Translations under genes and position numbers: made by a program | Virus record (IMG/VR): IMGVR_UViG_3300034105_001195 | Coordinates: 1-64,000 of that record | Reading direction: 5' to 3' (one strand) | Origin: a virus | DNA: 64,000 bases | The notes under the pieces: model-generated | What the model was told of the DNA's origin: nothing | The model's database searches: none | The model's input: only the letters and a program-made list of their open reading frames with translations | In this document: piece by piece, positions 1 through 64,000 of the stretch | How the letters are laid out: each line of letters starts with the position of its first letter | How positions within the stretch are numbered: position 1 is the first letter of the stretch

Positions 1-287
1 GACTCCTTTACTGAATAATATACGTTCTTTTTATTGTTATTTACCGTGCCTGCTTTATCCTTAGCAATAGTTGAATAGATAGAAGACATTACTGCAAACT
101 TAGTTGACATAGCCTGTAGTTCCATAATAAGCATAGGAGCTTTTGCTGAAGGGACATCGGGGTTCATAAGAAGCTTTACAACGATGGCCAAAGCCTTATC
201 CAGGTGCTCATCTTTCATAAACTCATGAAGGTCATTGAACTCTGTTATTTCGCTGATTAGCTCAAGAGTATTTTTATCTTGCGTCAT
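1..287 (-). CDS. Hypothetical phage protein, partial (runs off the window edge)
   Basis: Read by hand: ATG at 287, MTQDKNTLELISEITEFNDLHEFMKDEHL..., open to position 1. Not in the ORF track because no stop lies within the window. Confidence 0.7.
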   Translation of the reverse strand, partial: MTQDKNTLELISEITEFNDLHEFMKDEHLDKALAIVVKLLMNPDVPSAKAPMLIMELQAMSTKFAVMSSIYSTIAKDKAGTVNNNKKNVYYSVKE

Positions 288-381
288 TTTTAATATCCTT
301 ATCTAGTTTGTCTATAAATAAACCCAACGGGTATCCGATCAAAAACCCTATTGCAATACCGCAAATCAAAAACAATTCCAT
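274..381 (-). CDS. Small single-pass membrane protein (35 aa)
   Basis: Read by hand: MELFLICGIAIGFLIGYPLGLFIDKLDKDIKNDAR; TAATG overlap with the upstream gene. Confidence 0.55.
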   Translation of the reverse strand: MELFLICGIAIGFLIGYPLGLFIDKLDKDIKNDAR

Positions 382-539
382 TATGCAAACCTTCCAACTA
401 AACCATATCCCAGCCATAATCCAAAGATTCCCATGAGTCCAGCAAATACTGGTGGCGCTGGTACTGGCAACTTAAACAAAGCAAAAACAATGCCTACTCC
501 TGCGCCTGTAAGTGTTGTTAGAAATACTTCTTTAATCAT
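381..539 (-). CDS. XapX/DUF1427-like small membrane protein (52 aa)
   Basis: Read by hand: MIKEVFLTTLTGAGVGIVFALFKLPVPAPPVFAGLMGIFGLWLGYGLVGRFA; the LPVPAPP motif between two hydrophobic helices is typical of the XapX domain. Confidence 0.75.
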   Translation of the reverse strand: MIKEVFLTTLTGAGVGIVFALFKLPVPAPPVFAGLMGIFGLWLGYGLVGRFA

Positions 540-837
540 GGTTCTCCTCATAAAACTGGATCAACTCTTCGAGAACTGACCACTCAATAATACCTAGTCT
601 AACCTTAGACTCTGCTCCTATAATAATCTTTAATGCTGGATACATATCTCTATTTACTTTAAAGGTATCCGTGCATATCTTTGCCCAGTTATCTTTGTTT
701 AAAGTAAAGGATGTTCCAGCTTCTTTATAATCTACAAGGAATTGCTTCCATTGAGCATCACCTTTCTGGTAATCCCCTCTTCCGCTGTTCTTCTGAGCCT
801 TAGCCCCGTCACGCTTTACTTCTGCTCTCTCTGACAT
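532..837 (-). CDS. Putative Holliday junction resolvase (PD-(D/E)XK nuclease)
   Basis: E..KR...KNSGRG..KGDA...LVDYKE pattern; lies downstream of recA. Confidence 0.6.
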   Translation of the reverse strand: MSERAEVKRDGAKAQKNSGRGDYQKGDAQWKQFLVDYKEAGTSFTLNKDNWAKICTDTFKVNRDMYPALKIIIGAESKVRLGIIEWSVLEELIQFYEENHD

Positions 838-1025
838 TATCCCACCGAATAAGAATTCTTATGTCCGTCTGGACATTCCCAAGATATCGTTGTAGTAACT
901 GCATCCCAAAAATATTCTGTTGAATCCTTTTCACACTTACTGCATGGCTTTGATCCGCCTATTTTCTCAAGCTCTGGAGAAAAGATACGCTCTGGTTGAT
1001 TAAGAAACTCATTAATGTTTGGCAT
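837..1025 (-). CDS. Small zinc-binding protein
   Basis: CSKC...CPDGH ligands; translationally coupled to its neighbours. Confidence 0.6.
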   Translation of the reverse strand: MPNINEFLNQPERIFSPELEKIGGSKPCSKCEKDSTEYFWDAVTTTISWECPDGHKNSYSVG

Positions 1026-2016
1026 TTATCTCGCCTATTAATTTGTCTACAACATCTGGATTTTCCTTTAAATACGCTACAGCCTTTGCACGTCCTTGAA
1101 AACGTTCTCCATTTACTGTATACCATGCTCCACCCTTTTCTACTATGCCGCACATTTCAGCAACATCTAAAGTTTCTCCAACACTGTCTACACCAAGAAC
1201 GTTCCCTTGATAGTAGAAGTCGTATTGTCCCGATAGATTTGGGGGGCCGAGTTTGTTGTAATCAACAATCCAGTTAACTGGTCGTCCAACCCTTTGTTCA
1301 ATGATCTTGTCGCCAACTTTAACCCCAGCCTTAATAGCATTCGCCTCAGCTTCAGACGACCAGAGTTTAATGACTGTGGAAGAGAAGAACTTGACTGCCA
1401 TGCCACCTGTGGGGATGTGACTAGCATGCATAGATCCAAATTGATTTCGTTGTTGTGAGATGAGAACAAGTAGTGTGTTTTTGTTTGCATAGTTTAACAT
1501 CTTGACTGCGTGGGTCATATCCTTTGCTTCAGCGCCGATTTGCTTAGTATCTTGCAAATCCTTCATTTCGTTTCCGTCTTTTTCAAAATAGATAGCAGGA
1601 AGCAAGGCTGAGATTGAATCTACTACAATCATATCAACTCCTGCGTCCATTAACTTGGTAGCAACATCAACCATATCATTAACAGTTTTTGCTGGTGAGT
1701 AAATAAGGGAAGAGGAATCTACTCCAAGTTGCTCTGCCCAAGATTGGTCGTAGGAAGCTTCTGCATCAATCCAAGCGCATGTCTTGCCTTCTTTTTGTGC
1801 AAGAGCAATCATCTGTAGGCAGAAAGAAGATTTACCAGCAGACTTATTACCCCATACAAGTACTTGTCTTCCGTAGCCCAGCCCTCCACGCAACGCAAAG
1901 TTTAATCCGATACTAGGAGTAAGTTGCTTTTCAACTTGGACATCCTGTGCAGACTGAACTCGTGCTCTTGTTTTTGGATCTAGCTTAGCTAAAATGCTGT
2001 CTATTTCTATTGTCAT
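1012..2016 (-). CDS. recA: RecA-like recombinase
   Basis: Walker A GNKSAGKS, WIDAE, Walker B IVVDSI, GG.AVKFFS and KGGAWY...FQGR motifs. Confidence 0.93.
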   Translation of the reverse strand: MTIEIDSILAKLDPKTRARVQSAQDVQVEKQLTPSIGLNFALRGGLGYGRQVLVWGNKSAGKSSFCLQMIALAQKEGKTCAWIDAEASYDQSWAEQLGVDSSSLIYSPAKTVNDMVDVATKLMDAGVDMIVVDSISALLPAIYFEKDGNEMKDLQDTKQIGAEAKDMTHAVKMLNYANKNTLLVLISQQRNQFGSMHASHIPTGGMAVKFFSSTVIKLWSSEAEANAIKAGVKVGDKIIEQRVGRPVNWIVDYNKLGPPNLSGQYDFYYQGNVLGVDSVGETLDVAEMCGIVEKGGAWYTVNGERFQGRAKAVAYLKENPDVVDKLIGEINAKH

Positions 2017-2036
2017 TTAAACTCTTTCTTTCCTAT

Positions 2037-2045
2037 AGTATAGCA
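2037..2045 (-). promoter_or_regulatory. Extended -10 promoter (TGCTATACT) upstream of recA
   Basis: TGnTAnnnT motif in the intergenic gap; the same motif recurs across the window. Confidence 0.5.
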
Positions 2046-2393
2046 TTAAAATAAATTTCCGTGAAGCCTTTGGCGTTCCTTATTTATATTCATTTTCTTT
2101 TCTAGAATTTCATCTAGGCTATGTAATACCTGTTCTTCATTTCTCATTGCAGCATAAATATCAAGTAGTCTAATTATTACATCTACCATTTCTTCTACAA
2201 TGCTTTCGCTTCCCTTTGACTTTCTGATAGCCTCCAACACTTCAGTTACTTCTGAATGTACTAGGGCTAACTTATTTCCGATCTTGTCATGGTTATATTC
2301 TCCATCCCAAAATCCTTTTTCTCTTGCGGTCTCGTGAAGAATGGCAGACAAAGCGTCTAGACCATACTCAGTTAGAATCTGATTCGACTCCAT
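2046..2393 (-). CDS. MazG-like NTP pyrophosphohydrolase
   Basis: SEVTEVLEA...EEMVD acidic all-alpha NTP-PPase motif. Confidence 0.8.
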   Translation of the reverse strand: MESNQILTEYGLDALSAILHETAREKGFWDGEYNHDKIGNKLALVHSEVTEVLEAIRKSKGSESIVEEMVDVIIRLLDIYAAMRNEEQVLHSLDEILEKKMNINKERQRLHGNLF

Positions 2394-2583
2394 TTTTCTC
2401 CCTTAAACTAAAAGTAAATGACGGGCCTTCCTCGTCATAATCTATAACTAAATCCTTATTGCTTACATTGACATCTAGGAATCTAAGGGTCGGAACCGTT
2501 AGCTTTCCATATTCTTCAAGTAGTGCGACTAGAACCTGATTCATACTAATTGAAGTAATTAAACCATCAACATCTTCTGTCAT
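2368..2583 (-). CDS. Hypothetical protein
   Basis: Fills the gap between dnaE and the MazG-like gene with overlapping start/stop codons. Confidence 0.7.
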   Translation of the reverse strand: MTEDVDGLITSISMNQVLVALLEEYGKLTVPTLRFLDVNVSNKDLVIDYDEEGPSFTFSLREKNGVESDSN

Positions 2584-5500
2584 TTTATTTCCTTTACCAT
2601 TAAGGTTCCATCATCCAAAGTCGATAGAACAACATTACACTTCATACCTTCTCGCATCTTAGCAAGAGACATCTTATACATTGTTGGGAAAGCAATTACT
2701 CTAGTCAATTCTTTTTGTGCATTTGAAAGAATTATATGGCTCATTGTCTTGCCAGCCTTTGTTACGTATGGAGTAAAGTCTACTACAATATACTCGTCTT
2801 CGTCAAGGTCATACTGCTTCTTATATAGATAGTCTACAAATGAGTTGGACCCTGTTGGGTCAATCTCGCTAACCTTTACATAACGTGCAATTCTATTATC
2901 TCCTACAAGAATAAAATACATCTGGCCCGTCTCGATTTGAGTTTGCTCTGTATGGAATAGACCAATCGATCCTGTTTCATCTACAAGCTCAATACGTGCC
3001 CATCCATTACCACGCTTAATTGATTTAACCATGCCAAACATAACGAATGAACCTAAGTCCTCAAACTCTTCAATCGGTCTTGCTTGTGACTTAATACGTG
3101 GTGGAATTCCCTCTAGGTTAAATGTAGGTATACCTAGATACTCGTAGTAACTATCTTTTTCATTTCCGCTTCTAGGGTTATCTGGGAATGCCGCCGCTCC
3201 GATTGCATTTAAAGCAGAGATGGCACGACTATTGATTCCGCTACCTTTCTTGGAAGCTTTATCGATAAACTCTGAATAAGAATTAAAAGGTCTATGATCA
3301 ATGATCTTGTTAGCAATACTATCTGAAATAAACTTTACTTCTCCAAGACCGAATCTAATCGAGTCTTCCTTTAAAGAAAAGAATACATCTGATTCATTGA
3401 TATGCGGAAGTTTAATGCTAAGCTTTAGTCGCTTTGCTTCAATTAGATATTCCGTTCTCGCATCTTTGTCATTTTCGTTCTTAAGAATCGAGAACATAAA
3501 TTCCAAAGGATAATAAGTCTTGAGCCAAGCAGTATAATAAGAAAGCATAGAGTAAGCAACAGCATGGGAACGGTTAAAAGAATAACCAGCATGAGCCTCG
3601 AAAGTATGCCAGAGCGTTTCGGCTTGCTTCTTAGAAATGTGTTTTGAAGCCCCATCAATAAACCTATCTTTGAATTGGTCGAACTCTTTTGCATCTTTCT
3701 TCTTTCCAATAATCTTGCGGACCTTATCAGCCTCTGACCAAGTCATACCTCCCAAGTGTACGCATGCCTGCATAACTTGCTCTTGATATATAATAACACC
3801 GTATGTATTCTCAGTAAAAGGCTTCATAATTGGATGGATAAACTGGACTGCTTCATCCCCGTGCTTACGCTTAATATAGGAAGCGCCTACTGTATTCATG
3901 GCTCCTGGACGAACCAAAGCATTTGATGCAGCAAGATCTTCAAACTTATCTACACCCATCTTGATTAGCAAATTAGTATAAGGGGTTGCTTCTGCCTGAA
4001 ACACTCCCTTTGTATATCCTTCGCTTAGTACCTTGTAAACATCTGGATCATCAAGAGTTAGCGCAGAAAGATTAATATCTTTCCCTGAACGCTTTTTAAT
4101 TGAAGCAAGGGTATCTGAAATTACAGATAAGGTCTTAAGTCCTAGTGCATCTAGTTTAATAAGACCTATATCCGCAACCGTATCCATATCGTATGCAACG
4201 ACAGGAATTCTACCTGATACTAAATCACTTGCATCAGCTCTTGATTCAACAGGAGCATACTTTCTTAAATCATCTTTTGCAACTACAACACCTGCAGCGT
4301 GTACGCCAACAGATCTAATTCTTCCACGCAGTCTATCCGCAAGCCACAGGACTTCAGGGTACTTAGTTCTAAACTCTTTAGTATTTGGTGATTCAACAAA
4401 GTCTTCAAAGGTATCGATAGATTTCATTGCACGGTTAACATCTGAAAGAGGAACCATGAATACACGAGCAGCATCTCTAATTACACCCTTATCTTTAAAG
4501 TAAGTGTATGTTGAAATAGATGCAACGTGCTTAAACTTCTTCTTTAAATAATCTTTAACTTCTTTACGACGACGGTCTTCAAAGTCTGTATCAATATCGG
4601 GAAAGTCATTACGTTCTGGGTTAATGAAACGGAAGAACAGCAGGTCATATTTAATTGGATCTACATCCGTAATTCCAAGCGCATAACAGACCAATGAGCC
4701 TGCAGCGGATCCACGACCTGGGCCTACCTTAATATCATTACTCTTTGCCCAGTTAATCATATCTGCTACAACTAGGAAGTATGATGCAAAGGACTTATCT
4801 TTAATTACAGATAGCTCTTCTTTAAGCCTATCAATGTAGACTTGAGAGTCTTGTAGGCCTAGCCTTTTAAGGCCTTCAGAGGCCATCTGAGACAACTTCT
4901 CGTCGGCATCTGTCTTAGGGACTGGGAGCAGGTCTAAACCACTGTTAAAATCGTATTCCTGAACTTTATCTGCAATCTCCATAGTATTCTCATATATATC
5001 TGTACGAGTAATACCAGCCTTATTGAAGTCAGCCTCAATTTCATCTCTTGATTGAATGAATAGATTGTAGTCTTGAAAGGATATTCTACGGTCTGGATAT
5101 AGGTAATTTAGTCTTTCATTAATATCTTTAATCTGTCTAGACATTTCAAAGTCAGCATCTTTATCCATCTTAGGAGATGTCGACAATATGAGCATTGCCT
5201 CTTCTAGGACTCTATCTTCTTCTTTAGCAAAGTGAGCATCTCCTGTTGCCACCGCCTTAATTTTAAGTTCATCCGCTAATTCTAATAGGGCAGAGTTAAT
5301 TGGTTCAGGGTTATGGGATTGAACCTCAACATAAAAGTCTGGGCCAAATGTTTTCTTAAATCCTTCAAGGAGAGTTCTGGCTTCATCTAGACTGCCTCTA
5401 TCAATAGCCTTACTAATTAATCCATTAAGACATCCGCTCAAAACAATAATGCCTTCGCTATATAGATCTAATACTTCTCTATCAATTCTAGGCTTATGAT

Positions 5501-5849
5501 AAAAGCCTTCGTTCCAAGCAAGCTCTTGGAGAGTATTGATATTCTCTAATCCCTTTTTATTTTTTGCTAACAGGATGATATGGTTATACGCTTGAATAGA
5601 TTTGTCTGTCTTTGAAGCCTTGTCAAATCTATCTGTTGGAGATATGTAGGCTTCTACTCCAAGGATTGGCTTTATGCCTTCTTCTTTACAGGCAATTTGC
5701 ATTTCACGGTGTGATGATAATGTACCGTGATCTGTAATTGCTATTGCTGTCTGCCCCGCCTCTTTTGCAGCACGAACAAGTTCGAGGGGAGAGTTAAGAC
5801 CATCCATTAAAGAATAGTAGGAATGCACATGCAAATGTGTAAATTTCAT
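2580..5849 (-). CDS. dnaE: DNA polymerase III alpha subunit (family C)
   Basis: PHP domain HLHVHS/ITDHG; GPGRGSAAGS; catalytic FPDIDTDF; GYSFNRSHA; C-terminal OB fold. Confidence 0.97.
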   Translation of the reverse strand: MKFTHLHVHSYYSLMDGLNSPLELVRAAKEAGQTAIAITDHGTLSSHREMQIACKEEGIKPILGVEAYISPTDRFDKASKTDKSIQAYNHIILLAKNKKGLENINTLQELAWNEGFYHKPRIDREVLDLYSEGIIVLSGCLNGLISKAIDRGSLDEARTLLEGFKKTFGPDFYVEVQSHNPEPINSALLELADELKIKAVATGDAHFAKEEDRVLEEAMLILSTSPKMDKDADFEMSRQIKDINERLNYLYPDRRISFQDYNLFIQSRDEIEADFNKAGITRTDIYENTMEIADKVQEYDFNSGLDLLPVPKTDADEKLSQMASEGLKRLGLQDSQVYIDRLKEELSVIKDKSFASYFLVVADMINWAKSNDIKVGPGRGSAAGSLVCYALGITDVDPIKYDLLFFRFINPERNDFPDIDTDFEDRRRKEVKDYLKKKFKHVASISTYTYFKDKGVIRDAARVFMVPLSDVNRAMKSIDTFEDFVESPNTKEFRTKYPEVLWLADRLRGRIRSVGVHAAGVVVAKDDLRKYAPVESRADASDLVSGRIPVVAYDMDTVADIGLIKLDALGLKTLSVISDTLASIKKRSGKDINLSALTLDDPDVYKVLSEGYTKGVFQAEATPYTNLLIKMGVDKFEDLAASNALVRPGAMNTVGASYIKRKHGDEAVQFIHPIMKPFTENTYGVIIYQEQVMQACVHLGGMTWSEADKVRKIIGKKKDAKEFDQFKDRFIDGASKHISKKQAETLWHTFEAHAGYSFNRSHAVAYSMLSYYTAWLKTYYPLEFMFSILKNENDKDARTEYLIEAKRLKLSIKLPHINESDVFFSLKEDSIRFGLGEVKFISDSIANKIIDHRPFNSYSEFIDKASKKGSGINSRAISALNAIGAAAFPDNPRSGNEKDSYYEYLGIPTFNLEGIPPRIKSQARPIEEFEDLGSFVMFGMVKSIKRGNGWARIELVDETGSIGLFHTEQTQIETGQMYFILVGDNRIARYVKVSEIDPTGSNSFVDYLYKKQYDLDEDEYIVVDFTPYVTKAGKTMSHIILSNAQKELTRVIAFPTMYKMSLAKMREGMKCNVVLSTLDDGTLMVKEIK

Positions 5850-5872
5850 TTAACTCTCCGCCTCTTAACCTA

Positions 5873-6538
5873 TTACCAGTCTACGCTACTTGAAGAAGTA
5901 GACTCTTCGCCATTTGCTTCACCAGCAAAAAATGCTTCTTGCTCTGTGTATGGCATGTCACGCACTGCTGTATCCTCAAGCTGATAAAGCTCAAGTGATG
6001 AACCATCAAATGGTGCTTCATCTTTTGCAAGCGGGATAATTGTGTAACTTGTGTCTGTCTTTGTACCAGTACGCTTGATGCGCCACATTAGGTTAGTAAT
6101 GCTTCCCATCTCTCCAGCATACTCAATAAGTGTTGGTGTGATTGTCTTACCACTTGAACCCTGAGACAAGATTCCTACATAAGGATCTTCCTTGCCATCA
6201 TCTACAAGAACATTAATGTAAAGTCGTGAACGACCCTTCCATCCTGCCTTGTAATCCTTGCGGTGTTGTTCGCAACCGTAGCACTTACCTTGGTCTTCCA
6301 TTGTGCATAGGGCCTTACGGCGATAGTCTTTTGGATTTGTGTGTTCTACTGCAATAAATCCAAGACCTAGTTTTTCATTGTAGGTAGGTGAGTCTGGATC
6401 AAGTTCTTGAAGAAAACGAACTTTAACGCTTTCTGCATCCTCTAACTTAACCCAACGAGCCTTTGTACCGTCTCCACCTGAAGACTGTGGCTTGTCCATT
6501 ACTTTGTTAAGGTCTTTCAACCCTCTTACTATTCCCAT
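5873..6538 (-). CDS. Single-stranded DNA-binding protein (T4 gp32-like)
   Basis: VRFL...H...C...CYGC zinc site, RTGTKTDTSYT and an acidic tail ending in W; lies in the replication operon. Confidence 0.75.
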   Translation of the reverse strand: MGIVRGLKDLNKVMDKPQSSGGDGTKARWVKLEDAESVKVRFLQELDPDSPTYNEKLGLGFIAVEHTNPKDYRRKALCTMEDQGKCYGCEQHRKDYKAGWKGRSRLYINVLVDDGKEDPYVGILSQGSSGKTITPTLIEYAGEMGSITNLMWRIKRTGTKTDTSYTIIPLAKDEAPFDGSSLELYQLEDTAVRDMPYTEQEAFFAGEANGEESTSSSSVDW

Positions 6539-6591
6539 GTTTCCTCATTTCATATAGTTGATGGTGTATATCCATCTTTAGTTTGTTTTTA

Positions 6592-7590
6592 TTATGGGGT
6601 CCAAGATCTGTATTCTATGTCTGACACTGCATTTTTAATACAGCTTTTAATTTCTTCGTCAGTCATATCACCAGCATCTTTTGCATCATGTGGATATATC
6701 TTACCATATTCGTAAGAAGCCCACAAGAGGTCTTTATTCTTTAATCTATTGGCTATGCTCAAGCCTAGCTCTCTGCCTGCCAAATCTGCGTCTGTCATTA
6801 CTGTTATCTTATTAAAATATCTATTTAAAAGCTTGTGCTGCTCTGTCGACAATACCCCACCAAGCACTGCTACTACGTTTGGAAATCCAGCTTGATGTAT
6901 TCTAATTGCATCAAAGTTAGACTCAACTACAATAACATGCTCACCAATTCTCTTAGCACGGTGTACATTAAATAAAGTTTTGCTCTTAGGCAGGTTGGTA
7001 CTATTCTTAAATGACTTGCCTTCAATTGATCTTCCTACCAAACCAATGGGGGTTCCGTCTGGACTATGTACTGGAGTAATAACCATATTCATTGAAGTAG
7101 AATATCCCAATCCGAAATGGTTCATAGACTCTTCATTAATACTTCTTGATTTAAGATAGTCTTTTGCGCTTTGGCTTGCTAAAAGATCTGTATGAAGTCT
7201 ATCTAAGGTCTCTTGTGAAAACTCTTCGAAGTCTGGTTTTTCTTCAAACATATTTGCCATAATCTCATCAAAATTATTTAGGGCCGCTTGCTCTTGCGTT
7301 GCAATAAATCTAATTGCTTCGAAGTCATTTTTGTGCAGCACACGTCTAACTAATTCAGTTAATGTTCCAGACTCTCCGCATGATGGATTAAAGCATAGCC
7401 ATACCCCTGAAGATTTGTTTATGCAGCAACTTGCAGTATGTCTATTAGAATGAAACGGGCAGTAAAACATAACCTCATTACCTGGTTCCGCAACTATATC
7501 TAAGCCTAAAGCTTTTATTACTGACTTGATATGGTTGGGCGCATATTGCGTGGAATCAATTTTCCTTGCGTTATACCCTCTGATAGCCAT
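6592..7590 (-). CDS. dnaG: DNA primase (DnaG-like; CHC2 zinc finger + TOPRIM)
   Basis: CPFH...CFNPSC zinc finger; VVESNFDAI and MTDADLAG TOPRIM motifs; KDAGD. The start is probably at MAIRG (7590); the ORF track extends to 7641. Confidence 0.9.
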   Translation of the reverse strand: MAIRGYNARKIDSTQYAPNHIKSVIKALGLDIVAEPGNEVMFYCPFHSNRHTASCCINKSSGVWLCFNPSCGESGTLTELVRRVLHKNDFEAIRFIATQEQAALNNFDEIMANMFEEKPDFEEFSQETLDRLHTDLLASQSAKDYLKSRSINEESMNHFGLGYSTSMNMVITPVHSPDGTPIGLVGRSIEGKSFKNSTNLPKSKTLFNVHRAKRIGEHVIVVESNFDAIRIHQAGFPNVVAVLGGVLSTEQHKLLNRYFNKITVMTDADLAGRELGLSIANRLKNKDLLWASYEYGKIYPHDAKDAGDMTDEEIKSCIKNAVSDIEYRSWTP

Positions 7591-7817
7591 GCCTTCTTCT
7601 TTCCTACGTATACTCCATAGAGTGTCATTAAGAACACCCAAGTTTGTCCGTCAAAGTCTATCGAAAAACTAGTGTCTATGTCAAGTACTCTGACATAACC
7701 TTTGCTTCTCATATCGTGAGTCAGCATGCTTTCGTACTGGTATCTTAATCTAGGTATACCAGAATCGTCAGCAAACTCAACCCTTACTTGAAATCTTTTT
7801 ATCTGTTTGTGGTTCAT
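7518..7817 (-). CDS. Hypothetical protein overlapping the helicase end and primase start
   Basis: ORF in the track; likely start MNHKQIKRF at 7817; protein-like composition. Confidence 0.6.
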   Translation of the reverse strand: MNHKQIKRFQVRVEFADDSGIPRLRYQYESMLTHDMRSKGYVRVLDIDTSFSIDFDGQTWVFLMTLYGVYVGKKKAWLSEGITQGKLIPRNMRPTISSQ

Positions 7818-9045
7818 CTTTTTGGAATGGATTCTCGTAAATCTCCTTGACGATACCACGGTTGATATCCCAGTCTAGATAGAAATTAAAATCATGACCG
7901 TGTCTATTCTTGCGAGAGACAATCTCAATCATATTAGTTTGTGGGTATCTGTGAACGGCTAGAGCCATATCAGCATCATACTCAATTGCCTTTGACCAAG
8001 CAACTTGGCTCATCATTGGCGGATTATCTTGATCAGATACATCATCTGCCGTGGCTGCAGTAATATCAATAATAGGAATGTTGTTTGATACGGCAAGCAT
8101 TTTGAACTCACGAGAAACGTTTCTATTTCTTTCTACTTCAGAGTTGCTTCGCTTGTTGTCATTAAATAGCTGGTGGTAATCTAGGATAACTAGGTCTGGC
8201 TTATGCTGATCTATCTTACCTTGGATCGTTGCAGGTGTTACTTCTGATGCACCTTCATTTGAGATTAGAACAAAACTATTCTTCCCCTCAAACTTTTTGT
8301 TTCCCCAGTTACGGAAATCATCAATGTTAATATCACCTTTTGACAAATCACTTGCACGGAAAATACCTGAGCCAAGCATTGTAAAGATACGGTCACGCAT
8401 ATTCTCTGGTGACATTTCAAGAGATACAATCATTGGCTTAAAGCCCTGCTCCCAAGCCTTGCAAGCAAGGTATGAAGTAAACCAAGTCTTACCTTTTCCT
8501 GGCCAACCAATAGCAACGATAAGATGTCCTGGAGCCATTCCTGTTGGGTATGCTTTATCAATTGCTTCAAACCCTGTAAGAATTCCTGGAGCGCCTCCCA
8601 TAACGGAAGATCTCTCCTTAACTGCTTCATAGTGTCGTGCTGCATTTTCTACATCAATAATATCTAAGTCACGAACATTGTTTGTAAATCTGCTTAGGTT
8701 TGCTAAGTCGCTTTGCATTTGTGCAAGAACTCTAGATGCTGCATCTTCTTTGAGTGCAGATCCTCCACGCAAGATAATAGTTTTTAGTTTGTTTGAGATA
8801 AACTCATTCTTTAATATGTCTAGATAGTATCCAGTCTCCGCCTTAGCCTCTACTGGCTCAAAGTCCTTATGACGTTCCATAAGAACGCCTGCTTCTGGCA
8901 CTGCCTTAAACTTGTAGTAGTATGACTTTAGGCTTTCCCATATGTCTCTATGTGATGTAAATAGCTCATCAACGTTATCTGCAAGTAGTGTACTGATATC
9001 TTTATTCTTACACACCGCAGAGATTAAGGTTGCTTCTGTATTCAC
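7777..9045 (-). CDS. dnaB: Replicative DnaB-like helicase
   Basis: GWPGKGKT Walker A, SLEMS, VILDYHQL, IEYDAD and RKNRHG motifs. Confidence 0.93.
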   Translation of the reverse strand: MNTEATLISAVCKNKDISTLLADNVDELFTSHRDIWESLKSYYYKFKAVPEAGVLMERHKDFEPVEAKAETGYYLDILKNEFISNKLKTIILRGGSALKEDAASRVLAQMQSDLANLSRFTNNVRDLDIIDVENAARHYEAVKERSSVMGGAPGILTGFEAIDKAYPTGMAPGHLIVAIGWPGKGKTWFTSYLACKAWEQGFKPMIVSLEMSPENMRDRIFTMLGSGIFRASDLSKGDINIDDFRNWGNKKFEGKNSFVLISNEGASEVTPATIQGKIDQHKPDLVILDYHQLFNDNKRSNSEVERNRNVSREFKMLAVSNNIPIIDITAATADDVSDQDNPPMMSQVAWSKAIEYDADMALAVHRYPQTNMIEIVSRKNRHGHDFNFYLDWDINRGIVKEIYENPFQKDEPQTDKKISSKG

Positions 9046-9359
9046 TCTTCGCCCTCTACCATCTTTTTTGTTTCTTCTAAAAGGATACTGCGTACTGCCC
9101 TATCCTTCTTAATCTCTTTTTCTAGGCTGTCTATTCTGTCAAAGTTGTTGTAAAAAAAGTTTAGCGGATGACCAGACTTTGATGTTTTAAAGTAATACTT
9201 TAACAACTCAACTGCACGGTCATATCCTACACTATCAATGACATCTTGCATAGCCCACTTCTCACGAAACTTATTTATTGTTACAACCTTGTTGTATCTC
9301 TCTTTATATAGGGAAAGGTAAAGGCTTATAAGAATATATGGCTGTTTCTCATTTGCCAC
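9042..9359 (-). CDS. Hypothetical protein (possible helicase loader by position)
   Basis: ORF coupled to dnaB; function inferred from position only. Confidence 0.6.
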   Translation of the reverse strand: MANEKQPYILISLYLSLYKERYNKVVTINKFREKWAMQDVIDSVGYDRAVELLKYYFKTSKSGHPLNFFYNNFDRIDSLEKEIKKDRAVRSILLEETKKMVEGEE

Positions 9360-9552
9360 TCTTGAGCTCTTCTTCTACCTCACGAGTCTTTTGAATAAGC
9401 TTGTCTTCAACAAACTTATAAACTCTTTCTGTTGCCGCATCAACACTTTCTCCAGAGCGGAGATCATCTTCAACGCCAACACCTATTTTGATGCTTTCGT
9501 AATTGCCTAAATTGCGTGTGAACGAGAGGTCCACCTTAACTCTAGTTGTCAC
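9349..9552 (-). CDS. Hypothetical protein
   Basis: TRNLGNYESIKI motif of small phage proteins; GTG start overlaps the upstream stop. Confidence 0.7.
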   Translation of the reverse strand: MTTRVKVDLSFTRNLGNYESIKIGVGVEDDLRSGESVDAATERVYKFVEDKLIQKTREVEEELKSGK

Positions 9553-9653
9553 TTGTGCTCCTTCATATGCCTAGATAAACTATCATGGGCGAATATGCCC
9601 CATCGCAATTCCCATTCTTTTCCACACGTAGGGCAAGTAATACTTCTATTCAT
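9549..9653 (-). CDS. C2H2 zinc-finger microprotein (34 aa)
   Basis: Read by hand: MNRSITCPTCGKEWELRWGIFAHDSLSRHMKEHK; coupled at both ends (TAATG, GTGA). Confidence 0.65.
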   Translation of the reverse strand: MNRSITCPTCGKEWELRWGIFAHDSLSRHMKEHK

Positions 9654-10135
9654 TACTCCGCCTTCCATACTGGTACGAATCCCGAGTCAGTCTTAGTATA
9701 CAATATAATGTTGTGTTTGAAAAGACCTAGCAATTCAGCCCTTGAAGGAACATTTTTAGAATGCCCTGAGTCTAATATAAACTCGTGCACCTGCAAAACA
9801 TCCTTTTGGCTAAACATATACTTAGACCAGTTTTTGTTTTCTGGATCTCCTATCGGATATATCTTTGAGGGAGCCTTAATCTTTCCCTCTAAAATATAAT
9901 CGTGAAGAGTTACTGTATGTTTATTTAAAAGGCCAGATACATCCTTCATGCTGTAAGCATTTTCCATATGCTTTTCAACTTGAGAGTAAGAGTACATAAC
10001 TCTTTTATGATCAGGGTAGCACCAAGCAACTAGTTCATCTTTAGATCTAGATGACCTCAAAACCTTATGTACTTTATCGTTTAAGAAGAAATACCGTAAT
10101 TTTTTGAGTTTGCTGTTTCTCTTTTTTCTAGCCAT
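9653..10135 (-). CDS. Putative DNA-binding protein (MerR/excisionase-like HTH)
   Basis: Basic N-terminus; YSMKDVSGLLNKHTVTLHDYILEGKIKAP resembles a winged HTH. Confidence 0.55.
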   Translation of the reverse strand: MARKKRNSKLKKLRYFFLNDKVHKVLRSSRSKDELVAWCYPDHKRVMYSYSQVEKHMENAYSMKDVSGLLNKHTVTLHDYILEGKIKAPSKIYPIGDPENKNWSKYMFSQKDVLQVHEFILDSGHSKNVPSRAELLGLFKHNIILYTKTDSGFVPVWKAE

Positions 10136-10266
10136 TTCCCGAAAGCACTCGTCTCTTTATTAATCATATTTCTTTTCCCGCATAAAATGCAGAACAACTC
10201 TACGTGTAGCTTTTGTGAGAACACTCTGTCTACAAAAACTCTACCACCACATTTTCCGCACCACAT
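10081..10266 (-). CDS. Small zinc-ribbon protein
   Basis: CGKC...CILC ligands. Confidence 0.7.
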   Translation of the reverse strand: MWCGKCGGRVFVDRVFSQKLHVELFCILCGKRNMINKETSAFGKWLEKRETANSKNYGISS

Positions 10267-11066
10267 TATAGTGTAAACAACTTCCCGTCAACAACGCATG
10301 AATAATCAGGCGCTACGTGGATCATCTGTATATGTGGATAATCATTGACAATATGAGCGATAGCAAATCCCTTTTGCCAGTCGTGGTGTTGCATGTACTT
10401 CATTCCTGGACCCTTTTCGTCACACATATGCCCAAGCTCATAGCCTCGAAGTGTTTCTCCTTCTCCGCCGTTTCGTAATTCATAAGTAACTAGGTGGGAT
10501 GCAATTCTGTGAGAGTGACCTCTAATTAAAGATACCTGTAGGTCTTCCATGTCCTTGCGAACAGAACCAGTTGCTGCAATTGAGAGTCCATGATGTACGT
10601 GGATATCTCCGAAGCGGCGCTTAGGCAATTCGTTATAGTGAATATATTCATAACCCAAAGAGTCTAATCCCCAAAGTGCTTCTGGAGTTACCTCATTAAT
10701 GTAGTCAGGAAGCTTTGCATCTACGTAGTTAAAAATTCTAACATCGTGGTTTCCTAGTGCTGAAAACAGTTGCGCTTCTGGCAACATCTCTCGTGTCTTT
10801 GTATAAAAATCTCTTGCGCCCTTTGCCTCATGTCGCATCATTGGAACAATAAGATCTCTGCTATCAGTCTTGTGAAGGTTTAAAAACTCTGCTGATCTTC
10901 CTTCTGTATACTTGCTATAGCAGGCTTGATCGTCTGTATCACCAAGGTAGTCAACAACGTCTGGCTTAAACCACTTCATTACCTTAAACCAAAGGGCAAT
11001 CATCTTGTCATCTTGATATGGGAATTGCTGGTCGGATGATATCATCCACTTTAAATCGTTACTCAT
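10266..11066 (-). CDS. Calcineurin-like metallophosphoesterase
   Basis: SDQQ, LGDTDD, GNHD, HHG and GHSH motifs. Confidence 0.85.
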   Translation of the reverse strand: MSNDLKWMISSDQQFPYQDDKMIALWFKVMKWFKPDVVDYLGDTDDQACYSKYTEGRSAEFLNLHKTDSRDLIVPMMRHEAKGARDFYTKTREMLPEAQLFSALGNHDVRIFNYVDAKLPDYINEVTPEALWGLDSLGYEYIHYNELPKRRFGDIHVHHGLSIAATGSVRKDMEDLQVSLIRGHSHRIASHLVTYELRNGGEGETLRGYELGHMCDEKGPGMKYMQHHDWQKGFAIAHIVNDYPHIQMIHVAPDYSCVVDGKLFTL

Positions 11067-11083
11067 TGTCTACCTTAATATGT

Positions 11084-11108
11084 AAAAAAGTCACGGGTAC
11101 GTGACTTT
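11084..11108 (-). terminator. Intrinsic terminator-like hairpin
   Basis: Minus strand AAAGTCACG-TACC-CGTGACTTTTTT: perfect stem followed by a U-tract. Confidence 0.6.
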
Positions 11109-11120
11109 GGTGTTACAGTA

Positions 11121-11148
11121 ATTGTAACATATTGGTTCAGCTTGTCAA
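11121..11148 (-). promoter_or_regulatory. Sigma70-type promoter of the replication operon with an overlapping palindrome
   Basis: TTGACA-N16-TACAAT with a TG extension; inverted repeat TGTTACA-N5-TGTAACA at 11111-11129. Confidence 0.7.
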
Positions 11149-11154
11149 TAGGGT

Positions 11155-11574
11155 TTATGCTTCTACAGCAAAAACATAAAGATCAAATTTAGCTGTCTTA
11201 AATCCCCTGCCTCTAACTTCAAAAATTGCTTGTGTCGTGGAAACGCTTAATACTTGTATTTTAAATCCAAACTCTGACCCATCATATGAGCCTTTGCTTA
11301 CCAGTTGGCACCAGACTCTTGGTGGGTTTGTAAACTTCATTGGAGTTAGATCCCATTTAATCTGTGGCTTCTTGCTTGCATTAGCTTCAAATGTTTTAAT
11401 GGTGCTATATATTTTTTGAGATACAGCATTTTTATTTTGATCTCCGCCCGCAGATGCGAGGCTTAAAGAAAATGACCCTGCTTTAGTCTTGTTTAATTCT
11501 GCGATATCTAATACTAAGCTATTTATAATATCTGCTGTTACTGGATCCCCAGGTTGTATTGGATTTGTAGCCAT
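11155..11574 (-). CDS. Minor tail/fibre protein with a small lectin-like C-terminus
   Basis: PGDPVTADIINSL N-terminus; FTNPPRV...YVFAVE H-type-lectin/gp53-like end; last gene of the tail region. Confidence 0.55.
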   Translation of the reverse strand: MATNPIQPGDPVTADIINSLVLDIAELNKTKAGSFSLSLASAGGDQNKNAVSQKIYSTIKTFEANASKKPQIKWDLTPMKFTNPPRVWCQLVSKGSYDGSEFGFKIQVLSVSTTQAIFEVRGRGFKTAKFDLYVFAVEA

Positions 11575-11577
11575 TTA

Positions 11578-11736
11578 TTACTCCTCTGTTTGTTCCGCTG
11601 GAACTTCTTGTGACTTATTTCCTTCAGAGAGTTGTGTTATTTCTGCTCTAAGGATTGCTATATGCGTCTCATATTGTGAGACAATCTCTCCGATACGCTG
11701 TTGAAGCGCTTGAATTACTAGTTCTGCTTTTTCCAT
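11578..11736 (-). CDS. Small coiled-coil protein (52 aa)
   Basis: Read by hand: MEKAELVIQALQQRIGEIVSQYETHIAILRAEITQL...; AAGGAGA RBS and a TGGTATACT promoter upstream. Confidence 0.75.
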   Translation of the reverse strand: MEKAELVIQALQQRIGEIVSQYETHIAILRAEITQLSEGNKSQEVPAEQTEE

Positions 11737-11767
11737 TATATCTCCTTGATAGATTTACAGTATACCA

Positions 11768-11971
11768 TTATGGCGTATTGTTGTCTAGCCCGTGTAAAGA
11801 ACTATATGACTCGGTTGTCATATCTTCATCTGTGATTCCATCGTGCCTCGCAAAAACTTCTGTTAGCAATGAGCCACAATCTGGACAATTTGCATAAGCA
11901 AAGCTTGAATCTATAGATGATGCGTAAAGTTCTTTATCATCTATACAGACCGCACAAAAAAACTTAAACAT
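11768..11971 (-). CDS. Small zinc-ribbon protein
   Basis: CAVC...CPDC ligands; TAATG-coupled to the tail fibre gene. Confidence 0.6.
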   Translation of the reverse strand: MFKFFCAVCIDDKELYASSIDSSFAYANCPDCGSLLTEVFARHDGITDEDMTTESYSSLHGLDNNTP

Positions 11972-14748
11972 TATCTTGCCTCCAATTCTAATATTTTTTG
12001 CTCCATGGCTTCAACCTTTTCTTTTAGCTCTCTAACTATTGGTATTAAAAGCATTGGTATTTTTTGTTCATTTTTAAGTGATGTCGGCTCTCCGTTTAAA
12101 TTTCTTTGCACAAATATTCCTAGTCCCGCATCTTCTAAGTCTTCTACGATTGGTCCAAATCCATGCTGTCCCCATACGCTTGAATCTGTTTCTGGGTGAT
12201 TGTGCTTGTAGGTATAGAATGCTGGATTTATATCAAGAACTCTATCGTAATATGATTTTGGAGCGTATGTAATATTTTCTTTAAATCTTCTTGAAGATGT
12301 ATCGTTTACAAGGCCTCCTCCTGCTATATACCTATAATCTCTTGCTCTAATATCATTTCTAATTTCAGCAGCGTAACTTCTTTGCGAGGAATCCGCTGCA
12401 AATCTAAACGTTTTTGTTTTAGTATTAACATAAAAAGATGATCCAGGAACAGTTGTATCCTGTCCAGCTATAAAAGCATACGTTCCAGTAGAATAGCTTC
12501 CACTTTCCCAGCCAAAATGCATTATTGTATCATTAGATGGATTTTGAAATAAAATTCTAGGTCCTACTGATGTATCTGCGTATAGATCTGAAACTGAGCT
12601 AATATTAAATCCAGCTATTTTACCGCTTGTAGCAGTAATTGCACCCTTCATTGATATAGTGCCCGTACTGCTAATGCTTAAATTTTGAGATCCCCCACTA
12701 TACCCACGAATTCCATTGCCGTCAATAGCAAATCCATTTGTTGTATTACCACCAGTGATATTTAATCTTGCAACGTCAATTGTTCCAGTAGTAATACGAT
12801 CACCATTTATTACAGTAGTATTGTATGCAAGTACTGTATTAATATCTCCTGCCGCCATTTTTAAAGCTGCTAAATCTTTTGCTTCTTGTGCTCTTTGCTG
12901 GGCTAGCGTTACACCAGTTTCTGCTGCTACTGCTTTGTCATAAGCTGTATCAGCTCTACTTTGTGCAGTAGAAGCAGCACTACTTGCTGCTGTTGCAGTA
13001 TTAGATGCTGCTGTTGCAGTATTAGATGCAGATGTAGCAGTGCTAGATGCAAGAACAATTGAATCGTATGTAGAGCCACTGCTTATTACAATCTGACCTG
13101 ATATTTGTGCTCCAGATGCATATAGCTTTCCTTCTTTTGTTACTGCAAAATGATTATTAGCAGCAGTTTGAGCGTCTTGAGATCCAACCCACAATCTGTA
13201 TGTTGGATGAGATGCGTCAAGCTTTACAATAGAGTTAAGTGTTCCTGTTGTATCTCCTAAAGTTATAATTCCAGTGTTTTCAATTTTAGTGTTAGAGGAT
13301 GAAAATCCTGTTGTTGCTAATGTCCAGCCGCCAACAGTTCCAGACCTTGCATCTATTTGACCAGTTGACTGCTGCAAAGAGAATGTCAATCCTGTTGTAT
13401 TGTCTATGCTTGTAGAATTATACGCAAATATACCTTCGCTACTTAATCTTACTCTTGCTCCTGATGTAGGGTTTGCTCCAGCATAGAGTGTTCCGCTTGT
13501 TGTTCCGCCTGTTGGAATAGCAAGCTGAACGTTTCCTGTAAATTTGCCGCCTGTTGCATTAACGTTTCCAGTTAAATATAAGTTGGTCCCATTCCAGTAC
13601 ATAAACTCTGTTGGGTTTCCAACTCTAAACTGGCCTGTAGTAAGCCAGAAGTTGTTTCCAACATTTGTCGTAGACTTGTTTAATATAATTCCGTGATATG
13701 TTCCTGGAGTTAATGTTGGGGTTACTAGTGGGTCTGTGTTTAAGTTAATACTTTGGGATATGCCTGTTCCTATTTTAAATAGGTCTTGTGATGCTCCGCC
13801 TATGGCTATAAAAGATTTAAGTCTTGCTAATGCGCCTGCTGCTGTTCCGTCTGCATCGGAAGCAATAAATGTTCCACTTGCAGCACCAGTCCAGTTTACA
13901 ACATCGTAAGGTGTTGTTGATGCAACTTGATAATAATATGTTGTATTTGGAATTAATCCTGTTGCAGTAAAGGAAGTTGTTGATCTTCCGCTTACAGATG
14001 CATACTCCCAAAGTGGGGTTGCTCCAACTACTGATGGATCATTTGTTGACCATCTTAGTGCGTAACCAGCGGTCTTTGTATCTGCAGACTGAGTCCAATT
14101 AATGGTTGAGACAAGACTAAATCCGCTTAAGTCTTTCGGATCAATTGATGCGCTTGCACTTGGATTTGTTGGATTTGCAACAGTATATGTCGTGTCAACA
14201 TCTGCGCTAAATGGGGTGACTGGACCCGCAGTTACTTCTGATATATTTAAATCATCCCACTTATCTCTAGACCTAACTTTTACCCAGCGTGGAGCAAATG
14301 CATTAGCCCCTGTTGTAAGAATTGAAACATTAGTTGATGTTCCTGTATAAACAATAGTTTGTGTAGCAAAATTGCTTGTAAGGCTTTCAAATATAACAAC
14401 ATCTTCTTGTACGCTTGCAGGGTCAATATCAAACTTAACTCCGTAAGATTGAGAGCCTGCCGTTAATGTTAAGTTCTGTACCGCCTTGGTTAAATTAGGA
14501 ATAGCAAAAGTTTCTGTCCAAATCGGAGACGAGTCGCTGAACTTTTTCTCTTTTGTATCTGCATTTTCGTGCTCATACTTAAACCAAAACTTATATTTCT
14601 TGTTCTTAATAAGAGGCAAAATTACTTTTACTGTATAAGAGGATTTAGACGTAGAAGCAGCAGATGCGGCTGACGCTACATTTGTCTTTTCTAAATCAGC
14701 AGGCAGGTCTTGCTCCCACCATCTATCGCCATATCCCCTTGTTGTCAT
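11971..14748 (-). CDS. Tail fibre/spike with Fn3-like domains and a C-terminal intramolecular chaperone (peptidase S74-like)
   Basis: GLIPNTTYYYQV Fn3 signature; beta-rich repeats; coiled coil; SSRRFKENI...GPIVEDL...coiled-coil chaperone. Confidence 0.8.
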   Translation of the reverse strand: MTTRGYGDRWWEQDLPADLEKTNVASAASAASTSKSSYTVKVILPLIKNKKYKFWFKYEHENADTKEKKFSDSSPIWTETFAIPNLTKAVQNLTLTAGSQSYGVKFDIDPASVQEDVVIFESLTSNFATQTIVYTGTSTNVSILTTGANAFAPRWVKVRSRDKWDDLNISEVTAGPVTPFSADVDTTYTVANPTNPSASASIDPKDLSGFSLVSTINWTQSADTKTAGYALRWSTNDPSVVGATPLWEYASVSGRSTTSFTATGLIPNTTYYYQVASTTPYDVVNWTGAASGTFIASDADGTAAGALARLKSFIAIGGASQDLFKIGTGISQSINLNTDPLVTPTLTPGTYHGIILNKSTTNVGNNFWLTTGQFRVGNPTEFMYWNGTNLYLTGNVNATGGKFTGNVQLAIPTGGTTSGTLYAGANPTSGARVRLSSEGIFAYNSTSIDNTTGLTFSLQQSTGQIDARSGTVGGWTLATTGFSSSNTKIENTGIITLGDTTGTLNSIVKLDASHPTYRLWVGSQDAQTAANNHFAVTKEGKLYASGAQISGQIVISSGSTYDSIVLASSTATSASNTATAASNTATAASSAASTAQSRADTAYDKAVAAETGVTLAQQRAQEAKDLAALKMAAGDINTVLAYNTTVINGDRITTGTIDVARLNITGGNTTNGFAIDGNGIRGYSGGSQNLSISSTGTISMKGAITATSGKIAGFNISSVSDLYADTSVGPRILFQNPSNDTIMHFGWESGSYSTGTYAFIAGQDTTVPGSSFYVNTKTKTFRFAADSSQRSYAAEIRNDIRARDYRYIAGGGLVNDTSSRRFKENITYAPKSYYDRVLDINPAFYTYKHNHPETDSSVWGQHGFGPIVEDLEDAGLGIFVQRNLNGEPTSLKNEQKIPMLLIPIVRELKEKVEAMEQKILELEAR

Positions 14749-15704
14749 TAAAAGTTTATTCCTAGTCTGTACTCAATAACCATTTGCTTTCCTAAAGACT
14801 TAGTTATTGGTGTTGTAAGAACTGATCTGCTTATCATGCCATAGTCAGTTCTGAATGAATCCTCATCATTTATTCTTAGTCCGTCAAATAATGCAGTTGT
14901 TGAACCTGAAGATTTTGCTTTTACCCCAACCGATATTTTAACAATTGCTGTTTGGTCTGGTGTTCCAACTCCAAAACCACTGGAGTATAAATTGTTAAGC
15001 GTTAGTGAGTTAATCTTGTCTCCGATAGATGCGCTACCTGGGAATCTAATCTCGTAGTAATTATTACTAGAATCATATGTCCTTACAAAGACATAATCTA
15101 AATTTGTATCACTTTGATAATAGGCAAGAGTAAAACTATCTAGTGCGCTATACCCTGATATGTCTAGATTAAAGTTGTAGAAATATTCTTTTGACTGCGA
15201 AGTACTTGCGCTAATCGGTAGATACGACGTTCCAATTTTAGGAAACGGTGTTGTAACTGATGTAGGAGATACTCCTGCTGAGTCTTTCCAGCTTTGGTTG
15301 TCTTCAAATGTAGATATAGAATTACTTGCATAATCAGTGCTTCCCAAAGATATGCTTGGGAAAAGTCCTACCTCATTAATTATTCCTGCAACATCTACAG
15401 GCAATGTTGTTTTATAAACAACTCCATACGTGCTTAGCCCTGTTGACGAGCTTGTTTGAATATCTATGCTGTTCATCGAAACTGGAGATTTATAAAACTC
15501 AAATCCTAGTTGAGTATCATTAACTGTTGCAGCAGTTGAACCTATTCCTACTGCAATATCTTTTAGATTAGTATTAGATTGACCAGCTAAGTATTGAGTC
15601 AAATATCTTTTTCCAAACTTAGTTATTAAATTTTTACTACGATATACTTCTTTGTTGTCTTCGTAGAATACGTATTCTCCAAGTAAATTCATGCTATTGT
15701 CCAT
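14748..15704 (-). CDS. Minor tail/baseplate protein
   Basis: NLITKFGKRYL...IAVGIGSTAA..DTQL..E N-terminus typical of baseplate/tail-collar proteins; position in the tail operon. Confidence 0.65.
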   Translation of the reverse strand: MDNSMNLLGEYVFYEDNKEVYRSKNLITKFGKRYLTQYLAGQSNTNLKDIAVGIGSTAATVNDTQLGFEFYKSPVSMNSIDIQTSSSTGLSTYGVVYKTTLPVDVAGIINEVGLFPSISLGSTDYASNSISTFEDNQSWKDSAGVSPTSVTTPFPKIGTSYLPISASTSQSKEYFYNFNLDISGYSALDSFTLAYYQSDTNLDYVFVRTYDSSNNYYEIRFPGSASIGDKINSLTLNNLYSSGFGVGTPDQTAIVKISVGVKAKSSGSTTALFDGLRINDEDSFRTDYGMISRSVLTTPITKSLGKQMVIEYRLGINF

Positions 15705-16047
15705 AACCCTCTACCCCTATCACTGTGTCTCCGCCGCTATTTTTAACATTAAATACAAATTCAACATACTGATTCTTATTCTTATCAGTTACCATTGTCT
15801 TACTTACAAGAGAAATATCAGATAAAGATGGAGCTGCGAGGAAAACCGTTTCATCCCCTGGATCATCCTCTGGATCGTCTGGATCTTCTTCTGGATCAAT
15901 TGCCGAATCAAATATAACATTAAGGCTTCCTGGTTCAACGAGAGCATAATAGTCTGGCTTTAATATTTTAATTAAAGGGTCGCCAGGGAAAAGCAGTAGT
16001 TTCTTTTCTTTTGCTGTTGACGAGGCTGGCTTTTTCATATAACTCAT
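15694..16047 (-). CDS. Hypothetical tail-region protein (probably leaderless)
   Basis: ORF in the tail operon; TGGTAGAAT ends 7 nt upstream of the ATG. Confidence 0.6.
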   Translation of the reverse strand: MSYMKKPASSTAKEKKLLLFPGDPLIKILKPDYYALVEPGSLNVIFDSAIDPEEDPDDPEDDPGDETVFLAAPSLSDISLVSKTMVTDKNKNQYVEFVFNVKNSGGDTVIGVEGYGQ

Positions 16048-16067
16048 ATTTACATTCTACCATTTCC

Positions 16068-19000
16068 TCATGTATGAATCGACCTACACGCCAGGGAAGT
16101 TGTTGGCGGGGAATCTTTATCGTATGTGCTGTCTATGGATAACACAATAAATTTACTAGCGTAGAATCCGCTTGGAATACTCAAATCTTCAGAAGAATAT
16201 AGCTCATTATTTGGATAGGATATCTCAACAACATCTCCAATTTGGACAATTGGATTTAAGAAAGTCTCTAAGGATACAACCTTTTGCTGCTTAGACCATT
16301 GCTTTGACATCCAAGACGCCAGGTCCTTTGCTTCCGTCTCTCTTTGAATCCATGTAGAGTCAAATCCAACAATCTCTACCTTCTGAGCATCTGTAAGTGT
16401 TGGGTCCATATATTCAAATGAATCTGAAGGAACAATTGAGTTACCAATAATAACAAACTGCTTTTCTTCATCATTTGCCAATGCCGTAAAGGCTCCTGTA
16501 TTATTTAAAACATAGACGTCCATTGAGAATAAATCAAGCGATGCTCCCACAACGGTTACGTCATTATTATTTACAAGGCTTGGATACAAAGGAAACCCTG
16601 GGGTTGTGAATCTAGATTGAATTCTTCTAAGCTCTCTTGCAACTGGACCAAATTCTCTTAGCCAAGTAGTGTTTGTCTGCTGGGACTTTTGATTAAATAT
16701 AAAGTCTCCGAATGTTTTTGTTATAGGGAAGCCTCCTGCTAGGAATCCCTTGTAAGGGTCAAAAGAACTATCTGCAGTAAATTCTTCAATTGTTAATGGA
16801 GCAGCATAGATGTAGTCAAAAGCTGAAACTCCTTGAAGAGACATAAGGCCTATCTTTTGAGTTATAGTAAAAGGATCTTGATCAACAACTACAAAGGATT
16901 TATTGTTAATAGAAACCCTAAGAGTTAAAACTTTGCCTGGTGTTGGCTGTCCTGCAGCAACAGTGGGAGTTGAATAGTTGGCACGAATATCTACCCTATA
17001 CATTTTTCCGCCATTTATGTTTGTAACAATAGATCCGTCATCTTCTTTTTGCTGATCTGTCATCTTTACAGGCTTGCCATTTACAATTTTATAAAAATTA
17101 ATATCCCTGTATGATTTATCTGCGTTACTATTTTGTGATGTAGCAATAGACAGAAAATATCCGCTTGTATTATTTGCATTTAATGAGAATGCAAGTCCAG
17201 AGATGGTTCTTTGTTCTCCCGTAGCACGACTATCGCTTGGCTTCTTCAAGAGAGGGAAGTACATGTTCGTACCTATAACAAAATTTTCTGTGGCCGATCC
17301 GTCTGTCTTAGCGTATTTTGGAGAAACAGTTTTTTCTGTTACAAGGCTGTATTTTGTATTTTGAATATATTCAGTTAGGTTTGCATCTAGTGCACTTGGC
17401 TTTGACTCAACAACTGGAGCAAATACGGTCATCATTGATCTAGGAACTGAGTAGAATAAATCATTATTCTTTCCCACTCCTTTGCCATCTGCGTCTTTAA
17501 TTGAAACCTCTTTTAAGGTAAACACAGAGTTATCTGTAGTGTATGCTCCTGCTCCCCCTACTGTAGAATCCCACTTTCTTCCTTCCCACTCTGCCTGCAA
17601 AGATGCTATGTCAGCACTGTGGGTTAAAGATGTAAGATCATCGCTCTTAACAACATCAAAGGCATTTCTTTTTTTAATTCTATATTGACCTGTTGGCTTA
17701 AAACTATTTGGCTTTGCAAGTGCTTGACTTGACTGTATATCCGAATCAGATGTGATCCATTTTTCAACAGTAGGCTGTCCAGCTATCGGTGGAGAAGGCT
17801 CATAAGTATACTGAATAGCATCGTATTCAATTATTTCTTTTCCTAAAACTAAATATCCAGTATAAGAATAAAGTGTTGCAGCAGCTGAAGTTATCTGAAC
17901 AGGCGATAGCTTAATTACTCCAAGACTTGCACCTGGAGTTGTTGGCGGTGGACCTAAGTCCTCAATTAAGGCTGCGGCTCCTAGTTGAACTACTGGAGAT
18001 GTATAGACCTTGTCTCCATCTCCATCATAATTAGATGTGGTTTGTGGACTGTATAGAACTTTAATTGCCTTTACGCTTGGTATATTTTCAATTGCAATTG
18101 ATGCTATGTTTGCAAGCTTGCCATCTGATGTGTTGTTATACCTAAAAGATGCCACTGGAGTTTTTGTATTATCAAAAATATATCCTCTAGGGTAGAACTG
18201 TAAGATATCATTATTATCAAATACTGCAATCATCTGTGTATCTTTACATAAGTCTTGAACGTGTTGCCAGACCGTCTTTGAGGGATCGGTATACCAATAA
18301 AACGGGGTTACAATTGAATTGTCATTTGTAGCTAAATTAAACTTATAGTTTGTAAATCCGACTGAGTCTAGCAACCTTCTAATAATTGCAACTGATGACA
18401 TATCCTTTGTTACAATATCAGGCGGTTTAATGTATTGAAGATCCCTAGCACCATCTAGCGCATTTATTGAAATTTCTCCAAACTCGTCTACCTCATAGGA
18501 GTCCATATAAAAAACTCCAAGATTTATTTTTTCTGATTCGACTATGGTGAATGGTCTAATGATTACATTCTTATACATATTAATCTTTGCTTTATTAAAA
18601 GGAATATCTCTGTCATGGTAGGCATATGACCGATCATATGAATTTAAATTCATTCTTAATGAGTTTGCTGTGACATCACCTACTGGAACCAATCCATCTA
18701 TTTGATCTGATGAATTCTGAGATATATTAAATGACTCTAAGGATGCCGTAACATCTCTTACTAGTCTTGCTGATATTTCAATTATTCCTAGATACCCGCC
18801 TGAAGTATCAATGGAGTTAATCTGTAGCTTTAATCCGCTTAAATTTATTCCTTCAGATACCGTAGCAGGCTCTGTCTCTGACCAAGATGTTCCGTTATAG
18901 TATAAATTTACTACTCCAGAATCTGGGCAAGTTGTTCCAGTGTATATTAATGACTCTGCTCCCGCCAAGTTAACTAGTTTAACAGTCCACGATGTTGGCT

Positions 19001-19505
19001 TAGAATGCGATGTTTCAAACTTAACAACAATCTTATTTGTAGCAGCAGTCTTATTTGCTGGGTAAGATACAGATAGAATACAGTTAGACAAAAGCATGCC
19101 TGCCGCTTTGGGAGTTACCCAATATTTATAGGCTGTTTTTGTGCTAGAAAAATAAAGTCTTTTGCTAAATTCTTTTGCAGAAGCATATGTGGCTGCGCTT
19201 CCAATACCTGTAGTAGAAAGTGTTGAGGGTATGCTTGGGTCTCCCGAAATCATATACTGGATTCCAGCCTTCTTTGGGCGTCTTGGATCAATTATGCTTG
19301 TTATTGGAAATAGCTTTTCAAATGGTCTATAGGTGTATGTTCCGTCTTTAGAGGTCAGAGTTGCCGTTATAACGCCTTCTGGGGCTGTTACAGACGCTCC
19401 CAGGATCAAGTCGTTCATATTATACTCAAGGTGGCATCCATTGGTCACAGAGACGCTAACGGATTTATTTAATGCGTTTTTGACGGTATTTGATACTGAT
19501 ATCAA
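16068..19505 (-). CDS. Large minor tail protein (baseplate hub/central tip)
   Basis: 1145 aa; second gene after the TMP; C-terminal NPIVQIGDVVEI hub-like motif. Confidence 0.7.
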   Translation of the reverse strand: MISVSNTVKNALNKSVSVSVTNGCHLEYNMNDLILGASVTAPEGVITATLTSKDGTYTYRPFEKLFPITSIIDPRRPKKAGIQYMISGDPSIPSTLSTTGIGSAATYASAKEFSKRLYFSSTKTAYKYWVTPKAAGMLLSNCILSVSYPANKTAATNKIVVKFETSHSKPTSWTVKLVNLAGAESLIYTGTTCPDSGVVNLYYNGTSWSETEPATVSEGINLSGLKLQINSIDTSGGYLGIIEISARLVRDVTASLESFNISQNSSDQIDGLVPVGDVTANSLRMNLNSYDRSYAYHDRDIPFNKAKINMYKNVIIRPFTIVESEKINLGVFYMDSYEVDEFGEISINALDGARDLQYIKPPDIVTKDMSSVAIIRRLLDSVGFTNYKFNLATNDNSIVTPFYWYTDPSKTVWQHVQDLCKDTQMIAVFDNNDILQFYPRGYIFDNTKTPVASFRYNNTSDGKLANIASIAIENIPSVKAIKVLYSPQTTSNYDGDGDKVYTSPVVQLGAAALIEDLGPPPTTPGASLGVIKLSPVQITSAAATLYSYTGYLVLGKEIIEYDAIQYTYEPSPPIAGQPTVEKWITSDSDIQSSQALAKPNSFKPTGQYRIKKRNAFDVVKSDDLTSLTHSADIASLQAEWEGRKWDSTVGGAGAYTTDNSVFTLKEVSIKDADGKGVGKNNDLFYSVPRSMMTVFAPVVESKPSALDANLTEYIQNTKYSLVTEKTVSPKYAKTDGSATENFVIGTNMYFPLLKKPSDSRATGEQRTISGLAFSLNANNTSGYFLSIATSQNSNADKSYRDINFYKIVNGKPVKMTDQQKEDDGSIVTNINGGKMYRVDIRANYSTPTVAAGQPTPGKVLTLRVSINNKSFVVVDQDPFTITQKIGLMSLQGVSAFDYIYAAPLTIEEFTADSSFDPYKGFLAGGFPITKTFGDFIFNQKSQQTNTTWLREFGPVARELRRIQSRFTTPGFPLYPSLVNNNDVTVVGASLDLFSMDVYVLNNTGAFTALANDEEKQFVIIGNSIVPSDSFEYMDPTLTDAQKVEIVGFDSTWIQRETEAKDLASWMSKQWSKQQKVVSLETFLNPIVQIGDVVEISYPNNELYSSEDLSIPSGFYASKFIVLSIDSTYDKDSPPTTSLACRSIHT

Positions 19506-19506
19506 T

Positions 19507-19974
19507 TTATACCTCTTCTAAAGATAAAGATACATCCCAAAACTCTTGCGGGACTGAGGCTGTAGTAGATTTAACATTTCTTTTAGATACAGTAAAACTA
19601 CATGATGTAAAGGAGGCTAGAATAATTTCATCTCTTGCAGAAACTGCATTATAAGATATCTTAACCTTAAATGTTCCCTTACCTTTATTTAAATAGAATG
19701 CTCTTATATCTTCTGCACCCATTCCACCGTCCACGGTCATGGTGCTATATGTAGGGATATCTCCCCAAGAAGCAGATACTGTTTTTTTATCTGCAATCCA
19801 TATTTTTCTCAATGAGCCATTTGACATTCTTTGAGTCTTTTCAATTCTGTCTACGTCTACCGACGCTGAGCCTCTATTATGCTCAGACAATTTTGTCCAA
19901 GTTGGGGTATTTGCGTCTGTGCCTGTGTCAAAATAAATTAATGATCCTACAGGAAGTGTCATTGGATAGCTCAT
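19507..19974 (-). CDS. Distal tail (Dit-like) protein
   Basis: Immediately follows the TMP; RMSNGSLR and terminal SLSLEEV typical of Dit/lambda gpM-like proteins. Confidence 0.6.
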   Translation of the reverse strand: MSYPMTLPVGSLIYFDTGTDANTPTWTKLSEHNRGSASVDVDRIEKTQRMSNGSLRKIWIADKKTVSASWGDIPTYSTMTVDGGMGAEDIRAFYLNKGKGTFKVKISYNAVSARDEIILASFTSCSFTVSKRNVKSTTASVPQEFWDVSLSLEEV

Positions 19975-22900
19975 GTTTTAATACTCACATTCATTGGGTT
20001 ACCCTTCATTTTAGCATTTAACTTTGTATCTTGTCCAATGGCCTGCTTTGTCATTGATACCACTTGTCTTACAAATGCATCAGTATTCATACCTTCAGAT
20101 GGGTATATGTTCTGTGTAAGATTAATTACGTTTCCGCCGCCTCTAGAATCGCTCATTGGCTCAAACATTTTGGCTGCTTGACCTACATCATATCTTGGAG
20201 ATGCAAATGGTAGCTTAGCCATATTAGGGATAACCATTCCTCCAAACGCCATTTCTGGTCCACGGTCTCCAACAATTGTAGGAACCTTTGGATTAAGCTT
20301 CATGGTTCCATATCCAGCTTTTACTGCTTGAACATTAAGGCCTGCTGGTGAACCATCACCTGTTACTTTCCATTTTTTACCATTCTTATCTAAGAACTCA
20401 ACACCAATCCAGGTAGAGCTTGGCCTTCCATTTTTAGTATTTGTTGTTTGTGTTGCACCTGCTGCGATTAAGGTAGATGGATGAACAATTGTAGCTCCTG
20501 CATAGGCTCCAGCAGTTGCTCCCAGAGTTGTAGGAACAGAACTAATCTTAGCGGTAGCCTTTGACGGACTCATGTCCATTTTCTTGCCATTAATATTAAT
20601 GTCTCCTGTCATTGCGTCGACAGTAATTCCCTTTGAGGCTAAGCCTTTTGTAATAGCGCCTTCTACTCCGCCCATAAAACCTGCAGCCTGGTCTGTCACG
20701 CTTGGATTATTTACCCTAGGAGATCTCTTTAATTGCAACTTAGGCGTGACAATTGTTTCTGGTCTTGCTGTGTTTACGGTTCCAACTACACCTGCTGAAG
20801 CGGCTTGGCCTTCAGGTGTTTTTGCATACTCCTCTAGAGTCATTCCTAAAGCATAGGCATTAATTCTTAATGTAGTCATTGCTTGATTAACATCATTAAT
20901 TTGTTGCGTCTGTGTTGCAATCTTTTTATTTAATGCACCTAAATTTTCTGCTGCAAGAGCTGCATTATCTGACATCTTTTCTTGTCCAGCGTTGATTGCT
21001 TTAATTTTAGCTTCAAGAGGAGCATTGGCCAATTTGTTTGCATCTTCAATTGCTTTCTTCTGTGAATTATATTGTAGGGTAGACTGAAGCCCTTCCATAT
21101 CAAGGCTTGCCTGCTGAGCACCTGCTGTATTTCCAGTTGCAATTGCAGCATCGTATTCCGCCTGCTTTTTAGCAATCTCTCTGCCAAGGTCACCCTCTTG
21201 CTTTGCTGCATCAAGGGCTTTTAGCCTTGCATCTGCTAGCTTGTTGTTTGCATCTATCTGACTTTGTAAACGCTTTAATTCGTTTTTAGTATCAATTTGT
21301 TTTTGAGCGCTTTGGCCTTTAGCCGCTTTCTCTAGAACATCTCTCTGATCTGTTAACTTTTTTAAAGCTTTATAATTTTCTTTTAGTAATCCTTCTTTGT
21401 TTGCTGAAGCAACCGATGCGGCAACTGAATCGGCAACCATAGACAAATTCCTTACTGCTTCGGCGCCTAGTTGTGAAAGATCTCCAGTAAAGCCCTTTGC
21501 CCCAAGACTCATTTTTTCAAATAGGCTAACAACTGTATCCATAGGGTTAATAATTTTTCTAAGTTCTGGATTTTGTTTAATCATTTCTGCTCTAGTTCCT
21601 GCAGTAAGTACGGCCTTAGAAGACTCTAGTTTATTTAACTTTTTAAGCATTGCTTCTTGTGCTTGATACTCAGTTAATACTTTTGTGTTTCCGCTCTTGT
21701 CTGCTTTTGCAGCCTTCTTGCTTTTTTCAATCTCATCTATAATTCCAGCCTGTATAGCCATCAGACCAGTGTTGACTGCCTTTGCGCCTTCACGTCCATT
21801 ATTTGCTGAAGCAGAAACATAATTGTTTATTGCAGATTCTGCTGCATCCTGGCCTGTTCTAATATTTTTAAATGCACGGTTGCCTACAGTAAATGCTCCA
21901 GCCTTTTCTGCCTGATCAGAAAGCTTAAACATTGCAAATATTTTTTTGCTTGCTTCATCCGCTGACATTCCAGCGGCCATCAATGCGGTCTTAATATCGA
22001 TTGCTACCTGCGGAAGCTCTGATTCCTTAGATTGATTAATTAATTTAATTTGATCGGTATAGGTTTCCTTAACTTCTTTCTTAAGCTTTTTATACTCTTC
22101 AATTGTCATAGAAATAGGAAGCCCCGCATCTTGCATGCTTTCAAAAAGCATTTGGTTTCTTTCTCGTATGGCTTCTATATTTTTAACTGTATCAGCAAGC
22201 TTAGAGTTATAATCAGTAAACTTAAGTCCTGCCTTTTGAGCAGCTTCTGCTGTAAGGCCATAGCGTGTTGCTCCAATTCTTAAATGCTCGTTATGGTCTC
22301 TCATTCTCTTAATGCCCAAAGCAATAGTTGTAGAAAGTCCTGCAACTACAAGATTTGCCCTAGTTGCCATTAATGCTACTCTTCCAAGCATTGGTGCAAG
22401 TTTAGAACCGCTAGCTGCTAGCTTGTCCGCTTGTAATGCTGCTTTACCCGCACCTGGAAGTGATTGTGCTAATGTATTTCCAAGTCCGCCCATTCTTGAT
22501 GTGACTGGTCCAGTCTTTCTGTCAGAAACTGCACCTGAATATGTAAATCCTTCTGGCCTTTGCTTCCCGCCGCCGCCCATCATCATAAATGGAATAATTC
22601 CACCTAAAGTAGATAGTGCTGTCCCCCCCATTCCTCCAATTTTGCCACCCAACATTTGTGCAGCAAAAGCTGCAATTAGAGGCCCTATCATTCCGCCTAT
22701 GTTATATCCTTGAGCCATTGTCGATCTATTTGGAATAATACCTCCAGCGTTTCTAGGAACAAAAACTTCTGGGCCTTTTTCTCCCACAACGTATGGCTGT
22801 CCAGCATTAACTGGTCCGCCCATTTCTCTTTTTTCTAAACCAAATATAACTTGCTTTAAAGAGTCTGTAAGTGGTGTATCTTTTTTAGATTCCCAATTTA

Positions 22901-25900
22901 AGAATTTCTTTCTTAGTATGTCTTTATCAATTGGTGATAATTGAGACAGAACAGCTCTATCTCCTATAAGATCCGAAGCAGCAGATCTTATAACTGAATC
23001 TAACACGTCTGGCTCAAGAGCATTCTTTAAAGACCCCTGTGCATCTTTAACATAACCGTAAGGTTTTTCTTTTGCAAGAGCTGCAGCAAACTTATCATAG
23101 AATAACTTTTGAGTATTCTTTCTTAATCCCGTGCTAGCAAATAATGTTTCAGCCATCTTAATAGATAGAGAGTTTACACCCCATGGAGCAGACTCGTACA
23201 TGCTAGGCTTAGGTGCACCTGTTGGTCCAAATCCTGCGCCAATTCTGTGCATTGCTTTACCCTTAAGTACATTTCCAATCATTCCGCCGATATTAAATCC
23301 ATTTTCTGGAGTCTTAAATGCGTTATCCGATAGACTTACGGAGTGACCCTTTTGTCTGCGCTTTAATTCATCTGCTGCAATCATTTTAGCAATAGCCGCT
23401 GGAGTCATTGTTTTTTCTGGAGACATCTTTAATGATGAATGAACTCCGTGCAAATCTCCATATGTTTGTCTTCTTGCGTCAGAGAGTCTTTGAATCATTG
23501 CATTATAAACAACCTTCTCTTCTGAGTTTAAATCGAATCTACTTATTGTTTGTTTTAGCTTAGGCAAAGCCTCATTAATCTCTTGAAGCATACGATCATT
23601 GTATTGATCTGCTGTCATTCCCTTTGGAATACTTGCAGTTGACTCAGCAAAGAATTTCTTTGTGTTGCTTCCCTTTACCCCTAGCAAATTAACCATTGCT
23701 TGGTGCTTGAATGAAGGCATTGTTGCAGAATATTCTCTTGGGCCAGAGGCTGTTGCAAATACTCCAGCTGGTCCCACATCTGCAAGAATATTACCAGATA
23801 GATTTCCCCTACCTAGGTCTTTATCTCCACGCAATGCTGAAGCCACTAGTTGTCTAAAGTATTGATCAGATGTGAACTTGCCGTCTTGATTTGCTATAGC
23901 AGGATTGTACTTAGACTCTAGTGCTAGTATTCTTCTTGCACCCGTTGGGTCTGTTGGATCTTTCATTACAACAACTCTTTGATTAGGTGTTTGTAGGCCA
24001 TGTACGTCACGAGCAATTTCAGTTGCCCTCAATTCAGCAAGTGCTGCTTTTTCATCTAGTACTGGCTTAACAAAAACTTTATCTCCGCCTTTACTATAAA
24101 CTCCACCAATTCCAGCTACTGGGAAACTTCTTCCAGATGTTGGCTCTAGCAATCCATCATAATCGGTTACTGGAGTTTTGCTGAATCTAGAATCTTTGAC
24201 TGCTTGATTTGCCTTTTCCATTGCAGCTTTTGCTGCTCTTTGAGCTTCTACCTGCTTAATAGTTCTAGGCATTCCAAGGAACATCGCTTTGCCGCCTCTG
24301 AATAATTTCTGTGCAAACTGCCCTGGAACCTGACCTCCCATATTAAGTCTTCTTCCTGGCTTCTTAGCTTTTAAAAAGTCCATGAATACTTTTGTTATTC
24401 CAAAGTTATGTTTTAATCTTAACGGAGCCTTGATAATTCTTTCTTCAGTTCCAGGTCCTGTGCCTAACCCTAAAACCTTTCCTATTGTATCAATAGCCTT
24501 TCGCTTTTCTGTTTCAGTTTGTGGCAATCTGTCTTCAAAAGGATTTTCGTGATTTTTTGTTAAGTTTGCAAATGTACTTGTCCATAAATTTTGTTCTTTA
24601 TTTCCCGCCATTGCTTGACCAAAATTACCAGTTGCGCTGTAGCCGTATTGTCCTGCTTTTTGAATGTGCTCTGTGGCATAAGCATGAATATTTGGCTCCC
24701 ATCTTCTTGATTTTTCATTCCAAATTGATTTGCCAAATAGCTCCATCTGTAATCTTTTAACTTCCCCAGCGTTTGCAAATCCCATCTTTGTCAATGTATT
24801 AATTAAAGACGGTGAAGGATGAATAGCATGATGCCTATTGCTAGCCTTTATATTTATTCCAGAAGAAGTTTTAACTGGTGGCTTAAGCAGCCCTCCTCCT
24901 ATTTTTTTATCTAATTCTCTAGTTTGTTTTTCTTTTATTTCTCGCATTCTTTCGTCATCAATTGTGTCTGTTTTAGGGTCGTAAGCATACTGTCTTGCTT
25001 CATCATATAGTCTTTTGGCTGTACGAACTGATTCAACTTCTGACATTCCTAAACCATTAAGTATTGCTGCGTCATGCATTACGTGCCTGACTTGTGTGTC
25101 TTCTAAAAAGTTCTTTGGAATTGATAGTCTTGAAACGTATGCAGATGCTCCTCTTATATTATTTTCTGCTTGCCTTCTTATTCCACCGCCTTCATATCTT
25201 CCCATGCCAGAGGTGTTGCCTGGTCCGCCATTTAATGAATACATTAAAGGCATATTCTTTTGTGCAATACTTGCTGGAATAACTGCTTCTCCAGGAGTTA
25301 ATACAACTGGAACCTGTCCGCCTGTTGCATATCTTGGGGTCCCACCTAGTAGGCTCTTTACGGTTGACATATTTTGTTCTGTAGATTTTTTATTAATTAC
25401 GAATGCGCCTGGTTCTGCTGTTGTGTGGTATGTGTCTGTGTTGCCTGTACCAGGAACAATGCCACCCCGAGCAAACTTAGGCTTTGTTGTTTGAATATTA
25501 TATCCTGCTCCTGAAGTTCTTACGCCCCCAAGTGCTCTTGCAATTCTATCAACTAAGGTCTTTGTCGACCCCTTATGGAACATCTCTTTCATATTTGATT
25601 TACCACTTGCTGGATCAACCACTGGCTGAGATGTAAATGGAACTGTAGTTAGATTTGCTGTTCGCCCCATTGCCGTTGCAGTTGCAGCGGTTGTTTCTGC
25701 AAGCATTGCTTCAACTGTTGCATTTAGTTGTATTACTTTTGCTCTTGCTTGATCCACTGTTATCTTGCTTGCCTGAAGCTGCTTAACAATTGCTTCAGTT
25801 TCTAATGCAGCAAGTTGAGTAATTTCAGAAAATTGTGGTAGCAATGCCTGATATGAATCTGCTAGGCCAGAGGTAATTGTGCCTGTTGCCATAACCTCAG

Positions 25901-28181
25901 CCTTTAATACTTTAATTTCTGCTTCTGATTGCATTGCAATTGCCGCTGTCATTGCATGCCACTTTGCTGCTTCTTGTGCAACAACACCTGTTGATATTCC
26001 ATTTACAGATGTAACACCTGGAATCTTTGGAAGATCTTGATTCATATATGCTTGAGGGTTTTTACCAATTCTAACATTTACTGGAGACGCTCCTGGAACT
26101 GTTCCAAATATAGTTCCTGGCTGTTGTGTCTGAGCTGGAATCATATGAGACATATCTCTTGTGTATGCTTCGCCAACTAGTGGGTTATTCTTATCTACAA
26201 ATCTTTGCCCGCTTGGACTTCCAGCTGCAATTACTCCGCCTGCAAGTGTTGAGATTCCTGGCTGCACTGCAACCTTTGCAGAGTTAGCCTTTATCTCAAG
26301 AGTATCAAATGATGCGGCAAGAGTATTTATTGCATTTGTTAATACAATTGTTGCTTCTGTATCCGAGTAGAATGATGTAGCAAGACCTTTAGCTGCAGCA
26401 TCTGCTGCCATAATTTCTGGAGTAAGTAATTTAAATCCTTGTCCGCCTTTTACTAGCTGTCTTAGGTGAAATATTCCCTTGATGACATATCCAATAAAGT
26501 TGCCCATAACACCAGCCAACATAATAATTGGTCCAGATACTGCGGTTATTCCTCCTAGTACATTTAGGAATGTCTTTACTGGCTGTGGAAGCTTCTGGAA
26601 GAATTTAATAATTCCGTCTACTACTTCTAAAACCTTTGTACTAATTACTAAAAATTGGTTTCCAACTGCTGCAAGATCTGCTTGAACTGAAGCAAGAGCT
26701 CTCTTAAATTTACCAGATGCTGACTCTGTCAACATACCTAATTCTCGGGCTGAAATATTTGCAAGATCCGTTGCGCTTGACTTCATCAAATCCATTACCT
26801 GAAGCGTCTGGGATCCTTCTTTTCCTAAGTTTGCAAATAGAGCGGACATTCTTGCATACTGGAATTTACCGAATAGCTGCTCAATTGCTCTTGATTTGCT
26901 TAGTGGGTCTAAGTTGTCTAGGGCTGATTGAAGATCCATAATTGTCGCAGTTAGGTTGCCTGCGTTAGATGTTACAATCTGATCAATATCTATTCCAAAG
27001 CCATTAAACATTTCTTTAGCAACCTTTGTTGGGTTGATAAGAGAAGCCATTGCTGACTTAATTGCGTTAGCACCTTCTGATGCGTTTACTCCGCCTTCTT
27101 TCATTGCAGTTAAATACAATGCTAAATCTTTTACGTCTCCACCAAGAGACTTTACAACGGGACCTGCTTTAGGAATTGCTTCAACTAAATCTGCTAGGCT
27201 TGTTGAGGTTTGGTTTTCAACTGCGTTAAGGAAGTCAATAGACTGTGTAAGTTCTTCAGTGCTTGACTTAAATGCATTCTGAATAGCAAGAGTTGCCTTC
27301 ATGGCCTCTTGTCTATCTACTTCTCCAAGGATTGCAAGTCTAGAAGTTTCTTTTGTTGCTTCAAGTAGTGCTTGTCCCTGTTGTCCAGTTGCAGCTAGAT
27401 CTGCGGCAAGTCCGATTGTATCTTTATATGCAATACCGTATGCTCCCGCAATTTCTCTTGCTGTTTCTGAAACATCTTTTCTTACCTTTGCAAGCTCTAC
27501 TGCAGATACTGAAGATAGGCCACCGTAAACCTTTTGCAGTCTGACTAACTCTTGATCAGCTTCTCTAAAAGCTTTTTGTGCAGCCATACCAAATGCTGCT
27601 AGTGGTACGGTTAATCCTACTGTTAACTGACGACCTGCCCACTGAGTATTCTTACCCCAGTTAATAAGACTTGTTGCTCCATCATTCATCACCTTGTTCA
27701 TGATGGCAAGTTCTTGTCTTGCTATTGCTGTCTTATTCTTTACTTCATCTAGACCCTTTGCAACCATTACGTTATATTGCATTAAGCCCTGTGCGTTTTT
27801 ACCTACAGGTTGAATAATTGCTTGCTCAAGCATTACCTGCTGTTTTGCAAGGTCTCTAACTAGATTGCTAGTCCTCTTTGTATGCCCGCTCCATGTGTTG
27901 TAGTAGTCATTTAGCTTTAGTCTGCCTCTGTCTAAATTTTTGCCAAACTTTTCTACATCTGAAGTGAGGGATACGAAGTGTTGCGAGAACTGGCCTGTTG
28001 ATGTAAGCGTTGTTGCAAACGCCTTATTCATTACTGCAATTTGATTTGCAAGTTTAGCGTTAGTTCCCGCTGTAACTTCTTGTAACTTTAAGAGTTGGGC
28101 AGTAGTCGCAGCCAGTTGGGTTCTTAAGCCCGTAAAGTCTGCGTTGGCGGTAATATTGGTGGTGATTAAATTATCTGCCAT
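19971..28181 (-). CDS. Tail tape measure protein with inserted cargo domains (includes a kinase-like domain)
   Basis: Follows the chaperone pair; TP901-type TMP core (WAGRQLTVGLTVPL, ENQTSTSLADL, EGGVNASEGANAIKS); hydrophobic segments; PGEAV/GEKGPE motifs; inserted globular domains at aa ~900-1830. Confidence 0.92.
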   Translation of the reverse strand: MADNLITTNITANADFTGLRTQLAATTAQLLKLQEVTAGTNAKLANQIAVMNKAFATTLTSTGQFSQHFVSLTSDVEKFGKNLDRGRLKLNDYYNTWSGHTKRTSNLVRDLAKQQVMLEQAIIQPVGKNAQGLMQYNVMVAKGLDEVKNKTAIARQELAIMNKVMNDGATSLINWGKNTQWAGRQLTVGLTVPLAAFGMAAQKAFREADQELVRLQKVYGGLSSVSAVELAKVRKDVSETAREIAGAYGIAYKDTIGLAADLAATGQQGQALLEATKETSRLAILGEVDRQEAMKATLAIQNAFKSSTEELTQSIDFLNAVENQTSTSLADLVEAIPKAGPVVKSLGGDVKDLALYLTAMKEGGVNASEGANAIKSAMASLINPTKVAKEMFNGFGIDIDQIVTSNAGNLTATIMDLQSALDNLDPLSKSRAIEQLFGKFQYARMSALFANLGKEGSQTLQVMDLMKSSATDLANISARELGMLTESASGKFKRALASVQADLAAVGNQFLVISTKVLEVVDGIIKFFQKLPQPVKTFLNVLGGITAVSGPIIMLAGVMGNFIGYVIKGIFHLRQLVKGGQGFKLLTPEIMAADAAAKGLATSFYSDTEATIVLTNAINTLAASFDTLEIKANSAKVAVQPGISTLAGGVIAAGSPSGQRFVDKNNPLVGEAYTRDMSHMIPAQTQQPGTIFGTVPGASPVNVRIGKNPQAYMNQDLPKIPGVTSVNGISTGVVAQEAAKWHAMTAAIAMQSEAEIKVLKAEVMATGTITSGLADSYQALLPQFSEITQLAALETEAIVKQLQASKITVDQARAKVIQLNATVEAMLAETTAATATAMGRTANLTTVPFTSQPVVDPASGKSNMKEMFHKGSTKTLVDRIARALGGVRTSGAGYNIQTTKPKFARGGIVPGTGNTDTYHTTAEPGAFVINKKSTEQNMSTVKSLLGGTPRYATGGQVPVVLTPGEAVIPASIAQKNMPLMYSLNGGPGNTSGMGRYEGGGIRRQAENNIRGASAYVSRLSIPKNFLEDTQVRHVMHDAAILNGLGMSEVESVRTAKRLYDEARQYAYDPKTDTIDDERMREIKEKQTRELDKKIGGGLLKPPVKTSSGINIKASNRHHAIHPSPSLINTLTKMGFANAGEVKRLQMELFGKSIWNEKSRRWEPNIHAYATEHIQKAGQYGYSATGNFGQAMAGNKEQNLWTSTFANLTKNHENPFEDRLPQTETEKRKAIDTIGKVLGLGTGPGTEERIIKAPLRLKHNFGITKVFMDFLKAKKPGRRLNMGGQVPGQFAQKLFRGGKAMFLGMPRTIKQVEAQRAAKAAMEKANQAVKDSRFSKTPVTDYDGLLEPTSGRSFPVAGIGGVYSKGGDKVFVKPVLDEKAALAELRATEIARDVHGLQTPNQRVVVMKDPTDPTGARRILALESKYNPAIANQDGKFTSDQYFRQLVASALRGDKDLGRGNLSGNILADVGPAGVFATASGPREYSATMPSFKHQAMVNLLGVKGSNTKKFFAESTASIPKGMTADQYNDRMLQEINEALPKLKQTISRFDLNSEEKVVYNAMIQRLSDARRQTYGDLHGVHSSLKMSPEKTMTPAAIAKMIAADELKRRQKGHSVSLSDNAFKTPENGFNIGGMIGNVLKGKAMHRIGAGFGPTGAPKPSMYESAPWGVNSLSIKMAETLFASTGLRKNTQKLFYDKFAAALAKEKPYGYVKDAQGSLKNALEPDVLDSVIRSAASDLIGDRAVLSQLSPIDKDILRKKFLNWESKKDTPLTDSLKQVIFGLEKREMGGPVNAGQPYVVGEKGPEVFVPRNAGGIIPNRSTMAQGYNIGGMIGPLIAAFAAQMLGGKIGGMGGTALSTLGGIIPFMMMGGGGKQRPEGFTYSGAVSDRKTGPVTSRMGGLGNTLAQSLPGAGKAALQADKLAASGSKLAPMLGRVALMATRANLVVAGLSTTIALGIKRMRDHNEHLRIGATRYGLTAEAAQKAGLKFTDYNSKLADTVKNIEAIRERNQMLFESMQDAGLPISMTIEEYKKLKKEVKETYTDQIKLINQSKESELPQVAIDIKTALMAAGMSADEASKKIFAMFKLSDQAEKAGAFTVGNRAFKNIRTGQDAAESAINNYVSASANNGREGAKAVNTGLMAIQAGIIDEIEKSKKAAKADKSGNTKVLTEYQAQEAMLKKLNKLESSKAVLTAGTRAEMIKQNPELRKIINPMDTVVSLFEKMSLGAKGFTGDLSQLGAEAVRNLSMVADSVAASVASANKEGLLKENYKALKKLTDQRDVLEKAAKGQSAQKQIDTKNELKRLQSQIDANNKLADARLKALDAAKQEGDLGREIAKKQAEYDAAIATGNTAGAQQASLDMEGLQSTLQYNSQKKAIEDANKLANAPLEAKIKAINAGQEKMSDNAALAAENLGALNKKIATQTQQINDVNQAMTTLRINAYALGMTLEEYAKTPEGQAASAGVVGTVNTARPETIVTPKLQLKRSPRVNNPSVTDQAAGFMGGVEGAITKGLASKGITVDAMTGDININGKKMDMSPSKATAKISSVPTTLGATAGAYAGATIVHPSTLIAAGATQTTNTKNGRPSSTWIGVEFLDKNGKKWKVTGDGSPAGLNVQAVKAGYGTMKLNPKVPTIVGDRGPEMAFGGMVIPNMAKLPFASPRYDVGQAAKMFEPMSDSRGGGNVINLTQNIYPSEGMNTDAFVRQVVSMTKQAIGQDTKLNAKMKGNPMNVSIKT

Positions 28182-28190
28182 ATGTATATG

Positions 28191-28565
28191 TTACTCTATA
28201 GAGTATCCTAATCCTGCTCCAATGCCGAATCCAGCTTCGCTGGCAAATGCTCCTTGTAGTCCAACAATATCATCTGCTGATGCGTTGATTCCAAGTGCTT
28301 TTCTTCTAACATCTTCGAAAGACGACTCCTCCTTATTTTGGTTACTGCTTTCATTTAACTCAACACCTTGAATCGAAGCTAAGAACTTTCTTTTCTCTGA
28401 TTCCGTTTTTTGCATTGACTTAAAAGTCTGGACCATCTCTGGCATTGAAAGATTATCTTCTAGTTCTTCGTAATTTTTCCAATTACCTAAAAGAAATACT
28501 TCCCCTTCTAAAGCGGCTAGATCTAGTTCTGACCAGCCAGTACTGCTGCCGCTAGTAGGTTTGGG
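28191..28565 (-). CDS. Tail assembly chaperone, -1 frameshift extension (gpGT-like)
   Basis: The -1 frame is open from the slippery C CCA AAC (28559-28565) through WSELDLAALEGEVFLLGNWKNY into the track ORF 28191..28445. Confidence 0.8.
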   Translation of the reverse strand, partial: PKPTSGSSTGWSELDLAALEGEVFLLGNWKNYEELEDNLSMPEMVQTFKSMQKTESEKRKFLASIQGVELNESSNQNKEESSFEDVRRKALGINASADDIVGLQGAFASEAGFGIGAGLGYSIE

Positions 28566-28855
28566 TCGTCCATCTTAATTCCTCCGCAGATCTCAAGAAT
28601 GCGGTTGATTGTTGGAACGTCAAGTGTATCTTCAAATGCGTCTTTATCCTTTACGAGCTCAGGCAATTGCTTTTCTAGGGCTACTGCACATGCTTCGATA
28701 AGAATCGTGAGTGTTTCGTCTTCTGATGTTACTTCTTGTGTCTTCTGAATGACTTTCATAAACTTGCGAAGCTCTTTAATTGTTAAAGGCTTAAGTTTAA
28801 CTGTTGCGCCATTTTGTAGCTGAATTTCTTCAACATCGTATACTGTTGTTGCCAT
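28523..28855 (-). CDS. Tail assembly chaperone (gpG-like)
   Basis: Lies between the major tail gene and the TMP; GAGGAGG RBS; slippery site near the 3' end. Confidence 0.85.
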   Translation of the reverse strand: MATTVYDVEEIQLQNGATVKLKPLTIKELRKFMKVIQKTQEVTSEDETLTILIEACAVALEKQLPELVKDKDAFEDTLDVPTINRILEICGGIKMDDPNLLAAAVLAGQN

Positions 28856-28883
28856 TTAATCCTCCTCGGATCTAGTCTTAATT

Positions 28884-28892
28884 ATTGTATCA
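28884..28892 (-). promoter_or_regulatory. Extended -10 promoter (TGATACAAT) for the chaperone/TMP operon
   Basis: Just downstream of the major-tail terminator; palindrome ATATTG-A-CAATAT adjacent. Confidence 0.55.
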
Positions 28893-28913
28893 TATTGACA
28901 ATATAAGGGCAAT

Positions 28914-28940
28914 AAAAAACCCCCCAATTGCTTGAGGGGA
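28914..28940 (-). terminator. Intrinsic terminator after the major tail gene
   Basis: CCCCTCAA-GCAA-TTGGGGGG followed by a T-run on the minus strand. Confidence 0.8.
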
Positions 28941-28964
28941 ATTTTATTAATTAATTAATATTAA

Positions 28965-29729
28965 TTATAGCCAGGTGCGGTCTACGATTGTACCGTATTC
29001 TGCGCCTGCGTCTGCTGATGCTCCTGATGGAAGCAAACGGAATGTTACTGGGAATGTTGATGCTGCGTTACGAGCCAAAGAGAACTGTGACTGTTGTACA
29101 GAAAGAACACGACGTGCATAATATACACGCTCAGTCTTTGATGATTCTGCAGTTGTTGGAGCCTGTCCAATTGCAACTAGCTGACGCTCAACTGGAGCTT
29201 CTCCTAGTGCACCTGCTGCAAGACCTAGCTTCTTACCGTTTTCAGTAAGAGTTGCTGCTGATTGTCCAAATACGGCAAGAACGTTCTCAAGAGTTCCTTC
29301 TGCCATTTCTGTTGCAATCATAACTTCCATTGTCTCCTTGAACAGCTTAGCTGTATCAAGAAGCTGATCTACTGTTACTGAACCGTATGATGGGTTGTAA
29401 GTAATTTGAAGACCGTTGTTTGTGAATCCGACGTTACGGTAAGCAGCTCCTGAGTTTGCAAGAGTTGCTGGTGCAACTGCTGAACCTGTGGTTGCATCTA
29501 CTGCGTTAAGAGTTGTTGTGTATGACTCTCCTGCAACGTATGGTCCTGGTGTAGCTGATGTTCCATTCTTAAATGCTGGGACTGTCTTATTGCGTCCAGC
29601 AGCGCCTGTGATAGCTGTTCCTGGAACCATGTTTTCTACGTAACCTGATGTAGTAGAATCTTCTACTGACAAAAATAGTGGTGACGCACCAACAAGAATG
29701 TTTCTAGCATTACCTGTGTTTTGTGCCAT
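28965..29729 (-). CDS. Major tail (tube) protein
   Basis: NILVGASPLF, VGFTNNGLQITYNP...VDQLLD and FPVTFRLLP motifs; strong GGAGG RBS; own terminator. Confidence 0.85.
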   Translation of the reverse strand: MAQNTGNARNILVGASPLFLSVEDSTTSGYVENMVPGTAITGAAGRNKTVPAFKNGTSATPGPYVAGESYTTTLNAVDATTGSAVAPATLANSGAAYRNVGFTNNGLQITYNPSYGSVTVDQLLDTAKLFKETMEVMIATEMAEGTLENVLAVFGQSAATLTENGKKLGLAAGALGEAPVERQLVAIGQAPTTAESSKTERVYYARRVLSVQQSQFSLARNAASTFPVTFRLLPSGASADAGAEYGTIVDRTWL

Positions 29730-29812
29730 GTTGTATAACCTCCATTAAATAAATATATATATATTGACTTACTTTAAATCAAGCTGGCTAGGCTCATTTC
29801 CTCTTATGTCCA

Positions 29813-29841
29813 ATTTTACTGGATTAAGCCTTTAAAAGCAA
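29813..29841 (-). promoter_or_regulatory. Sigma70-like promoter of the major tail gene
   Basis: TTGCTT-N17-TAAAAT. Confidence 0.5.
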
Positions 29842-30351
29842 CTAGGCAAATCGGCCTAGTCTATCGGTGACTCTAGAGTATTTGACCTCTAGTATTACGT
29901 CTGCTGACAGGAACCCCTGAAGTTCTTGAGATGGCTCAATTGGAGAGGTCTCTGTAATATGAATGCTGTGGAAAATTAATTTATTAGAAGTCTTTGAGGC
30001 ATTGACATCCTTTGCAGATTCGTCCATTCTTCTGAAAAGGTCTGTCATGAGGTTTCTCATCTCGTAGATTTCTGTTACATCTGTTGAATAGATGGTGAAC
30101 AAAACCTTCTCACAGCATATTAGCCAGTTCTCCTCATAGGATAAACCGATTTTGTCATATACGATGTGCTTCTTGCCGTTTAGGAATTGATCCATTTCTG
30201 GCAATTGCTGGACTGGAACAATAGGGATTATCTCTGTTCCAAGGTTGTCCGAGTAATAATCGTTCTGATTAAACATTCCCGTCAACTTTAATTGTGTCCA
30301 TAGGAACTTGCGAAGCTCGAACATTGCGTCTATCTTATAATCTACTGTCAT
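29842..30351 (-). CDS. Tail terminator/completion protein (putative)
   Basis: Size and position directly upstream of the major tail gene. Confidence 0.55.
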   Translation of the reverse strand: MTVDYKIDAMFELRKFLWTQLKLTGMFNQNDYYSDNLGTEIIPIVPVQQLPEMDQFLNGKKHIVYDKIGLSYEENWLICCEKVLFTIYSTDVTEIYEMRNLMTDLFRRMDESAKDVNASKTSNKLIFHSIHITETSPIEPSQELQGFLSADVILEVKYSRVTDRLGRFA

Positions 30352-31136
30352 AGTGAGCCTCCAAATGATGAACTTAATGCTGCGTCCGCCTGCATTCTTA
30401 TTTTACCAGCACTGAAGCTATACTGCACCTTTTTAATATTAATTGGGACATCTAGGGCTTTAGCGATCTTAGCATTAAAGATTCTTTGGAATCCAGATGA
30501 ACGTATTGAAGAGTTTACTAGTTGCCCGCCAAAAAATCTACCATATGTAAGAGCAAACTGATTTGTTGCCGCCCTGCCTCCAGGCCTCTTGACGGTCACA
30601 GAGGTTCCTTTAGGCATAAAGACTGTTGCACCATCTAATTCAAATACTAAGCGCTCTGCTGACTTTGGGCGAATTACTACGGGCATTCCCTCTTCCATCA
30701 CGGTAGCCTTATTACTAAATACATATTTTCTTTTTTGCTTTTTGTTCTTAGAAGGAACTGCTGATTTAGATAATTTAAAGTCACGACCTATTCTAAATGA
30801 AAGTCCACCTGTGTCTATTAAGTATAAATCAAATAATCTAAATGAGGGATTACCTGTCTTATTCCACTCATATACGTGGTGAAGGCTTTTAGGCTTTGTT
30901 CTTGCCTGAGCATCTACATACTGACCGAAGTCTTTTTCTATTTGATTAAATATGGTTGTTTTAAATAAGTTTTTAAATTCGGCATTTGATGTCAGCTTAG
31001 AAAGGACTGCAGCTTCATAGTATAGGAATGCTGATATCTGGGCTACTGTGCTGTCTTTGATTACTCCTGGAACTGATCCAGCCATCAATCTTTCTAGACC
31101 GCTAGATGCTTGCAGTAATGCTACGCTACTGTCCAA
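30348..31136 (-). CDS. Neck/tail-completion region protein (putative)
   Basis: Position in the head-tail joining cluster; LHHVYEW and MEEGMPVVIRPK motifs. Confidence 0.5.
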   Translation of the reverse strand: MDSSVALLQASSGLERLMAGSVPGVIKDSTVAQISAFLYYEAAVLSKLTSNAEFKNLFKTTIFNQIEKDFGQYVDAQARTKPKSLHHVYEWNKTGNPSFRLFDLYLIDTGGLSFRIGRDFKLSKSAVPSKNKKQKRKYVFSNKATVMEEGMPVVIRPKSAERLVFELDGATVFMPKGTSVTVKRPGGRAATNQFALTYGRFFGGQLVNSSIRSSGFQRIFNAKIAKALDVPINIKKVQYSFSAGKIRMQADAALSSSFGGSL

Positions 31137-31554
31137 TTACCTGACTCTCCGATCTTTTTATAGTGGCGTTATATCCAACAATTCCACCTAGTGGTTCTGT
31201 CATTGGAACAACACCCATTACTTCAAATACTGTCGGAGTGTTATTTGGAAAGTTAATTTCTTCCCATATTACGGTGCCATCTAGATTTCTGATGTTTGTA
31301 ATCTTTTCTCTAAAGGTAACCTTTGTTGCAGTTCTTACTTGTAATACCTGATCATTTAAATACTTATTAGAAAAGACTTGCTTGTCTCCAGCCGTTCTTG
31401 AAGATGAGTTGCTTACTGTACCTTTAGCACTGCATGGTACAGTTCTAGTAAATTGCCACTCTTTTTTTAATGCGCCAGTTGACTCGTCTTGTGTATCGAA
31501 TTGCTTATAGACATCCATAAGCATAGGAAAGACTGAATCAATAATGGCATACAT
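31126..31554 (-). CDS. Head-to-tail stopper/closure protein (putative)
   Basis: Size, beta-rich composition and position after the adaptor. Confidence 0.55.
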   Translation of the reverse strand: MYAIIDSVFPMLMDVYKQFDTQDESTGALKKEWQFTRTVPCSAKGTVSNSSSRTAGDKQVFSNKYLNDQVLQVRTATKVTFREKITNIRNLDGTVIWEEINFPNNTPTVFEVMGVVPMTEPLGGIVGYNATIKRSESQVIGQ

Positions 31555-32540
31555 TAGATCAGAACCATTTGAGTGATAACATACGGATTAAGAAGCTGGT
31601 CTACATATAGATTGCCAGTTCCCTTTGATGCCGATGCATTATACTCAAAGCTCCAGTCAAATGTCTTGATTGATTTGATGTACTTATTTCTCCAGACCTT
31701 GTCCTTTGAGAAGTAATCTTTCATCAGTTCAACTGTAGCAAGCTGGACCTTATCTGGAACAGATTCCCATCCAAATTGTCCTACGATCTTGTACTTAATA
31801 TTTTTAGAAAATACACCGTTAAATGTATCATTAATTGATGGCGGAACTAAGCCATTTGCAACATATACCGTATTATCCAATAGGTTAGTTCTGTTTACTC
31901 TTACTCCGAATCCAGTCTCTGAAACAATTGGATCGTACAACCAATTATTGACTTTAGGAGTAGAAAGATTGTCCACTAGCAAGATATCATTAGAGTAAAT
32001 CTTATATATCTTGTTTAGTTTAGCTGGAAGAGGAAGTGTGTCTGAATCATCTCCATAGATTGATTCTTCTCCTGAGTATAGATAAAAGTCTTGATTTGTA
32101 AAATCTTCTACTATCTTTCTTGCATATCTTTCTGCTGCCTGTAGATCTCCGTATGTCTTATAATTTGGATCGCTTGGGTCTGCCCCAAAGTTCAAATCAT
32201 CTATCTGTTCATTGATATTGATATAGGGAGATACTACATTAGCATATGTGGTATGTGTTCCTACTGCCCCGCCTGAAACTGTATACTGCCATACAATCTT
32301 AAAGTTTCTAGGATATGACGAATACGAAAATGGCAACACTATTTGATAGGTACCAATATCTGTCTCTACCGCCGTTGCATTAATCGTTGACAATATAGTT
32401 GTCGGTAGTATGACATTGGTTGGATCTTTTGTTACGTCATAAATCTTTGCTGTTACAACGCTAGAAGGTGTTATTAGTTCACCCTCCCAATAGATCTTTG
32501 TTCTAATTGGTGAGTTGCTATTTACGTATATCTCTGCCAT
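31554..32540 (-). CDS. Head-to-tail adaptor with an extra N-terminal Ig-like domain
   Basis: AERYARKIVEDFTNQ...GWESVPDKVQLATVEL...TGNLYVDQLLNPY gp15/gp6-like motifs. Confidence 0.7.
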   Translation of the reverse strand: MAEIYVNSNSPIRTKIYWEGELITPSSVVTAKIYDVTKDPTNVILPTTILSTINATAVETDIGTYQIVLPFSYSSYPRNFKIVWQYTVSGGAVGTHTTYANVVSPYININEQIDDLNFGADPSDPNYKTYGDLQAAERYARKIVEDFTNQDFYLYSGEESIYGDDSDTLPLPAKLNKIYKIYSNDILLVDNLSTPKVNNWLYDPIVSETGFGVRVNRTNLLDNTVYVANGLVPPSINDTFNGVFSKNIKYKIVGQFGWESVPDKVQLATVELMKDYFSKDKVWRNKYIKSIKTFDWSFEYNASASKGTGNLYVDQLLNPYVITQMVLI

Positions 32541-32554
32541 GTTATAGGCTTAGA

Positions 32555-32962
32555 TTAGTTGTAATACTCCTGAACTTCTTTTGGAGTTGCTAATCTGAAG
32601 CCCTCCTCCTTATCAAAAATTTCTTGAGCATTGTCTTCTGTCATTGCAATAAACGGGTGCTCTCTTGTAAATGTAAATCCATTAATATCATACCTGAAGT
32701 TTTCTCTAGTCATTCTAACTAGCACTGTGTCTTCTGGCTGAGCATTTGGATCAAATCTTGGAAGAATCTCTTCTGCGTTCTCGCTGAATTCATCTGTCGA
32801 ATCTTCGATGTCCTTAATAGTCTTTTGATAAACAGACCATGTGACTCCCTCTTCTGCAAGGGCGGCAACGATATCTGCCTTACTCTTAATACCATCAGTA
32901 TCAACTGCAAAGTCCTCTGCAATTTTTCTGAGTTCTGCTACTTTCAATGTCTCGAATGACAT
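32555..32962 (-). CDS. Protein with an N-terminal Rho-N/HeH-like domain
   Basis: LKVAELRKIAEDF...SKADIV pattern; follows the capsid gene; own TGCTATAAT promoter at 32988-32996. Confidence 0.6.
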   Translation of the reverse strand: MSFETLKVAELRKIAEDFAVDTDGIKSKADIVAALAEEGVTWSVYQKTIKDIEDSTDEFSENAEEILPRFDPNAQPEDTVLVRMTRENFRYDINGFTFTREHPFIAMTEDNAQEIFDKEEGFRLATPKEVQEYYN

Positions 32963-33011
32963 ATTATCTCCTTTGTTAGGTTATTCAATTATAGCATTGA
33001 TAAATTAAAAT

Positions 33012-33043
33012 GAAAAGCCCCCAAAATTAATTGGGGGCCTTTC
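33012..33043 (-). terminator. Intrinsic terminator after the major capsid gene
   Basis: GCCCCCAA-loop-TTGGGGGC followed by TTTT on the minus strand. Confidence 0.8.
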
Positions 33044-33064
33044 GAGGGTTTTATCTTAAATTAA

Positions 33065-34114
33065 TTAAGAAGCAACCTTAACGTTCTTTACAACGACCCA
33101 AGCGTCAGCTTGTTCGATCTGGACGCCAACACGAGTATACATTGTGTACTCGATTGAGTCCTTACGTGGCCAGAAGAAGCGGTAGACTGTTACGTCACGC
33201 TTAACTCCGATAACTACGTTATTTGGGAATGACAAGTGAATGTCTCCGTGTGATCCTGTTGGTGTTGTGTAATCACCAGTCTGTGTCTCGTTAAGAAGTG
33301 GTACTTCAACAATCGGAATACCGAATGCGAATGGTGCCACATATCCTGCTGGTCCACCTAGTGGTGCGACTCCGCCACGGATAACGCTTGAAGCGATGTC
33401 CTGTGGAATTGTCTGGTTTGTTCCAATGCTGTTAGCATATAGGAAATCCTGAATCAAGTTTGATCCAGCAAGGAAGCGAAGGTCTCCACGACGTTGCTTG
33501 TACTTACGTGGCATAGCCTTAAGTGCCTTGTTGAATACTTCACGTGATACTGTGGCTCCAGCTGCGTCTACGACACGACCTGATGCCTTTGCCTTCTTTA
33601 CAACGCCATCGAATGACTTGTAAAGAGCGTCTCCTGTTAGGGAAACATTTCCATTGAGGATTACATCTTCAATGTCGTTACCTGCCTGTGTTGCCATCAA
33701 ACGTGCAATGTGATCTTCTAGATCTGCACCTTCGATGTTGTCTTCTAGAGACTCTGTTGAAAGCTCCCAGTCCATGCGGAGTTTCTTTGTTGTCAAAGAG
33801 ATTTTTGAGAAAGTTACTGCATTGTTAGATGCTGTATCGTCTGCCTCAGTTGCAAGCTTCATAAGCTTCTCACCAACGGACATACGGTCAATCTCGGCTG
33901 TGTCTGACTTCATACGAACTGTACGTGCGACCTTACCGATTACGGTTGCGTCGAACATATAGTCAAGGAAGCGAGCTGATTGTTCTGGGTTAAGAAGTCC
34001 ACCGTTACCAGCTTCTGATGCACGGTGTGTTCCTGTTCCACCAGTTGTTGAGGCAAATGTGCCTGTAGCTGTAGTTCCAGCTGCAACTGCTTTTTCTAAT
34101 GTTTCATTGCTCAT
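33065..34114 (-). CDS. Major capsid protein (HK97 fold)
   Basis: GGLLNPEQSARF, LEDNIEG and DIEDVILNG motifs; strong codon bias; follows the protease; has its own terminator. Confidence 0.9.
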   Translation of the reverse strand: MSNETLEKAVAAGTTATGTFASTTGGTGTHRASEAGNGGLLNPEQSARFLDYMFDATVIGKVARTVRMKSDTAEIDRMSVGEKLMKLATEADDTASNNAVTFSKISLTTKKLRMDWELSTESLEDNIEGADLEDHIARLMATQAGNDIEDVILNGNVSLTGDALYKSFDGVVKKAKASGRVVDAAGATVSREVFNKALKAMPRKYKQRRGDLRFLAGSNLIQDFLYANSIGTNQTIPQDIASSVIRGGVAPLGGPAGYVAPFAFGIPIVEVPLLNETQTGDYTTPTGSHGDIHLSFPNNVVIGVKRDVTVYRFFWPRKDSIEYTMYTRVGVQIEQADAWVVVKNVKVAS

Positions 34115-34129
34115 TATTTTATACCTACC

Positions 34130-34690
34130 TTAGTTGAATATTTCGTTTACGGAACCGAGGAAAGAACCGTTCCATTTAGATTTTTTGATTGTTACTTCTT
34201 CTGATCGGCCAAGATCTGAAGACTTCTTGATTGCAGTCTCTGATTCTACTGCGTCGACACGCTTTTGTACACCATCAATCGTGTTCTTGATGTTATTTAC
34301 AGCGCTTGAAAGTGCTGTGTGTTGTTCTGCCAACTCTGAAATTCTAGCATCTACGCTCTTGCTGAAAGTTTCAACAGTCTCTTGGATTGTTGTTACTTGT
34401 GCTGCATTTGCTTCAGATGCCTTGTTTAGAGTTTCTGAGAAAAAGCCTTTTAGATCGCCTAACATCTTCGCAAAATCAGGTTCATCAACCTTATCTTCTG
34501 ATACTTCGGCTGCTTTTTCCAGAGTCTCGGCAGGAACGTCTTCTGCTACTGCATCTGCAGGAGCTTCAGCTGGAGTTGCATCTTCTGCAACAACTGCTGT
34601 ATCTTCAACGGCTGCTTCTGTTGTTTCTGCTTCGGCTGGTGCCTCTACTGCAACATCTTCGACAACTACGTTTTCTGTATTATCTGACAT
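34130..34690 (-). CDS. Nested in-frame scaffolding protein (internal start)
   Basis: AAGGAGGT (34697-34704) lies 6 nt before the in-frame ATG of MSDNTENVVV. Confidence 0.65.
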   Translation of the reverse strand: MSDNTENVVVEDVAVEAPAEAETTEAAVEDTAVVAEDATPAEAPADAVAEDVPAETLEKAAEVSEDKVDEPDFAKMLGDLKGFFSETLNKASEANAAQVTTIQETVETFSKSVDARISELAEQHTALSSAVNNIKNTIDGVQKRVDAVESETAIKKSSDLGRSEEVTIKKSKWNGSFLGSVNEIFN

Positions 34691-35479
34691 TTCATTACCT
34701 CCTTCTGCGTTTGCCTGTTTTGCAATTGTTTGTGTTTCAGGCAACGTAAATCTTGAATGCTTGTATGCATCAAGAATCTTATCTATCTCTTTTGCTTTGT
34801 TAACATCTGAGCTTTCAACCCATCCGATTAACTCTGCTGGCTTTCCAGATACTGGAGAGTCATATGTTTTATCTGTTGAGATAAAAACAGAATCACTGTC
34901 TGCACAGTAAAATATATTTTCAGTTACTACTCCTACTGCAATTCCCTTTGCAATGTATTGTCCATTGACCTTCTGGATAGAAAGAATGTTACAAAGTTCA
35001 TTTGCTGGTGAATCAACAATAGAAAGCTCAATTAGTTCATAGTTCTTAATAAATCTTACGGTCTTGCCACTCGCCTTGTTAACTTCATTGTCTGACTCAA
35101 GAATCTTTCCGCCGATTGAGAATCCAGATAGAGTTCCGTCTAAAACTTTCTCCCAGGTGTCTTGTGCGCCCTTTGAGATGTATGCATCGACATACACTCC
35201 GTTGAAGAACTCTTTTGACTTTGGGTCGTAGAAAGTTTCTGGTTTAAAAGAAACCATCTTTCCTACCGCATTTGATCCGTGCATCTCACGAATATTCCCA
35301 CGGAAATTTTCGAATGCCTTGAGACTTGATTCTGCTGTTACAACATCACCAGTCTGATCAACATTGTCTAGGGTTGCGAATCCAGATACGGTTCTCTTTT
35401 CACGGTTAACTTTAGTAAAAGGAACCGACAAATTAATAACGTTGCCGTTACTGGTCCATAAAGACTTTTCAATGTTCAT
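34130..35479 (-). CDS. Prohead protease fused to scaffold
   Basis: VSGFAT.DNVDQTGD, REMH, GFSIGG and ELSIVDSPAN (HK97-type protease); acidic/coiled-coil C-terminal half. Confidence 0.88.
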   Translation of the reverse strand: MNIEKSLWTSNGNVINLSVPFTKVNREKRTVSGFATLDNVDQTGDVVTAESSLKAFENFRGNIREMHGSNAVGKMVSFKPETFYDPKSKEFFNGVYVDAYISKGAQDTWEKVLDGTLSGFSIGGKILESDNEVNKASGKTVRFIKNYELIELSIVDSPANELCNILSIQKVNGQYIAKGIAVGVVTENIFYCADSDSVFISTDKTYDSPVSGKPAELIGWVESSDVNKAKEIDKILDAYKHSRFTLPETQTIAKQANAEGGNEMSDNTENVVVEDVAVEAPAEAETTEAAVEDTAVVAEDATPAEAPADAVAEDVPAETLEKAAEVSEDKVDEPDFAKMLGDLKGFFSETLNKASEANAAQVTTIQETVETFSKSVDARISELAEQHTALSSAVNNIKNTIDGVQKRVDAVESETAIKKSSDLGRSEEVTIKKSKWNGSFLGSVNEIFN

Positions 35480-35532
35480 ATGCTTAATTTTATAGTGTTA
35501 TAGACTATAAAGCAAATAACAGTTGAGTGGAC

Positions 35533-37116
35533 TTAGTCAACCTGTCTTCCGTCGCCTTTAGCATTTCTGCCTTCCCCATCAACATCGGGGGCGGCTGCCT
35601 GACGGTCTTGAGATCTTTGTCTTGTATTTCCTGCTTGAGCTCTTTGCTCTGCGGCGGCTTGTCCTTTTAAATCGACCATGTCGTCTCCGCCATCAAGTGG
35701 AATCATACCCTTTCTAATTCTAACTTCATTAGGGGTAATTACCTGCATACGCAAATATCTTTCATCAATTTTAGACTGGGTATCCTCATCGGTCAAAGTC
35801 AATTCATTAAACTTCAAAGTTAGGGCATCGGTCTTTTCTTCAAATATTGCATTTATTTTCTTTTCAAGTGTCATCTGGGCTGGACGGCAAACTTGCTCTT
35901 TAAATGTCTTGTCTGCATCACGGGCAACCGCTAAATTTACACCCTCTGGAGTTCCAATTTTATTAATTGGCACACGGTGGGCTAATAGGATTTCGTCTCT
36001 ATTTGATTTACGATACTTCTCAAATGAACCCTCTTGGCTTCCCGCCTCAATTGGCTCCATTTTAAATTCAACCTTTGAGTCTGGGCTATCTGCTGGAAGC
36101 GGAACATATAAAGATCTGTGGTTCTTTCCCTTTAATCCAACTTGGAAAAACTCAAGCAATTTACGCTCTGACTCTGGAGAAAGCTTTGCTCCCTTTACTG
36201 TAATAATATATCTTGGGACCGCTTTGTTTTCAAAGTAGTCTAGGTTATATCGACCAGATAATTCATTACCTGCGAGTGCTACCTGTGCAGCAATAATATC
36301 TGGGATACCATAATAATTATTCATCGGAGTATACTTCTTAAAATGAATAATCTCATTTGGGCGATCTTCTTGCCCAGCAATTGGATTCTCTGTTTCAGTA
36401 TCTCCAAAGTTATTAAAGAATACAGCCTTGCCGTATAGCAATTGAATAAAGCCGTCTCTTAGTCTACGAACACGCATTGTCTTTGCTGGAATATGTCCAA
36501 TATATCCAATGTTTCCGCCTGTTGTTCTGCCTACTTCAAGGTAGCCATTTCCTGTTGCTTCTAAATCTGTGTAAACCTTAATCAAAGTCTGTGTAAATGT
36601 ATCTTCAGAGTTTGTTGTATCTAGCCAGGCGTGTAAGTCTTGACGAAGCTTATTCAGCTTTCTACGGGCTCTCTCTAACTGCTTGTCATCTGTGATTGCA
36701 TCAAAGGCATCATTAGTTTTCTTTGTATCAACAAAGTCATATCCGAGCCCAACAATGTTTGCAACCTTTGCGTTAATTGCCGCATAGTTATATGTTGAAA
36801 TCTCATACACCTTTGAAAGATACTCTTGGTTATATGGAGGCTCAATAAGGTCAAACATAGCATATCCACTAATTGCTTGTGCAAGTAGGTTTTGCTGTGT
36901 TCCCGTTTCTTCAATGCCAGTAAATGACTTTGAGAACTCTCTATTAATTCTACGCTTAAATGCAGATCCTAGACCTCTGACTTTTTTTAGCTCTTCAAGG
37001 TTTACTGCAAATGGGTCATTGCTCTTTTCATCTTTCTTGAAAGAGAACCAGTCTGCTGTATTTGATATATCAATAATGTTTTCTGAGTTGTTTTCGTTAA
37101 GAAATTCTACTGTCAT
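35533..37116 (-). CDS. Portal protein (PBSX/HK97-like)
   Basis: TGNGYLEV, EIIHFK...YYGIPDI, YFENKAVP, ILLAHRVP and ITPNEVR motifs. Confidence 0.92.
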   Translation of the reverse strand: MTVEFLNENNSENIIDISNTADWFSFKKDEKSNDPFAVNLEELKKVRGLGSAFKRRINREFSKSFTGIEETGTQQNLLAQAISGYAMFDLIEPPYNQEYLSKVYEISTYNYAAINAKVANIVGLGYDFVDTKKTNDAFDAITDDKQLERARRKLNKLRQDLHAWLDTTNSEDTFTQTLIKVYTDLEATGNGYLEVGRTTGGNIGYIGHIPAKTMRVRRLRDGFIQLLYGKAVFFNNFGDTETENPIAGQEDRPNEIIHFKKYTPMNNYYGIPDIIAAQVALAGNELSGRYNLDYFENKAVPRYIITVKGAKLSPESERKLLEFFQVGLKGKNHRSLYVPLPADSPDSKVEFKMEPIEAGSQEGSFEKYRKSNRDEILLAHRVPINKIGTPEGVNLAVARDADKTFKEQVCRPAQMTLEKKINAIFEEKTDALTLKFNELTLTDEDTQSKIDERYLRMQVITPNEVRIRKGMIPLDGGDDMVDLKGQAAAEQRAQAGNTRQRSQDRQAAAPDVDGEGRNAKGDGRQVD

Positions 37117-37454
37117 CTTAAACCACCTAGTTTCTTCATTTCGTCCTTATAGTTACCAATATCATATGGATCAGGGATTAGTCCCCAGTTGAGTCTTTGC
37201 TGTTGGTGCTCAAATTCTTCGTCATCAATTTTGCGTCTTGCTGAAAGAAATTTAGGCCCGCCTTCATATATACCGAATGAGCGAACTTCTCTAGCCAAAG
37301 CATCGATGTTGGATCTATTGCCTTTTTTGGACGTGACCGAAAGAAAGTTGCCATCGTCATCTCCAATCCATCTGCCGTCTGGCATCTCCCAGACATATAT
37401 ACCTAGAATTGACTCTTCGTCATTAACTTTATATTTAGCTTTACTCATATCCAT
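37113..37454 (-). CDS. Hypothetical protein upstream of the portal
   Basis: GIYVWEMPDGRWIGDDDGNFL; ATGA-coupled to the portal; TGGTATGAT upstream. Confidence 0.75.
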   Translation of the reverse strand: MDMSKAKYKVNDEESILGIYVWEMPDGRWIGDDDGNFLSVTSKKGNRSNIDALAREVRSFGIYEGGPKFLSARRKIDDEEFEHQQQRLNWGLIPDPYDIGNYKDEMKKLGGLR

Positions 37455-37516
37455 AGAACTAAATCATACCATTATTTCGTGTCAAAGTCCAGAGTTTGCA
37501 CACTGGTTGGACACAA

Positions 37517-39322
37517 TTAAAGGCTAACTGACTCTGGCTCTACCACTGTTAGAAAGAACGGGGTGGAATCGTCACCAGAGGATGACTCTATTAGTGAAAA
37601 TGAAGTGTCGTTAATCTGATTTACCGTATTTCCCGTATAAAGCAGGTAATGGTTTAGAATTCTATTTACAGATAGGGTGGTCTCATATACGGCTACGTTA
37701 TTATACATATGCCCAATCCCAGACTTGGTGTCGTTCTGATTCTGATTAAATTTGATGCTTGTATCAGATGATGTTAGATTAATTACAATATGATGTGGTG
37801 TGTCTACTACTAGGAAGTTCCAGACATTTGTTTCCGCCGTCCTGTCTATGCCATTTACATAAATTGAGGATATCCCTGTCTTTGTTATTAGCCCCGCATT
37901 ATTCCACTCGTACTTTTTAGTAGCACCTGAGAATAGGACATTCTCATTATACTGAGGTGTGTATATAAGTTCTATGCAAGAAACGGCGGGAATAGAATTT
38001 AATGAGAATCCATGTCCATTATACATAGTCAGCCCATTGTACTTATTGTAAGAAAGGGTCTTGCTATTAAATTTTGGCAAAGCATAGTCATAGTCGGAAG
38101 ATACATAGTATCCTGAATTATCGCTATAGAAGTTCTTGCCCGTATAGAAAGCTATTTCTAGGGATCTGAGAATTGGAAGATACTTACTGGTATCTGCAGA
38201 GGATAAGGTTATCCTTAAATAAACAATCTCTGAGAACTGATCATCATTTTTATTTATATATGGAAGAGGGCTTCCATTCTTGCAAGTCCGCCAAGCAATA
38301 TTATCAATGCTTGCCTCTACTAGAATTCCAGTTACATCGTTGCTCCAGTGGATTTGAGATGTATCGATATTCAAATAATTAGGCACAATGAAATAGTCTG
38401 TAAATGTAAATGATGCAGTTGCTGCAGTCTCTGTCTCTGGTATATAGATATAGGAATTGTCATCAGATATTGTAATGCCGCCCGTTGCTACTTCAGACCA
38501 AGGCTTGGATCCTGGATATGAATAAATAAACTTAGGTCTAAGTGACTCTGTGTTCATGCTGAAAAGATAGCCATTGTCTGCTGATACAATTTGAGATATG
38601 TTTACTTCTTGAGTTCCCTCATTATAATGAGCCAATACCTGGGTACCAGATAAAGCGTATCTATAGAATCCTACACAGTCTACTACAAATCTACCAGTAG
38701 ACGGTCCTGATTGAAAGGTTGCTGTCTCATTGGAAAACTTGTATGAGTCTATTTGCAATGCATCAGCAATAAATCCGTTTATGTATAGGGATAATATATT
38801 GCTCTGGAATATACCTACAACATATACTACTTCAGAATTTGATACTGTGGCTTGAACCTGGTTGGCTCCAACTCTAAATATAATATTGCCGTTCTGATAA
38901 AATATGCCCGTATTTGTTGCGGTGTCTCCAACTATTGTTGTGCTTACGTTATATCCTGGAAGTGCACACCAAGCCTCTATGGAGAAAGAGTTATCCTTGT
39001 AATACTTTGTAGCAATTCCTTTTGGGTTGTATGCAATAATGGTTGAACTTAAAACCTCAGTTCCTCTTACCGATCCCGTAACTAAAGGCATAATCTGTTT
39101 TGAGGAAGCGGAAGAAGCAGTACCGTTATTTAGACTACCTGAGTAATCGTAAATCTGAATTCCGCTTATTTCTCCATAGTTAAGGCCACTATCTTTTAAA
39201 GCTTGATATGTTGCATATTGAGACATCAGTTCGGTATACGTGTTAGTTGTACCCGATTGAACCTCATCTAGTAAATAAAATGAGTTTGGAAAGTCGTTTA
39301 AGACTCTACTTTTATATGACAT
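37517..39322 (-). CDS. Virion protein with LamG/concanavalin A-like domains
   Basis: FSIEAW...VVGIF...LYING...VGFYRYALS..QVLAHY; a second copy at the C-terminus. Confidence 0.75.
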   Translation of the reverse strand: MSYKSRVLNDFPNSFYLLDEVQSGTTNTYTELMSQYATYQALKDSGLNYGEISGIQIYDYSGSLNNGTASSASSKQIMPLVTGSVRGTEVLSSTIIAYNPKGIATKYYKDNSFSIEAWCALPGYNVSTTIVGDTATNTGIFYQNGNIIFRVGANQVQATVSNSEVVYVVGIFQSNILSLYINGFIADALQIDSYKFSNETATFQSGPSTGRFVVDCVGFYRYALSGTQVLAHYNEGTQEVNISQIVSADNGYLFSMNTESLRPKFIYSYPGSKPWSEVATGGITISDDNSYIYIPETETAATASFTFTDYFIVPNYLNIDTSQIHWSNDVTGILVEASIDNIAWRTCKNGSPLPYINKNDDQFSEIVYLRITLSSADTSKYLPILRSLEIAFYTGKNFYSDNSGYYVSSDYDYALPKFNSKTLSYNKYNGLTMYNGHGFSLNSIPAVSCIELIYTPQYNENVLFSGATKKYEWNNAGLITKTGISSIYVNGIDRTAETNVWNFLVVDTPHHIVINLTSSDTSIKFNQNQNDTKSGIGHMYNNVAVYETTLSVNRILNHYLLYTGNTVNQINDTSFSLIESSSGDDSTPFFLTVVEPESVSL

Positions 39323-39340
39323 TCCATCCTCCTCTTTTAA

Positions 39341-39538
39341 TTAAAGTGCTGCTATTTGTGTTTGCTTTTCAGCAATAAGTGATTCAAGCTTTGATACTGA
39401 ATCTGCATTTGGCTCTGCTTTTGCATTTTCTGCAATAAGCTGAACTTCCAAAGAGTACATCTGGTACTCAAGGTTTCTTACTTCTGCATCAACAATTGCT
39501 GCTTTTTCATCATTTGTTAACTTTGTATATGTTGCCAT
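39341..39538 (-). CDS. Small coiled-coil protein (fibre chaperone-like)
   Basis: AAGGAGA RBS; heptad pattern; resembles its neighbour 39552..39734. Confidence 0.7.
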   Translation of the reverse strand: MATYTKLTNDEKAAIVDAEVRNLEYQMYSLEVQLIAENAKAEPNADSVSKLESLIAEKQTQIAAL

Positions 39539-39551
39539 TTTATTCTCCTTT

Positions 39552-39734
39552 TTATAATTCAGCCAGTAGCTGGCTGTATGTGTTTTTTTCAGACTTTGCG
39601 TTTTCTAAAATAGTGCTATTAGAAACTTTGTGATCTTCGGGTTCATCCTTAAATGGCTCAAGCCTAAATATTAAATCATTTAATATTTCAATTTTACCAT
39701 TTAAAATTTCTTTTTTCTCTTCTATTGATATCAT
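39552..39734 (-). CDS. Small helical protein (fibre chaperone-like)
   Basis: Likely start MISIEEKKEIL, just after the stop of the 620-aa gene. Confidence 0.6.
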   Translation of the reverse strand: MISIEEKKEILNGKIEILNDLIFRLEPFKDEPEDHKVSNSTILENAKSEKNTYSQLLAEL

Positions 39735-39735
39735 A

Positions 39736-41598
39736 TTACTCCCAAGAGGTGTATGCAGACCAAGCTGACGTGCTTGATCCTGTGGCTCTTGCTCTCCATC
39801 TAGCATAGCTATAAGTTGAGCTATTTCTTGTTACCGTTTTATTTCCGCCTCCATTAACTGAGCCTGATGATGATGCTGATACTGTGCTTCCATTAGAGCT
39901 AAGCTGTAGTTCCCAATCGTAGCCCGTAGGCGTTCCGCCAGTGCCTTGACTAATTGATAGCGTCCAAGTGTAATAGGAGCTAATATACCCATCATAGTTA
40001 TTTGAAACACCTGGAACCCCTGGAGCTGTAACTGGATTTGTAGACGGACCCTTTTCAATAGATGAGGCCTCGCTACTTGTTCCTGCAGAGTTAGACGCTG
40101 TTGCAAAAGCTTTAAAATAATATCCCGCATCTGCTGCAACTACATCATAACTTACTGAAGAAGAATAGCTCTGCGCCCGTGTTGTTTCATAGGAAGCAAC
40201 ATTCTGTGTTCCTCTTGTAATCTTAATAAAATACGATGTAGGTGATCCTGCCCACCCGCTTGTAGAAGCAGATAGAGTGTTTCCTGTTGATGCTGTACCC
40301 GAAAAGGATACGGTTCCTCCTGAAGGAATAACTACTGGCTGTGCTAGTGGTCCACCTTCTGTTCCTGGAGTAAATGTTCCACCATTTGATGTTCCTCCTG
40401 AATTTGTTGCAGTTGCAAAAACTCTATAGTAATATCTGCCACCTCCGTCGTAGTCGGATGCTGGAATAGTATAAGTTGCACTTGAGGATGTAGAAGATGC
40501 TACAAATGTTTCGTTTGTATTAACATTTGGTGTTCCTCTATATAGTCTCAAGTCATATGATGTTGGGCTATTACTCCAAGATCCAACTCCGTAAGTTAAT
40601 GTTTGTCCTACTGTATATCCTCCAGTTGGAGAAAGTGTGGGTGCAGATGTATTTACAGGAACTGGATTTGCTAATGATACTGTAGCGCTTGTTCTATACC
40701 CAGAATACTTTATTGTTGCTGCTACAGGTGTTGATGTTTGAACTCCATAACCCTGACTATTTGTTGATCTTGGGTATACTGTAAAATTTCTTGCGTTATC
40801 ATCTGGTGGGGTATATATGTAATTATTATTGGTGCCTGGTGACACATTTGTAAAATAATTACCATTTACATATATATCATATGAAATAGCACCTGCGGCA
40901 ACTGGCCAAGTTAAGTAAAGTTGTCTACTTGTATTAACACCTCTAATTGAAACGCTTGCATCGCCTGCTGTTCCTGTTCCAGAGAACTGCTTTGCTCCAG
41001 AATTTACTGAAGGAGTTCCTGCGGTTCCTCCGCCAACTGCTTCATAATAAGTAGATATATTGTCAAGTGTAGTAAAGCTTCCAGAATATGATAGACCTGT
41101 GTTTCCAATTGAAACTGAGCTTGGCGTATTAGGTGTTGCTGTGTTATCAAATGCGCTTAAGGATGTAACTTGTGGAAGCATAGTTATTCCAGTTGATATT
41201 GTTATTGGCGTTGATCCTCTTTGGTTTATTGCTGTTATTCTACATCCTATTATTATTTCTGCATCGGCAGCTACTGTTGTATATGTATTATTTGTTGCAC
41301 CAGATATATCTGATCCCGCCCTTGTCCACTGGTAAGAATAAGATGTTGGGTTGTATGCATCATTTGCATTCCATGAACCAACTGATGCGGTATAAACACA
41401 ACCAATTCTTCCCGCTGTTCCGCTTGTTGCAGATATAGAAGGAGATGCAGTATTTACTGGAAACTCTGGATAACTTATTGCCCAGTTTGCACCATTAAAA
41501 ATCCATGCTTGTTTTGCAGTAAGCCACTGCGCCCCATTATAAAGTTTTAATGATTTTTGATTGTACCAATTTGTGCCATCATATGCTTTTATAGTCAT
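39736..41598 (-). CDS. Ig/Fn3-repeat fibre/adhesin
   Basis: N-terminal (Y/F)xGxxW repeats; three PVNT..P...G...GSW...PTSY Ig-like units; Fn3-like end WSAYTSW. Confidence 0.7.
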   Translation of the reverse strand: MTIKAYDGTNWYNQKSLKLYNGAQWLTAKQAWIFNGANWAISYPEFPVNTASPSISATSGTAGRIGCVYTASVGSWNANDAYNPTSYSYQWTRAGSDISGATNNTYTTVAADAEIIIGCRITAINQRGSTPITISTGITMLPQVTSLSAFDNTATPNTPSSVSIGNTGLSYSGSFTTLDNISTYYEAVGGGTAGTPSVNSGAKQFSGTGTAGDASVSIRGVNTSRQLYLTWPVAAGAISYDIYVNGNYFTNVSPGTNNNYIYTPPDDNARNFTVYPRSTNSQGYGVQTSTPVAATIKYSGYRTSATVSLANPVPVNTSAPTLSPTGGYTVGQTLTYGVGSWSNSPTSYDLRLYRGTPNVNTNETFVASSTSSSATYTIPASDYDGGGRYYYRVFATATNSGGTSNGGTFTPGTEGGPLAQPVVIPSGGTVSFSGTASTGNTLSASTSGWAGSPTSYFIKITRGTQNVASYETTRAQSYSSSVSYDVVAADAGYYFKAFATASNSAGTSSEASSIEKGPSTNPVTAPGVPGVSNNYDGYISSYYTWTLSISQGTGGTPTGYDWELQLSSNGSTVSASSSGSVNGGGNKTVTRNSSTYSYARWRARATGSSTSAWSAYTSWE

Positions 41599-41606
41599 AT
41601 GTTATC

Positions 41607-42683
41607 CTAGTAGAAAATATATAAATCGCCAGCTGCAGTGCCAGTTGGTGGCGTTCCAGTTGTGTTATAGAATATTTTATTTGAGTTTGCTGTATTAGTT
41701 CCATTTGAATATGCAGTAGTTGCAAGATTTATATTTGCACCTAATGATACTGGTGAGTTGTTAATTGAGATTGATGAATTGGCAAGCATTGTATTTGTAA
41801 TCGATCCCGCCGAAGGAGTAAATGCTGGACCTTGTGGTCCAGTTGGACCAGCTGGTCCCTGTATTCCTTGAACACCCTGCGCTCCTTGTGAACCAGTAGC
41901 GCCAGTTAAACCTTGTATGCCCTGTGTGCCTTGTTCTCCAGTGTCGCCTTTAGGTCCTTGTATTCCTTGTGGACCTAAATTAGAAACTGTAATAGAACCA
42001 GCCATTGATGAGTGGTATTCGCAAGCATAATAAAGTTGAGGAGCATTAAATGGAACTTCAAATATAATTGTTCCATTATCCCGTGTTCCTGAAGATAGTG
42101 TTACTCCAGTAGAATAAACACTTCCTGCGCTATATGCACCTGAAACTGTTTGAATCCAAAATGGATGTCCGACAGCATTAACATTAATTATATATCTATG
42201 TCCCCGAATAAAAGATAAAGTTGGATTAGCAGAACCATTAATCGTATAAGATCCTGATCCTGAGTTTGTAACTGCTAATGTTATTCCGCCTGAAGGTCCT
42301 GTTGCGCCAGTTAGTCCTTGAATTCCTTGAATACCCTGAATACCTTGTGGGCCTTGCGGTCCTACAATTTGACCAGCAGATGTCCAATCTGAACCGCCCC
42401 ATATATAAAGGTCTCCATCTGCGTCAACAATTCTTGCATCATTTGCACTATTGCCAGTTGCTGGTAGTAGGGCAACGGTTGCTACTGATGCTTTAACATT
42501 AATAGATGTTCCTTGAGGTCCTATGGGGCCTGCAGGGCCTTGTGGGCCTACTTCTCCTTGTGGTCCTTGAGCGCCAGTTGCAATTCTTTGTAGGTTCCAG
42601 GCGATTCCATCCCAAATCCATGTGCTTCCGCCAGCGGTAAATGATTGATTTACTGTTGGGCTATTTGGAAAGTCTATTGCCAT
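41607..42683 (-). CDS. Collagen-like fibre with a cupredoxin-like domain
   Basis: IDFPNSP N-terminal module; G-X-Y repeats; GHPF...[12 protein letters not shown]. Confidence 0.75.
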
Positions 42684-42685
42684 TG

Positions 42686-42940
42686 TTATGCCCCTATCCC
42701 TGCTATTGCTCTTGCTTCATCTTCAGTTAATCCTAATGCCTCAAGCTTTGCAATAGCCGATACAACTAATTGATTTTTTTCATTTTTAATTTGATCTACC
42801 GTTTCAAATGCTGCTAAAAATTCTTGTTTAGTAAACCCAGGTGTTTCATCTTTCCATATAATATCTTCATATGTTGTTCCAGAGCTATAAAATTCTTTAT
42901 CTGAAGATAAGTAATGTAATACTTCATAATAAGTTGCCAT
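42686..42940 (-). CDS. Small fibre-assembly chaperone-like protein
   Basis: Likely start MATYYEV (TAATG coupling); C-terminal AKLEALGLTEDEA motif. Confidence 0.65.
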   Translation of the reverse strand: MATYYEVLHYLSSDKEFYSSGTTYEDIIWKDETPGFTKQEFLAAFETVDQIKNEKNQLVVSAIAKLEALGLTEDEARAIAGIGA

Positions 42941-43653
42941 TATGGTGTTACCTCCATCAATAACATTGTGCTTTCTCCATTTATCCACTGCATGTATATA
43001 AATCCATTTTGATCAACACCATTTGAATTACTAATTGATCTTTGGGCTTGAGTTTTATAAGTGACTGGCGATGTTGTTGCAGGAGTATCAATAAATACTC
43101 CGCCTACATCTGCAGAGGATGTACCTGTATCTCCTGTCCAAAGAGTGTTACCTCCAAAACTTCCTATTGAAGTTGAACCTCTAAGTACTGGGAACAATAA
43201 TCCAAAGTCTCCAGTCCCACTAAGTTTTCTTAACCCATTTTGATTTACAAAAATTACAATTTTATTTGATGCGGAAGTTGGAGTAATTGTAGCACTTAGC
43301 CCAGTATCAACAGCACTTGCGCCTATACTTGCTGTAACTATAATATTTGTTGAACCTCTAACTATTTGAACTACTTTCCCAAGTCCTTGCGCTCCTGTTG
43401 CACCCGTTAGTCCTTGTATGCCCTGAATTCCTTGAGGGCCCGTAGGTCCTGCTATACCCTGAATTCCTTGTGCGCCCGTTGGTCCTGCGGGACCTGTTAA
43501 TCCTTGAATGCCTTGGGGTCCTTGTGGACCTGTAGGTCCTGTTACGCCCGTTCTAACAACGTTCCACCGAGAACCATTCCATGTCCATGAGTTTGTTCCT
43601 ACAGTAAATACTTGATTTAATGTGGGGGAATTTGGAAAATCTATTGCTGCCAT
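42940..43653 (-). CDS. Collagen-like fibre with a C-terminal beta-sandwich tip
   Basis: IDFPNSP module; G-X-Y repeats; [12 protein letters not shown]...[12 protein letters not shown]...LMEV tip domain. Confidence 0.75.
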
Positions 43654-43655
43654 TG

Positions 43656-43787
43656 TTATTCCCCTATCTCTGTAACTACTCTAGCGTTGCATCTTGCTTC
43701 CGCTTCATTAATAGAATCAATTTCTTCTTGAGTTAAATCTCTTTCAACTAGTTGCTGTAACACAACATCGTATTCTGTTATTTTCAT
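43656..43787 (-). CDS. Small chaperone-like protein (43 aa)
   Basis: Read by hand: [43 protein letters not shown]; fills the gap exactly. Confidence 0.65.
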
Positions 43788-43788
43788 T

Positions 43789-45603
43789 TTATGATAGCCC
43801 CCATAGAGTCCAAGTTCCACCTGTCCAAGTTTCATTTACTACTTGAAAGTTTACTGAATTAATAGCTGAGGCTCCTGTATATGTACCAGCGCCTCTTACT
43901 GTAATCATTGTTTGAGTTGTTCCATACAAACTGCTTTGTCCTAATCCGCTAGAAATCAATTCCCAATGCTTTGTTCCAGTACTATTTGCATTTCTAATAT
44001 GGAATTTTCCAGAGTTGTATCTGAAAGTTGTTATAGGCTCTGGCGGATTTAGATATACTGAAGCACCAGCACTTCCTCCAAATACCCAATCTCCTCCGCC
44101 TGTATAATTATTATTGTCTCCGTTAACCTTAACAATCAACGAGTTTCCGAGAACTCCGTTGTTTGAAGTACATGTAAGTCCAGTCCACTCAAGAATTAAC
44201 TCTTTATATGCTCCCGCTAATCCTGTAAATGATGAAAAGAATCCTGAGCTTGATGTATAAGGAGTTCCAATTAAGCTCCAAGTTCCACCGCTTGCGCCTG
44301 CTGGACCTGCTGGACCTGCTGGTCCTTGTGGGCCTGCTTGAGAATTTCCAAATTCAATCCATGATGAGTCATAATAAATATATGTAAGTCCATCATCTGA
44401 GTTATACCAAGCTTGTCCTTCTACTGGATTTGCAGGAGGTGTTGTTGCTACTACTGAGAATGTTGCTTTTGATCCCGCCTCACCTTGTGGGCCTTGCGGG
44501 CCTTGTGGGCCCTGTGGACCAACGATCTGACCTGCAGAAGACCAAGATGAGCCATTCCAAATATAAAGGTCTCCATCTGCATCAACAATTCTTGCATCGT
44601 TTACAGTATTTCCTGTTGAAGGCAATGCTGCTACAGTTAAAGAAGATGCTTTAAGATTTATAGATACGCCTTGTGGTCCTTGAATTCCTTGTGGGCCTTG
44701 TGCACCTGTTGCGCCTGCGGGACCAGATAAAGATGATCCTGTTTCTACCCAATATGAATCATAGTATGTATAACTTCTGCCGTTATCTGAATTAAACCAC
44801 GCCTGTCCATTTACTGGACTTGCTGGTGGTGTTGAAGATGTAATAGAAAATGTTGCTTTAGATCCTTCTGGTCCCGTCGGTCCAGTTAAACCTTGCGGTC
44901 CCTGTGGACCTTGCGGTCCAGTTGCGCCTGTGATTCCTTGTGGACCCGTTGATCCTTGTGGACCCTGTGGGCCCTGTGCGCCTGTTTCACCAGTTAGTCC
45001 TTGTATGCCCTGTGGACCTTGCGGTCCTGTTGCACCTGTTGGTCCTGTTGCACCTGTTGGTCCTTGAATTGTTCCAACATTAATCCAGTTGCTACTTACC
45101 AAATCCCAAACATATAGGTTACCTGAGATTAAATATCCATCTCCAGCACTCCCAGTTGGTTGTGCTGCTTGTAATGCTGCAAGTGATGCATAAGAACCAA
45201 GTATCTGTACTCCAGTTCCAGTGTCACCTTTGTCGCCTTTAATTCCTTGAATACCTTGTGGGCCTTGTGCACCTGTTGCGCCAGTTGCGCCAGTTAAACC
45301 TGTTAATCCTTGTGGACCTTGAGGTCCTGTTGCGCCAGTAGATCCTGTTGGTCCTGCAACAGTACTTGCTGCACCTGTTTCACCTTGTGGTCCTTGCGGA
45401 CCTTGTGGTCCTGTTGCACCTGTAGGACCTTGTGGTCCTGTTGCACCTGTAGGGCCTTGTGCACCTGTTGCGCCAGTTGGGCCTGGATTGTTTGTTAAAT
45501 AATTATCTATATCTGTAGCTAAATAGCCAAGATCTCTTGGGACATCGGGCGACATGTCTAATGTCGGATATCTAAATGTTTTAGGCGTTGTATTTCCTGG
45601 CAT
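43789..45603 (-). CDS. Long collagen-like fibre (hub), probably leaderless
   Basis: TT..FRYP...[15 protein letters not shown] anchor; long GPQ/GPT/GAT repeats; two PxxPVxGQAW...YYD..W.E modules; TGGTATAAT ends 7 nt before the ATG. Confidence 0.8.
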
Positions 45604-45662
45604 TTTTAAATTATACCATTCTCAGGGTTATAAGCCTTTTAAAAGCTTACTATTTGAGCCTT

Positions 45663-45920
45663 TCATTGTCTATCTGGTTTTACATCCCAAGTAGCGTAAT
45701 GTTCTTTCCAGTTATCCGTCCCATAAAAGTCCATCTGAGATGAAATGAAATCATCGCCTTCTGGTAGTCTTTTTTGTGTGCGTGTTCCAGAAATCCCATA
45801 CCATCTAACGAGGGGGGAACTACAAGTATCACAGGTATAACCTGGATCTTCTTCTTTAATACTTCTAAAATGAGTATACTGAACTTTACACTCTTGGCAT
45901 TCATATTGATATGATGGCAT
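45663..45920 (-). CDS. FmdB-like zinc-ribbon protein
   Basis: MPSYQYECQEC...CDTC; own TGCTATAAT promoter at 45946-45954. Confidence 0.75.
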   Translation of the reverse strand: MPSYQYECQECKVQYTHFRSIKEEDPGYTCDTCSSPLVRWYGISGTRTQKRLPEGDDFISSQMDFYGTDNWKEHYATWDVKPDRQ

Positions 45921-45971
45921 GTTAACTCTTTTCTATGATGCCTTAATTATAGCAAATTGTGCTAGTAATTA

Positions 45972-47531
45972 CTAGAAGGTAATTGTTCCTGATCCCGCCG
46001 TAAACCGATAAACTCTATATCCTGAACGAGTTGGTTGATTATAAGTTAACGTTCCAGGAATTGTTGTAATGGCTGGGTATGTGTCTGGGTAAGCAATAAC
46101 TACTACACCAGATCCGCCTGAGCCTCCATTGCCACCGCCACCTGCACCGCTATTTCCTCCTGCGCCTCCGCCGCCGCCAGTGTTTGCTGTTCCTGGTGTA
46201 CCATTGGAAATTCCATTAGCTCCTGCGCCTCCGCCGCCAGAACCACCAGCGCCACTTGCTCCACCATAATTATTTTGTCCTGGTCCTCCTCCTCCAGCAT
46301 AAGTTAAAGATGAGCCCGTAATTGAATAGGATAAACCTGCGCCGCCTGCGCCGCCATTAGATCCACCTACTGCGCCAGCCCCTCCGCCTCCGCCGCCTGC
46401 ATATGGATTACCTTGGCCAGATCCTCCGCTATTACCTTGTCCTGAAGTTCCTGCTCCGCCGACACCTGGTAAAGGGCTACCGCCGCCTGCGCCGCCTCCG
46501 CCTGAACCACCAGATCCTCCTGCGGTTCCATCTTGACATTTTCCTGCTCCGCCACCAACGCTTATTAAGTTATCAAAAACTGAATTACTTCCATTTGAAC
46601 CATTTCTTAAAGGATTACTTGATCCACCATTACTTGCTCCAAGGCCACCGTTGCCACCATTACCAACTGTTACTAAGAATGACAAAGAACCAGCAACGCT
46701 TTTAGTTCCGTATAATAATCCTCCTGCACCGCCACCTCCTGAAGAACCGTCCCCTACTACTGCTCCTGCTGCACCGCCACCTCCAGCTACAACCAAGTAT
46801 TCAACTGTTGGGGTGATTGCTCTTGATATTATATTAAATGATCTTGGTATTATGTTAAGTCCATCTGATGCATTAACAGTAAACGAATACGTTGTATCAG
46901 TTGTTATTTCTGGCAGTGTTCCTGAAATTACTCCTGTTGAAGAATTTAAAGAAACGCCAGAAGGAAGTGTTGATCCACTTGCTAATGCATATGTTATAGT
47001 ATTAGAATCTGAGTCCGTTGCCGATAAAGCAGACAAGGTAATACTTACTTGCTCATTAAACGTACCTAAAGATCCGCTTGCTGTAACCCAGACTGGATTA
47101 GCATTTACATACAAAGCATCTGGAATTAATCCAAATAGATTTGAAGGGTTTGTAACCTTTATATCATAAGGCTCATACGCATTAGACAGGCCTGTAAATG
47201 TAGCAGTTAGTTGAACTAATGAATTAAATGTAGTTGAAGAAGCATTTATTTGTACTCCATTTGTGCCGATTGCGGTTGCATATGCACCGTTGACAAAGTT
47301 TGTTCCATAAATAGTAATTACACCTGAGTCTGTTGCTTCTGAATAATTTCCTGAAATAGAAGAAACTCCAGGAACTTCCTGAACAATATTTTCCCAATTC
47401 CCAGCAGCTGTATATAACTCTAGTCTCTGAGCTTCACCATTTGAGTACAATTGGCCAGTTCCTGGATTAGCAGGACGACCTGCATTATTTCCAAACGGAA
47501 TTCCTGAACCTGATGATTTCTTAATAGCCAT
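45972..47531 (-). CDS. Fibre tip with IPT/Ig domains and a glycine-rich adhesin domain
   Basis: Likely start MAIKKSS (TAATG); ITIYGTNF (IPT); LPSGVSLNSSTGVISGT (Ig); VEYLVVAGGG...GGSGVVVIAYP Gly-rich domain. Confidence 0.75.
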   Translation of the reverse strand: MAIKKSSGSGIPFGNNAGRPANPGTGQLYSNGEAQRLELYTAAGNWENIVQEVPGVSSISGNYSEATDSGVITIYGTNFVNGAYATAIGTNGVQINASSTTFNSLVQLTATFTGLSNAYEPYDIKVTNPSNLFGLIPDALYVNANPVWVTASGSLGTFNEQVSITLSALSATDSDSNTITYALASGSTLPSGVSLNSSTGVISGTLPEITTDTTYSFTVNASDGLNIIPRSFNIISRAITPTVEYLVVAGGGGAAGAVVGDGSSGGGGAGGLLYGTKSVAGSLSFLVTVGNGGNGGLGASNGGSSNPLRNGSNGSNSVFDNLISVGGGAGKCQDGTAGGSGGSGGGGAGGGSPLPGVGGAGTSGQGNSGGSGQGNPYAGGGGGGAGAVGGSNGGAGGAGLSYSITGSSLTYAGGGGPGQNNYGGASGAGGSGGGGAGANGISNGTPGTANTGGGGGAGGNSGAGGGGNGGSGGSGVVVIAYPDTYPAITTIPGTLTYNQPTRSGYRVYRFTAGSGTITF

Positions 47532-47935
47532 TATATGAAACTCCATCCTAGCGTTGTACCTGTATAAATTAATGTAGTTACTGATTGATCTACGTCAATT
47601 ATAGCATCTTCTGTTAAACCATTGATCTTATTTCCATTACGGGATAAGGTAATATTATTTGTTCCCGCCGATCCTGTTGCATCAAATATAATAATTTCTT
47701 GCCCAAGTGTTGGGCTTGCAGGAAGTGTTAATGTTCTTGCTGCTGCTGTATCAACAAAATATCTGCGTCCCGCAACTAATGTTGTGTTTGCAGAAATTGC
47801 AAGATTTACCTCTTGCTTATATGAACCAAGGGCGGAATTAAGAGCTGCAGTATCTACATAGTCTCCAGGTAAAGCAGCTTGTACTCCAACATATTGCCAT
47901 GTTGTTCCATCCCATACTTTAATTACTTTAGCCAT
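47531..47935 (-). CDS. Fibre connector with a T4 gp34-N/gp9-10-like domain
   Basis: IKVWDGTTW N-terminus; RYFVDT...TLTLPASPTLGQEI.IFD...RNGNKING...GW domain shared with the 52281 gene. Confidence 0.65.
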   Translation of the reverse strand: MAKVIKVWDGTTWQYVGVQAALPGDYVDTAALNSALGSYKQEVNLAISANTTLVAGRRYFVDTAAARTLTLPASPTLGQEIIIFDATGSAGTNNITLSRNGNKINGLTEDAIIDVDQSVTTLIYTGTTLGWSFI

Positions 47936-47937
47936 TA

Positions 47938-49488
47938 TTATGCAGTCTTTGTAACTGTGAAGTTATAGACTCTACCTCCCATTGCAGTTGCGGATGAACC
48001 ATCATATACATTCCATACAAGTCTTACCGTTTGTGGTGATGCTAGTGTAAATGTTCCAGTTTTTGTAATTTGGGTATTTCTAGCATCTGGTGGTCTAACA
48101 GTATTTACTATTAATGATTTAGCTGTTGGAGTTACCGCCCAGAGTGGCATACCGTCATGTGAATCTCCACCACCATCCCAGTATAAGTAATGTGATCCAG
48201 AATAGCTATATGTTCCAGCTGCCAATGGATTTCCATTATTCAAAGTATAGCCAAATCCTGCAGTTCCTCCAGCACCTGCACTCTGATTTCCTCCATAGTA
48301 GTCACCCTGATTTGAGCAAGTCCACTGGAATGATCCTGTTGTTGTTACACTGCTGTCTCCAGAATTTGTCCATTGAGCAGACTCGTTTGTATACCCTGCA
48401 CCACCAGTAACTGTTTGACCAGTGTATGTCGGTGTAACTGAATTAGATGCAGAAGATGGCTGGGAAGTTCCAACTGAGTTTGTTGCAGTAACCGTAAATG
48501 TGTAAGACGTTCCAGCTGAAAGACCAGAAACAGTTATGCTTCCAGAGCCAGATTGACTAAGTGTTCCAGTTAAACCTCCTGGAGATGATGTCGCAGTATA
48601 AGATGTAATTGTTTGTCCACCATTACTTGAAGGAGCAGTAAATGGGACTGTTGTGGTATTTCCAGATATAGTTACTGTTCCAATTGTTGGTGCTGTAGGT
48701 ACTGAGAATATATTAACCACAGTATTAAAAGATCTAGTTGAGGTATTTACTCCATCTGAAGCGGTGATATCAAAAGAGTATGTCGTTGACGATGCTACAT
48801 CTGGAGATGTTCCAGTAAGAGCTCCAGTTGAAGAATTAAGACTCATCCAAGATGGCAAGTTAGTAGAAGAATATACGATAGATGTTCCGTCTGGATCTGT
48901 AGCAGAAATTGATGTATTCAATGAAGACTGTTCATATATTGTAGCAATTGTTCCAGCTGCTGTATTCCATGTTGGCGTTCCACCAGAATCTAAAGAATTT
49001 TCTAATATAGCAAACTGATTATCGCTATTAATTAGCTTAACGTCATAAGGTTCATAGGCCACTGGCAAATTTGGTGTTGTTGCAGTTGCAGTTGTGGCAC
49101 CTACAAATGTTGCTAGCGGAGAATTATATGCTACAGAATTTGTTCCTATAAACTGAACTGCAAGTCCTGATTTATAATTGGATCCAGTAATTGTAATAAC
49201 AGTCCCTGTTGTAGCTGCAGTTAGTGGAGATATGCTAGCAATTTGTGGTGCAGGATCTTGTGATACCTTTTCCCATCCTGTAAATCTATAAGCAATTAGT
49301 GCATTTAATGTTGTGTCAAAGTATAAGTCGCCTATTGATGGTGATGCAGGTCTATTTTCTGTTGTCCCACGACCAACGTGACCATTTGATGCGGTTGCAT
49401 GTCCAGAAATTGCAGCGGTAACCTCAGCATCAGTAGCAATAGCTGTGTTTGCTGATAGTATATTTGCTATATCTCTAGATTTAGACAT
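47938..49488 (-). CDS. Fibre protein with IPT, Ig and Fn3 domains
   Basis: MSKSRDIA start; ITITGSNY; LPSWMSLNSSTGALTG; GLSAGTSYTFTVTATN. Confidence 0.75.
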   Translation of the reverse strand: MSKSRDIANILSANTAIATDAEVTAAISGHATASNGHVGRGTTENRPASPSIGDLYFDTTLNALIAYRFTGWEKVSQDPAPQIASISPLTAATTGTVITITGSNYKSGLAVQFIGTNSVAYNSPLATFVGATTATATTPNLPVAYEPYDVKLINSDNQFAILENSLDSGGTPTWNTAAGTIATIYEQSSLNTSISATDPDGTSIVYSSTNLPSWMSLNSSTGALTGTSPDVASSTTYSFDITASDGVNTSTRSFNTVVNIFSVPTAPTIGTVTISGNTTTVPFTAPSSNGGQTITSYTATSSPGGLTGTLSQSGSGSITVSGLSAGTSYTFTVTATNSVGTSQPSSASNSVTPTYTGQTVTGGAGYTNESAQWTNSGDSSVTTTGSFQWTCSNQGDYYGGNQSAGAGGTAGFGYTLNNGNPLAAGTYSYSGSHYLYWDGGGDSHDGMPLWAVTPTAKSLIVNTVRPPDARNTQITKTGTFTLASPQTVRLVWNVYDGSSATAMGGRVYNFTVTKTA

Positions 49489-49726
49489 TATCTATTGGCT
49501 TCTCCAAATTAAAATACTCATATGCTTGATCTTCTGAATCAAACCAGCGCCATCCATCAACTGGATATTCATAGGTATCCTTTTCGTCTCTGTATAGGGC
49601 ATAGTCTTGGTTTAATACATAGAGTCTACCACAGACTACCATGTTTTCATTTTCTACTCTGTAGAACCCGTCGGTTTTTTCGTGGTATCCCTCTTCAGGA
49701 ATAACTTCATTATGTCTATATATCAT
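49481..49726 (-). CDS. Small protein coupled to the LRR fibre
   Basis: Likely start MIYRHNEV (ATGA overlap); YEYPVDGWRWFDSE motif. Confidence 0.65.
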   Translation of the reverse strand: MIYRHNEVIPEEGYHEKTDGFYRVENENMVVCGRLYVLNQDYALYRDEKDTYEYPVDGWRWFDSEDQAYEYFNLEKPIDNV

Positions 49727-52281
49727 GATCCTGATACCGTCCATCCCTTTGCTGTGGCAATAGATGGGGTATCATCTACTGTTCCATGGTTTGTTGTTAC
49801 AGTTAATGTTTGTGCTCCAGCAGCCGTTCCTAAAGATGTATAAAGAGCATCTAATGCGGCTCCATTAAGTCTCATGCCTGCTATAGATACAGCGTATTTT
49901 AGTCCCGTCAGAATTATTGAAGTAACATTTGTAAACGAAGTTGATGAAAATGGTGGTGAACCAGGTGCTGCTACTAGTCCAGAGCAGTTAACATTTATAG
50001 TTTTTATAGCTCTAGTTGATGAAGAGTTTAATCCAAAAACTGATCCGCCTGACAAGGAAGTCAAAGATGTGCTTGAACTTAACAAGTTAGTTATACTTGT
50101 ATGTGCAGAGTTAGAAATTGTTAAACTTTTTAAACTAAAAGTATATGCTGCAAAACTTTGGAACCCAGTTGATACAACTGAAGCAGTATTAAATAAGGGA
50201 ATAGATTCTAGAGAAACACAACTATCAAACATAGTAGACATAGTTGTAACAGAAGCAGTATTGAATAAAGGCACAGACTTTAAAGAAAAACAATCAGAAA
50301 ACATGCTAGACATAGTTGTAACAGAAGCAGTATTGAATAAAGGCACAGACTTTAAAGACAAACAATAAAAAAACATGCTAGACATACTTGTAACAGAAGC
50401 AGTATTAAACAAAGGAACAGACTTTAAAGATGCACAACCAGAAAACATGCCAGACATATTTGTAACAGAAGCAGTATTAAACAAAGGAACAGATTCTAAG
50501 GCTCTACAATAACTAAACATGCTAGACATATTTGTAACAGAAGAAGTATTAAATAAAGGCACAAAATTTAAAGAATAACAACCCTCAAACATATTACTCA
50601 TATTTGTAACAGAAGAAGTATTAAATAAGGGTACAGACTTTAAGGAATAACAACTATAAAACATAGTAGACATACTTGTAACAGAAGAAGTAACAAATAA
50701 AGGAACAGATTCTAGAGAAACACAACCATCAAACATGCTAGACATATTTGTAACAGAAGAAGTATTAAATAAAGGCACAGACTTTAAGGAAGAGCAACCA
50801 TTAAACATACTAGATGTATTTGAAAGCATTGGAGTATTAAATAAAGGTACAGACTTTAAAGAAGAACAACTATCAAACATGGCAGACATAGTTGTAACAG
50901 AAGAAGTATTAAATAAGGGAACAGACTTTAAGGAAGAGCAATTAGCAAACATGTTAGACATAGTTGTAACAGAGGAAGTATTGAATAAAGGAACAGATTC
51001 TAGAGAAACACAACCATCAAACATGCTAGACATACTTGTAACAGAAGAAGTAACAAATAAAGGAACAGATTCTAAAGAGATACAGGTATCAAACATACTA
51101 GATGTATTTGTAATCGTAGAATTACTATTTACTGTAAAGTTTTTTAATTGCAAACAATATGCAAATAAACTTGCATAAGATGTTAAATTACTAGATACAA
51201 TATTTACTCTTTGTAGATAGCCCATAATAAAAGTTGGAGAAGTTGAACCAGTTAGTTTAATTGTTGTAAGATTTGTTCCAGCAATTGCTATATCTAGCCA
51301 AGGAATTTGTGCGGAAGTACCAAGGCTTGTTCTTGTAAATGTTTGCTGTAGATCAATCATTGTTAAATTTTGTCCTGCTTGTGGTGTTACCGTAACAAGA
51401 ACTTGTTTAAATCCGTCAGATGTTACAGTTGATGAGATTGATGAATAGGTGTATTGATGAGAGGCTTTTGTATTTGATGTAAAGTTTTCTGTTACTCCAT
51501 CCCCCCAATCAACTGTATAGTTTCCTTGTGCTAATAATGCAACATAGTTTGAGTTATCATTAGATATCCCTAGAAGTCCCACAAATTTTTGTTCATTTGA
51601 GGCTGGAGCAGTTAGTGTAATCCAGTCTGCTGGTCTTGTCCATCCAAGGTTTGTTCCTGCTGCATTTACTGCATCTTGAAGAATATGAGAATTAGATTTA
51701 GTAGGTCTTGCAACTCCAGGATTTTCAACAACTATTGAGTATGGAGAATGCTCTGTTGGAAGAGTATCTGGAGAAGTTATTGTTAATGATGTAGCAGAAT
51801 TTCGTGTTACTGAGTCTGCTGCTCTTTCTACCCCATCTATTCCCTTAAAATAAACCGCTACATCTGATGCAAAGTTTGATCCTATGATATATGATTCTGT
51901 GTTTACAGTATTTACAAAAGAAGGGCTTATGGAAGAAATAGTGGCTGCAGCGGTAATCTCGCTAGATGTGGCGGTAGAAACAAAGCCTGATTGATTATAT
52001 AGGAATGAAATTAAATCTGTTGCTGTCCCACCCAATATTACTACTTTATTAAATTCTCCTGTGGTTGTTAAAGTAAGTCCGCTTGATGTTCCAACTAAAT
52101 CTCCTGCTGAATTATATGCATATACATCTACAGATGAATCGGCAAGACTTGATAGCAAAGAGTACTTACCAGAAGGATAATTTGAAGATAGGGTAGTTGT
52201 TGTAACATTATCAATTGTGTTTATAGAGAAGTTATTGGCAGAGGATGACCCTCCTAGTAAAGACGTTCTAATATCGCTCAT
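49723..52281 (-). CDS. Fibre/adhesin with IPT, PKD-like and BspA/DUF285-type LRR domains
   Basis: Likely start MSDIRTS; YTVDWGDG; 13 tandem 24-aa repeats xMSxMFxxCxSLxSVPLFNTSSVT. Confidence 0.8.
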   Translation of the reverse strand: MSDIRTSLLGGSSSANNFSINTIDNVTTTTLSSNYPSGKYSLLSSLADSSVDVYAYNSAGDLVGTSSGLTLTTTGEFNKVVILGGTATDLISFLYNQSGFVSTATSSEITAAATISSISPSFVNTVNTESYIIGSNFASDVAVYFKGIDGVERAADSVTRNSATSLTITSPDTLPTEHSPYSIVVENPGVARPTKSNSHILQDAVNAAGTNLGWTRPADWITLTAPASNEQKFVGLLGISNDNSNYVALLAQGNYTVDWGDGVTENFTSNTKASHQYTYSSISSTVTSDGFKQVLVTVTPQAGQNLTMIDLQQTFTRTSLGTSAQIPWLDIAIAGTNLTTIKLTGSTSPTFIMGYLQRVNIVSSNLTSYASLFAYCLQLKNFTVNSNSTITNTSSMFDTCISLESVPLFVTSSVTSMSSMFDGCVSLESVPLFNTSSVTTMSNMFANCSSLKSVPLFNTSSVTTMSAMFDSCSSLKSVPLFNTPMLSNTSSMFNGCSSLKSVPLFNTSSVTNMSSMFDGCVSLESVPLFVTSSVTSMSTMFYSCYSLKSVPLFNTSSVTNMSNMFEGCYSLNFVPLFNTSSVTNMSSMFSYCRALESVPLFNTASVTNMSGMFSGCASLKSVPLFNTASVTSMSSMFFYCLSLKSVPLFNTASVTTMSSMFSDCFSLKSVPLFNTASVTTMSTMFDSCVSLESIPLFNTASVVSTGFQSFAAYTFSLKSLTISNSAHTSITNLLSSSTSLTSLSGGSVFGLNSSSTRAIKTINVNCSGLVAAPGSPPFSSTSFTNVTSIILTGLKYAVSIAGMRLNGAALDALYTSLGTAAGAQTLTVTTNHGTVDDTPSIATAKGWTVSGS
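50170..51108 (-). repeat. 13 x 72-bp coding tandem repeat (LRR array)
   Basis: 72-nt periodicity visible directly (e.g. tttaaag at ~50279 and ~50351); encodes 24-aa units. Confidence 0.9.
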
Positions 52282-54164
52282 TATCCAACCTTCCATCCAT
52301 AAGTAGTTCCAGTATAAAGTAATGTATACCAGCCACCATTATTGTCAATTATTAAATTTCCAGTCCCGCCGTTTATCTTATTGCCATTTCTGGCCACAGT
52401 TATATTATACGTCGAAGCGTTCCCTGAAGCATCTACGATCTGAATCTCATCATTTAGCGCTGGAGACGCTGGAAGCGTCAATGTTAGCGCTGATGCCGAT
52501 GTAACAAAATATCTTTTCTTTGCTACTAATGTAGTATTTGCTGAAATTGAAAGTGGGGCAACTGAGGTATTTGCAGCTAGTAGAGCATTTACTTCTGCCT
52601 GTGTATATGTGTCTACTGAGTTAGCTCCAGTTACTGAGACTATTTCGATTATATCTGATGCCGCCGCCGCAGATGTTAAAGTTACTGTATTGCTGTTCGA
52701 TGTTGTATAGTCTGTAGTCTTAACAAGAAGAAGACCGTTCATAAAGATCTGCTCAAACCCATCAATAAATGGGAGGTCGGCAGTAAATACTGTTTGCCCT
52801 GCTGTTGCAGTAATTGCCTTACGGCGAATAATATTAGAATCAAATGTAGTTACATCTTCATCTGAGTCAATCCAAATCTGACCAATCTCTGGAGATGTTG
52901 GGGCGGTTGTTTGATATAGAGCACCTGGTTGAACATTTGCATCAATTTCAGACTGAACAAATGCTGTAGTTGCAACCTGTGTCGTATTTGTTCCAGATGT
53001 TGGAGTAATTGTAAACATAGCTCCAGATGCATCAATTTTGGCTATTGCTGTTCCAGTAGAGTTCTGCCATTGCTGAAGGTCTGCCGTTTGTAAAGATACT
53101 CCACGAACAACAACTGGGATTACAGATGGGTTAAATGTAGTTGCGTTAAGATATCCTAAAGTTCCCGTGGTCATCTTTCCACCTGAATATGCTGTAGAAA
53201 TCACACCTTCAGTTGCGGTTAATCCTCCAGATGAATTAAAAAATGTTACGGCGGTTCCACTTGAATTCTGAAATTCAAGTAGGTTAGCAGTTTGTGATGC
53301 TGCGGCTCGTATGACTGCACCTATAGTTGAAGCGGCTGGATTTACCACAGTAAGTGTTCCTAAAGTGGTTGAAATAGCTCCAGCGGTTATTGATACCGAT
53401 GAATATATGCGTCCAGTTCCAGTTACTTGTGCTAGCACAGATGAAGTGTTACTTTGCCATTGTGTTAATGCCGAGCCTGAATTTTGTCCTACAGCGCCTT
53501 TAATTATAAGACCAGCATTACTGGAGGCACCAGTATTAATCTGTTGAGGTCCAACTGTAAAAGTGTTAGCAGATGTTAGAGAAGCTTTATCAGACAAAGC
53601 AGTTGTAATTCCTGCAGCATATGATGCATCATCATTAATTGCCGCAGCTAATTCATTTAGAGTATCTAGGGCTGCTGGAGCGCCATCTATTAAATTGCCT
53701 AATTGAGCCAGAGGGATACGAGAATTTTCATCAAGTGTTGCAATTCCATCTGGCTGTCCAACTTCTGAAATTGGAACATATGTTTCGTCTGATGTATTAC
53801 CTAAATTTGATACTGCTGTGTCAACATAAGTCTTTGTGGCAATTGTGCTATCTGTTGAAACTGTAATTGTATTTGCTATATCATCAGAGGATACTGTGAT
53901 CCCGCCGCTTCCAGTTAATGCAAGAGCAATTGCGTCTCTGGCCTCTTCGTCTGTGTATGAGGCTACTGGGTTTGTCTCTAATTGCTTTACTCTATAATCA
54001 AGGCTTGTTGTGACCGCCGAATTATTAACGCCGACCTTTTCTTCAAGTTTTTCAATGGCATCATTTAGGTTCGCATGCTGAGAAGCATGAGAAGGATTGT
54101 TTACTGGGTCGGAACCTGCGGGATTTGTAAGGTTATCCAACGAGGTAGGGAAATTAGTAGCCAT
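52281..54164 (-). CDS. Multi-module fibre hub protein
   Basis: Likely start MATNFPTSLD (AGGAGAG RBS); APAALDTLNELAAA fibre repeat; QTANL/QWQNS repeats; ATAGQTVF domain; C-terminal gp34-N-like domain. Confidence 0.78.
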   Translation of the reverse strand: MATNFPTSLDNLTNPAGSDPVNNPSHASQHANLNDAIEKLEEKVGVNNSAVTTSLDYRVKQLETNPVASYTDEEARDAIALALTGSGGITVSSDDIANTITVSTDSTIATKTYVDTAVSNLGNTSDETYVPISEVGQPDGIATLDENSRIPLAQLGNLIDGAPAALDTLNELAAAINDDASYAAGITTALSDKASLTSANTFTVGPQQINTGASSNAGLIIKGAVGQNSGSALTQWQSNTSSVLAQVTGTGRIYSSVSITAGAISTTLGTLTVVNPAASTIGAVIRAAASQTANLLEFQNSSGTAVTFFNSSGGLTATEGVISTAYSGGKMTTGTLGYLNATTFNPSVIPVVVRGVSLQTADLQQWQNSTGTAIAKIDASGAMFTITPTSGTNTTQVATTAFVQSEIDANVQPGALYQTTAPTSPEIGQIWIDSDEDVTTFDSNIIRRKAITATAGQTVFTADLPFIDGFEQIFMNGLLLVKTTDYTTSNSNTVTLTSAAAASDIIEIVSVTGANSVDTYTQAEVNALLAANTSVAPLSISANTTLVAKKRYFVTSASALTLTLPASPALNDEIQIVDASGNASTYNITVARNGNKINGGTGNLIIDNNGGWYTLLYTGTTYGWKVG

Positions 54165-54253
54165 ATCTCTCCTATTATACCCCAAATGGGTTCCTGAATT
54201 AGTTACTCTTCCCTTAGTATATCACTAGACAGCTTAGTGGCAGGATCTAATTA

Positions 54254-54550
54254 CTACTGTAGTACAAAACCAAAATGCTTTAGTAAGAAGGTAGCTGCTA
54301 GGGCTGACCAGATTAGATTAAACCAAATTAGGGTAGGTAAAGTTTTAACTGTAGATGACCAGATTAAAGCAAGGCTGGTAACTAAAGCAATAATGTAGAC
54401 CCACCAGATGCTAACTCCAAAAAGGAGGCCTGGGATAATGATTAAGGCCTTTGTAATAAAAGCAAAAAACTCAACAGTATTAGGAAGATTCCAATACTTC
54501 CTGTGTCTCATTGTTCCTAGGGCGTACAACCATTCTTTTCTAAATGTCAT
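54254..54550 (-). CDS. Small multi-pass membrane protein
   Basis: About three hydrophobic helices; TAATG-coupled to the halogenase. Confidence 0.7.
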   Translation of the reverse strand: MTFRKEWLYALGTMRHRKYWNLPNTVEFFAFITKALIIIPGLLFGVSIWWVYIIALVTSLALIWSSTVKTLPTLIWFNLIWSALAATFLLKHFGFVLQ

Positions 54551-56136
54551 TATGCTTCATCCTTGTGATAGTTTTCTTTTAAGAACTGATAATGAGATGG
54601 GGCATTTTTAATTGCTTCATTCCACTTAAATTTAGAGTAGTCTGTAGCCAACTTAAATCTTTCTGCAACTAACTTATAATCAGAATCTGGATAATGGTAC
54701 TTCCAGAAATTAATGCTAATATTGCTAATTGGATACCACTCGTTACCAACTGCAATACAGTGGAATCCATTATTTACACTTATCTCATATGCCTGACTAA
54801 GAAGCTTGCCGTCCATCTCTCTTACCCATTGATGAGCCGTCTCTCTTGTAATTTCTGGATTTACAACATCTCTAGATGTCATATACTTCCAAAAATCTGT
54901 GTCATCTCTTTTGCTAAGGACATAGTGTAATTGCAAGAAAGCAGAGAAAGTATTAAAATGCTTTTTTACAGTAAAATTATATGTCTCTTGATCAAATTTT
55001 GTTATGTGACCTCTAGACAAACTCCGTACTAAATTGCTAGCATTTTCATGAATAAAATAAAGACCATTGCTTTCTAGTGGCTCAAGGAATGCAGATGAGA
55101 GTCCAATAGCAACAACATTTTTGTTCCATGGCTTAGAAATGATACCCGATCTAAAATGAATGTCTCTGAATACTAAATCATCTGTAATTCTATGTGCGCC
55201 TTTTACCTTTCTTAGGTGCTCTTTAAACTCTTCTAGTGCTTCTTCTGGTGTTGTAAATCTATCTGAATAAACGTATCCTGTTCCTATTCTTGAATAAAGA
55301 GGAGCATTCCAAACCCAACCGTTTCCAAGGGCTGTAGACTCAGTGTAGTTTACAACTTCTTCTTCAGGATTTTCATATGGAAGCTGAATAGCCCATGTTC
55401 TATTTACTGGTAAATATTCTGCATGTGATTCAAAAGGAGTATTAAGGGTTTCTGAAATAAGCATACCCTTAAAGCCAGTACAGTCTATATAAAGATCTCC
55501 AGAGACCACCTCTCCATCTTCTAGTGTGAGAGACTTAATACCATTATCATCGTGATCTATATTTGTTATTGTAGACTCTATATGCTTTACACCTCTAGGC
55601 TTGGCGTACTTGTCTTTAAGCCATTCCGCAAATTTAATTGCGTCAAATTGCAATGCATAGTCTTTATGCATTGTAAACGAATCCATTTCGTTTTCTTTTG
55701 GAAAGTACATCTTGTTTGAGTTAAGAAGAACTGACTGAGGAAAAATGCAATCTACGTAGTCTTGTTTTTTAATTTCTGGATTAAATATTTTCATCACATG
55801 CCAGTCATTGCCATTATCTAAAGCAAAATTTCCAACGTGTGGGGATCCGAATGGATAATGATACCCGCCATCACCCTTTTCATAAAAATCAGTAAATTTA
55901 ATTGATAGCTTGTACGATGCGTTAGTATAAGACATAAAGTCTTTGTGATCAATTTCCAAGGCATGTAGCCATGCGGTAAGTCCAGCTAGAGTAGATTCTC
56001 CTACTCCTATTTTAGAAATAGAAGGGCTTTCAATTAGAGTGATATCTCTATCTGGATAGTATTTTATTAGTGTTGCTGCTGTCATCCAGCCTGCTGATCC
56101 GCCGCCTACAATTACAATTTTATCTGACTGATACAT
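54550..56136 (-). CDS. Flavin-dependent (tryptophan-halogenase family) halogenase
   Basis: GGGSAGW, GVGEST, YKLSIKF (catalytic Lys region), IDCTGF, GWVWNAPL and FLEPLESNG motifs. Confidence 0.9.
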   Translation of the reverse strand: MYQSDKIVIVGGGSAGWMTAATLIKYYPDRDITLIESPSISKIGVGESTLAGLTAWLHALEIDHKDFMSYTNASYKLSIKFTDFYEKGDGGYHYPFGSPHVGNFALDNGNDWHVMKIFNPEIKKQDYVDCIFPQSVLLNSNKMYFPKENEMDSFTMHKDYALQFDAIKFAEWLKDKYAKPRGVKHIESTITNIDHDDNGIKSLTLEDGEVVSGDLYIDCTGFKGMLISETLNTPFESHAEYLPVNRTWAIQLPYENPEEEVVNYTESTALGNGWVWNAPLYSRIGTGYVYSDRFTTPEEALEEFKEHLRKVKGAHRITDDLVFRDIHFRSGIISKPWNKNVVAIGLSSAFLEPLESNGLYFIHENASNLVRSLSRGHITKFDQETYNFTVKKHFNTFSAFLQLHYVLSKRDDTDFWKYMTSRDVVNPEITRETAHQWVREMDGKLLSQAYEISVNNGFHCIAVGNEWYPISNISINFWKYHYPDSDYKLVAERFKLATDYSKFKWNEAIKNAPSHYQFLKENYHKDEA

Positions 56137-56185
56137 CTTAACTCTATTCTTTAATAAATAACGGAAGTTTGCCGTTAAATAAACT

Positions 56186-56233
56186 AAAAAGCGCCTATAT
56201 GCATATTATACATTTTAGGCGCCCTTAAGTCAA
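56186..56233 (-). promoter_or_regulatory. Sigma70 promoter embedded in a terminator-like hairpin
   Basis: TTGACT-N17-TATAAT (56233-56205); GCGCCTA...TAGGCGC stem followed by TTTTT on the minus strand. Confidence 0.75.
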
Positions 56234-56238
56234 TGCTT

Positions 56239-56526
56239 TTATCTATTTGCCCAAACTTGAGAATCTTCATCCCATAACTTTGTAAGTGGGTCTGGATTTG
56301 GACCTACTGGAGAAACCCAGTTAAAATCTTCATCTAGTATCCAAGACTCGTATGGCTTTGGGTCAATGAATTTGGCATTCCCAAAATCATATGTTCCTCC
56401 TACTACTGCATTTCTAGTTTGTTCAGTTACTTTAATATTATACCCAGGCATATTAATTATTTCTGAGTCTGAACAAATAAATACATTAGAGACTAAATTA
56501 TTATCAATTCTTGCGTATCTTATCAT
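56239..56526 (-). CDS. Small fibre-associated protein (paralog of 60552..60839)
   Basis: Shared KPYESW.L..DF.W.SP.GPNP...WDE motif. Confidence 0.75.
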   Translation of the reverse strand: MIRYARIDNNLVSNVFICSDSEIINMPGYNIKVTEQTRNAVVGGTYDFGNAKFIDPKPYESWILDEDFNWVSPVGPNPDPLTKLWDEDSQVWANR

Positions 56527-57629
56527 GCTAAGTAATACCTCACAATCACTACACCATTGTTTCCTGGGGAACCAATTTGTCCTGCGCTGTTAGCGTGTCC
56601 ATTTGTTGTACTTTGTCCACCAGCACCAAAGAAACCATTTGTGGAAAATGGGCCAACTCCATTGTCTGGGTCTGCTCCTGCTCCACCTTGACCATAATTT
56701 TGAGCAGTTCCAGTTATTGAAGATGAGTAACCTGCTCCAGCGTTTCCGCCGCCGCCGTTTCCTCCATTTGAACCATTTCCTGCTGCTCCGCCTCCGCCGC
56801 CGCCTCTTCTATTACTTCCAGTGTCATTTGCTCCAGAACCACCTGAGTAGCCTCCAGAAAAAACGGGTGAATACAATGTTCCTAAACCTGTTGAAGATGT
56901 TTGGGTTACACCAGTAGCTCCGCCACCTCCGCCTCCAGCGCCACCTCCGCCTCCGTTACCACCAACACCAGATACGGCGGTTCTTGTGTTCCAAGAACCT
57001 CCACCACCGCCACCTAGTGCATAAACGTTACCAAAGTATGATGTTCCGCCAGCGTATCCAGAACTATTTGTTCCACTTGCAGCACCACCGCTACCAACTG
57101 TTACACCAGTTGCTCCTGCAACTGGGACTCCAGAAAGAAATATTACATTGCCGCCTCCGCCACCTCCGCCTCCGCCGTGAGTTCCTCCGTGACCTGCTCC
57201 TGCAGAGCCGCCGCCGCCAACTATTAGAACATCTGCAATTGGCATAGCTACATTAGGTAGAATAAAATTTCCTGATGCGTTAATAATTGCTGGAACTGTT
57301 GTGAATGCAGCAAAAGGATTTGCAAACGCAGTTGTCTGTTTGACCGCCACTTTACTTAAAGAAATATAATCTCCTGCTGGAGCAACAATATTAATGCTAG
57401 TAAATGCATGCGGAACATTAATAACTTTATTTAAGTACCCGCCAGTTGTAGCTCCAGAACTTACAAAATATACATATCCGCTACCTTTAGTGTTAGAATC
57501 AACTATATAATTGCCTGCAGCACCTGCTTGAGCCCATGATCTGTTATATGTCTCCATACGAATTGATGCAATATAATCAAATCCTGGAGTTCCTCCACCA
57601 CCTGATGGTGTAAATGATTGAATTCCCAT
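56523..57629 (-). CDS. Glycine-rich adhesin (paralog of 60836..61960)
   Basis: METYNRSWAQ N-domain; VLIVGGGG...GVVIVRY polyglycine domain. Confidence 0.75.
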   Translation of the reverse strand: MGIQSFTPSGGGGTPGFDYIASIRMETYNRSWAQAGAAGNYIVDSNTKGSGYVYFVSSGATTGGYLNKVINVPHAFTSINIVAPAGDYISLSKVAVKQTTAFANPFAAFTTVPAIINASGNFILPNVAMPIADVLIVGGGGSAGAGHGGTHGGGGGGGGGNVIFLSGVPVAGATGVTVGSGGAASGTNSSGYAGGTSYFGNVYALGGGGGGSWNTRTAVSGVGGNGGGGGAGGGGGGATGVTQTSSTGLGTLYSPVFSGGYSGGSGANDTGSNRRGGGGGGAAGNGSNGGNGGGGNAGAGYSSSITGTAQNYGQGGAGADPDNGVGPFSTNGFFGAGGQSTTNGHANSAGQIGSPGNNGVVIVRYYLA

Positions 57630-57961
57630 TATACGTCGATCTCCACTCCGTAAGCATTAAATGTTACAAGCCCTGATGATGACTGAACTGTAATAACATC
57701 ATTTGTATCTAGTGTGATTCCTAGATTTAGCGCTACGCTTAGGTTTGATCCAACTTGTACATCATATGCAATGTAGTGATCTGTTGTTAATGTTGCGCCA
57801 TCTGGGCGAACTGAAATCCGATATGTAGCAGAGTTAGCATCTCTATTAGCAACTGTAATACAATTGATAATGGCCTGCTTTGATCCGCTTACTGTATATA
57901 AATTAAAATCTGTTGTTGCTGCTGGTGACTTTTGTCCCAGAATCTTGTATACCATTGCCAT
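57629..57961 (-). CDS. ~110-aa beta-sandwich adaptor (paralog of 61960 and 62894 genes)
   Basis: YKILGQ...LYTV...ITVAN...FNAYGVE. Confidence 0.75.
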   Translation of the reverse strand: MAMVYKILGQKSPAATTDFNLYTVSGSKQAIINCITVANRDANSATYRISVRPDGATLTTDHYIAYDVQVGSNLSVALNLGITLDTNDVITVQSSSGLVTFNAYGVEIDV

Positions 57962-57965
57962 ATTT

Positions 57966-58331
57966 TTATACCCCTACCATAAAGAATGAGTGTAATGATG
58001 CTCCTGCACCGCTTACCTGATTTATTGCTGAAATTCTTGCTGTACTGATATCAGCTAAAGCAGTTGCTCTATCTAATCCAATGTCTGCTAGTGATGCTAC
58101 TCTTGCTGTTTCTAGAGATGCCGCCGATGTAGATCTTTTTGTTTCTAGTTCCGTAATTTTAGCTGCAGTTGCGGCGACAATATCATCGACACCTAACATA
58201 TTTGCTAGCTCGGTCATAGCTTTAGCAAGATAAATCATATCTTGTGTTGTTGTTGCAGAGTTCGTCATTGAAGTCATCTTCGTCTTCATTGCGTTGATCT
58301 GAGTTGCTAGGCTATCATAAACTACGGTCAT
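57966..58331 (-). CDS. Helical fibre-stem protein (paralog of 62297..62665)
   Basis: SLAT.I...QD..YLA...MLGV.DIV; hydrophobic C-terminus FFMVGV; TGATATACT promoter at 58350-58358. Confidence 0.75.
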   Translation of the reverse strand: MTVVYDSLATQINAMKTKMTSMTNSATTTQDMIYLAKAMTELANMLGVDDIVAATAAKITELETKRSTSAASLETARVASLADIGLDRATALADISTARISAINQVSGAGASLHSFFMVGV

Positions 58332-58367
58332 TTGTTATCTCCTTGATAAAGTATATCATATGTTCTT

Positions 58368-58937
58368 TTATATTCCTAGGTCCAATTCTAGGCTTACTAT
58401 ACGGGCATCAAAGCTGGCTACCTGAGAAGATAATGTTCCTAAAGAGTTTGTAACTGTTGTAGAAAAATTAGCATCATCTCCTAGAGCCGCCGCCAACTCA
58501 TTTAAAGTATTTAAAGCTGTTGGGGCTGAGTCAACTAAATTAGCAAGCTGAGATAGAGGGACAAGGCCATTTGCGTCAAGTGTCGCTAGTCCGTCTGGAT
58601 TGCCTACCAGGGTGTCTGGCACGTATGTCTGAGCGGCGGTAGAAGCAAGACCACTAACTGCTGTATCTACATATGTCTTTGTTGCAAGAGCAGTAGTATC
58701 GGCAATTCCATGAATATTTGTAGTGGCATTATTATGTGTTGTAATTGCTGAAGTTAAATCAGTTGCTAGAACGTTTGCAAATACTAGAGCAGAAAATGTT
58801 GCTACGCCATTACCTATCTTAAACTTATTAAGAGTTGTATCAATGCCAATTTCACCAGCTTGTAAGACTGGATTATATAGAGCCCAATTTGCCGTGGTGT
58901 CTCTGCGAAGTCTAAATGTTACATTTGTAGTTGTCAT
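58368..58937 (-). CDS. Fibre protein with an Mtd-N/hyaluronate-lyase-N-like domain
   Basis: RLRRDTTANW..NPVLQAGEIG.DT...FKIGNG; APTALNTLNELAAALGDDANF repeat. Confidence 0.78.
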   Translation of the reverse strand: MTTTNVTFRLRRDTTANWALYNPVLQAGEIGIDTTLNKFKIGNGVATFSALVFANVLATDLTSAITTHNNATTNIHGIADTTALATKTYVDTAVSGLASTAAQTYVPDTLVGNPDGLATLDANGLVPLSQLANLVDSAPTALNTLNELAAALGDDANFSTTVTNSLGTLSSQVASFDARIVSLELDLGI

Positions 58938-59140
58938 GCGGGATTAGCGTCTCCTCCATCATAACTTACTCCAGCTGCCGCTCCAGTTGAAACTACCGCA
59001 CCATCATATGAATGAAGGTGATCAAATACTACTGCTGGATCTGTAAACAATGCCCATTTAGCACCATCCCATTTCCAACGAATTCCGTTGCTTGTGAATG
59101 TTTGATTTAATGTTGGGCTTAGGGGGAATATGGTAGCCAT
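58934..59140 (-). CDS. Small connector (IFPxSP module + DGG tail), probably leaderless
   Basis: MATIFPLSPTLNQTFT...WKWDGAKW; ends YDGGDANPA; GGGTATAAT ends 7 nt before the ATG. Confidence 0.7.
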   Translation of the reverse strand: MATIFPLSPTLNQTFTSNGIRWKWDGAKWALFTDPAVVFDHLHSYDGAVVSTGAAAGVSYDGGDANPA

Positions 59141-59147
59141 ATTAGTA

Positions 59148-60539
59148 TTATACCCTAGCTGCGTATGAAGGTACTGCTACCTGAGATTGTGTTTGTGAGA
59201 TTAAGTAATATTGTCCAGCATCTAGGTAGTGTGCATATGAAGTGGCACTTCCTGGATTATTTGCAACAGATAGAACCTGTGTTGGTGCCCAGTACTGTGG
59301 TGTTTCTACAGGGGCAGGAAGGAATCCAGTAGCAATATATGTTGCCTTTGAATACTTACGATCAAATTGGTCATATAGGTACAATGCATCTTCTGTATAT
59401 GTGCGACCATTCATATGACCTAGTGTGTCAAATGCCTTTGTTGCTGACTTAAAGTTCTTAATAGTAGTATATGTATTTGTTGCTGGATTATAGTATCCAA
59501 ACCAGTAATCGAATGTAGATTCAGTTCCCTTATCTACCGCCGTCTTTCTTTCTCCTGAGATATAAACCTTGCCCTCATATGAGAACACAAATGTGCGGTC
59601 ATAAGAGTTAGAAGGCTCTCCTGGCATCTTAGCAATAGCAGACCAAGTATTAGTTGATCCAGTCCACTTGTATGCAAGGTTTCCAAAATAATGTGTTGTA
59701 GGAACGTTTGATGTTTCTAGATAATGTGTTCCAAATGTGTAGACGTTTCCATCTCCTGGAGCGGCCATAAGAATATTCATTGTATTCAAAGCATCTGGGT
59801 AATTAGACTTTGCTGTCTGAGTAAATGATGCTGTAGCCATATCCTTTTGGATAAAGGTTGTATACATAGTCTGATTATGAGTTTGAACTCCGCCTGCTGA
59901 ATTATATTGTCCTCCGCCTGCTATGTACATCTTGTTATTAGTATAGTCAAAGGCAAATGATGCACCTTTGTAGTTATTTGAATAAAGATCGACTGCTGCC
60001 ATTGTTGTAGCATTTACGATCTTGCCTGCATAATATGCATCTGTGGCAACATTATATGTTGGATAAGACCAGACATAATCTGTTCCGCCAATATTTCTAC
60101 AAGTTAAGGCATTAGTAAGTTGTACTGTTGGAGTTGTAGGAATTGTTGGGGTTGGTGTAGTATTTGTATTTGAAATCAATCCTGAAGATATTACGGCATT
60201 TGAATTTGTTGGCCAGTTGATGTACTGGTTATCTGAAACAAAAACAATCTTGGCCCAAGACTTGCTTGGGTTAAAGTTCCATGTTGTAGTAAATGAAGGG
60301 CTAACAAAAGATGAGTCGATTACATTTCCATCGCCATCTAGAATATTTATATAAGTAACATTAGTTGGAGCACCGTTAGTAAAATCAAGGCTGTATAGAC
60401 CACCATTGACAAGCATGCCTACGTTTAGAATAAATATACGCTGCTTTGTTACTGCTGATGCTGATGGTGCTTTGAACGTCAAGTTACCGCCTAGGGCGGG
60501 CAAGGAGTTCTTAGATACCAAATCTAGTGTTACTGCCAT
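59148..60539 (-). CDS. Fibre tip with a Kelch-like beta-propeller
   Basis: KMYIAGGG, VYTFG, TNTWSAIAKMP, GKVYISG and YYNPATNTY blade motifs. Confidence 0.65.
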   Translation of the reverse strand: MAVTLDLVSKNSLPALGGNLTFKAPSASAVTKQRIFILNVGMLVNGGLYSLDFTNGAPTNVTYINILDGDGNVIDSSFVSPSFTTTWNFNPSKSWAKIVFVSDNQYINWPTNSNAVISSGLISNTNTTPTPTIPTTPTVQLTNALTCRNIGGTDYVWSYPTYNVATDAYYAGKIVNATTMAAVDLYSNNYKGASFAFDYTNNKMYIAGGGQYNSAGGVQTHNQTMYTTFIQKDMATASFTQTAKSNYPDALNTMNILMAAPGDGNVYTFGTHYLETSNVPTTHYFGNLAYKWTGSTNTWSAIAKMPGEPSNSYDRTFVFSYEGKVYISGERKTAVDKGTESTFDYWFGYYNPATNTYTTIKNFKSATKAFDTLGHMNGRTYTEDALYLYDQFDRKYSKATYIATGFLPAPVETPQYWAPTQVLSVANNPGSATSYAHYLDAGQYYLISQTQSQVAVPSYAARV

Positions 60540-60551
60540 TTTTTACTCCTT

Positions 60552-60839
60552 TTATCTATCTGTCCAGCTTAAAGTGCTCTCATCCCAAAATTTTGCAATT
60601 GGATTTGGATTTGGGCCTTCAGGAGATTCCCAAATAAAGTCTGAGTTTAAAACCCATGACTCGTAAGGCTTTGCTGATAAAAACTTGTTTATCTCTGCGT
60701 CGTATGTCATACCAATAGCGGCAACAGATGTGTCTTCTGTAACTTTTACAAAGAACTCTGAAATAGAGTTTATCTTGTCGTCGTCACAAATAATTATATT
60801 TTCAACTTTATTATTATTTAATATTGCATAAGTACTCAT
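60552..60839 (-). CDS. Small fibre-associated protein (paralog of 56239..56526)
   Basis: KPYESWVLNSDFIWESPEGPNP motif. Confidence 0.75.
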   Translation of the reverse strand: MSTYAILNNNKVENIIICDDDKINSISEFFVKVTEDTSVAAIGMTYDAEINKFLSAKPYESWVLNSDFIWESPEGPNPNPIAKFWDESTLSWTDR

Positions 60840-61960
60840 ATTGTAAATGACCTCACAACTACTACCCCATTTGTTCCACCAAGACCAAGTGTACTTGATG
60901 TTGGGTGTCCGTTTGATGTTCCTTGACCACCAGAGCCATAGTGAACAGAATATCCATTATATCCAGAAACCCCATGTGATCCATTTGGAGTAGATCCATA
61001 TCCGCCTCCGCCATACATTGCTGTTTGTCCTGAAAGAGTTGAAACAAATCCAGCTCCACCCCGACCGTCGTTTCCAGCTGTACCGTCGCCAACTGCTCCG
61101 CCGCCGCCTCCGCCTCTTGAGCCAGTTGAGTTTCCAGAGTGACCCTGACCTCCAGATCTTCCTCCTTCAAAACCTAAAGAGCCAGAAACATCTAATCCCA
61201 TAGAAGCTGTTTGAACAACTCCACCAGGATTTGTTGGAGCGCTTGCGCCTGCACAACCTCCTCCAGAGTTTCCTCCAGATCTTCCTGCACGATTATTCCA
61301 GCCTCCGCCGCCTCCGCCGCCTAGTGCAAAAATGTTTCCGAAATAAGTTTTTGCTCCATCAAACCCAGGCTCAACTGCTGCAGGATTTGCTGAAGCGCCT
61401 GCGCCAATCTGAACTGATGTTGGTGAAGCACCATTCATTCCATAAAGCATAACGACATTGCCTCCGCCTCCGCCTCCGCCTCCGCCGTGGGCATCTCCAT
61501 GACCTGCTCCTGAGCCTCCGCCTCCGCCAACTAGAATAACATTGACGAGATCTAGAGCTCCTGTAGGTCTAGTATAAGAACCAGAAGTTGTAATAATTTG
61601 TGGTGTTGCAGTAACTGCTGTTGAATAAGGATAAGAAGGAAGGCCAGCAGAAAAAACTGATGTCGGCTTTACTTTTATCTTAAAAAGTGAAACTAAATCT
61701 CCAGTTGCAGAAACTATATTAATACTAGTAAAAGAATGTGCTACGTTAACCATTTTATTAAGTGGAACACCTGTTGTTGTTGATCCAACAAAATATGCGT
61801 AACCAGTTTCTTGATTTGATGAATACACTCCGTAGTATCCCGCTGTACCACCTTGTGCCCAAGTTCTATTAAATGTCTCCATATATATGGATCCAACAAA
61901 TGTCATATTTGGCATTCCGCCGCCGCCGCCTGATGCGGGAACTGTATTAAACCCTGGCAT
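60836..61960 (-). CDS. Glycine-rich adhesin (paralog of 56523..57629)
   Basis: METFNRTWAQ; VILVGGGG...GVVVVRS. Confidence 0.75.
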   Translation of the reverse strand: MPGFNTVPASGGGGGMPNMTFVGSIYMETFNRTWAQGGTAGYYGVYSSNQETGYAYFVGSTTTGVPLNKMVNVAHSFTSINIVSATGDLVSLFKIKVKPTSVFSAGLPSYPYSTAVTATPQIITTSGSYTRPTGALDLVNVILVGGGGGSGAGHGDAHGGGGGGGGGNVVMLYGMNGASPTSVQIGAGASANPAAVEPGFDGAKTYFGNIFALGGGGGGGWNNRAGRSGGNSGGGCAGASAPTNPGGVVQTASMGLDVSGSLGFEGGRSGGQGHSGNSTGSRGGGGGGAVGDGTAGNDGRGGAGFVSTLSGQTAMYGGGGYGSTPNGSHGVSGYNGYSVHYGSGGQGTSNGHPTSSTLGLGGTNGVVVVRSFTI

Positions 61961-62295
61961 TATGCATCTACCTCCGAACCAAATAGATTAAACGCTATTG
62001 CTGTTGATGCTCCATAAACTTCTACGATATCTCCTGTACCTAGGGTCATTGAAAGTTGAAGGGCTTGTGATACTCCGCCAGCTGCTGCTGTATCATATAC
62101 AAGAATTTGCTTGTTGTCTGCGGCTGCTCCTGCTACTCTTACTCTTACTCTATATAGAATATCGTCTGATGTAAGGTTAGCTACTGTTAGTGATGAACAG
62201 ATAGCCTGCTTTCCTGAAGGAACAGCGTAAATCTGTGTGTATGTTGCGTTTGCTGATGGAACTACTTGTCCCAGTACCTTGTAATTAATTGCCAT
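61960..62295 (-). CDS. ~110-aa beta-sandwich adaptor
   Basis: YKVLGQ...IYAVP...LTVAN...FNLFGSE. Confidence 0.75.
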   Translation of the reverse strand: MAINYKVLGQVVPSANATYTQIYAVPSGKQAICSSLTVANLTSDDILYRVRVRVAGAAADNKQILVYDTAAAGGVSQALQLSMTLGTGDIVEVYGASTAIAFNLFGSEVDA

Positions 62296-62296
62296 T

Positions 62297-62665
62297 TTAT
62301 ATCATGCTCCCTATGAATAGTACGTTAAAACTTGTTGACGCTGAATTTATTTGATTCATTGTCGTTGTACCTAATGTTGTAATATTGCTAATTGCTGTTG
62401 CTCTTTCTGCTACTACGTCTGCCACCGCTCCGACTCGTGCAGTTTCCATCGATGCAAGAGAGGCAACTTTCTTTGTTTCAAGATCTGCAATTTTATCTGC
62501 AGTTGCTGTAACAATGTCATTTACGCCAAGCATTCCACCTAATGTGTCTAATGCTGATGCTAAATAAACTAAATCCTGTGCGCTATAAGTTGTGTGACCA
62601 ATTGATGCTGCAATCTCAGATTTAATAGCGGTAATTTCTGTGGCTAACGAGGTATAGTCTGGCAT
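62297..62665 (-). CDS. Helical fibre-stem protein (paralog of 57966..58331)
   Basis: Aligns by eye over its full length; hydrophobic C-terminus LFIGSMI. Confidence 0.75.
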   Translation of the reverse strand: MPDYTSLATEITAIKSEIAASIGHTTYSAQDLVYLASALDTLGGMLGVNDIVTATADKIADLETKKVASLASMETARVGAVADVVAERATAISNITTLGTTTMNQINSASTSFNVLFIGSMI

Positions 62666-62666
62666 T

Positions 62667-62894
62667 TTACATTGTCTCCATTCTGTTCATCCTTAAAGCC
62701 ATAGCAACTTTTTCATAAGTTTTCTGCCAACCGCTTTTGGTGTATTGCTCAAGTGTATCATGAGTTGTATTAAAATACAGGTCTCCAATACTAGCATTTT
62801 GTGGTCTTTCTTGTACTGTGCCTACTGGTATTGTTGCTCCCCCGCCCCCGCCTGCGAGAGCTACTGATGCTGAAGCTGCTTTACGAATTCCCAT
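62667..62894 (-). CDS. Small connector protein
   Basis: MGIRK...GGGGG; RPQNASIGDLYFNTT...GW module; helical tail. Confidence 0.7.
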   Translation of the reverse strand: MGIRKAASASVALAGGGGGATIPVGTVQERPQNASIGDLYFNTTHDTLEQYTKSGWQKTYEKVAMALRMNRMETM

Positions 62895-63193
62895 TAAAGT
62901 TCTACCCCCGATATGTGAAAGTTTACAGAAGTTGAAGATGCAAAACCTTTTATAGTTTGCGTGGTAGAAAGAACTGTCTTGGTATCCATAACAAGGGTAT
63001 CGTTTGCGCCAACTGTTACTCCAGAAAGGTATGCAACGTCATTAAATAAAATTGAGGCGGTAATTGCTACAGCAGTTGTATTGGTAATTGAAATATTAGT
63101 TACTATATTAGTCTTGCTTGCTGGAACAGTATATAGCGTTGCTGAGGAAGTGGCTGCTGCTGCCCTTACAAATTGTTTTGCTACATTTGCCAT
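62894..63193 (-). CDS. ~100-aa beta-sandwich adaptor (third paralog)
   Basis: TLYTVP...ISITN...NFHISGVEL; AGGAGA RBS. Confidence 0.75.
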   Translation of the reverse strand: MANVAKQFVRAAAATSSATLYTVPASKTNIVTNISITNTTAVAITASILFNDVAYLSGVTVGANDTLVMDTKTVLSTTQTIKGFASSTSVNFHISGVEL

Positions 63194-63201
63194 ATTATCT
63201 C

Positions 63202-63975
63202 CTAGTACGCTCCCATTATTATACCAATTTCTGTGTCATAAACAGAGTTTGTGATATTAGTAATAAAATTAGCATCGTCGCCTACGGCTGCTGCTAATTC
63301 ATTTAGGGTATTCAGCACTGCTGGAGCCCCATCAATTATATTTCCTAGCTGGGAGATAGGAACATTTCCAGTTGCATCTAGCGTTGCTATTCCATCTGGG
63401 TTACCGACCAAAGAATCTGGCACATAAGTTTCTGCGGCGGTTGAGGAGAGCGCTGAGACTGCATTATCTACATATGTCTGAGATGCAATTAATGCGGTAT
63501 TTACTGATATTGCTTTTGTAGTTGTATTGTAAGAAAGACCTGATCCTACTGCATTTCCAACGGCATCTTTTGCATTTGTATCGGTATAAGGGTTTACCCA
63601 TGTAACTGCATAGTCTGCGTTTGAAGATTTAGCTGCAATCTGACCAGTGGTTCCGCCTGCTGCTACTCCTGGACCAACAGGTCCGACGGGGCCAAAAGAT
63701 ATTTCTACCCAGAATGTTCCATCATAAGTATAGAAGTGAGGATCAACGTTGTTGTACCAAAGATCACCCTCTTTAGGAGAAGGTGTTGTTGGTGCTGTAG
63801 TTCCTATTGATACCGCAGATCCTGATGAACCTGCTCCAACTTCAATCCAACCAGTATTAGTATAAACTCTTACTTTGTTAGTAACGCTATTTAAATATAG
63901 GTCACCGATTCTTGGATTTGCTGGGTCAGTCGCTAAACTGACTGTATTTAAGGAGACTAATCTTTTTACAGACAT
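63202..63975 (-). CDS. Multi-module fibre hub protein
   Basis: GDLYLN..GW and GDLWYN...YDGTFWVE modules; GGTTGQ..AK; APAVLNTLNELAAA repeat; hydrophobic C-terminus IIMGAY. Confidence 0.78.
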   Translation of the reverse strand: MSVKRLVSLNTVSLATDPANPRIGDLYLNSVTNKVRVYTNTGWIEVGAGSSGSAVSIGTTAPTTPSPKEGDLWYNNVDPHFYTYDGTFWVEISFGPVGPVGPGVAAGGTTGQIAAKSSNADYAVTWVNPYTDTNAKDAVGNAVGSGLSYNTTTKAISVNTALIASQTYVDNAVSALSSTAAETYVPDSLVGNPDGIATLDATGNVPISQLGNIIDGAPAVLNTLNELAAAVGDDANFITNITNSVYDTEIGIIMGAY

Positions 63976-64000
63976 TTATCTCTCCTTAACCAGTGATTAC

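Follow-up and report, generated by a model that had tools for sequence, protein, structure and literature searches.

A giant phage tape measure protein with exchangeable folded units between conserved double-glycine linkers

Introduction

The window analysed here, a stretch of 64,000 nucleotides (positions 1 to 64,000 of the viral record IMGVR_UViG_3300034105_001195), contains a 2736-aa open reading frame for a tape measure protein (TMP), P0001, at 19971..28181. An earlier note on this DNA had described the central part of P0001 as a series of globular inserts delimited by double-glycine (GG) motifs. The locus raises the question of whether these motifs are joints at which cargo is exchanged, sites at which it is released, or plain hinges. 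The source record is a metagenomic viral contig of 83,353 bases, 68% complete. All coordinates refer to the window, and all features lie on the minus strand.

Results

The tape measure protein gene and its setting

P0001 is a TP901-type tail tape measure protein. In profile searches it matches PhageMin_Tail (PF10145; E 5e-28; score 98.8 bits, cut-off 33.2), with a core at aa 239-438 (26868..27467), and PHROG TMP families span aa ~13-850, phrog_10030 at E 7.6e-115. According to the ORF map, the gene is the largest of the tail module, with chaperone-size genes on one side and distal or minor tail genes on the other, and sits within a siphovirus structural module. Small ORFs and an Ig-domain protein are encoded upstream; tail proteins are encoded downstream, among them a minor tail protein of 1145 aa (phrog_10359). 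Close relatives range in length from 2645 to 3892 aa.

The central 930 residues are flanked by the N-terminal TMP core and a membrane segment on one side, and by a C-terminal glycine-zipper segment and a coiled-coil ruler on the other. A Kyte-Doolittle scan placed hydrophobic, membrane-type segments at aa 537-571 (26469..26573) and aa 1828-1846 (22644..22700), as expected from the earlier description of a block between hydrophobic segments. The latter segment opens a Gly-rich hydrophobic stretch with four GxxxG motifs (aa ~1828-1875, 22557..22700).

Double-glycine motifs and linkers

All eight xxxxGG motifs reported earlier were found at the same positions. They are KFARGG (aa 902-907), RYATGG (950-955), RYEGGG (995-1000), RLNMGG (1278-1283), KLFRGG (1292-1297), GFNIGG (1628-1633), KREMGG (1784-1789) and GYNIGG (1825-1830). 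The block limits, 25478 and 22692, correspond exactly to aa 902 and aa 1830, and the motifs do bracket three globular inserts, of 277, 330 and 150 aa. Plain GG pairs show only a mild excess (aa 885-1830 contain 17, versus a shuffle mean of 10.1, matched in 36 of 2000 shuffles), and the eight motifs are thus a selection from ~16 GG sites. A post hoc pattern, [KRG][FYL]..GG, occurs seven times, always inside the block, compared with a shuffle mean of 0.3; none of 2000 shuffles reached seven.

Conservation of the motifs, as judged from alignments, is stronger evidence than these chance statistics. Overall, motifs are retained in 41-43 of 42-43 aligned relatives. For instance, the GG pair is present in 42/42 at RYATGG and KLFRGG (G1296-G1297) and in 41-42/42 at RLNMGG; N1280 is retained in 42/42, F1289 in 31/31, and V or I two positions past GG in 39-42/42. 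The linkers of the central block have the form hydrophobic-x-(N/A)-x-G-G-x-(V/I)-(P-G).

The first linker region (aa 902-1000, 25182..25478) is an array in which two small units, each a hairpin plus a helix (KFARGG...LLGG and RYATGG...LNGG), are followed by GMGRYEGGG. AlphaFold2 modelled the beta-hairpin plus helix at low confidence, and motif stretches mostly have pLDDT <50. The conserved linker RLNMGG-QVPGQFAQ-KLFRGG (aa 1278-1297, 24291..24350) was delimited by conservation and by the resumption of homology, and the GFNIGG joint (aa 1628-1633, 23283..23300) is the junction at which relatives lack insert 2 or insert 3. The last region, KREMGG-PVNAGQPYVVGEKGPEVFVP...GYNIGG (aa 1784-1830, 22692..22832), contains a motif common to the cleavage region of T5 pb2; phrog_30701 and phrog_1538 match aa 1770-1825. 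A second, C-terminal copy of the form VGxxGPE...FGGMVIPN, including MAFGGMV, is seen in the sequence at aa ~2628-2655 (20217..20300).

Cassette exchange at the motifs

Relatives of P0001 were compared in 73 related viral loci and 112 close protein relatives, many of which are close kin (about seven distinct boundary classes), so that fewer independent events took place than the counts suggest. In the 73 loci, 175 of the 188 ends of DNA homology blocks in aa 850-1900 lie at most 8 aa from one of the eight GG motifs, a zone that covers 16% of positions. In 49 loci, homology breaks off at aa 985-1010 and starts again at aa 1275-1305. Insert 1, which lies in this interval, occurs as at least 11 cassette types among the 112 relatives, all bounded by xxGG at the start and NxGG at the end, and its flanks are 77-87% identical between phages with fast insert 1 turnover. 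These types are sorted by hhalign into about three unrelated families, and 8 of the 11 are distant homologues of each other, indicating that some of the exchange brought in a diverged allele and not an unrelated effector.

Whole units are also lost or gained. Insert 2 is cleanly missing at GG motifs in P0137, P0208, P0213 and P0268 and in loci L057, L059, L062 and L071, as is insert 3 in P0086, P0133, P0134 and P0135. C-terminal extra domains flanked by h[AH]xGG motifs are found in relatives, namely OmpA (P0123) and CHAP plus LysM (P0135). There is thus good support for the suggestion that GG motifs serve as recombination joints: blocks of homology, in DNA as in protein, end and resume there, and in aligned TMPs inserts are replaced, lost or gained exactly at the motifs. 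These alignments show that it is at the linkers that units are exchanged, lost or gained among related phages. The sharp cassette borders probably arise because the linkers hold folding units apart and supply homologous DNA for recombination. A large survey of phage protein mosaicism was unable to confirm genuine recent mosaicism in TMPs (PMC10684548); in contrast, the P0001 family provides clear cases with sharp borders.

The three inserts

Insert 2 (aa 1298-1627, 23301..24290) is, as predicted from its model, fold matches and residues, an atypical protein-kinase-like domain with a conserved catalytic set. The AlphaFold2 model has pLDDT >90 across aa ~1305-1609. Foldseek matched it to CtkA (E 3.2e-4, prob 1.00), and VIA to CotH (Z 11.7, rmsd 4.0, 216 aligned), CtkA (10.8), MavQ (10.0), PI4KIIalpha (Z 9.7) and HipA (Z about 9). 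The insert starts with FLGMP and features a G-loop (GIGGVY), an N-lobe Lys and Glu (K1372, E1383), an Asp-x4-Asn loop (D1455, N1460) and a metal-binding Asp (D1468), structural roles that were assigned by pattern, not by superposition. Retention of these residues in relatives is high (K1372 39/40, E1383 40/42, D1455 45/48, N1460 47/48, D1468 47/47).

Although the bilobal fold and the catalytic residues are those of the HipA/CtkA/CotH/PI4K branch of protein-kinase-like proteins, insert 2 has no Pfam match at E up to 10 except DUF2434 (E 0.21) and no PDB sequence match at E up to 1. No match was obtained across 50,697 isolate phage records, and the more than 150 clusters related to the insert at E<1e-30 are nearly all giant TMPs. 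Kinase-like folds can be pseudo-enzymes, small-molecule kinases or lipid kinases.

Insert 1 (aa 1001-1277, 24351..25181), the hypervariable slot, was modelled by AlphaFold2 as a folded alpha/beta cassette (pLDDT about 90 at aa ~999-1269); fold and family searches gave no match. Insert 3 (aa 1634-1783, 22833..23282) is predicted to be a helical module, with helices at aa ~1671-1780 modelled at moderate confidence (pLDDT 57-92). No known fold was found for it, and ESM Atlas gave weak leads only. Modelling of the inserts, as had been proposed, yielded three folded units and a kinase-like fold for one of them. The earlier view of the inserts as cytoplasmic effectors is plausible for insert 2, given its fold, catalytic set and need for ATP, but no function could be assigned to insert 1 or insert 3.

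Possible cleavage at the linkers

The central block might also be a polyprotein, a reading compatible with a cargo-carrying TMP that we regard as possible, if somewhat doubtful. The GG linkers would then be proteolytic sites, and the TMP would be cut in assembly or after ejection, freeing the kinase and the other units. T5 pb2, which provides the one mapped TMP cleavage site, is cut after R1127 (PMC10038345), between FVPR and AEGG in the sequence ...FVPR-AEGG...GEHGTEVV. In a single BLASTP comparison (E 4e-4, 13/37 identical), P0001 R1785-EMGG...GEKGPEVF aligns with pb2 aa 1127-1158, and R1785 of KREMGG falls on R1127. The R-x-x-GG...GE-x-G-x-E-V context of the mapped cut is thus present in P0001, and a basic residue occurs 3-4 places ahead of GG in 6 of the 8 motifs. 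However, the T5 cut lies two residues before GG, not after it, and the T5-like context is found at only one of the eight motifs. Both proteins are TMPs with a hydrophobic stretch and enzymatic cargo; in T5 the cargo is one small C-terminal muralytic domain (PMC10038345), whereas the P0001 motif is mid-protein, after three large inserts that include the kinase-like domain.

Lambda gpH is cut in a glycine-rich region (PMC12617516). Its Gly-rich hydrophobic stretch is followed by one FATGG...PAGIVHRGEFV...YATGG unit, which aligns weakly with the P0001 linker units (E 0.045); unlike P0001, it has no embedded globular cargo. Cleavage at the GG pairs between aa 709 and 721 would give 13.8-14.6 kDa. 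Several observations argue against processing. Searches of the 83,353-base record (68% complete) for C39 (PF03412), C48/ULP (PF02902) and C5/adenain (PF00770) peptidases gave nothing at E up to 1, and the only protease seen in it is of the prohead S78 type, although a host protease could still act. Residues are conserved on both sides of GG and the FAQ(K/R)LF linker is nearly invariant, which would fit a structural linker or binding element. Truncated database proteins begin at an internal Met, not at GG.

A broader proposal, which we consider unlikely, is that hydrophobic-x-x-GG linkers are a general TMP processing and junction code common to T5 and lambda. TMPs of this large uncultivated lineage would be true polyproteins, cut at or beside the linkers either by a host activity or by one of their own. 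The kinase, together with companion effectors that evolve fast, would thereby reach the cytoplasm before DNA.

Discussion

We favour the reading, which we judge fairly probable, that P0001 is a modular, cargo-carrying ("polyvalent") TMP. In its central block, units that fold independently follow one another, with a short conserved linker at each joint. Three folded kinase domains cannot fit in the tail lumen, and the cargo units are assumed to be stored there unfolded. By analogy with TMP ejection as described in two reports (PMC10038345, PMC12617516), P0001 would enter with the DNA. The units would exit the tail with the TMP, C-terminus first and before DNA, and refold past the membrane beside the glycine-zipper segment; the kinase could then act on a host target, using host ATP, before phage gene expression.

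An alternative that we hold improbable is that the inserts are parts of the ejection machine, such as a channel, a plug or an envelope- or lipid-binding element, with the kinase-like domain aiding penetration, either as a pseudo-enzyme or as a kinase of lipids or small molecules, and the GG stretches plain hinges. It accords with the presence of the lipid kinases PI4K and MavQ among the folds closest to insert 2, with the membrane-type segments around the block, with the envelope-acting domains of relatives (OmpA, CHAP, LysM) and with the muralytic nature of known TMP cargo (PMC1796659, PMC10038345). Yet all residues of the Lys/Glu/Asp/Asn/Asp set are conserved. This favours ATP-dependent catalysis, and ATP can be had only within the cell. 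Moreover, the very fast turnover of insert 1 between flanks that are 77-87% identical looks more like conflict-driven variation than like a constant component of a machine. Chance motifs, or an ORF that is mis-assembled or fused, might be feared in an incomplete metagenomic contig, but this was rejected as extremely improbable, as the P0001 cluster holds 17 member sequences from 4 contigs, the architecture is common to hundreds of relatives and the motifs are conserved.

The cargo-carrying TMP that we favour has parallels in several systems. In polymorphic toxins, a short conserved motif (VENN in CdiA, DPxGL in Rhs) marks the recombination point of a variable cassette, and the Rhs DPxGL demarcation motif is also a self-cleavage site. 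These toxins differ from P0001 in motif and carrier, and in having a single C-terminal toxin instead of an internal chain of units.

In mycobacteriophage TMPs (TM4, Barnyard), host-like enzymatic motifs dispensable for ruler function are embedded in the TMP. They are, however, small peptidoglycan hydrolase motifs acting outside the membrane, and the available text mentions no array of cassettes with standard linkers (PMC1796659). Polyvalent proteins (Iyer et al. 2017) are giant virion proteins with several conflict-type domains, including kinases, and cassette-like variation, and are thought to enter the host with the DNA (PMC5512222, available sections). Similarly, BFVD folds resembling insert 2 come from large phage proteins named portal- or ADP-ribosyltransferase-containing. 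The carriers named there include MuF-domain fusions and N4-like virion RNAP polyvalent proteins but not the tail ruler; "tape measure" has no occurrence in those sections (PMC5512222). Embedded MPTase peptidases have been proposed there as processing agents (PMC5512222), but no such domain was seen in P0001. The cargo of P0001 is one kinase-like domain plus two folded units without an assigned function, and relatives add OmpA, CHAP and LysM.

Contractile injection system (CIS) effectors such as Tme, which carries an endonuclease (PMC11126660), and Sle1 also have a TMP-like carrier, membrane segments, coiled coils and an exchangeable functional domain. They are bacterial CIS cargo and not a phage ruler, their functional domain is single and C-terminal, and the passages available report neither a GG-linker array nor a kinase (PMC11126660, PMC13277306). 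Glycine zippers are common to TMPs and a translocated T6SS effector (PMC10240207).

The modular cargo TMP is real, and of a kind already known; P0001 differs from known TMPs with muralytic cargo in its internal cassette array with standard GG linkers and in its kinase-like cargo. The linker motif that coincides with the mapped T5 R1127 site is a concrete, mutable candidate cleavage signal. Because the linkers are standard, cargo may be plugged in by a natural scheme, parallel to the TMP-related CIS effectors. If true, a kinase-like enzyme within the tail ruler would mean that pre-made injected effectors are not confined to proteins packaged in the head but also travel in the tail lumen.

Genomic context and GG motifs

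The tape measure protein (TMP) of the window, P0001, carries a chain of folded units joined by conserved standard linkers, and units are swapped, lost and gained at these linkers. P0001 (2736 residues) is encoded by the largest ORF of the window (19971-28181, minus strand). It matches PF10145 at residues 239-438 (E 5e-28), and PHROG tape-measure families by profile over residues ~13-850. Matches in isolate phages are limited to the N-terminal third of the protein, the best coverage being 23%, at 33-40% identity to Streptomyces phages. The source viral record comprises 83,353 bases (estimated completeness 68%), and the ORF map places nearly all large ORFs of the window on the minus strand. Neighbours of the TMP gene encode portal, prohead protease, capsid-type, adaptor-like, minor tail and tail proteins. 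A 925-residue tail protein (11971-14748, minus strand), featuring fn3-like stretches and a C-terminal Peptidase_S74 domain (self-cleaving chaperone of endosialidase), is likely a tail fibre or spike. The interval separating the portal gene from the fibre genes contains the gene for a 601-residue protein with a Laminin_G_3 (concanavalin-like lectin) domain (37517-39322, minus strand). For a 604-residue protein (43789-45603, minus strand), 57 PHROG families of tail-fibre or collagen-like type gave matches, and it is therefore regarded as a repeat-rich fibre protein. Directly downstream of the tail genes lies a replication module (1012-9045), encoding RecA (1012-2016), a DnaE-like polymerase of 1089 residues (2580-5849), a Toprim/DnaG primase (6592-7641) and a DnaB-like helicase (7777-9045), all on the minus strand.

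The eight xxxxGG motifs listed in an earlier note on this DNA (KFARGG 902, RYATGG 950, RYEGGG 995, RLNMGG 1278, KLFRGG 1292, GFNIGG 1628, KREMGG 1784 and GYNIGG 1825) are all found at the positions given, and the limits stated there for the block translate precisely to aa 902 and 1830. As that note also claimed, hydrophobic segments occur on both sides of the block (aa 537-571 and aa 1828-1846), the second of which is the start of a glycine-rich stretch with four GxxxG. The eight motifs represent 8 of ~16 GG sites. Plain GG pairs are mildly enriched between aa 885 and 1830 (17 versus 10.1 expected, a count reached in 36 of 2000 shuffles). The pattern [KRG][FYL]..GG, which was chosen post hoc, occurs seven times, always inside the central block, and 0 of 2000 shuffles reached this number. 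A stronger argument than enrichment is provided by conservation. The GG pair is conserved in RYATGG and KLFRGG (42/42 relatives each) and in RLNMGG (41-42/42), N1280 is invariant (42/42), and the second position after GG is V or I in 39-42 of the 42 relatives. The FAQ(K/R)LF stretch separating two of the motifs is nearly invariant among aligned relatives.

Mosaic joints at the GG linkers

BLAST comparisons of P0001 with 267 relatives revealed recurrent breaks at aa ~1000, ~1278, ~1628-1640 and ~1778-1782; the alignment with one relative, P0268, breaks at aa 947, directly ahead of RYATGG. Sliding-identity scans on forced global alignments were too noisy to place borders. The insert 1 slot (aa 1001-1277) was analysed in 112 close relatives retaining both LNGG[PA]G and FLGMP[KR] as anchors. 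Under stricter clustering rules these fall into 11 types (24, 24, 13, 12, 10, 9, 7, 5, 4, 2 and 2 members), whereas lenient clustering merged all 112 into one. Divergence begins directly after G-x-G-(R/K)-x-x-GG and extends up to (hydrophobic)-N-x-GG, with the conserved linker coming next. Profile comparison assigns eight types to one very divergent superfamily and two to a second, and leaves one alone; the slot therefore contains both diverged alleles and unrelated units.

The same borders emerge at the DNA level. In blastn alignments of the TMP gene to 73 IMG/VR loci, homology ended at aa 985-1010 and restarted at aa 1275-1305 in 49 loci, 8 were collinear across insert 1, and 16 were arranged otherwise or cut by contig ends. 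The kinase region (insert 2, aa 1298-1627) lacks homology in 15 of the 73 loci, 14 of which retain insert 3 (aa 1634-1783). Within aa 850-1900, 175 of 188 block ends map no more than 8 aa away from one of the eight motifs, as do 16% of positions; these counts are inflated by kinship of the loci and reduce to about seven distinct boundary classes (aa 901, 989-1006, 1280-1290, 1626-1635, 1780 and 1807-1831, plus strays). Four translated loci (L057, L059, L062 and L071) join cleanly; examples are ...LFxG...FGIGG-insert 3, in which the kinase is missing, and a different cassette lying between the first and the sixth motif. Natural split genes at GG were also sought. Block-internal database proteins begin at an internal Met and derive mostly from short contigs, and are therefore uninformative. 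The proposal that the GG motifs are recombination joints of a cassette is thus supported by the alignments of related TMPs and loci, in which relatives exchange, lose and gain units at the GG linkers.

Possible cleavage at the GG motifs

The earlier note had offered, as an alternative to recombination, that the GG joints are proteolytic cut sites, which we consider a live but rather doubtful reading. One hint comes from homology. According to PMC10038345, the T5 tape measure protein pb2 is cut after R1127, between a hydrophobic stretch and the muralytic motif. The pb2 sequence reads FVPR before the cut and AEGG...GEHGTEVV after it, and this stretch aligns with REMGG...GEKGPEVF of P0001 (E 4e-4), placing R1785 of the KREMGG motif on R1127. 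The lambda tape measure protein gpH has one FATGG...YATGG unit, following a glycine-rich hydrophobic run, and cuts at its GG pairs (aa 709-721) are computed to yield products of 13.8-14.6 kDa. In PMC12617516, ~14 kDa are described as removed "from the glycine-rich region", and cut site and catalyst are stated as unknown. On the other hand, no C39, C48 or C5 peptidase was found in the 83,353-base record (68% complete), the sole protease found being the S78 prohead protease, and the fact that residues before as well as after GG are conserved would be more usual for an element with a structural or binding role. Cleavage is therefore kept as a minority reading beside recombination.

A degenerate second copy of VGxxGPE...FGGMVIPN is located near the C-terminus of the TMP (aa ~2628-2655; window 20217-20300, minus strand), and the T5-like motif is therefore present twice in P0001.

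Folded units between the motifs

The inserts were modelled by AlphaFold2 with alignments of relatives. In agreement with the earlier note, they appear as folded units: pLDDT is about 90 for insert 1 (aa ~999-1269) and >90 for insert 2 (aa ~1305-1609), and insert 3 (aa ~1671-1780) is a helical unit predicted with moderate confidence. Motif stretches mostly score <50.

The model of insert 2 identifies it as a predicted protein-kinase-like domain. The leading Foldseek matches in the PDB are all kinases, CtkA (E 3.2e-4, prob 1.00) being followed by HipA, PI4K, LepB, MavQ and PAN3. VIA-align gave Z 11.7 for CotH (rmsd 4.0 over 216 residues), 10.8 for CtkA, 10.0 for MavQ, 9.7 for PI4KIIalpha and about 9 for HipA. 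The unit bears a conserved kinase catalytic set (K1372 39/40, E1383 40/42, D1455 45/48, N1460 47/48 and D1468 47/47 relatives), and its glycine loop is also conserved. Apart from DUF2434 (E 0.21), no match was obtained in Pfam (E up to 10), and none in PDB sequences (E up to 1). At E<1e-30 the domain is spread over >150 clusters at 50% identity, almost all of them proteins of 2000-4400 residues; kinase-bearing proteins of 188-599 residues come mostly from short contigs. It is absent from the 50,697 isolate phage records searched. Among BFVD models, large phage proteins named portal or ADP-ribosyltransferase share the fold, as do phage proteins with PI3K/PI4K names.

Inserts 1 and 3 showed neither a known fold nor a family in Pfam, PDB sequences and ESM Atlas, nor, for insert 1, in Foldseek and VIA searches. 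PF10145 is the sole Pfam match of whole P0001, leaving the central block without annotation; four pieces of the block searched at E up to 10 matched DUF2434 alone (E 0.21), and the block had 0 matches among PDB sequences (E up to 1). For insert 1, the best Foldseek E against the PDB was 0.23, the best VIA Z against 48,161 chains was 5.2, with helical bundles throughout, and ESM Atlas gave no usable match. Weak ESM Atlas leads for insert 3 (scores 0.77-0.78; one cluster with LPD38 on 49% of members) were set aside. It is improbable, and speculative, that insert 1 is a His-Me-finger nuclease (EndA-like DRGH / H-N-N): a predicted strand-strand-helix element (YATEH, AMAGN, KEQN) and "DRAH" in other cassette types point to it, but Pfam searches on 8 cassette types (E up to 1) returned stray weak matches alone, and the DRAH type reached E 0.55 and 0.96 at best against PDB sequences. 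The idea that the inserts are cytoplasmic effectors is hence plausible for insert 2, from its kinase fold and conserved catalytic set, and inserts 1 and 3 are without known fold.

Additional cargo and repeats in relatives

Long C-terminal extensions carrying more cargo occur in close and distant relatives (P0123, P0135, P0028 and P0144). In such extensions, h[AH]xGG motifs likewise bracket OmpA (P0123, aa 2678-2771) and the CHAP and LysM domains (P0135, aa 2674-2869). By eye, P0123 additionally shows a kinase motif of APH type (HGDMHPGN...DWG), P0144 has the HipA-like motif GNMDTHAEN, and HExxH is present in both P0028 and P0135. In the distant TMPs P0136, P0144 and P0150, near-identical ~45-aa units (VPGPKGAGDVVPAMLSPGEAVIPA...) are found on both sides of the kinase, with three copies in P0150. 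These repeats could be drivers of intragenic recombination.

Relation to known systems and proposed mechanism

The feature is real, and its kind, a TMP with cargo or polyvalent virion protein, is already known. TMPs with embedded muralytic motifs have long been described (PMC1796659). Polyvalent injected proteins with kinases among their domains are also known, although the defining paper (PMC5512222) does not mention tape measures. Contractile injection systems have TMP-related effectors with exchangeable functional domains (PMC11126660 and PMC13277306). A mosaicism survey states that recent mosaicism in TMPs could not be confirmed (PMC10684548). In the literature searched (subscription journals outside its scope), we found neither a kinase-like domain within a phage TMP nor arrays of GG-delimited cassettes described.

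TMPs fill the tail lumen in a metastable form, exit tip-end first and build a trans-envelope path (PMC10038345, PMC11445458 and PMC12617516). From TMP biology, we infer that cargo units would be kept unfolded in the tail, exit behind the C-terminal half of the protein and its glycine-zipper segment, and then refold. A glycine zipper is common to TMPs and the T6SS effector Tde1, and is required for passage of Tde1 across the target membrane (PMC10240207). The conserved linkers would supply homologous DNA for recombination and separate folding units, and the kinase, which requires ATP, would work in the cytoplasm ahead of phage gene expression.

What the first reader, a model, noticed from the sequence alone, without database searches (positions are those of the whole stretch)
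23420..24130. HipA/PI3-4-kinase-like domain inside the tape measure protein
Seen, in the right order and spacing: Gly loop AGIGGVY, VFVK (K1372), helix-C AELRATEIAR..GL.TP (E1383), catalytic loop GDKDLGRGN (D1455, N1460) and Mg-binding DVG (D1468). Knowledge: HipA/PI3K-fold kinases use D-x-H-x-x-N plus D-x-G; here the His is replaced by Gly, so activity is uncertain. Inference: a virion-delivered kinase (or pseudokinase) acting on host proteins, lipids or defence systems at the moment of injection, conceptually like T7 gp0.7 but pre-packaged.
Basis: partly seen in the sequence, partly recalled or inferred. Interest (0 to 1): 0.8.

Follow-up and report, generated by a model that had tools for sequence, protein, structure and literature searches.

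The report
Kinase-fold domain inside phage tape measure
The giant tail "ruler" protein of this uncultured lake phage contains a strongly conserved enzyme module that folds like an atypical protein or lipid kinase and keeps every catalytic residue, so the virion probably carries a ready-made kinase into the host, although neither activity nor delivery has been tested.

Summary
Observation confirmed. Across 291 distinct homologous domains, down to about 27% identity, K1372, E1383, N1460 and D1468 are kept in 291 of 291 and D1455 in 290 of 291.

That position varies freely, and the loop reads D-L-x-x-x-N.

The module (about aa 1296-1634) occurs almost only inside giant TMPs. Apart from the N-terminal TMP core, it is the only part shared by 123 representative TMPs. 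It is absent from 50,697 deposited phage genomes. The nearest cultured relatives are Streptomyces phages, and the one tested, Wofford, has a TMP that lacks it.

Delivery into the host is inferred, with a published precedent in the TMP-fused RNA polymerase of Thermus phage P23-45. The substrate is unknown. This scan has already noted the same module in related lake phages.

The parts
19971..28181 (-). Tape measure protein gene, 2736 aa, one open frame
   Evidence: PF10145 E 5e-28. PHROG TMP families, best phrog_10030 E 7.6e-115. Same gene order as Streptomyces phage Wofford: major tail protein, chaperones, TMP, minor tail proteins.
26868..27467 (-). PF10145 'phage minor tail / TMP' core, aa 239-438
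   Evidence: coordinates checked.
26469..26654 (-). Hydrophobic, probably membrane-inserting stretch, aa 510-571
   Evidence: Kyte-Doolittle 19-residue windows above 1.5. Membrane insertion is inferred.
23280..24296 (-). Kinase module as conserved in homologs, aa 1296-1634, from the GG before FLGMP to the GG(M) after it
   Evidence: phmmer and hmmsearch envelopes. Coverage profile over 123 representative TMPs. GG motifs listed.
23418..24182 (-). Confidently folded kinase core, aa 1334-1588 (model residues 40-294)
   Evidence: AlphaFold2 pLDDT mostly above 90. Aligned ranges of the structural matches are 40-294.
24096..24134 (-). Gly-rich loop GRSFPVAGIGGVY, aa 1350-1362. G1350 and G1360 are invariant; S1352 is kept in 290 and Y1362 in 287 of 291.
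   Evidence: Loop between strands 49-53 and 66-70 of the model.
24066..24068 (-). K1372, the ATP-binding Lys of the third strand (VFVK)
   Evidence: 291 of 291. Lies in strand 73-80 of the model.
24033..24035 (-). E1383, the Glu of helix C
   Evidence: 291 of 291. Lies in helix 83-100 of the model.
23802..23831 (-). Catalytic loop RGDKDLGRGN, aa 1451-1460. D1455 is the putative catalytic base and N1460 a putative Mg ligand.
   Evidence: D1455 290 of 291, N1460 291 of 291, R1451 284, D1453 284, L1456 288 of 291. Directly follows helix 144-157.
23772..23780 (-). DVG, aa 1468-1470, equivalent of the DFG Mg-binding Asp
   Evidence: D1468 291 of 291, G1470 287 of 291.
24291..24338 (-). Upstream joint GGQVPGQFAQKLFRGG, aa 1282-1297
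   Evidence: Any role as a recombination or processing joint is inferred.
23283..23288 (-). Downstream joint, the GG of NGFNIGGM, aa 1632-1633
   Evidence: Conserved as NGFxxGG[ML] in the closer homologs.

Best explanation
A module of about 340 residues in the middle of the tape measure protein is a previously unnamed family of the protein-kinase-like superfamily. Its fold is closest to the atypical kinases CotH, CtkA/HipA and PI4K/PI3K. It most likely binds ATP-Mg with K1372, E1383, N1460 and D1468 and transfers the gamma-phosphate using D1455.

Because it is part of the tape measure protein, it is built into the tail. It would be expelled ahead of the DNA when the phage infects, reach the cell membrane or cytoplasm, and phosphorylate a host target during the first moments of infection.

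Shown: the fold, the catalytic residues, their strict conservation, and the restriction of the module to tape measure proteins. Inferred: catalysis, presence in the virion, entry into the cell, and action on the host. Unknown: the substrate, which could be a protein or a lipid.
For: Fold:
- The AlphaFold2 model has mean pLDDT 86.6 and pTM 0.81. Its elements run in kinase order: strands, helix C, strands, helix E, catalytic loop, short hairpin, DVG, helical lobe.
- Every row I read among Foldseek's listed PDB matches is a kinase.
- The second look gave CotH 11.9, CtkA 11.3, PI4KII-alpha 10.0, HipT 9.3 and LepB 9.2.

Conservation:
- K1372, E1383, N1460 and D1468 are kept in 291 of 291 distinct domains and D1455 in 290 of 291.
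- In 88 representative TMPs whose N-terminal core is 35-45% identical to this one (mean 38.9%), the kinase module averages 45.8%.

Context:
- 109 of the 120 best kinase-region hits carry the TMP family PF10145.
- 119 of the 120 TMPs closest in the N-terminal core carry the module.
- Of 123 representative TMPs, 119-122 share aa 1351-1550 and 103-107 share aa 101-550. At most 14 share any 50-residue bin between aa 701-1250 or between aa 1651-2450, and the bins beyond aa 2450 are shared by 2 at most, falling to none beyond aa 2550.
- The 19 short proteins with the module lie on contigs of 657-11,243 bases and cover 11-86% of it, so they are fragments.

Precedent for delivery: the N-terminal part of the P23-45 TMP is an RNA polymerase, is detected in virions, and transcribes pre-early genes (PMC10770324).
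Against: - No biochemical or virion data exist, and no cultured phage carries the module: 0 of 50,697 phage records, even at E 10.
- Three folded 34-kDa domains would not fit side by side in a tail tube lumen of about 4 nm (established knowledge of siphovirus tails). The module would have to travel unfolded, sit outside the tube, or be cut off before assembly.
- I could not inspect model coordinates, so the Lys-Glu pair and the geometry of the site are read from secondary-structure register, not measured.
- A kinase fold does not prove phosphotransfer.
Confidence: 0.55

Rival explanations
1. The kinase is active but works in the producing cell, not after injection. The TMP is made late in infection. 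The module might then phosphorylate tail assembly partners, the TMP itself or host proteins before or during tail assembly, and it may be cut off at the glycine joints and never enter the virion.
For: - The module is fenced by GG joints at aa 1282-1297 and 1632-1633.
- Those joints resemble, by eye, the FATGG...EPAG.V..GEFV...YATGG stretch of lambda gpH. I recall that lambda gpH is processed in that C-terminal region.
- A folded 34-kDa domain in three copies fits poorly in a tail tube (established knowledge).
- The only constant partner of the module is the N-terminal TMP core.
Against: - No cleavage has been shown for any of these joints.
- BLAST similarity of a joint to gpH is not significant (best joint E 0.98).
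- The P23-45 TMP-fused RNA polymerase, a much larger enzyme, is found in virions (PMC10770324).
- An assembly factor would not need to be fused to the protein that is ejected into the host.
Confidence: 0.15
2. It is a kinase-fold domain that does not transfer phosphate to a substrate. It could be a nucleotide-binding pseudokinase used as a switch or spacer, or a kinase-fold enzyme with other chemistry, such as AMPylation as in SelO or glutamylation as in SidJ (both recalled).
For: - No sequence-level membership in any characterised kinase family.
- The two residues after the catalytic Asp-Leu are variable.
- The N1460-D1468 spacing of 8 residues is short compared with the roughly 13 that I recall for classical protein kinases.
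Against: All five canonical phosphotransfer residues, including the catalytic-base Asp that pseudokinases usually lose, are kept in 290-291 of 291 domains down to about 27% identity. The Gly-rich loop is also kept (G1350 and G1360 in 291 of 291).
Confidence: 0.15
3. It has the same delivery route, but the substrate is a membrane lipid or envelope precursor rather than a protein.
For: - The protein language model's only named neighbours carry LepB_N (a lead only).
- The TMP is expected to insert into the membrane through its hydrophobic stretch at aa 510-571.
- The nearest cultured relatives infect actinobacteria, which I recall contain phosphatidylinositol.
Against: - The two top matches, CotH and CtkA, are protein kinases.
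- Z differences under 1-2 do not discriminate between the two kinds.
- The host is unknown: no WhiB gene and no tRNA, and no match in prokaryote genomes.
- The PI3K/PI4K motif DRHxxN is absent.
Confidence: 0.15

Closest known systems
CotH, atypical spore-coat protein kinase of Bacillus (PDB 5jd9/5jda; Pfam PF08757)
   Different: Identity is 11%. The PF08757 model finds nothing in this genome even at E 10 and nothing in the Pfam scans. CotH is a free cytoplasmic protein, not part of a virion protein.
CtkA (Helicobacter pylori) and the HipA/HipT toxin kinases
   Different: hhalign of the family profile against E. coli HipA gives probability 0.27. HipA_C (PF07804) finds nothing. There is no antitoxin context.
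PI3K/PI4K lipid kinases, including PI4KII-alpha and the Legionella effectors MavQ and LepB
   Different: The catalytic loop is D-L-x-x-x-N, not DRHxxN. There is no Pfam PF00454 match. Identity is 6-15%.
TMP-fused virion RNA polymerase of Thermus phage P23-45 gp96 (Chaban et al. 2024, PMC10770324)
   Same: An enzyme is built into a giant tape measure protein. In P23-45 it is shown to be present in virions and to act at the very start of infection (abstract and sections 6 and 13 read).
   Different: The P23-45 enzyme is an RNA polymerase at the N-terminus. Here the enzyme is a kinase-fold module in the middle, and nothing has been tested.
Kinase domains of phage and plasmid 'polyvalent proteins' (Iyer et al. 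2017, PMC5512222) and the T7 protein kinase gp0.7
   Same: The idea is the same: a phage kinase modifies host proteins early in infection, and in polyvalent proteins it is delivered with the DNA (passages read).
   Different: That family is described as having lost the whole C-terminal subdomain and as occurring in phages of Verrucomicrobia-Chlamydia and Bacteroidetes. Here a helical C-terminal lobe is kept and the carrier is a TMP. 'Tape measure' occurs 0 times in that paper. T7 gp0.7 is made after infection, not carried in (recalled).
Muralytic domains in tape measure proteins (T5 pb2, mycobacteriophage TM4 Tmp; recalled)
   Same: A catalytic domain is embedded in a TMP and used during entry.
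   Different: Those domains act on peptidoglycan outside the cytoplasm and need no ATP.

Membership tests
Protein-kinase-like (PKL) superfamily | Two-lobed fold: N-lobe sheet with helix C, and a helical C-lobe | tested here: met
Protein-kinase-like (PKL) superfamily | Lys in the third strand paired with Glu in helix C | tested here: met
   K1372 lies in strand 73-80 and E1383 in helix 83-100 of the model. Both are kept in 291 of 291.
Protein-kinase-like (PKL) superfamily | Catalytic loop D-x4-N followed by a D-x-G Mg-binding motif | tested here: met
   D1455 290 of 291, N1460 291 of 291, D1468 291 of 291, G1470 287 of 291.
HipA family (Pfam PF07804 HipA_C, PF20613 HipA_2) | Significant match to the family profile | tested here: not met
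   No hit for the window's domain. PF07804 finds nothing in the genome at E 10. 1 of 30 members hits HipA_2 at E 0.019, below any cut-off. hhalign against E. coli HipA gives probability 0.27.
CotH family (Pfam PF08757) | Significant match to the family profile | tested here: not met
PI3K/PI4K family (Pfam PF00454) | Profile match and the DRHxxN catalytic loop | tested here: not met
   No PF00454 hit. The loop is D-L-x-x-x-N, and the position of the His varies: G 151, S 60, A 33, Q 33, K 9, H 4 of 291 rows.
Tape measure protein (PF10145, TP901 type) | Family profile plus position between the tail chaperones and the minor tail proteins | tested here: met
   PF10145 E 5e-28. PHROG TMP families. 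Neighbours. Same gene order as Streptomyces phage Wofford.
Polyvalent-protein kinases (Iyer et al. 2017) | [quoted passage not shown] | tested here: not met
   The model keeps helices at 197-317, and structural matches extend to residue 284-294. That paper's alignment (its File S2, an external file) was not seen.
Virion-delivered TMP-fused enzyme (P23-45 gp96 type) | Presence of the enzyme part in virions and activity in the host at the start of infection | not testable with these tools
   No cultured phage carries the module. No RNA or proteome data were available.

The most novel reading that the evidence does not exclude
The tape measure protein threads a lipid kinase into the host membrane. 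As the TMP inserts to make the DNA channel, the module phosphorylates a membrane lipid at the entry site, for example the phosphatidylinositol of an actinobacterial host. This would remodel the membrane to open or hold the channel, or mark the cell against a second infection. It would be the first phosphoinositide-type signalling enzyme used by a virus of bacteria.
Probability: 0.1. Interest if true: 0.85.

Novelty: new variant of a known kind. Interest (0 to 1): 0.6.

Why it matters
Tape measure proteins are usually seen as rulers that at most carry a wall-cutting domain. In this large family of lake phages, the TMP keeps an apparently intact kinase more tightly conserved than the ruler core itself.

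If it is delivered, phages have a way to phosphorylate host targets before any phage gene is expressed. That would be a new route of host takeover or anti-defence, and together with the P23-45 RNA polymerase it would make "TMP as enzyme injector" a general theme.

The module is also a new, compact family of atypical kinases, of about 300 residues, with a defined set of invariant residues to mutate.

Tried and rejected
- Sequence routes to a named family all failed. Pfam and PHROGs on the domain gave nothing. PDB sequence search with the single sequence gave 0 hits. With the profile it gave only spurious summed WD40 repeats and weak helical proteins. Pfam on 30 members is, the CotH and HipA_C models against the phage genome, and hhalign against HipA.
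- Host: there is no WhiB match in the 83-kb record and no tRNA in the window. Two scans of prokaryote genome contigs found no relative. These used few peptide patterns, so absence from prophages is not shown.
- Cluster names gave no organism.
- No RNA holder was listed among the sequencing runs.
- Idea that the one related TMP without the kinase (P0315) carries an ADP-ribosyltransferase in the same slot: the R / S-x-S / E-x-E pattern was seen by eye only. Pfam gave 0 families at E 10. The single-sequence fold was unusable (pLDDT 43.4). This idea is untested.
- Correlation between N-core and kinase identity among 91 distant representatives was uninformative (Spearman -0.12, p 0.26).
- Similarity of the glycine joints to lambda gpH is visible by eye but not significant by BLAST (best joint E 0.98).
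- Literature: five searches listed no paper that, by title or abstract start, describes a kinase domain in a tape measure protein. I read passages of PMC8876498, PMC7824862 and PMC5512222, where kinase and TMP are unrelated mentions. The external alignment files of PMC5512222 and the supplementary data of PMC10770324 might bear on the novelty claim.
Full report
**What is there.** The window is the first 64 kb of an 83,353-base IMG/VR virus record judged 68% complete. All long ORFs lie on the minus strand. The ORF at 19971-28181 is open for 2736 residues. It carries PF10145 at aa 239-438 (E 5e-28) and matches ten PHROG tape-measure families through its first ~850 residues (one, phrog_28, aligning out to aa 1322), the best being phrog_10030 at E 7.6e-115.

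Upstream of it in the direction of transcription lie a capsid protein, a head-tail adaptor, an Ig-domain protein and two small proteins. Downstream lie minor tail proteins. Streptomyces phage Wofford has the same order: major tail protein, chaperones, TMP, minor tail proteins. The gene is therefore a real tape measure protein.

**Is it more than chance.**
- A phmmer search of 1.84 billion representative proteins with aa 1295-1634 found 162 clusters at E <= 0.001, 139 of them at E <= 1e-30.
- The word-indexed search found 836 proteins among 8000 scored candidates. The 120 listed are 74-100% identical over the module, and 109 of them carry PF10145.
- I aligned every stored protein that covers the core to a profile of alignment A1. 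In 291 distinct rows, K1372, E1383, N1460 and D1468 are kept in 291 and D1455 in 290 (the exception is P0225). G1350, G1360, P1399 and Q1444 are also kept in 291 of 291.

**Fold.**
- AlphaFold2 on alignment A1 gave mean pLDDT 86.6 and pTM 0.81. The order of elements is an N-terminal helix, three strands (K1372 in the third), a long helix holding E1383, two strands, a helix ending just before the catalytic loop, a short hairpin, DVG, and then a helical lobe.
- Foldseek against the PDB put CtkA first (E 5e-4). MAP kinases, HipA and Vps34 followed, and every listed row that I read is a kinase.
- All 50 rows are kinase-fold entries. For CylM, the NuA4 Tra1 subcomplex and the pre-40S particles, that the matched chain is kinase-like is my recall.
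- The second look gave CotH 11.9, CtkA 11.3, PI4KII-alpha 10.0, HipT 9.3, LepB 9.2 and HipA 9.2.

**Not a member of a named family.**
- Pfam, PHROGs and PDB sequence searches found nothing for the domain.
- Of 30 members scanned singly against Pfam at E 10, one touched HipA_2 at E 0.019.
- The CotH and HipA_C models found nothing in the phage genome at E 10.
- hhalign of the family profile against E. coli HipA gave probability 0.27.
- The catalytic loop is D-L-x-x-x-N, the spacing of classical protein kinases (recalled), not the DRHxxN of PI kinases.
It therefore gives no reason to doubt activity.

**Where the module occurs.**
- It is essentially confined to giant tape measure proteins. Of 146 representative proteins with the module, 123 have 1500 or more residues (median 2979, maximum 4468). 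The module starts at residue 600-850 in 63 of them, at 850-1150 in 24 and at 1150-1450 in 16.
- A search restricted to proteins of 187-595 residues found 19. All lie on contigs of 657-11,243 bases, and none covers the whole module. There is no evidence of a free-standing form.
- I laid the 123 long representatives on this TMP. Only two parts are shared: the N-terminal core (103-107 of 123 over aa 101-550) and the kinase module (119-122 of 123 over aa 1351-1550). At most 14 share any 50-residue bin between aa 701-1250 or between aa 1651-2450, and the bins beyond aa 2450 are shared by 2 at most, falling to none beyond aa 2550.
- In 88 representatives whose core is 35-45% identical (mean 38.9%), the module averages 45.8%. 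The kinase is at least as constrained as the ruler core.
- Among the 120 TMPs closest in the core (82% identity or more), 119 carry the module. The exception, P0315, matches aa 1-1006 and 1775-2736 but has other sequence in between.

**Relatives and habitat.**
- No deposited phage genome has the module: 0 of 50,697 records at E 1e-5, and only one chance hit at E 10.
- The capsid protein is 60-61% identical over 90% of its length to 130-kb Streptomyces phages. 127 of the 232 matching records are Streptomyces phages, as are all 15 listed.
- The TMP core is 33-37% identical to their TMPs.
- Wofford's 2084-residue TMP has no match to the module profile at E 1. It shares only aa 151-670 and one weak further stretch (aa 2261-2414, 24% identity, E 7e-4) with this TMP.
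- The DNA recurs in lake-water metagenomes. 22 of 24 listed runs hold 0.80-1.00 of the sampled words, dated 2020-2024. Seven are flagged as possible sources, and the other 15 come from 15 studies.
- An actinobacterial host is therefore a reasonable guess but is not shown. There is no WhiB match, no tRNA, and no match in prokaryote genome scans.

**How it most likely works.**
- Shown: an intact, strongly conserved kinase fold sits inside the protein that siphoviruses expel from the tail at infection.
- Established knowledge: TMPs leave the tail ahead of the DNA and insert into the envelope. Chaban et al. state this and show that the RNA polymerase fused to the P23-45 TMP is in virions and transcribes pre-early genes (PMC10770324).
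- Inferred: the module reaches the membrane or cytoplasm, where ATP is available, refolds and phosphorylates a host target before any phage gene is expressed.
- The main difficulty is packing three copies of a 34-kDa domain in a narrow tube. This keeps alive the rival that the module is cut off at its glycine joints and acts in the producing cell.
- The nearest folds include both protein kinases (CotH, CtkA, HipA) and lipid kinases (MavQ, PI4KII-alpha, LepB, Vps34), so the substrate class is open.

**Comparison with what is known, and novelty.**
- Enzymes inside TMPs are known: muralytic domains (recalled) and the P23-45 RNA polymerase.
- Kinase domains in injected 'polyvalent proteins' are known, but that family is described as lacking the C-terminal lobe and as found in other phage groups. 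The paper does not mention tape measure proteins (PMC5512222, passages read).
- Five literature searches listed no description of a kinase inside a TMP.
- I therefore class it as a new variant of a known kind: a new kinase family in a new carrier.
- This scan has already reported the same module in related lake phages, with the same closest structures. It has also described these TMPs as chains of swappable modules. My tests agree with those notes. They add that the kinase is a near-constant companion of this TMP core in the relatives sampled, not an occasional extra.

Noticed in passing
P0315 aa 1014-1572, against window TMP aa 1007-1774 (window 22860-25163): The only one of the 120 closest TMPs without the kinase has its whole central region replaced by unrelated sequence between conserved flanks. 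By eye it has an R / S-x-S / E-x-E pattern like ADP-ribosyltransferases. Pfam found nothing and the single-sequence fold failed (pLDDT 43).
   Followed up: partly
window TMP aa 903-975, 1282-1297, 1632, 1788-1833 and 2647 (for example window 25257-25475): Repeated joints of the type [FY]A[RT]GG...EPG.FV...YATGG / GEKGPEVFVP...GG. By eye they resemble lambda gpH aa 735-790 (FATGG...EPAGIVHRGEFV...YATGG). BLAST is not significant (best joint E 0.98). The kinase module sits between two such GG motifs.
   Followed up: partly
P0082 (4104 aa, related TMP) aa 2644-2737 and 3074-3114: A related TMP carries an OmpA peptidoglycan-binding domain (E 1.7e-18). It also has a second, different weak kinase-like signal, ABC1 and APH at E 0.003-0.004, below the cut-offs.
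   Followed up: no
BFVD hits of the model: The best viral structure matches are large multidomain phage proteins. Several are annotated as ADP-ribosyltransferase or PI3K/PI4K domain proteins: Mycobacterium phage Onyinye (1340 aa), Gordonia phages Sixama and GodonK, haloarchaeal tailed viruses, and uncultured phages. Similar kinase folds may therefore ride in other virion-delivered proteins of cultured actinophages.
   Followed up: no
window 54550-56136 (-): A 528-aa ORF matches phrog_2928, 'tryptophan halogenase', at E 3e-136 over its full length. This is an unusual gene for a phage.
   Followed up: no
window 43789-45603 (-): A 604-aa collagen-like repeat tail fibre protein matches 53 PHROG families. 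It lies far from the main tail module.
   Followed up: no
window 2580-5849 (-): A 1089-aa DNA polymerase (phrog_405, E 0). The phage replicates with its own polymerase.
   Followed up: no
window 22000-26000: This stretch of the TMP gene is held nearly word for word in lake-water metagenome runs from 2020, 2023 and 2024 (22 of 24 listed runs). The phage population is persistent.
   Followed up: partly

Follow-up and report, generated by a model that had tools for sequence, protein, structure and literature searches.

Recurring connectors in the fibre gene island of an uncultured lake phage and a probable route of fibre assembly from many short proteins

The region described here is a fibre gene island carried by an uncultured, siphovirus-like phage from a lake. 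Its fibres would be built from many short proteins, placed tail to head in gene order, with a few junction types serving as joints. We consider fibre assembly through such a small junction set the probable reading (with a probability of roughly 0.6), and we infer all of its protein contacts from sequence. The window, i.e., the whole stretch of DNA analysed, comprises positions 1 to 64,000 of IMGVR_UViG_3300034105_001195, and the island was followed up over positions 39736-63975. It contains approximately 30 fibre genes, all on the minus strand, and every string quoted in the first-pass annotation is present in the translations. The window also holds a portal, a protease, a 2736-aa protein of tape-measure size and tail proteins. 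The island adjoins the portal gene and is far from the tail-tip genes, which counts against the reading given above, as does the fact that neighbouring genes are expected anyway in a structural operon; any placement of the fibres on the virion is presumptive.

The main evidence is that specific C-terminal end types adjoin specific N-terminal start types across many divergent phage contigs, whatever else differs. In many further aquatic phages, too, the recurring connector pieces are neighbours, and the same connectors occur elsewhere in other combinations and as fusions. Three of the pairings listed previously recur far beyond chance in other phage contigs. The modules, their positions, the conserved adjacency, the fusions elsewhere and the count correlation reported below are all direct observations. 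When related proteins were compared, connector ends were 80-100% identical whereas distal parts showed 0-40% identity, in agreement with the proposal that tips can be swapped by recombination. The first-pass annotation had described a plug-and-socket grammar, from which end-type adjacency, connector re-use and counts are retained here, whereas the division into two distinct parts, a fixed socket role and the absence of precedent are not. The features are as follows, in gene order.

g63202, 63202..63975, minus: 257 aa; N-proximal module (aa 18), internal-type module (aa 57), conserved fibre shaft motif, IIMGAY tail
g62894, 62894..63193, minus: 99 aa; jelly-roll adaptor paralog 1, 32% to g57629; phrog_1276 N-terminal part
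g62667, 62667..62894, minus: 75 aa; M-G-I-R-K leader with Gly run, one N-proximal module, short tail; TAATG-coupled to adaptor
g62297, 62297..62665, minus: 122 aa; stalk, tail LFIGSMI; cassette copy A gene 1, 46% to g57966
g61960, 61960..62295, minus: 111 aa; jelly-roll adaptor paralog 2, 38% to g57629
g60836, 60836..61960, minus: 374 aa; Gly-rich tip (Pfam Gly_rich_2), TAATG-coupled to adaptor
g60552, 60552..60839, minus: 95 aa; small protein behind tip gene, 48% to g56239; putative chaperone by position (held by a ~100-aa gene in relatives) and size
g58934, 58934..59140, minus: 68 aa; N-terminal plug and tail ..YDGGDANPA; ATGA overlap with next gene
g58368, 58368..58937, minus: 189 aa; Mtd_N (PF18454, E 3e-13) and conserved shaft motif
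g57966, 57966..58331, minus: 121 aa; stalk, tail FFMVGV; cassette copy B gene 1
g57629, 57629..57961, minus: 110 aa; jelly-roll adaptor paralog 3, the copy modelled with AF2
g56523, 56523..57629, minus: 368 aa; Gly-rich tip, TAATG-coupled, 48% to g60836
g56239, 56239..56526, minus: 95 aa; small protein behind tip gene, g60552 paralog
g52281, 52281..54185, minus: 634 aa; fibre with C-terminal XD1 (gp9/gp10/TSP4-like), 54% to g47531 over aa 514-631
g49723, 49723..52281, minus: tip with DUF285 repeats (Pfam, E 4e-69), starting at TAATG overlap
g47938, 47938..49488, minus: 516 aa; N-proximal module, then Ig-like and fn3
g47531, 47531..47935, minus: 134 aa; short N-terminal hairpin motif and XD1-type domain
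g45972, 45972..47531, minus: tip; M-A-I-K-K leader, N-proximal module, He_PIG, Gly_rich_2, starting at TAATG overlap
g43789, 43789..45603, minus: 604 aa; collagen-like fibre, internal modules at aa 253 and 384, globular end
g42940, 42940..43653, minus: 237 aa; N-terminal plug, collagen, globular end
small gene, 42686..42940, minus: TAATG-coupled to g42940; putative chaperone by position
g41607, 41607..42683, minus: 358 aa; N-terminal plug and collagen, ending in first module half (..GDLYIFY)
g39736, 39736..41598, minus: 620 aa; starting with second module half (..AYDGTNW)

Two properties of the cluster limit how these pairings are to be read. Junctions are generally tight or overlapping, and since 8 of the 33 in the cluster are TAATG overlaps, the presence of such an overlap between C-terminal domain and tip gene is not special in itself. 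In addition, 62297-60552 and 57966-56239 are diverged copies of a single cassette of four genes (46/38/48/48% identity), so that two of the three hydrophobic tail cases, as well as both cases of a helical stem following a short helical tail, are not independent. The 1:1 pattern reported for the window partly reflects this cassette duplication. Both helical tails exist, with no common motif visible by eye between the two; the helical stem pairing finds support in these two cases only and may be due to chance, its arrangement being conserved in close relatives only.

The first junction type involves the tails IIMGAY, LFIGSMI and FFMVGV, each of which is indeed followed by an adaptor (g62894, g61960 and g57629, respectively; 32-38% identity) and then by a gene with an MGI/MPG..GGGG start. 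The adaptor (~110 aa) is a jelly-roll domain, g57629 giving an AF2 model of eight strands with a pLDDT of 96.4. Across all 89 adaptor loci, a hydrophobic-Gly tail ends 58 of the 60 distinct upstream proteins versus 55 of 813 other ORFs (Fisher P 5e-56); the two proteins missing the pattern still have similar tails. Apart from the tail, the upstream proteins are unrelated (42-717 aa, collagen-like or not). The order of stalk tail, adaptor(s), tip and ~100-aa gene is kept in all eight mutually distinct loci (among nine related loci), in three of which adaptor identity is only 34-43%. A search with g57629 gave 1869 representative clusters of the adaptor family at E<=1e-3. Of the 150 best representatives, most are stand-alone proteins of ~109 aa, and in 12 the adaptor forms the N-terminus of a longer protein. 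Judged from 16 sequences read, the fusion partners are, among others, tips of IPT + Ig + Gly-rich type and Gly-rich domains to which the adaptor is joined directly; one polypeptide unites the adaptor with a Gly run and a hydrophobic stretch. In Pontimonas phage phiPsal1, gene 020 ends in ..ALMLMGG and gene 021 is an adaptor, whose record note gives a match to a pelagiphage HTVC010P protein annotated (annotation only) as virion structural. The adaptor would accept the hydrophobic-Gly tail of the stalk and carry the next protein with its M-x-I-(R/K/Q) leader, an arrangement found three times here.

The second junction type links a C-terminal domain to a tip gene. TAATG is present at both junctions, as reported earlier, and the two domains (g52281 and g47531) are 54% identical; the domain itself is not gp34-N-like but resembles T4 gp9/gp10 and the XD1 of CBA120 TSP4 (phmmer and Foldseek), to which the domains of both proteins are homologous. 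For g47531, the match to CBA120 TSP4-N had a phmmer E of 1.2e-9 and a Foldseek E of 1.3e-8, with weaker domain matches to T4 gp9 and gp10. The domain is C-terminal in every locus whose ORF was read, and a fibre gene immediately follows it in 57 of 58 loci, overlapping the stop in 35 and beginning <=33 nt on in 22. An M-x-I-(R/K/Y) leader is present at 23 of the 35 distinct junctions. The XD1-type domain would carry a tip protein with the same kind of leader as that of the first junction (twice here), much as in CBA120 and T4, where one fibre protein would bear on a trimeric beta domain the N-terminus of another from an adjoining gene. The XD1 fold is that of the T4 gp9 middle domain and gp10 XD1, and the CBA120 paper assigns partner binding to XD2 and XD3 and calls XD1 a spacer (PMC8825819), which counts against XD1 docking here; among the matches of our domain only XD1 appeared, and XD2 and XD3 did not. 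Our domain lies at the extreme C-terminus or forms its own protein of 117-168 aa, whereas that of TSP4 is part of the N-terminal region, and its carrier is apparently a siphovirus of a lake community, whereas CBA120 is an Ackermannviridae myovirus.

In the third type, a small protein with a DGG-type tail would join the Mtd_N-type protein next in order, once here: g58934 ends in ..YDGGDANPA and the following g58368 matches Pfam Mtd_N (E 3e-13), bearing out the earlier pairing. This succession recurs in distant lineages, small plug proteins with ..DGG..YGG.. tails preceding Mtd_N-like starts in loci L107-109, L129 and L137-141.

The fourth type concerns a module of ~35 aa. g43789 holds two strict matches to the socket pattern (aa 253-295, 384-426) and g63202 one (aa 57-94), and an IDFPNSPT-type N-terminal module begins g42940, g41607 and g58934, as claimed; since another internal-type copy lies at aa 26 of g63986, just past the window end, the whole cluster has four internal-type copies to three plugs, not 3:3. 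A related N-proximal variant, absent from the first-pass annotation, occurs in g63202 (aa 18), g62667, g47938 and g45972, and no module of the plug or socket kind was detected outside the fibre island among the 738 stop-to-stop ORFs of the contig. Plug and socket are not different parts but positional variants of one module type, which takes three positions: the very N-terminus ('plug'), just behind the leader, and internal ('socket'). Plugs start at aa <=10 in 150 of 157 cases and internal-type copies beyond aa 60 in 129 of 152. The same type is also present at the N-termini of proteins downstream of the gp9/10-like domain, i.e., in would-be plugs for XD1, so its 'socket' role is not fixed. 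Internal sockets equal plugs in number in 17 of 35 non-redundant untruncated loci, or 17 of the 25 with a socket (permuted equal counts: mean 7.9, SD 2.4, P = 0.0003; Spearman 0.68), for loci that share phylogeny and are not independent; three of the equal loci are balanced trivially, every protein there holding one of each. Ten of the 35 have plug genes but no internal module within the locus, and a further eight are unequal. Plug and socket counts are thus correlated over loci, rather than uncorrelated as the first-pass annotation had named for evidence against itself. Where relatives lack the second internal module, a single plug gene is present, although one exchange of an uninterrupted stretch of DNA could account for the loss of both this module and a plug gene. 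In Cyanophage S-SCSM1, one plug and one internal module are both located in proteins annotated as virion proteins. Internal copies may serve as side-docking sites for N-terminal copies and so give branched fibres, a suggestion drawn from the count statistics.

An alternative is that there is no docking code, the modules being folding or trimerisation units (collagen/beta-shaft register) or generic virion anchors of separately attached proteins, and the pairings resulting from operon order and duplication. Collagen repeats usually lie directly behind plug and internal modules, g41607 aa 5-123 align in register with g43789 aa 259-377, which suggests duplication of a fibre unit simply beginning with the module, the cassette is itself duplicated, and 10 of the 35 loci have plug genes without any internal module. 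However, this explanation, which we regard as unlikely, does not predict equal socket and plug counts and leaves unexplained the adaptor fusions, the C-terminal tail shared by unrelated proteins only before a jelly-roll gene, and proteins of 68-134 aa with little beyond two connector ends (g58934, g62667 and g47531); modules also occur without collagen in g63202, g62667, g47938, g45972 and g58934. Quite improbably, the ~110-aa jelly-roll proteins might be assembly chaperones or transient fibre-end caps rather than structural links: they are small, adjoin fibre genes and are translationally coupled, and fibre chaperones acting as transient caps are reported for Alteromonas phages (PMC10579305), but in other phages long tip proteins begin with this domain, each cassette has its own ~95-aa gene in the usual chaperone position behind the tip, and the phiPsal1 annotation points to a virion protein.

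Assembly through connectors would also include a fifth junction, at which the module is divided over two genes: g41607 ends in its first half, and g39736, only 8 nt past the g41607 stop, begins with its second. While this short gap would suit decay of longer fibre genes by frameshifts or stops, such an origin is very improbable, because the identical split (also in locus L101) and short genes recur in divergent lineages, most of the 150 best adaptor representatives stand alone, and all frames are open with proper start contexts.

The principle of modular joining is already known, and the connectors here are mostly undescribed. In the T4 long tail fibre (gp34-gp35-gp36-gp37), the segments that follow one another end to end are encoded by successive genes, with small proteins as joints. 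The arrangement proposed here is similar in gene order and small joint proteins, and no homology to that fibre was found except a weak match (E 0.11) between g47531 and a proximal subunit of long tail fibres. One protein also carries another in the L-shaped branched LtfA/LtfB fibres of T5-like DT57C and DT571/2 (PMC4728585) and in the hyperbranched fibres of jumbo Klebsiella phage phiKp24 (10.1101/2022.03.15.484430), whose connectors differ from those here. The idea of standard docking units has been put forward before, for phages of Klebsiella as well as for CBA120 and G7C, and the Klebsiella model, G7C gp66-gp63.1 and the K1-5 adapter gp37 all re-use such units for multi-protein receptor-binding complexes, as would be the case here. 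The model of Latka et al. (2019) comprises an anchor, a T4gp10-like domain and short conserved N-terminal peptides on secondary proteins, and docking domain and second protein are present or absent together, as here (PMC6872550). A multi-connector grammar is thus on record for Klebsiella phages, and docking of this type was reportedly later tested by experiment (PMC13352976). That model has no counterpart to most connectors here (hydrophobic tail/jelly-roll, DGG/Mtd_N, ~35-aa module and split module), and as many as six or seven gene products of the present island may be linked in series.

The IMG/VR viral contig extends to 83,353 bases, of which the window forms the first 64 kb, and has a completeness rating of 68%. 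Genes for portal, head protease, a capsid-type protein, tail proteins and DNA polymerase are present in the window, together with a 2736-aa ORF whose position and length fit a tape measure. All real genes from position 39736 onwards are on the minus strand up to the end of the window, and the fibre island (37517-66420, contig coordinates) continues beyond the window with three further fibre-type genes, to approximately 66420. It sits immediately upstream of the portal gene, apart from the tail-tip genes (11971-19974), and its gene position does not tell baseplate from neck or head placement of the fibres. All-against-all BLAST revealed that the island proteins are a mosaic of paralogous modules, and a DNA search of the island against a phage collection gave no match. 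The genes considered here, named by their lower window coordinate, are the following:

g39736, minus strand, gene starting with part of a split module
g41607, minus strand, fibre gene with an N-terminal copy ("plug") of a ~35-aa module
g42940 (42940-43653), minus strand, plug-bearing fibre gene
g43789, minus strand, fibre gene with two internal copies ("sockets") of the ~35-aa module
g45972, minus strand, tip gene after g47531
g47531 (47531-47935), minus strand, small protein with a C-terminal XD1-type domain
g49723 (49723-52281), minus strand, tip gene after g52281
g52281, minus strand, protein with a C-terminal XD1-type domain
g57629, g61960 and g62894, minus strand, ~110-aa jelly-roll adaptors
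g58368, minus strand, gene with an Mtd_N start
g58934, minus strand, plug gene with a DGG tail
g63202, minus strand, socket-bearing fibre gene

The strongest result of the analysis is the junction in which a stalk protein with a hydrophobic, glycine-containing tail is followed by a jelly-roll adaptor and then by a gene starting with MGI or MPG, a succession that had been pointed out in the first-pass annotation and that holds well beyond this genome. The gene order was kept in all eight mutually different loci (of nine related loci), three of which share only 34-43% adaptor identity, and a scan with an alignment of 12 adaptor-family members yielded 80 more loci (45-97% identity), giving 89 in total. 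The tail pattern, defined as a C-terminal end of four hydrophobic residues plus glycine plus a small residue, was present in 58 of the 60 distinct upstream proteins of these 89 loci versus 55 of 813 other ORFs in the same loci, and the two proteins missing it have similar tails nonetheless. The upstream proteins are otherwise unrelated, ranging from 42 to 717 aa, some of them collagen-like. The start of the next gene is usually overlapped by the adaptor stop, and its product tends to begin with M-(A/G)-(I/V)-x-(S/T/K/R). The same tail-adaptor pair was found in Pontimonas phage phiPsal1, after the tape measure and tail fibre genes, and another ~120-aa beta protein follows hydrophobic tails in loci L106 and L116.

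Metagenomes contain the hydrophobic tail with its jelly-roll adaptor very frequently, and 1869 adaptor relatives (E<=1e-3) were detected among 1.84 billion representatives. The majority of the best 150 of these consist of the adaptor alone (~109 aa), about 19 carry it as a tandem double, and the adaptor domain is N-terminal in a longer protein in 12 and at the C-terminal end in four. Sixteen of the best 150 were read as sequences. Several of them combine adaptor, IPT, Ig-like and Gly-rich domains and resemble g45972 in build, except that the adaptor replaces its N-terminal part; two consist of adaptor and Gly-rich domain, a fused form of the gene pairs in the window; and a 141-aa relative is a single chain in which a hydrophobic stretch and a Gly run are joined to the adaptor. 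We infer that in this phage a separately encoded protein, the jelly roll, provides the tip protein with its proximal, stalk-capping domain. In the metagenomic protein P0014, a pair of jelly-roll adaptors is combined with a collagen stretch and, at the C-terminus, an XD1-like domain; therefore, the connector modules of the window recombine with one another elsewhere. The AF2 model of the adaptor is an eight-stranded jelly roll (pLDDT 96.4). Its fold search led to no specific family but only to generic jelly rolls, among them plant satellite virus coats, a Bdellovibrio fibre end domain and nucleoplasmin-like cores, as well as a haloarchaeal virus turret and a phage cement protein (VIA Z 8-10), and a sequence search of the PDB with the adaptor yielded no hit.

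The two C-terminal domains preceding tip genes had been labelled gp34-N-like, a similarity of which only a weak echo was detected (E 0.11). Instead, aa 45-132 of g47531 matched the N-terminal part of CBA120 TSP4 (aa 85-173; 7rej, 7rfo and 7rfv) with an E-value of 1.2e-9, a region which, by our reading of the linker positions in PMC8825819, corresponds to XD1, the domain type of T4 gp9 and gp10. Foldseek with the AF2 model of g47531 (mean pLDDT 75.4, most of the domain >85) placed TSP4-N first (7rfv, E 1.3e-8; 7rej_A, rmsd 2.1 over 94 columns), followed by a Klebsiella phage baseplate protein and then by T4 gp9 (1qex, E 1.2e-3) and gp10 (5iv5, E 1.3e-3), and Pfam T4_gp9_10_N remained below its gathering score (19.4 bits vs a cut-off of 25, E 1.2e-3). 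Both the sequence and the fold matches to the TSP4-type docking region cover XD1 only, out of XD1, XD2 and XD3.

In 58 viral loci, the XD1-type domain was the protein end in every ORF read, its carriers being either 117-168 aa or up to 2089 aa long. A gene of at least 60 aa follows in 57 of them, its start overlapped by the stop in 35 and lying within 33 nt in 22. The TAATG coupling proposed to mark the succession of C-terminal domain and tip gene is not distinctive, because junctions are tight or overlapping throughout the island (TAATG at 8 of 33, ATGA at several). An M-x-I-(R/K/Y) leader occurs at 23 of 35 distinct post-XD1 junctions, with an N-proximal module next in 22 of the 23, and the most distant junctions, those of long carriers (~1010 aa), are followed by a different conserved start. 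The small XD1 proteins (47531-47935; loci L012-L052) all begin with the hairpin motif M-A-K-x-I-(R/K)-V-W-x-G-T-x-W, and their genes usually overlap by TAATG the complete Gly-rich tip gene before them, which places the small XD1 protein between two tip genes.

A more tentative reading, to which we assign a probability of about 0.35, is that the internal ~35-aa copies are side-docking sites for fibres that start with an N-terminal copy, that sockets equal plug proteins in number from lake actinophage-like siphoviruses to marine cyanomyoviruses, and that, together with the tail/jelly-roll/leader junction (1869 representative clusters), they form a widespread and readable assembly code. If true, the architecture of the fibre apparatus would be predictable from the genome alone. 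What the first-pass annotation had observed was largely confirmed, all its quoted strings being found in the translated sequence, and its interpretation was supported in part only.

The g41607 plug is in register with the first g43789 socket, beyond which the two proteins stay aligned at ~60% identity across collagen and a conserved domain. HMMs built from the window's sockets alone or plugs alone gave no cross-detection, and profile-profile comparison of 76 socket with 95 plug instances was in register but weak (P 0.0029, probability 10.8%), so that plug/socket homology is argued mainly from the equivalent position in these two genes. DUF2793 (PF10983) was rejected for the module, reaching 16.5 bits vs a cut-off of 27 at g43789 aa 254-270 only. 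With subtype HMMs, 150 of 157 plug-type copies start at aa <=10, 104 of 116 copies of an N-proximal type at aa 11-60, and 129 of 152 copies of the internal type beyond aa 60; the strict socket pattern first proposed selects the internal type.

Relatives of the plug abound (289 confirmed stretches; 80 loci kept). Counting was restricted to 35 non-redundant loci with uncut module-bearing genes, which are not independent of one another. Internal modules equal plug genes in 17 of these 35, or 17 of the 25 with at least one internal module, compared with 7.9 +/- 2.4 equal loci after shuffling proteins among loci (P 0.0003), and the two counts are correlated (Spearman 0.68), as a plug-and-socket relation had been expected to show. 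This test superseded an earlier one with an ad hoc "N-proximal" rule (15 of 34 equal, P 0.003). Recurring layouts are one root with two sockets plus two plug genes; root, plug+socket, plug; and root, plug+socket, plug+socket, plug. Four of the unequal loci have a gene cut at the 5' edge, and 10 loci possess plug genes without an internal module.

In this genome, internal modules and plugs number 4:3, and common origin accounts for part of the 1:1 pattern because a four-gene cassette has been duplicated: 62297-61960-60836-60552 is a diverged duplicate of 57966-57629-56523-56239 (gene-by-gene identity 46, 38, 48 and 48%). Relatives 64-76% identical to g43789 are without the second socket, and their sole plug gene is g41607-like; a single event replacing one contiguous stretch could account for this joint loss of the second socket and the other plug gene. 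Multimer prediction with three copies each of g43789 aa 230-440 and g42940 aa 1-60, for which separate alignments were supplied, scored 0.30 and 0.28 vs a mark of 0.32, without controls, and speaks neither for nor against binding. Evidence for side docking at the internal copies remains statistical and count-based.

Domain searches gave a clear Mtd_N assignment for g58368 (aa 9-45; PF18454, 49.8 bits vs a cut-off of 26.3), as had been proposed for the gene after the DGG tail of g58934. In close relatives, a plug gene of 68-88 aa overlaps the Mtd_N gene by ATGA, and several distant lineages have plug proteins of 96-120 aa with a ..DGG..YGG.. end, after which come proteins whose start is Mtd_N-like; therefore, this pairing is conserved. 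The suggested pairing of helical stem paralogs with short helical tails was not supported beyond its two cases, as no common motif was seen in the tails and the relatives were close ones only. The split module formed by the end of g41607 and the start of g39736 was found again in locus L101. Among relatives, connector ends are 80-100% identical and distal parts 0-40%, which, judged from sequence comparison, is the usual sign of tip exchange. Gathering scores were also passed for Collagen (PF01391; cut-off 27.2) by g43789, g41607 and g42940 (91.9, 56.0 and 37.6 bits) and for Gly_rich_2 (PF21722; cut-off 24.3) by g45972 and the cassette gene g60836 (61.4 and 32.6 bits); its counterpart g56523 had no Gly_rich_2 match at E<=0.01, though 48% identical to g60836. 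The PDB sequence match of g63202 was confined to a short shaft motif (9d93 tail collar fibre, E 3e-5).

Fibre genes set the host range of uncultured aquatic phages, and most of them are without annotation. If the junction types are real, unnamed genes as short as 68-134 aa could receive an annotation as connectors, the sequence could reveal how many fibre segments and tips there are and in what order, and the exchange points of natural tip recombination could be located. According to Latka et al. 2019 (PMC6872550), Klebsiella phages re-use standard units: besides an anchor, these are a docking domain of the T4gp10-like kind and N-terminal peptides that are short and conserved, and some phages possess five such domains together with four peptides. 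Later papers put the docking of that model to test. The C-terminal XD1 domain and next tip gene described here resemble the arrangement in CBA120, G7C and T4 gp10. However, in CBA120, whose complex has been solved in part, the homologous portion is XD1, regarded there as a spacer rather than a binding domain (PMC8825819). The conserved N-terminal peptide on the carried protein of the branched complexes of CBA120, G7C and Klebsiella phages is matched here by the leader at 23 of the 35 post-XD1 junctions and by similar starts after the jelly-roll adaptor. Since coliphages and Klebsiella phages had already revealed the general principle, our findings are an extension and not a new concept. What appears to be new is the connectors themselves, the chain length and the counting relation, as well as the aquatic, probably actinobacterial, setting. 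No description of the tail/jelly-roll junction or the plug/internal module was found in open-access papers and preprints, in which the junctions were not searched by name.

Several further features of the island were observed. Fibre ends of the type ..LLMEVTP, ..ILMEIAG or ..LTLMEIAA are followed by a gene of ~100 aa (42940-43653 with 42686-42940; also loci L009 and L010), and may represent a further conserved pair of fibre end plus helper. A Laminin_G_3 (ConA-like lectin) protein lies at the closing end (37517-39322), and cyanophage S-SCSM1 (locus L232) encodes a ConA-like lectin, which carries the annotation of a virion protein, just before its plug-bearing fibre gene. A 463-aa protein between the two cassettes (59148-60539), without match in Pfam and PHROG searches, is kept at the same place in relatives. 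Two inserted genes separate fibre cassettes at 54254-56136, one of the tryptophan-halogenase family (E 3e-109) and the other for a membrane-like protein of 98 aa; relatives hold a gene of ~530 aa at this position. The tip protein of 49723-52281 contains five DUF285 stretches (E 4e-69) and lies where the island is strongly AT-rich, as it is nowhere else (GC 0.33 at 50-52 kb), suggesting recent acquisition of this tip.
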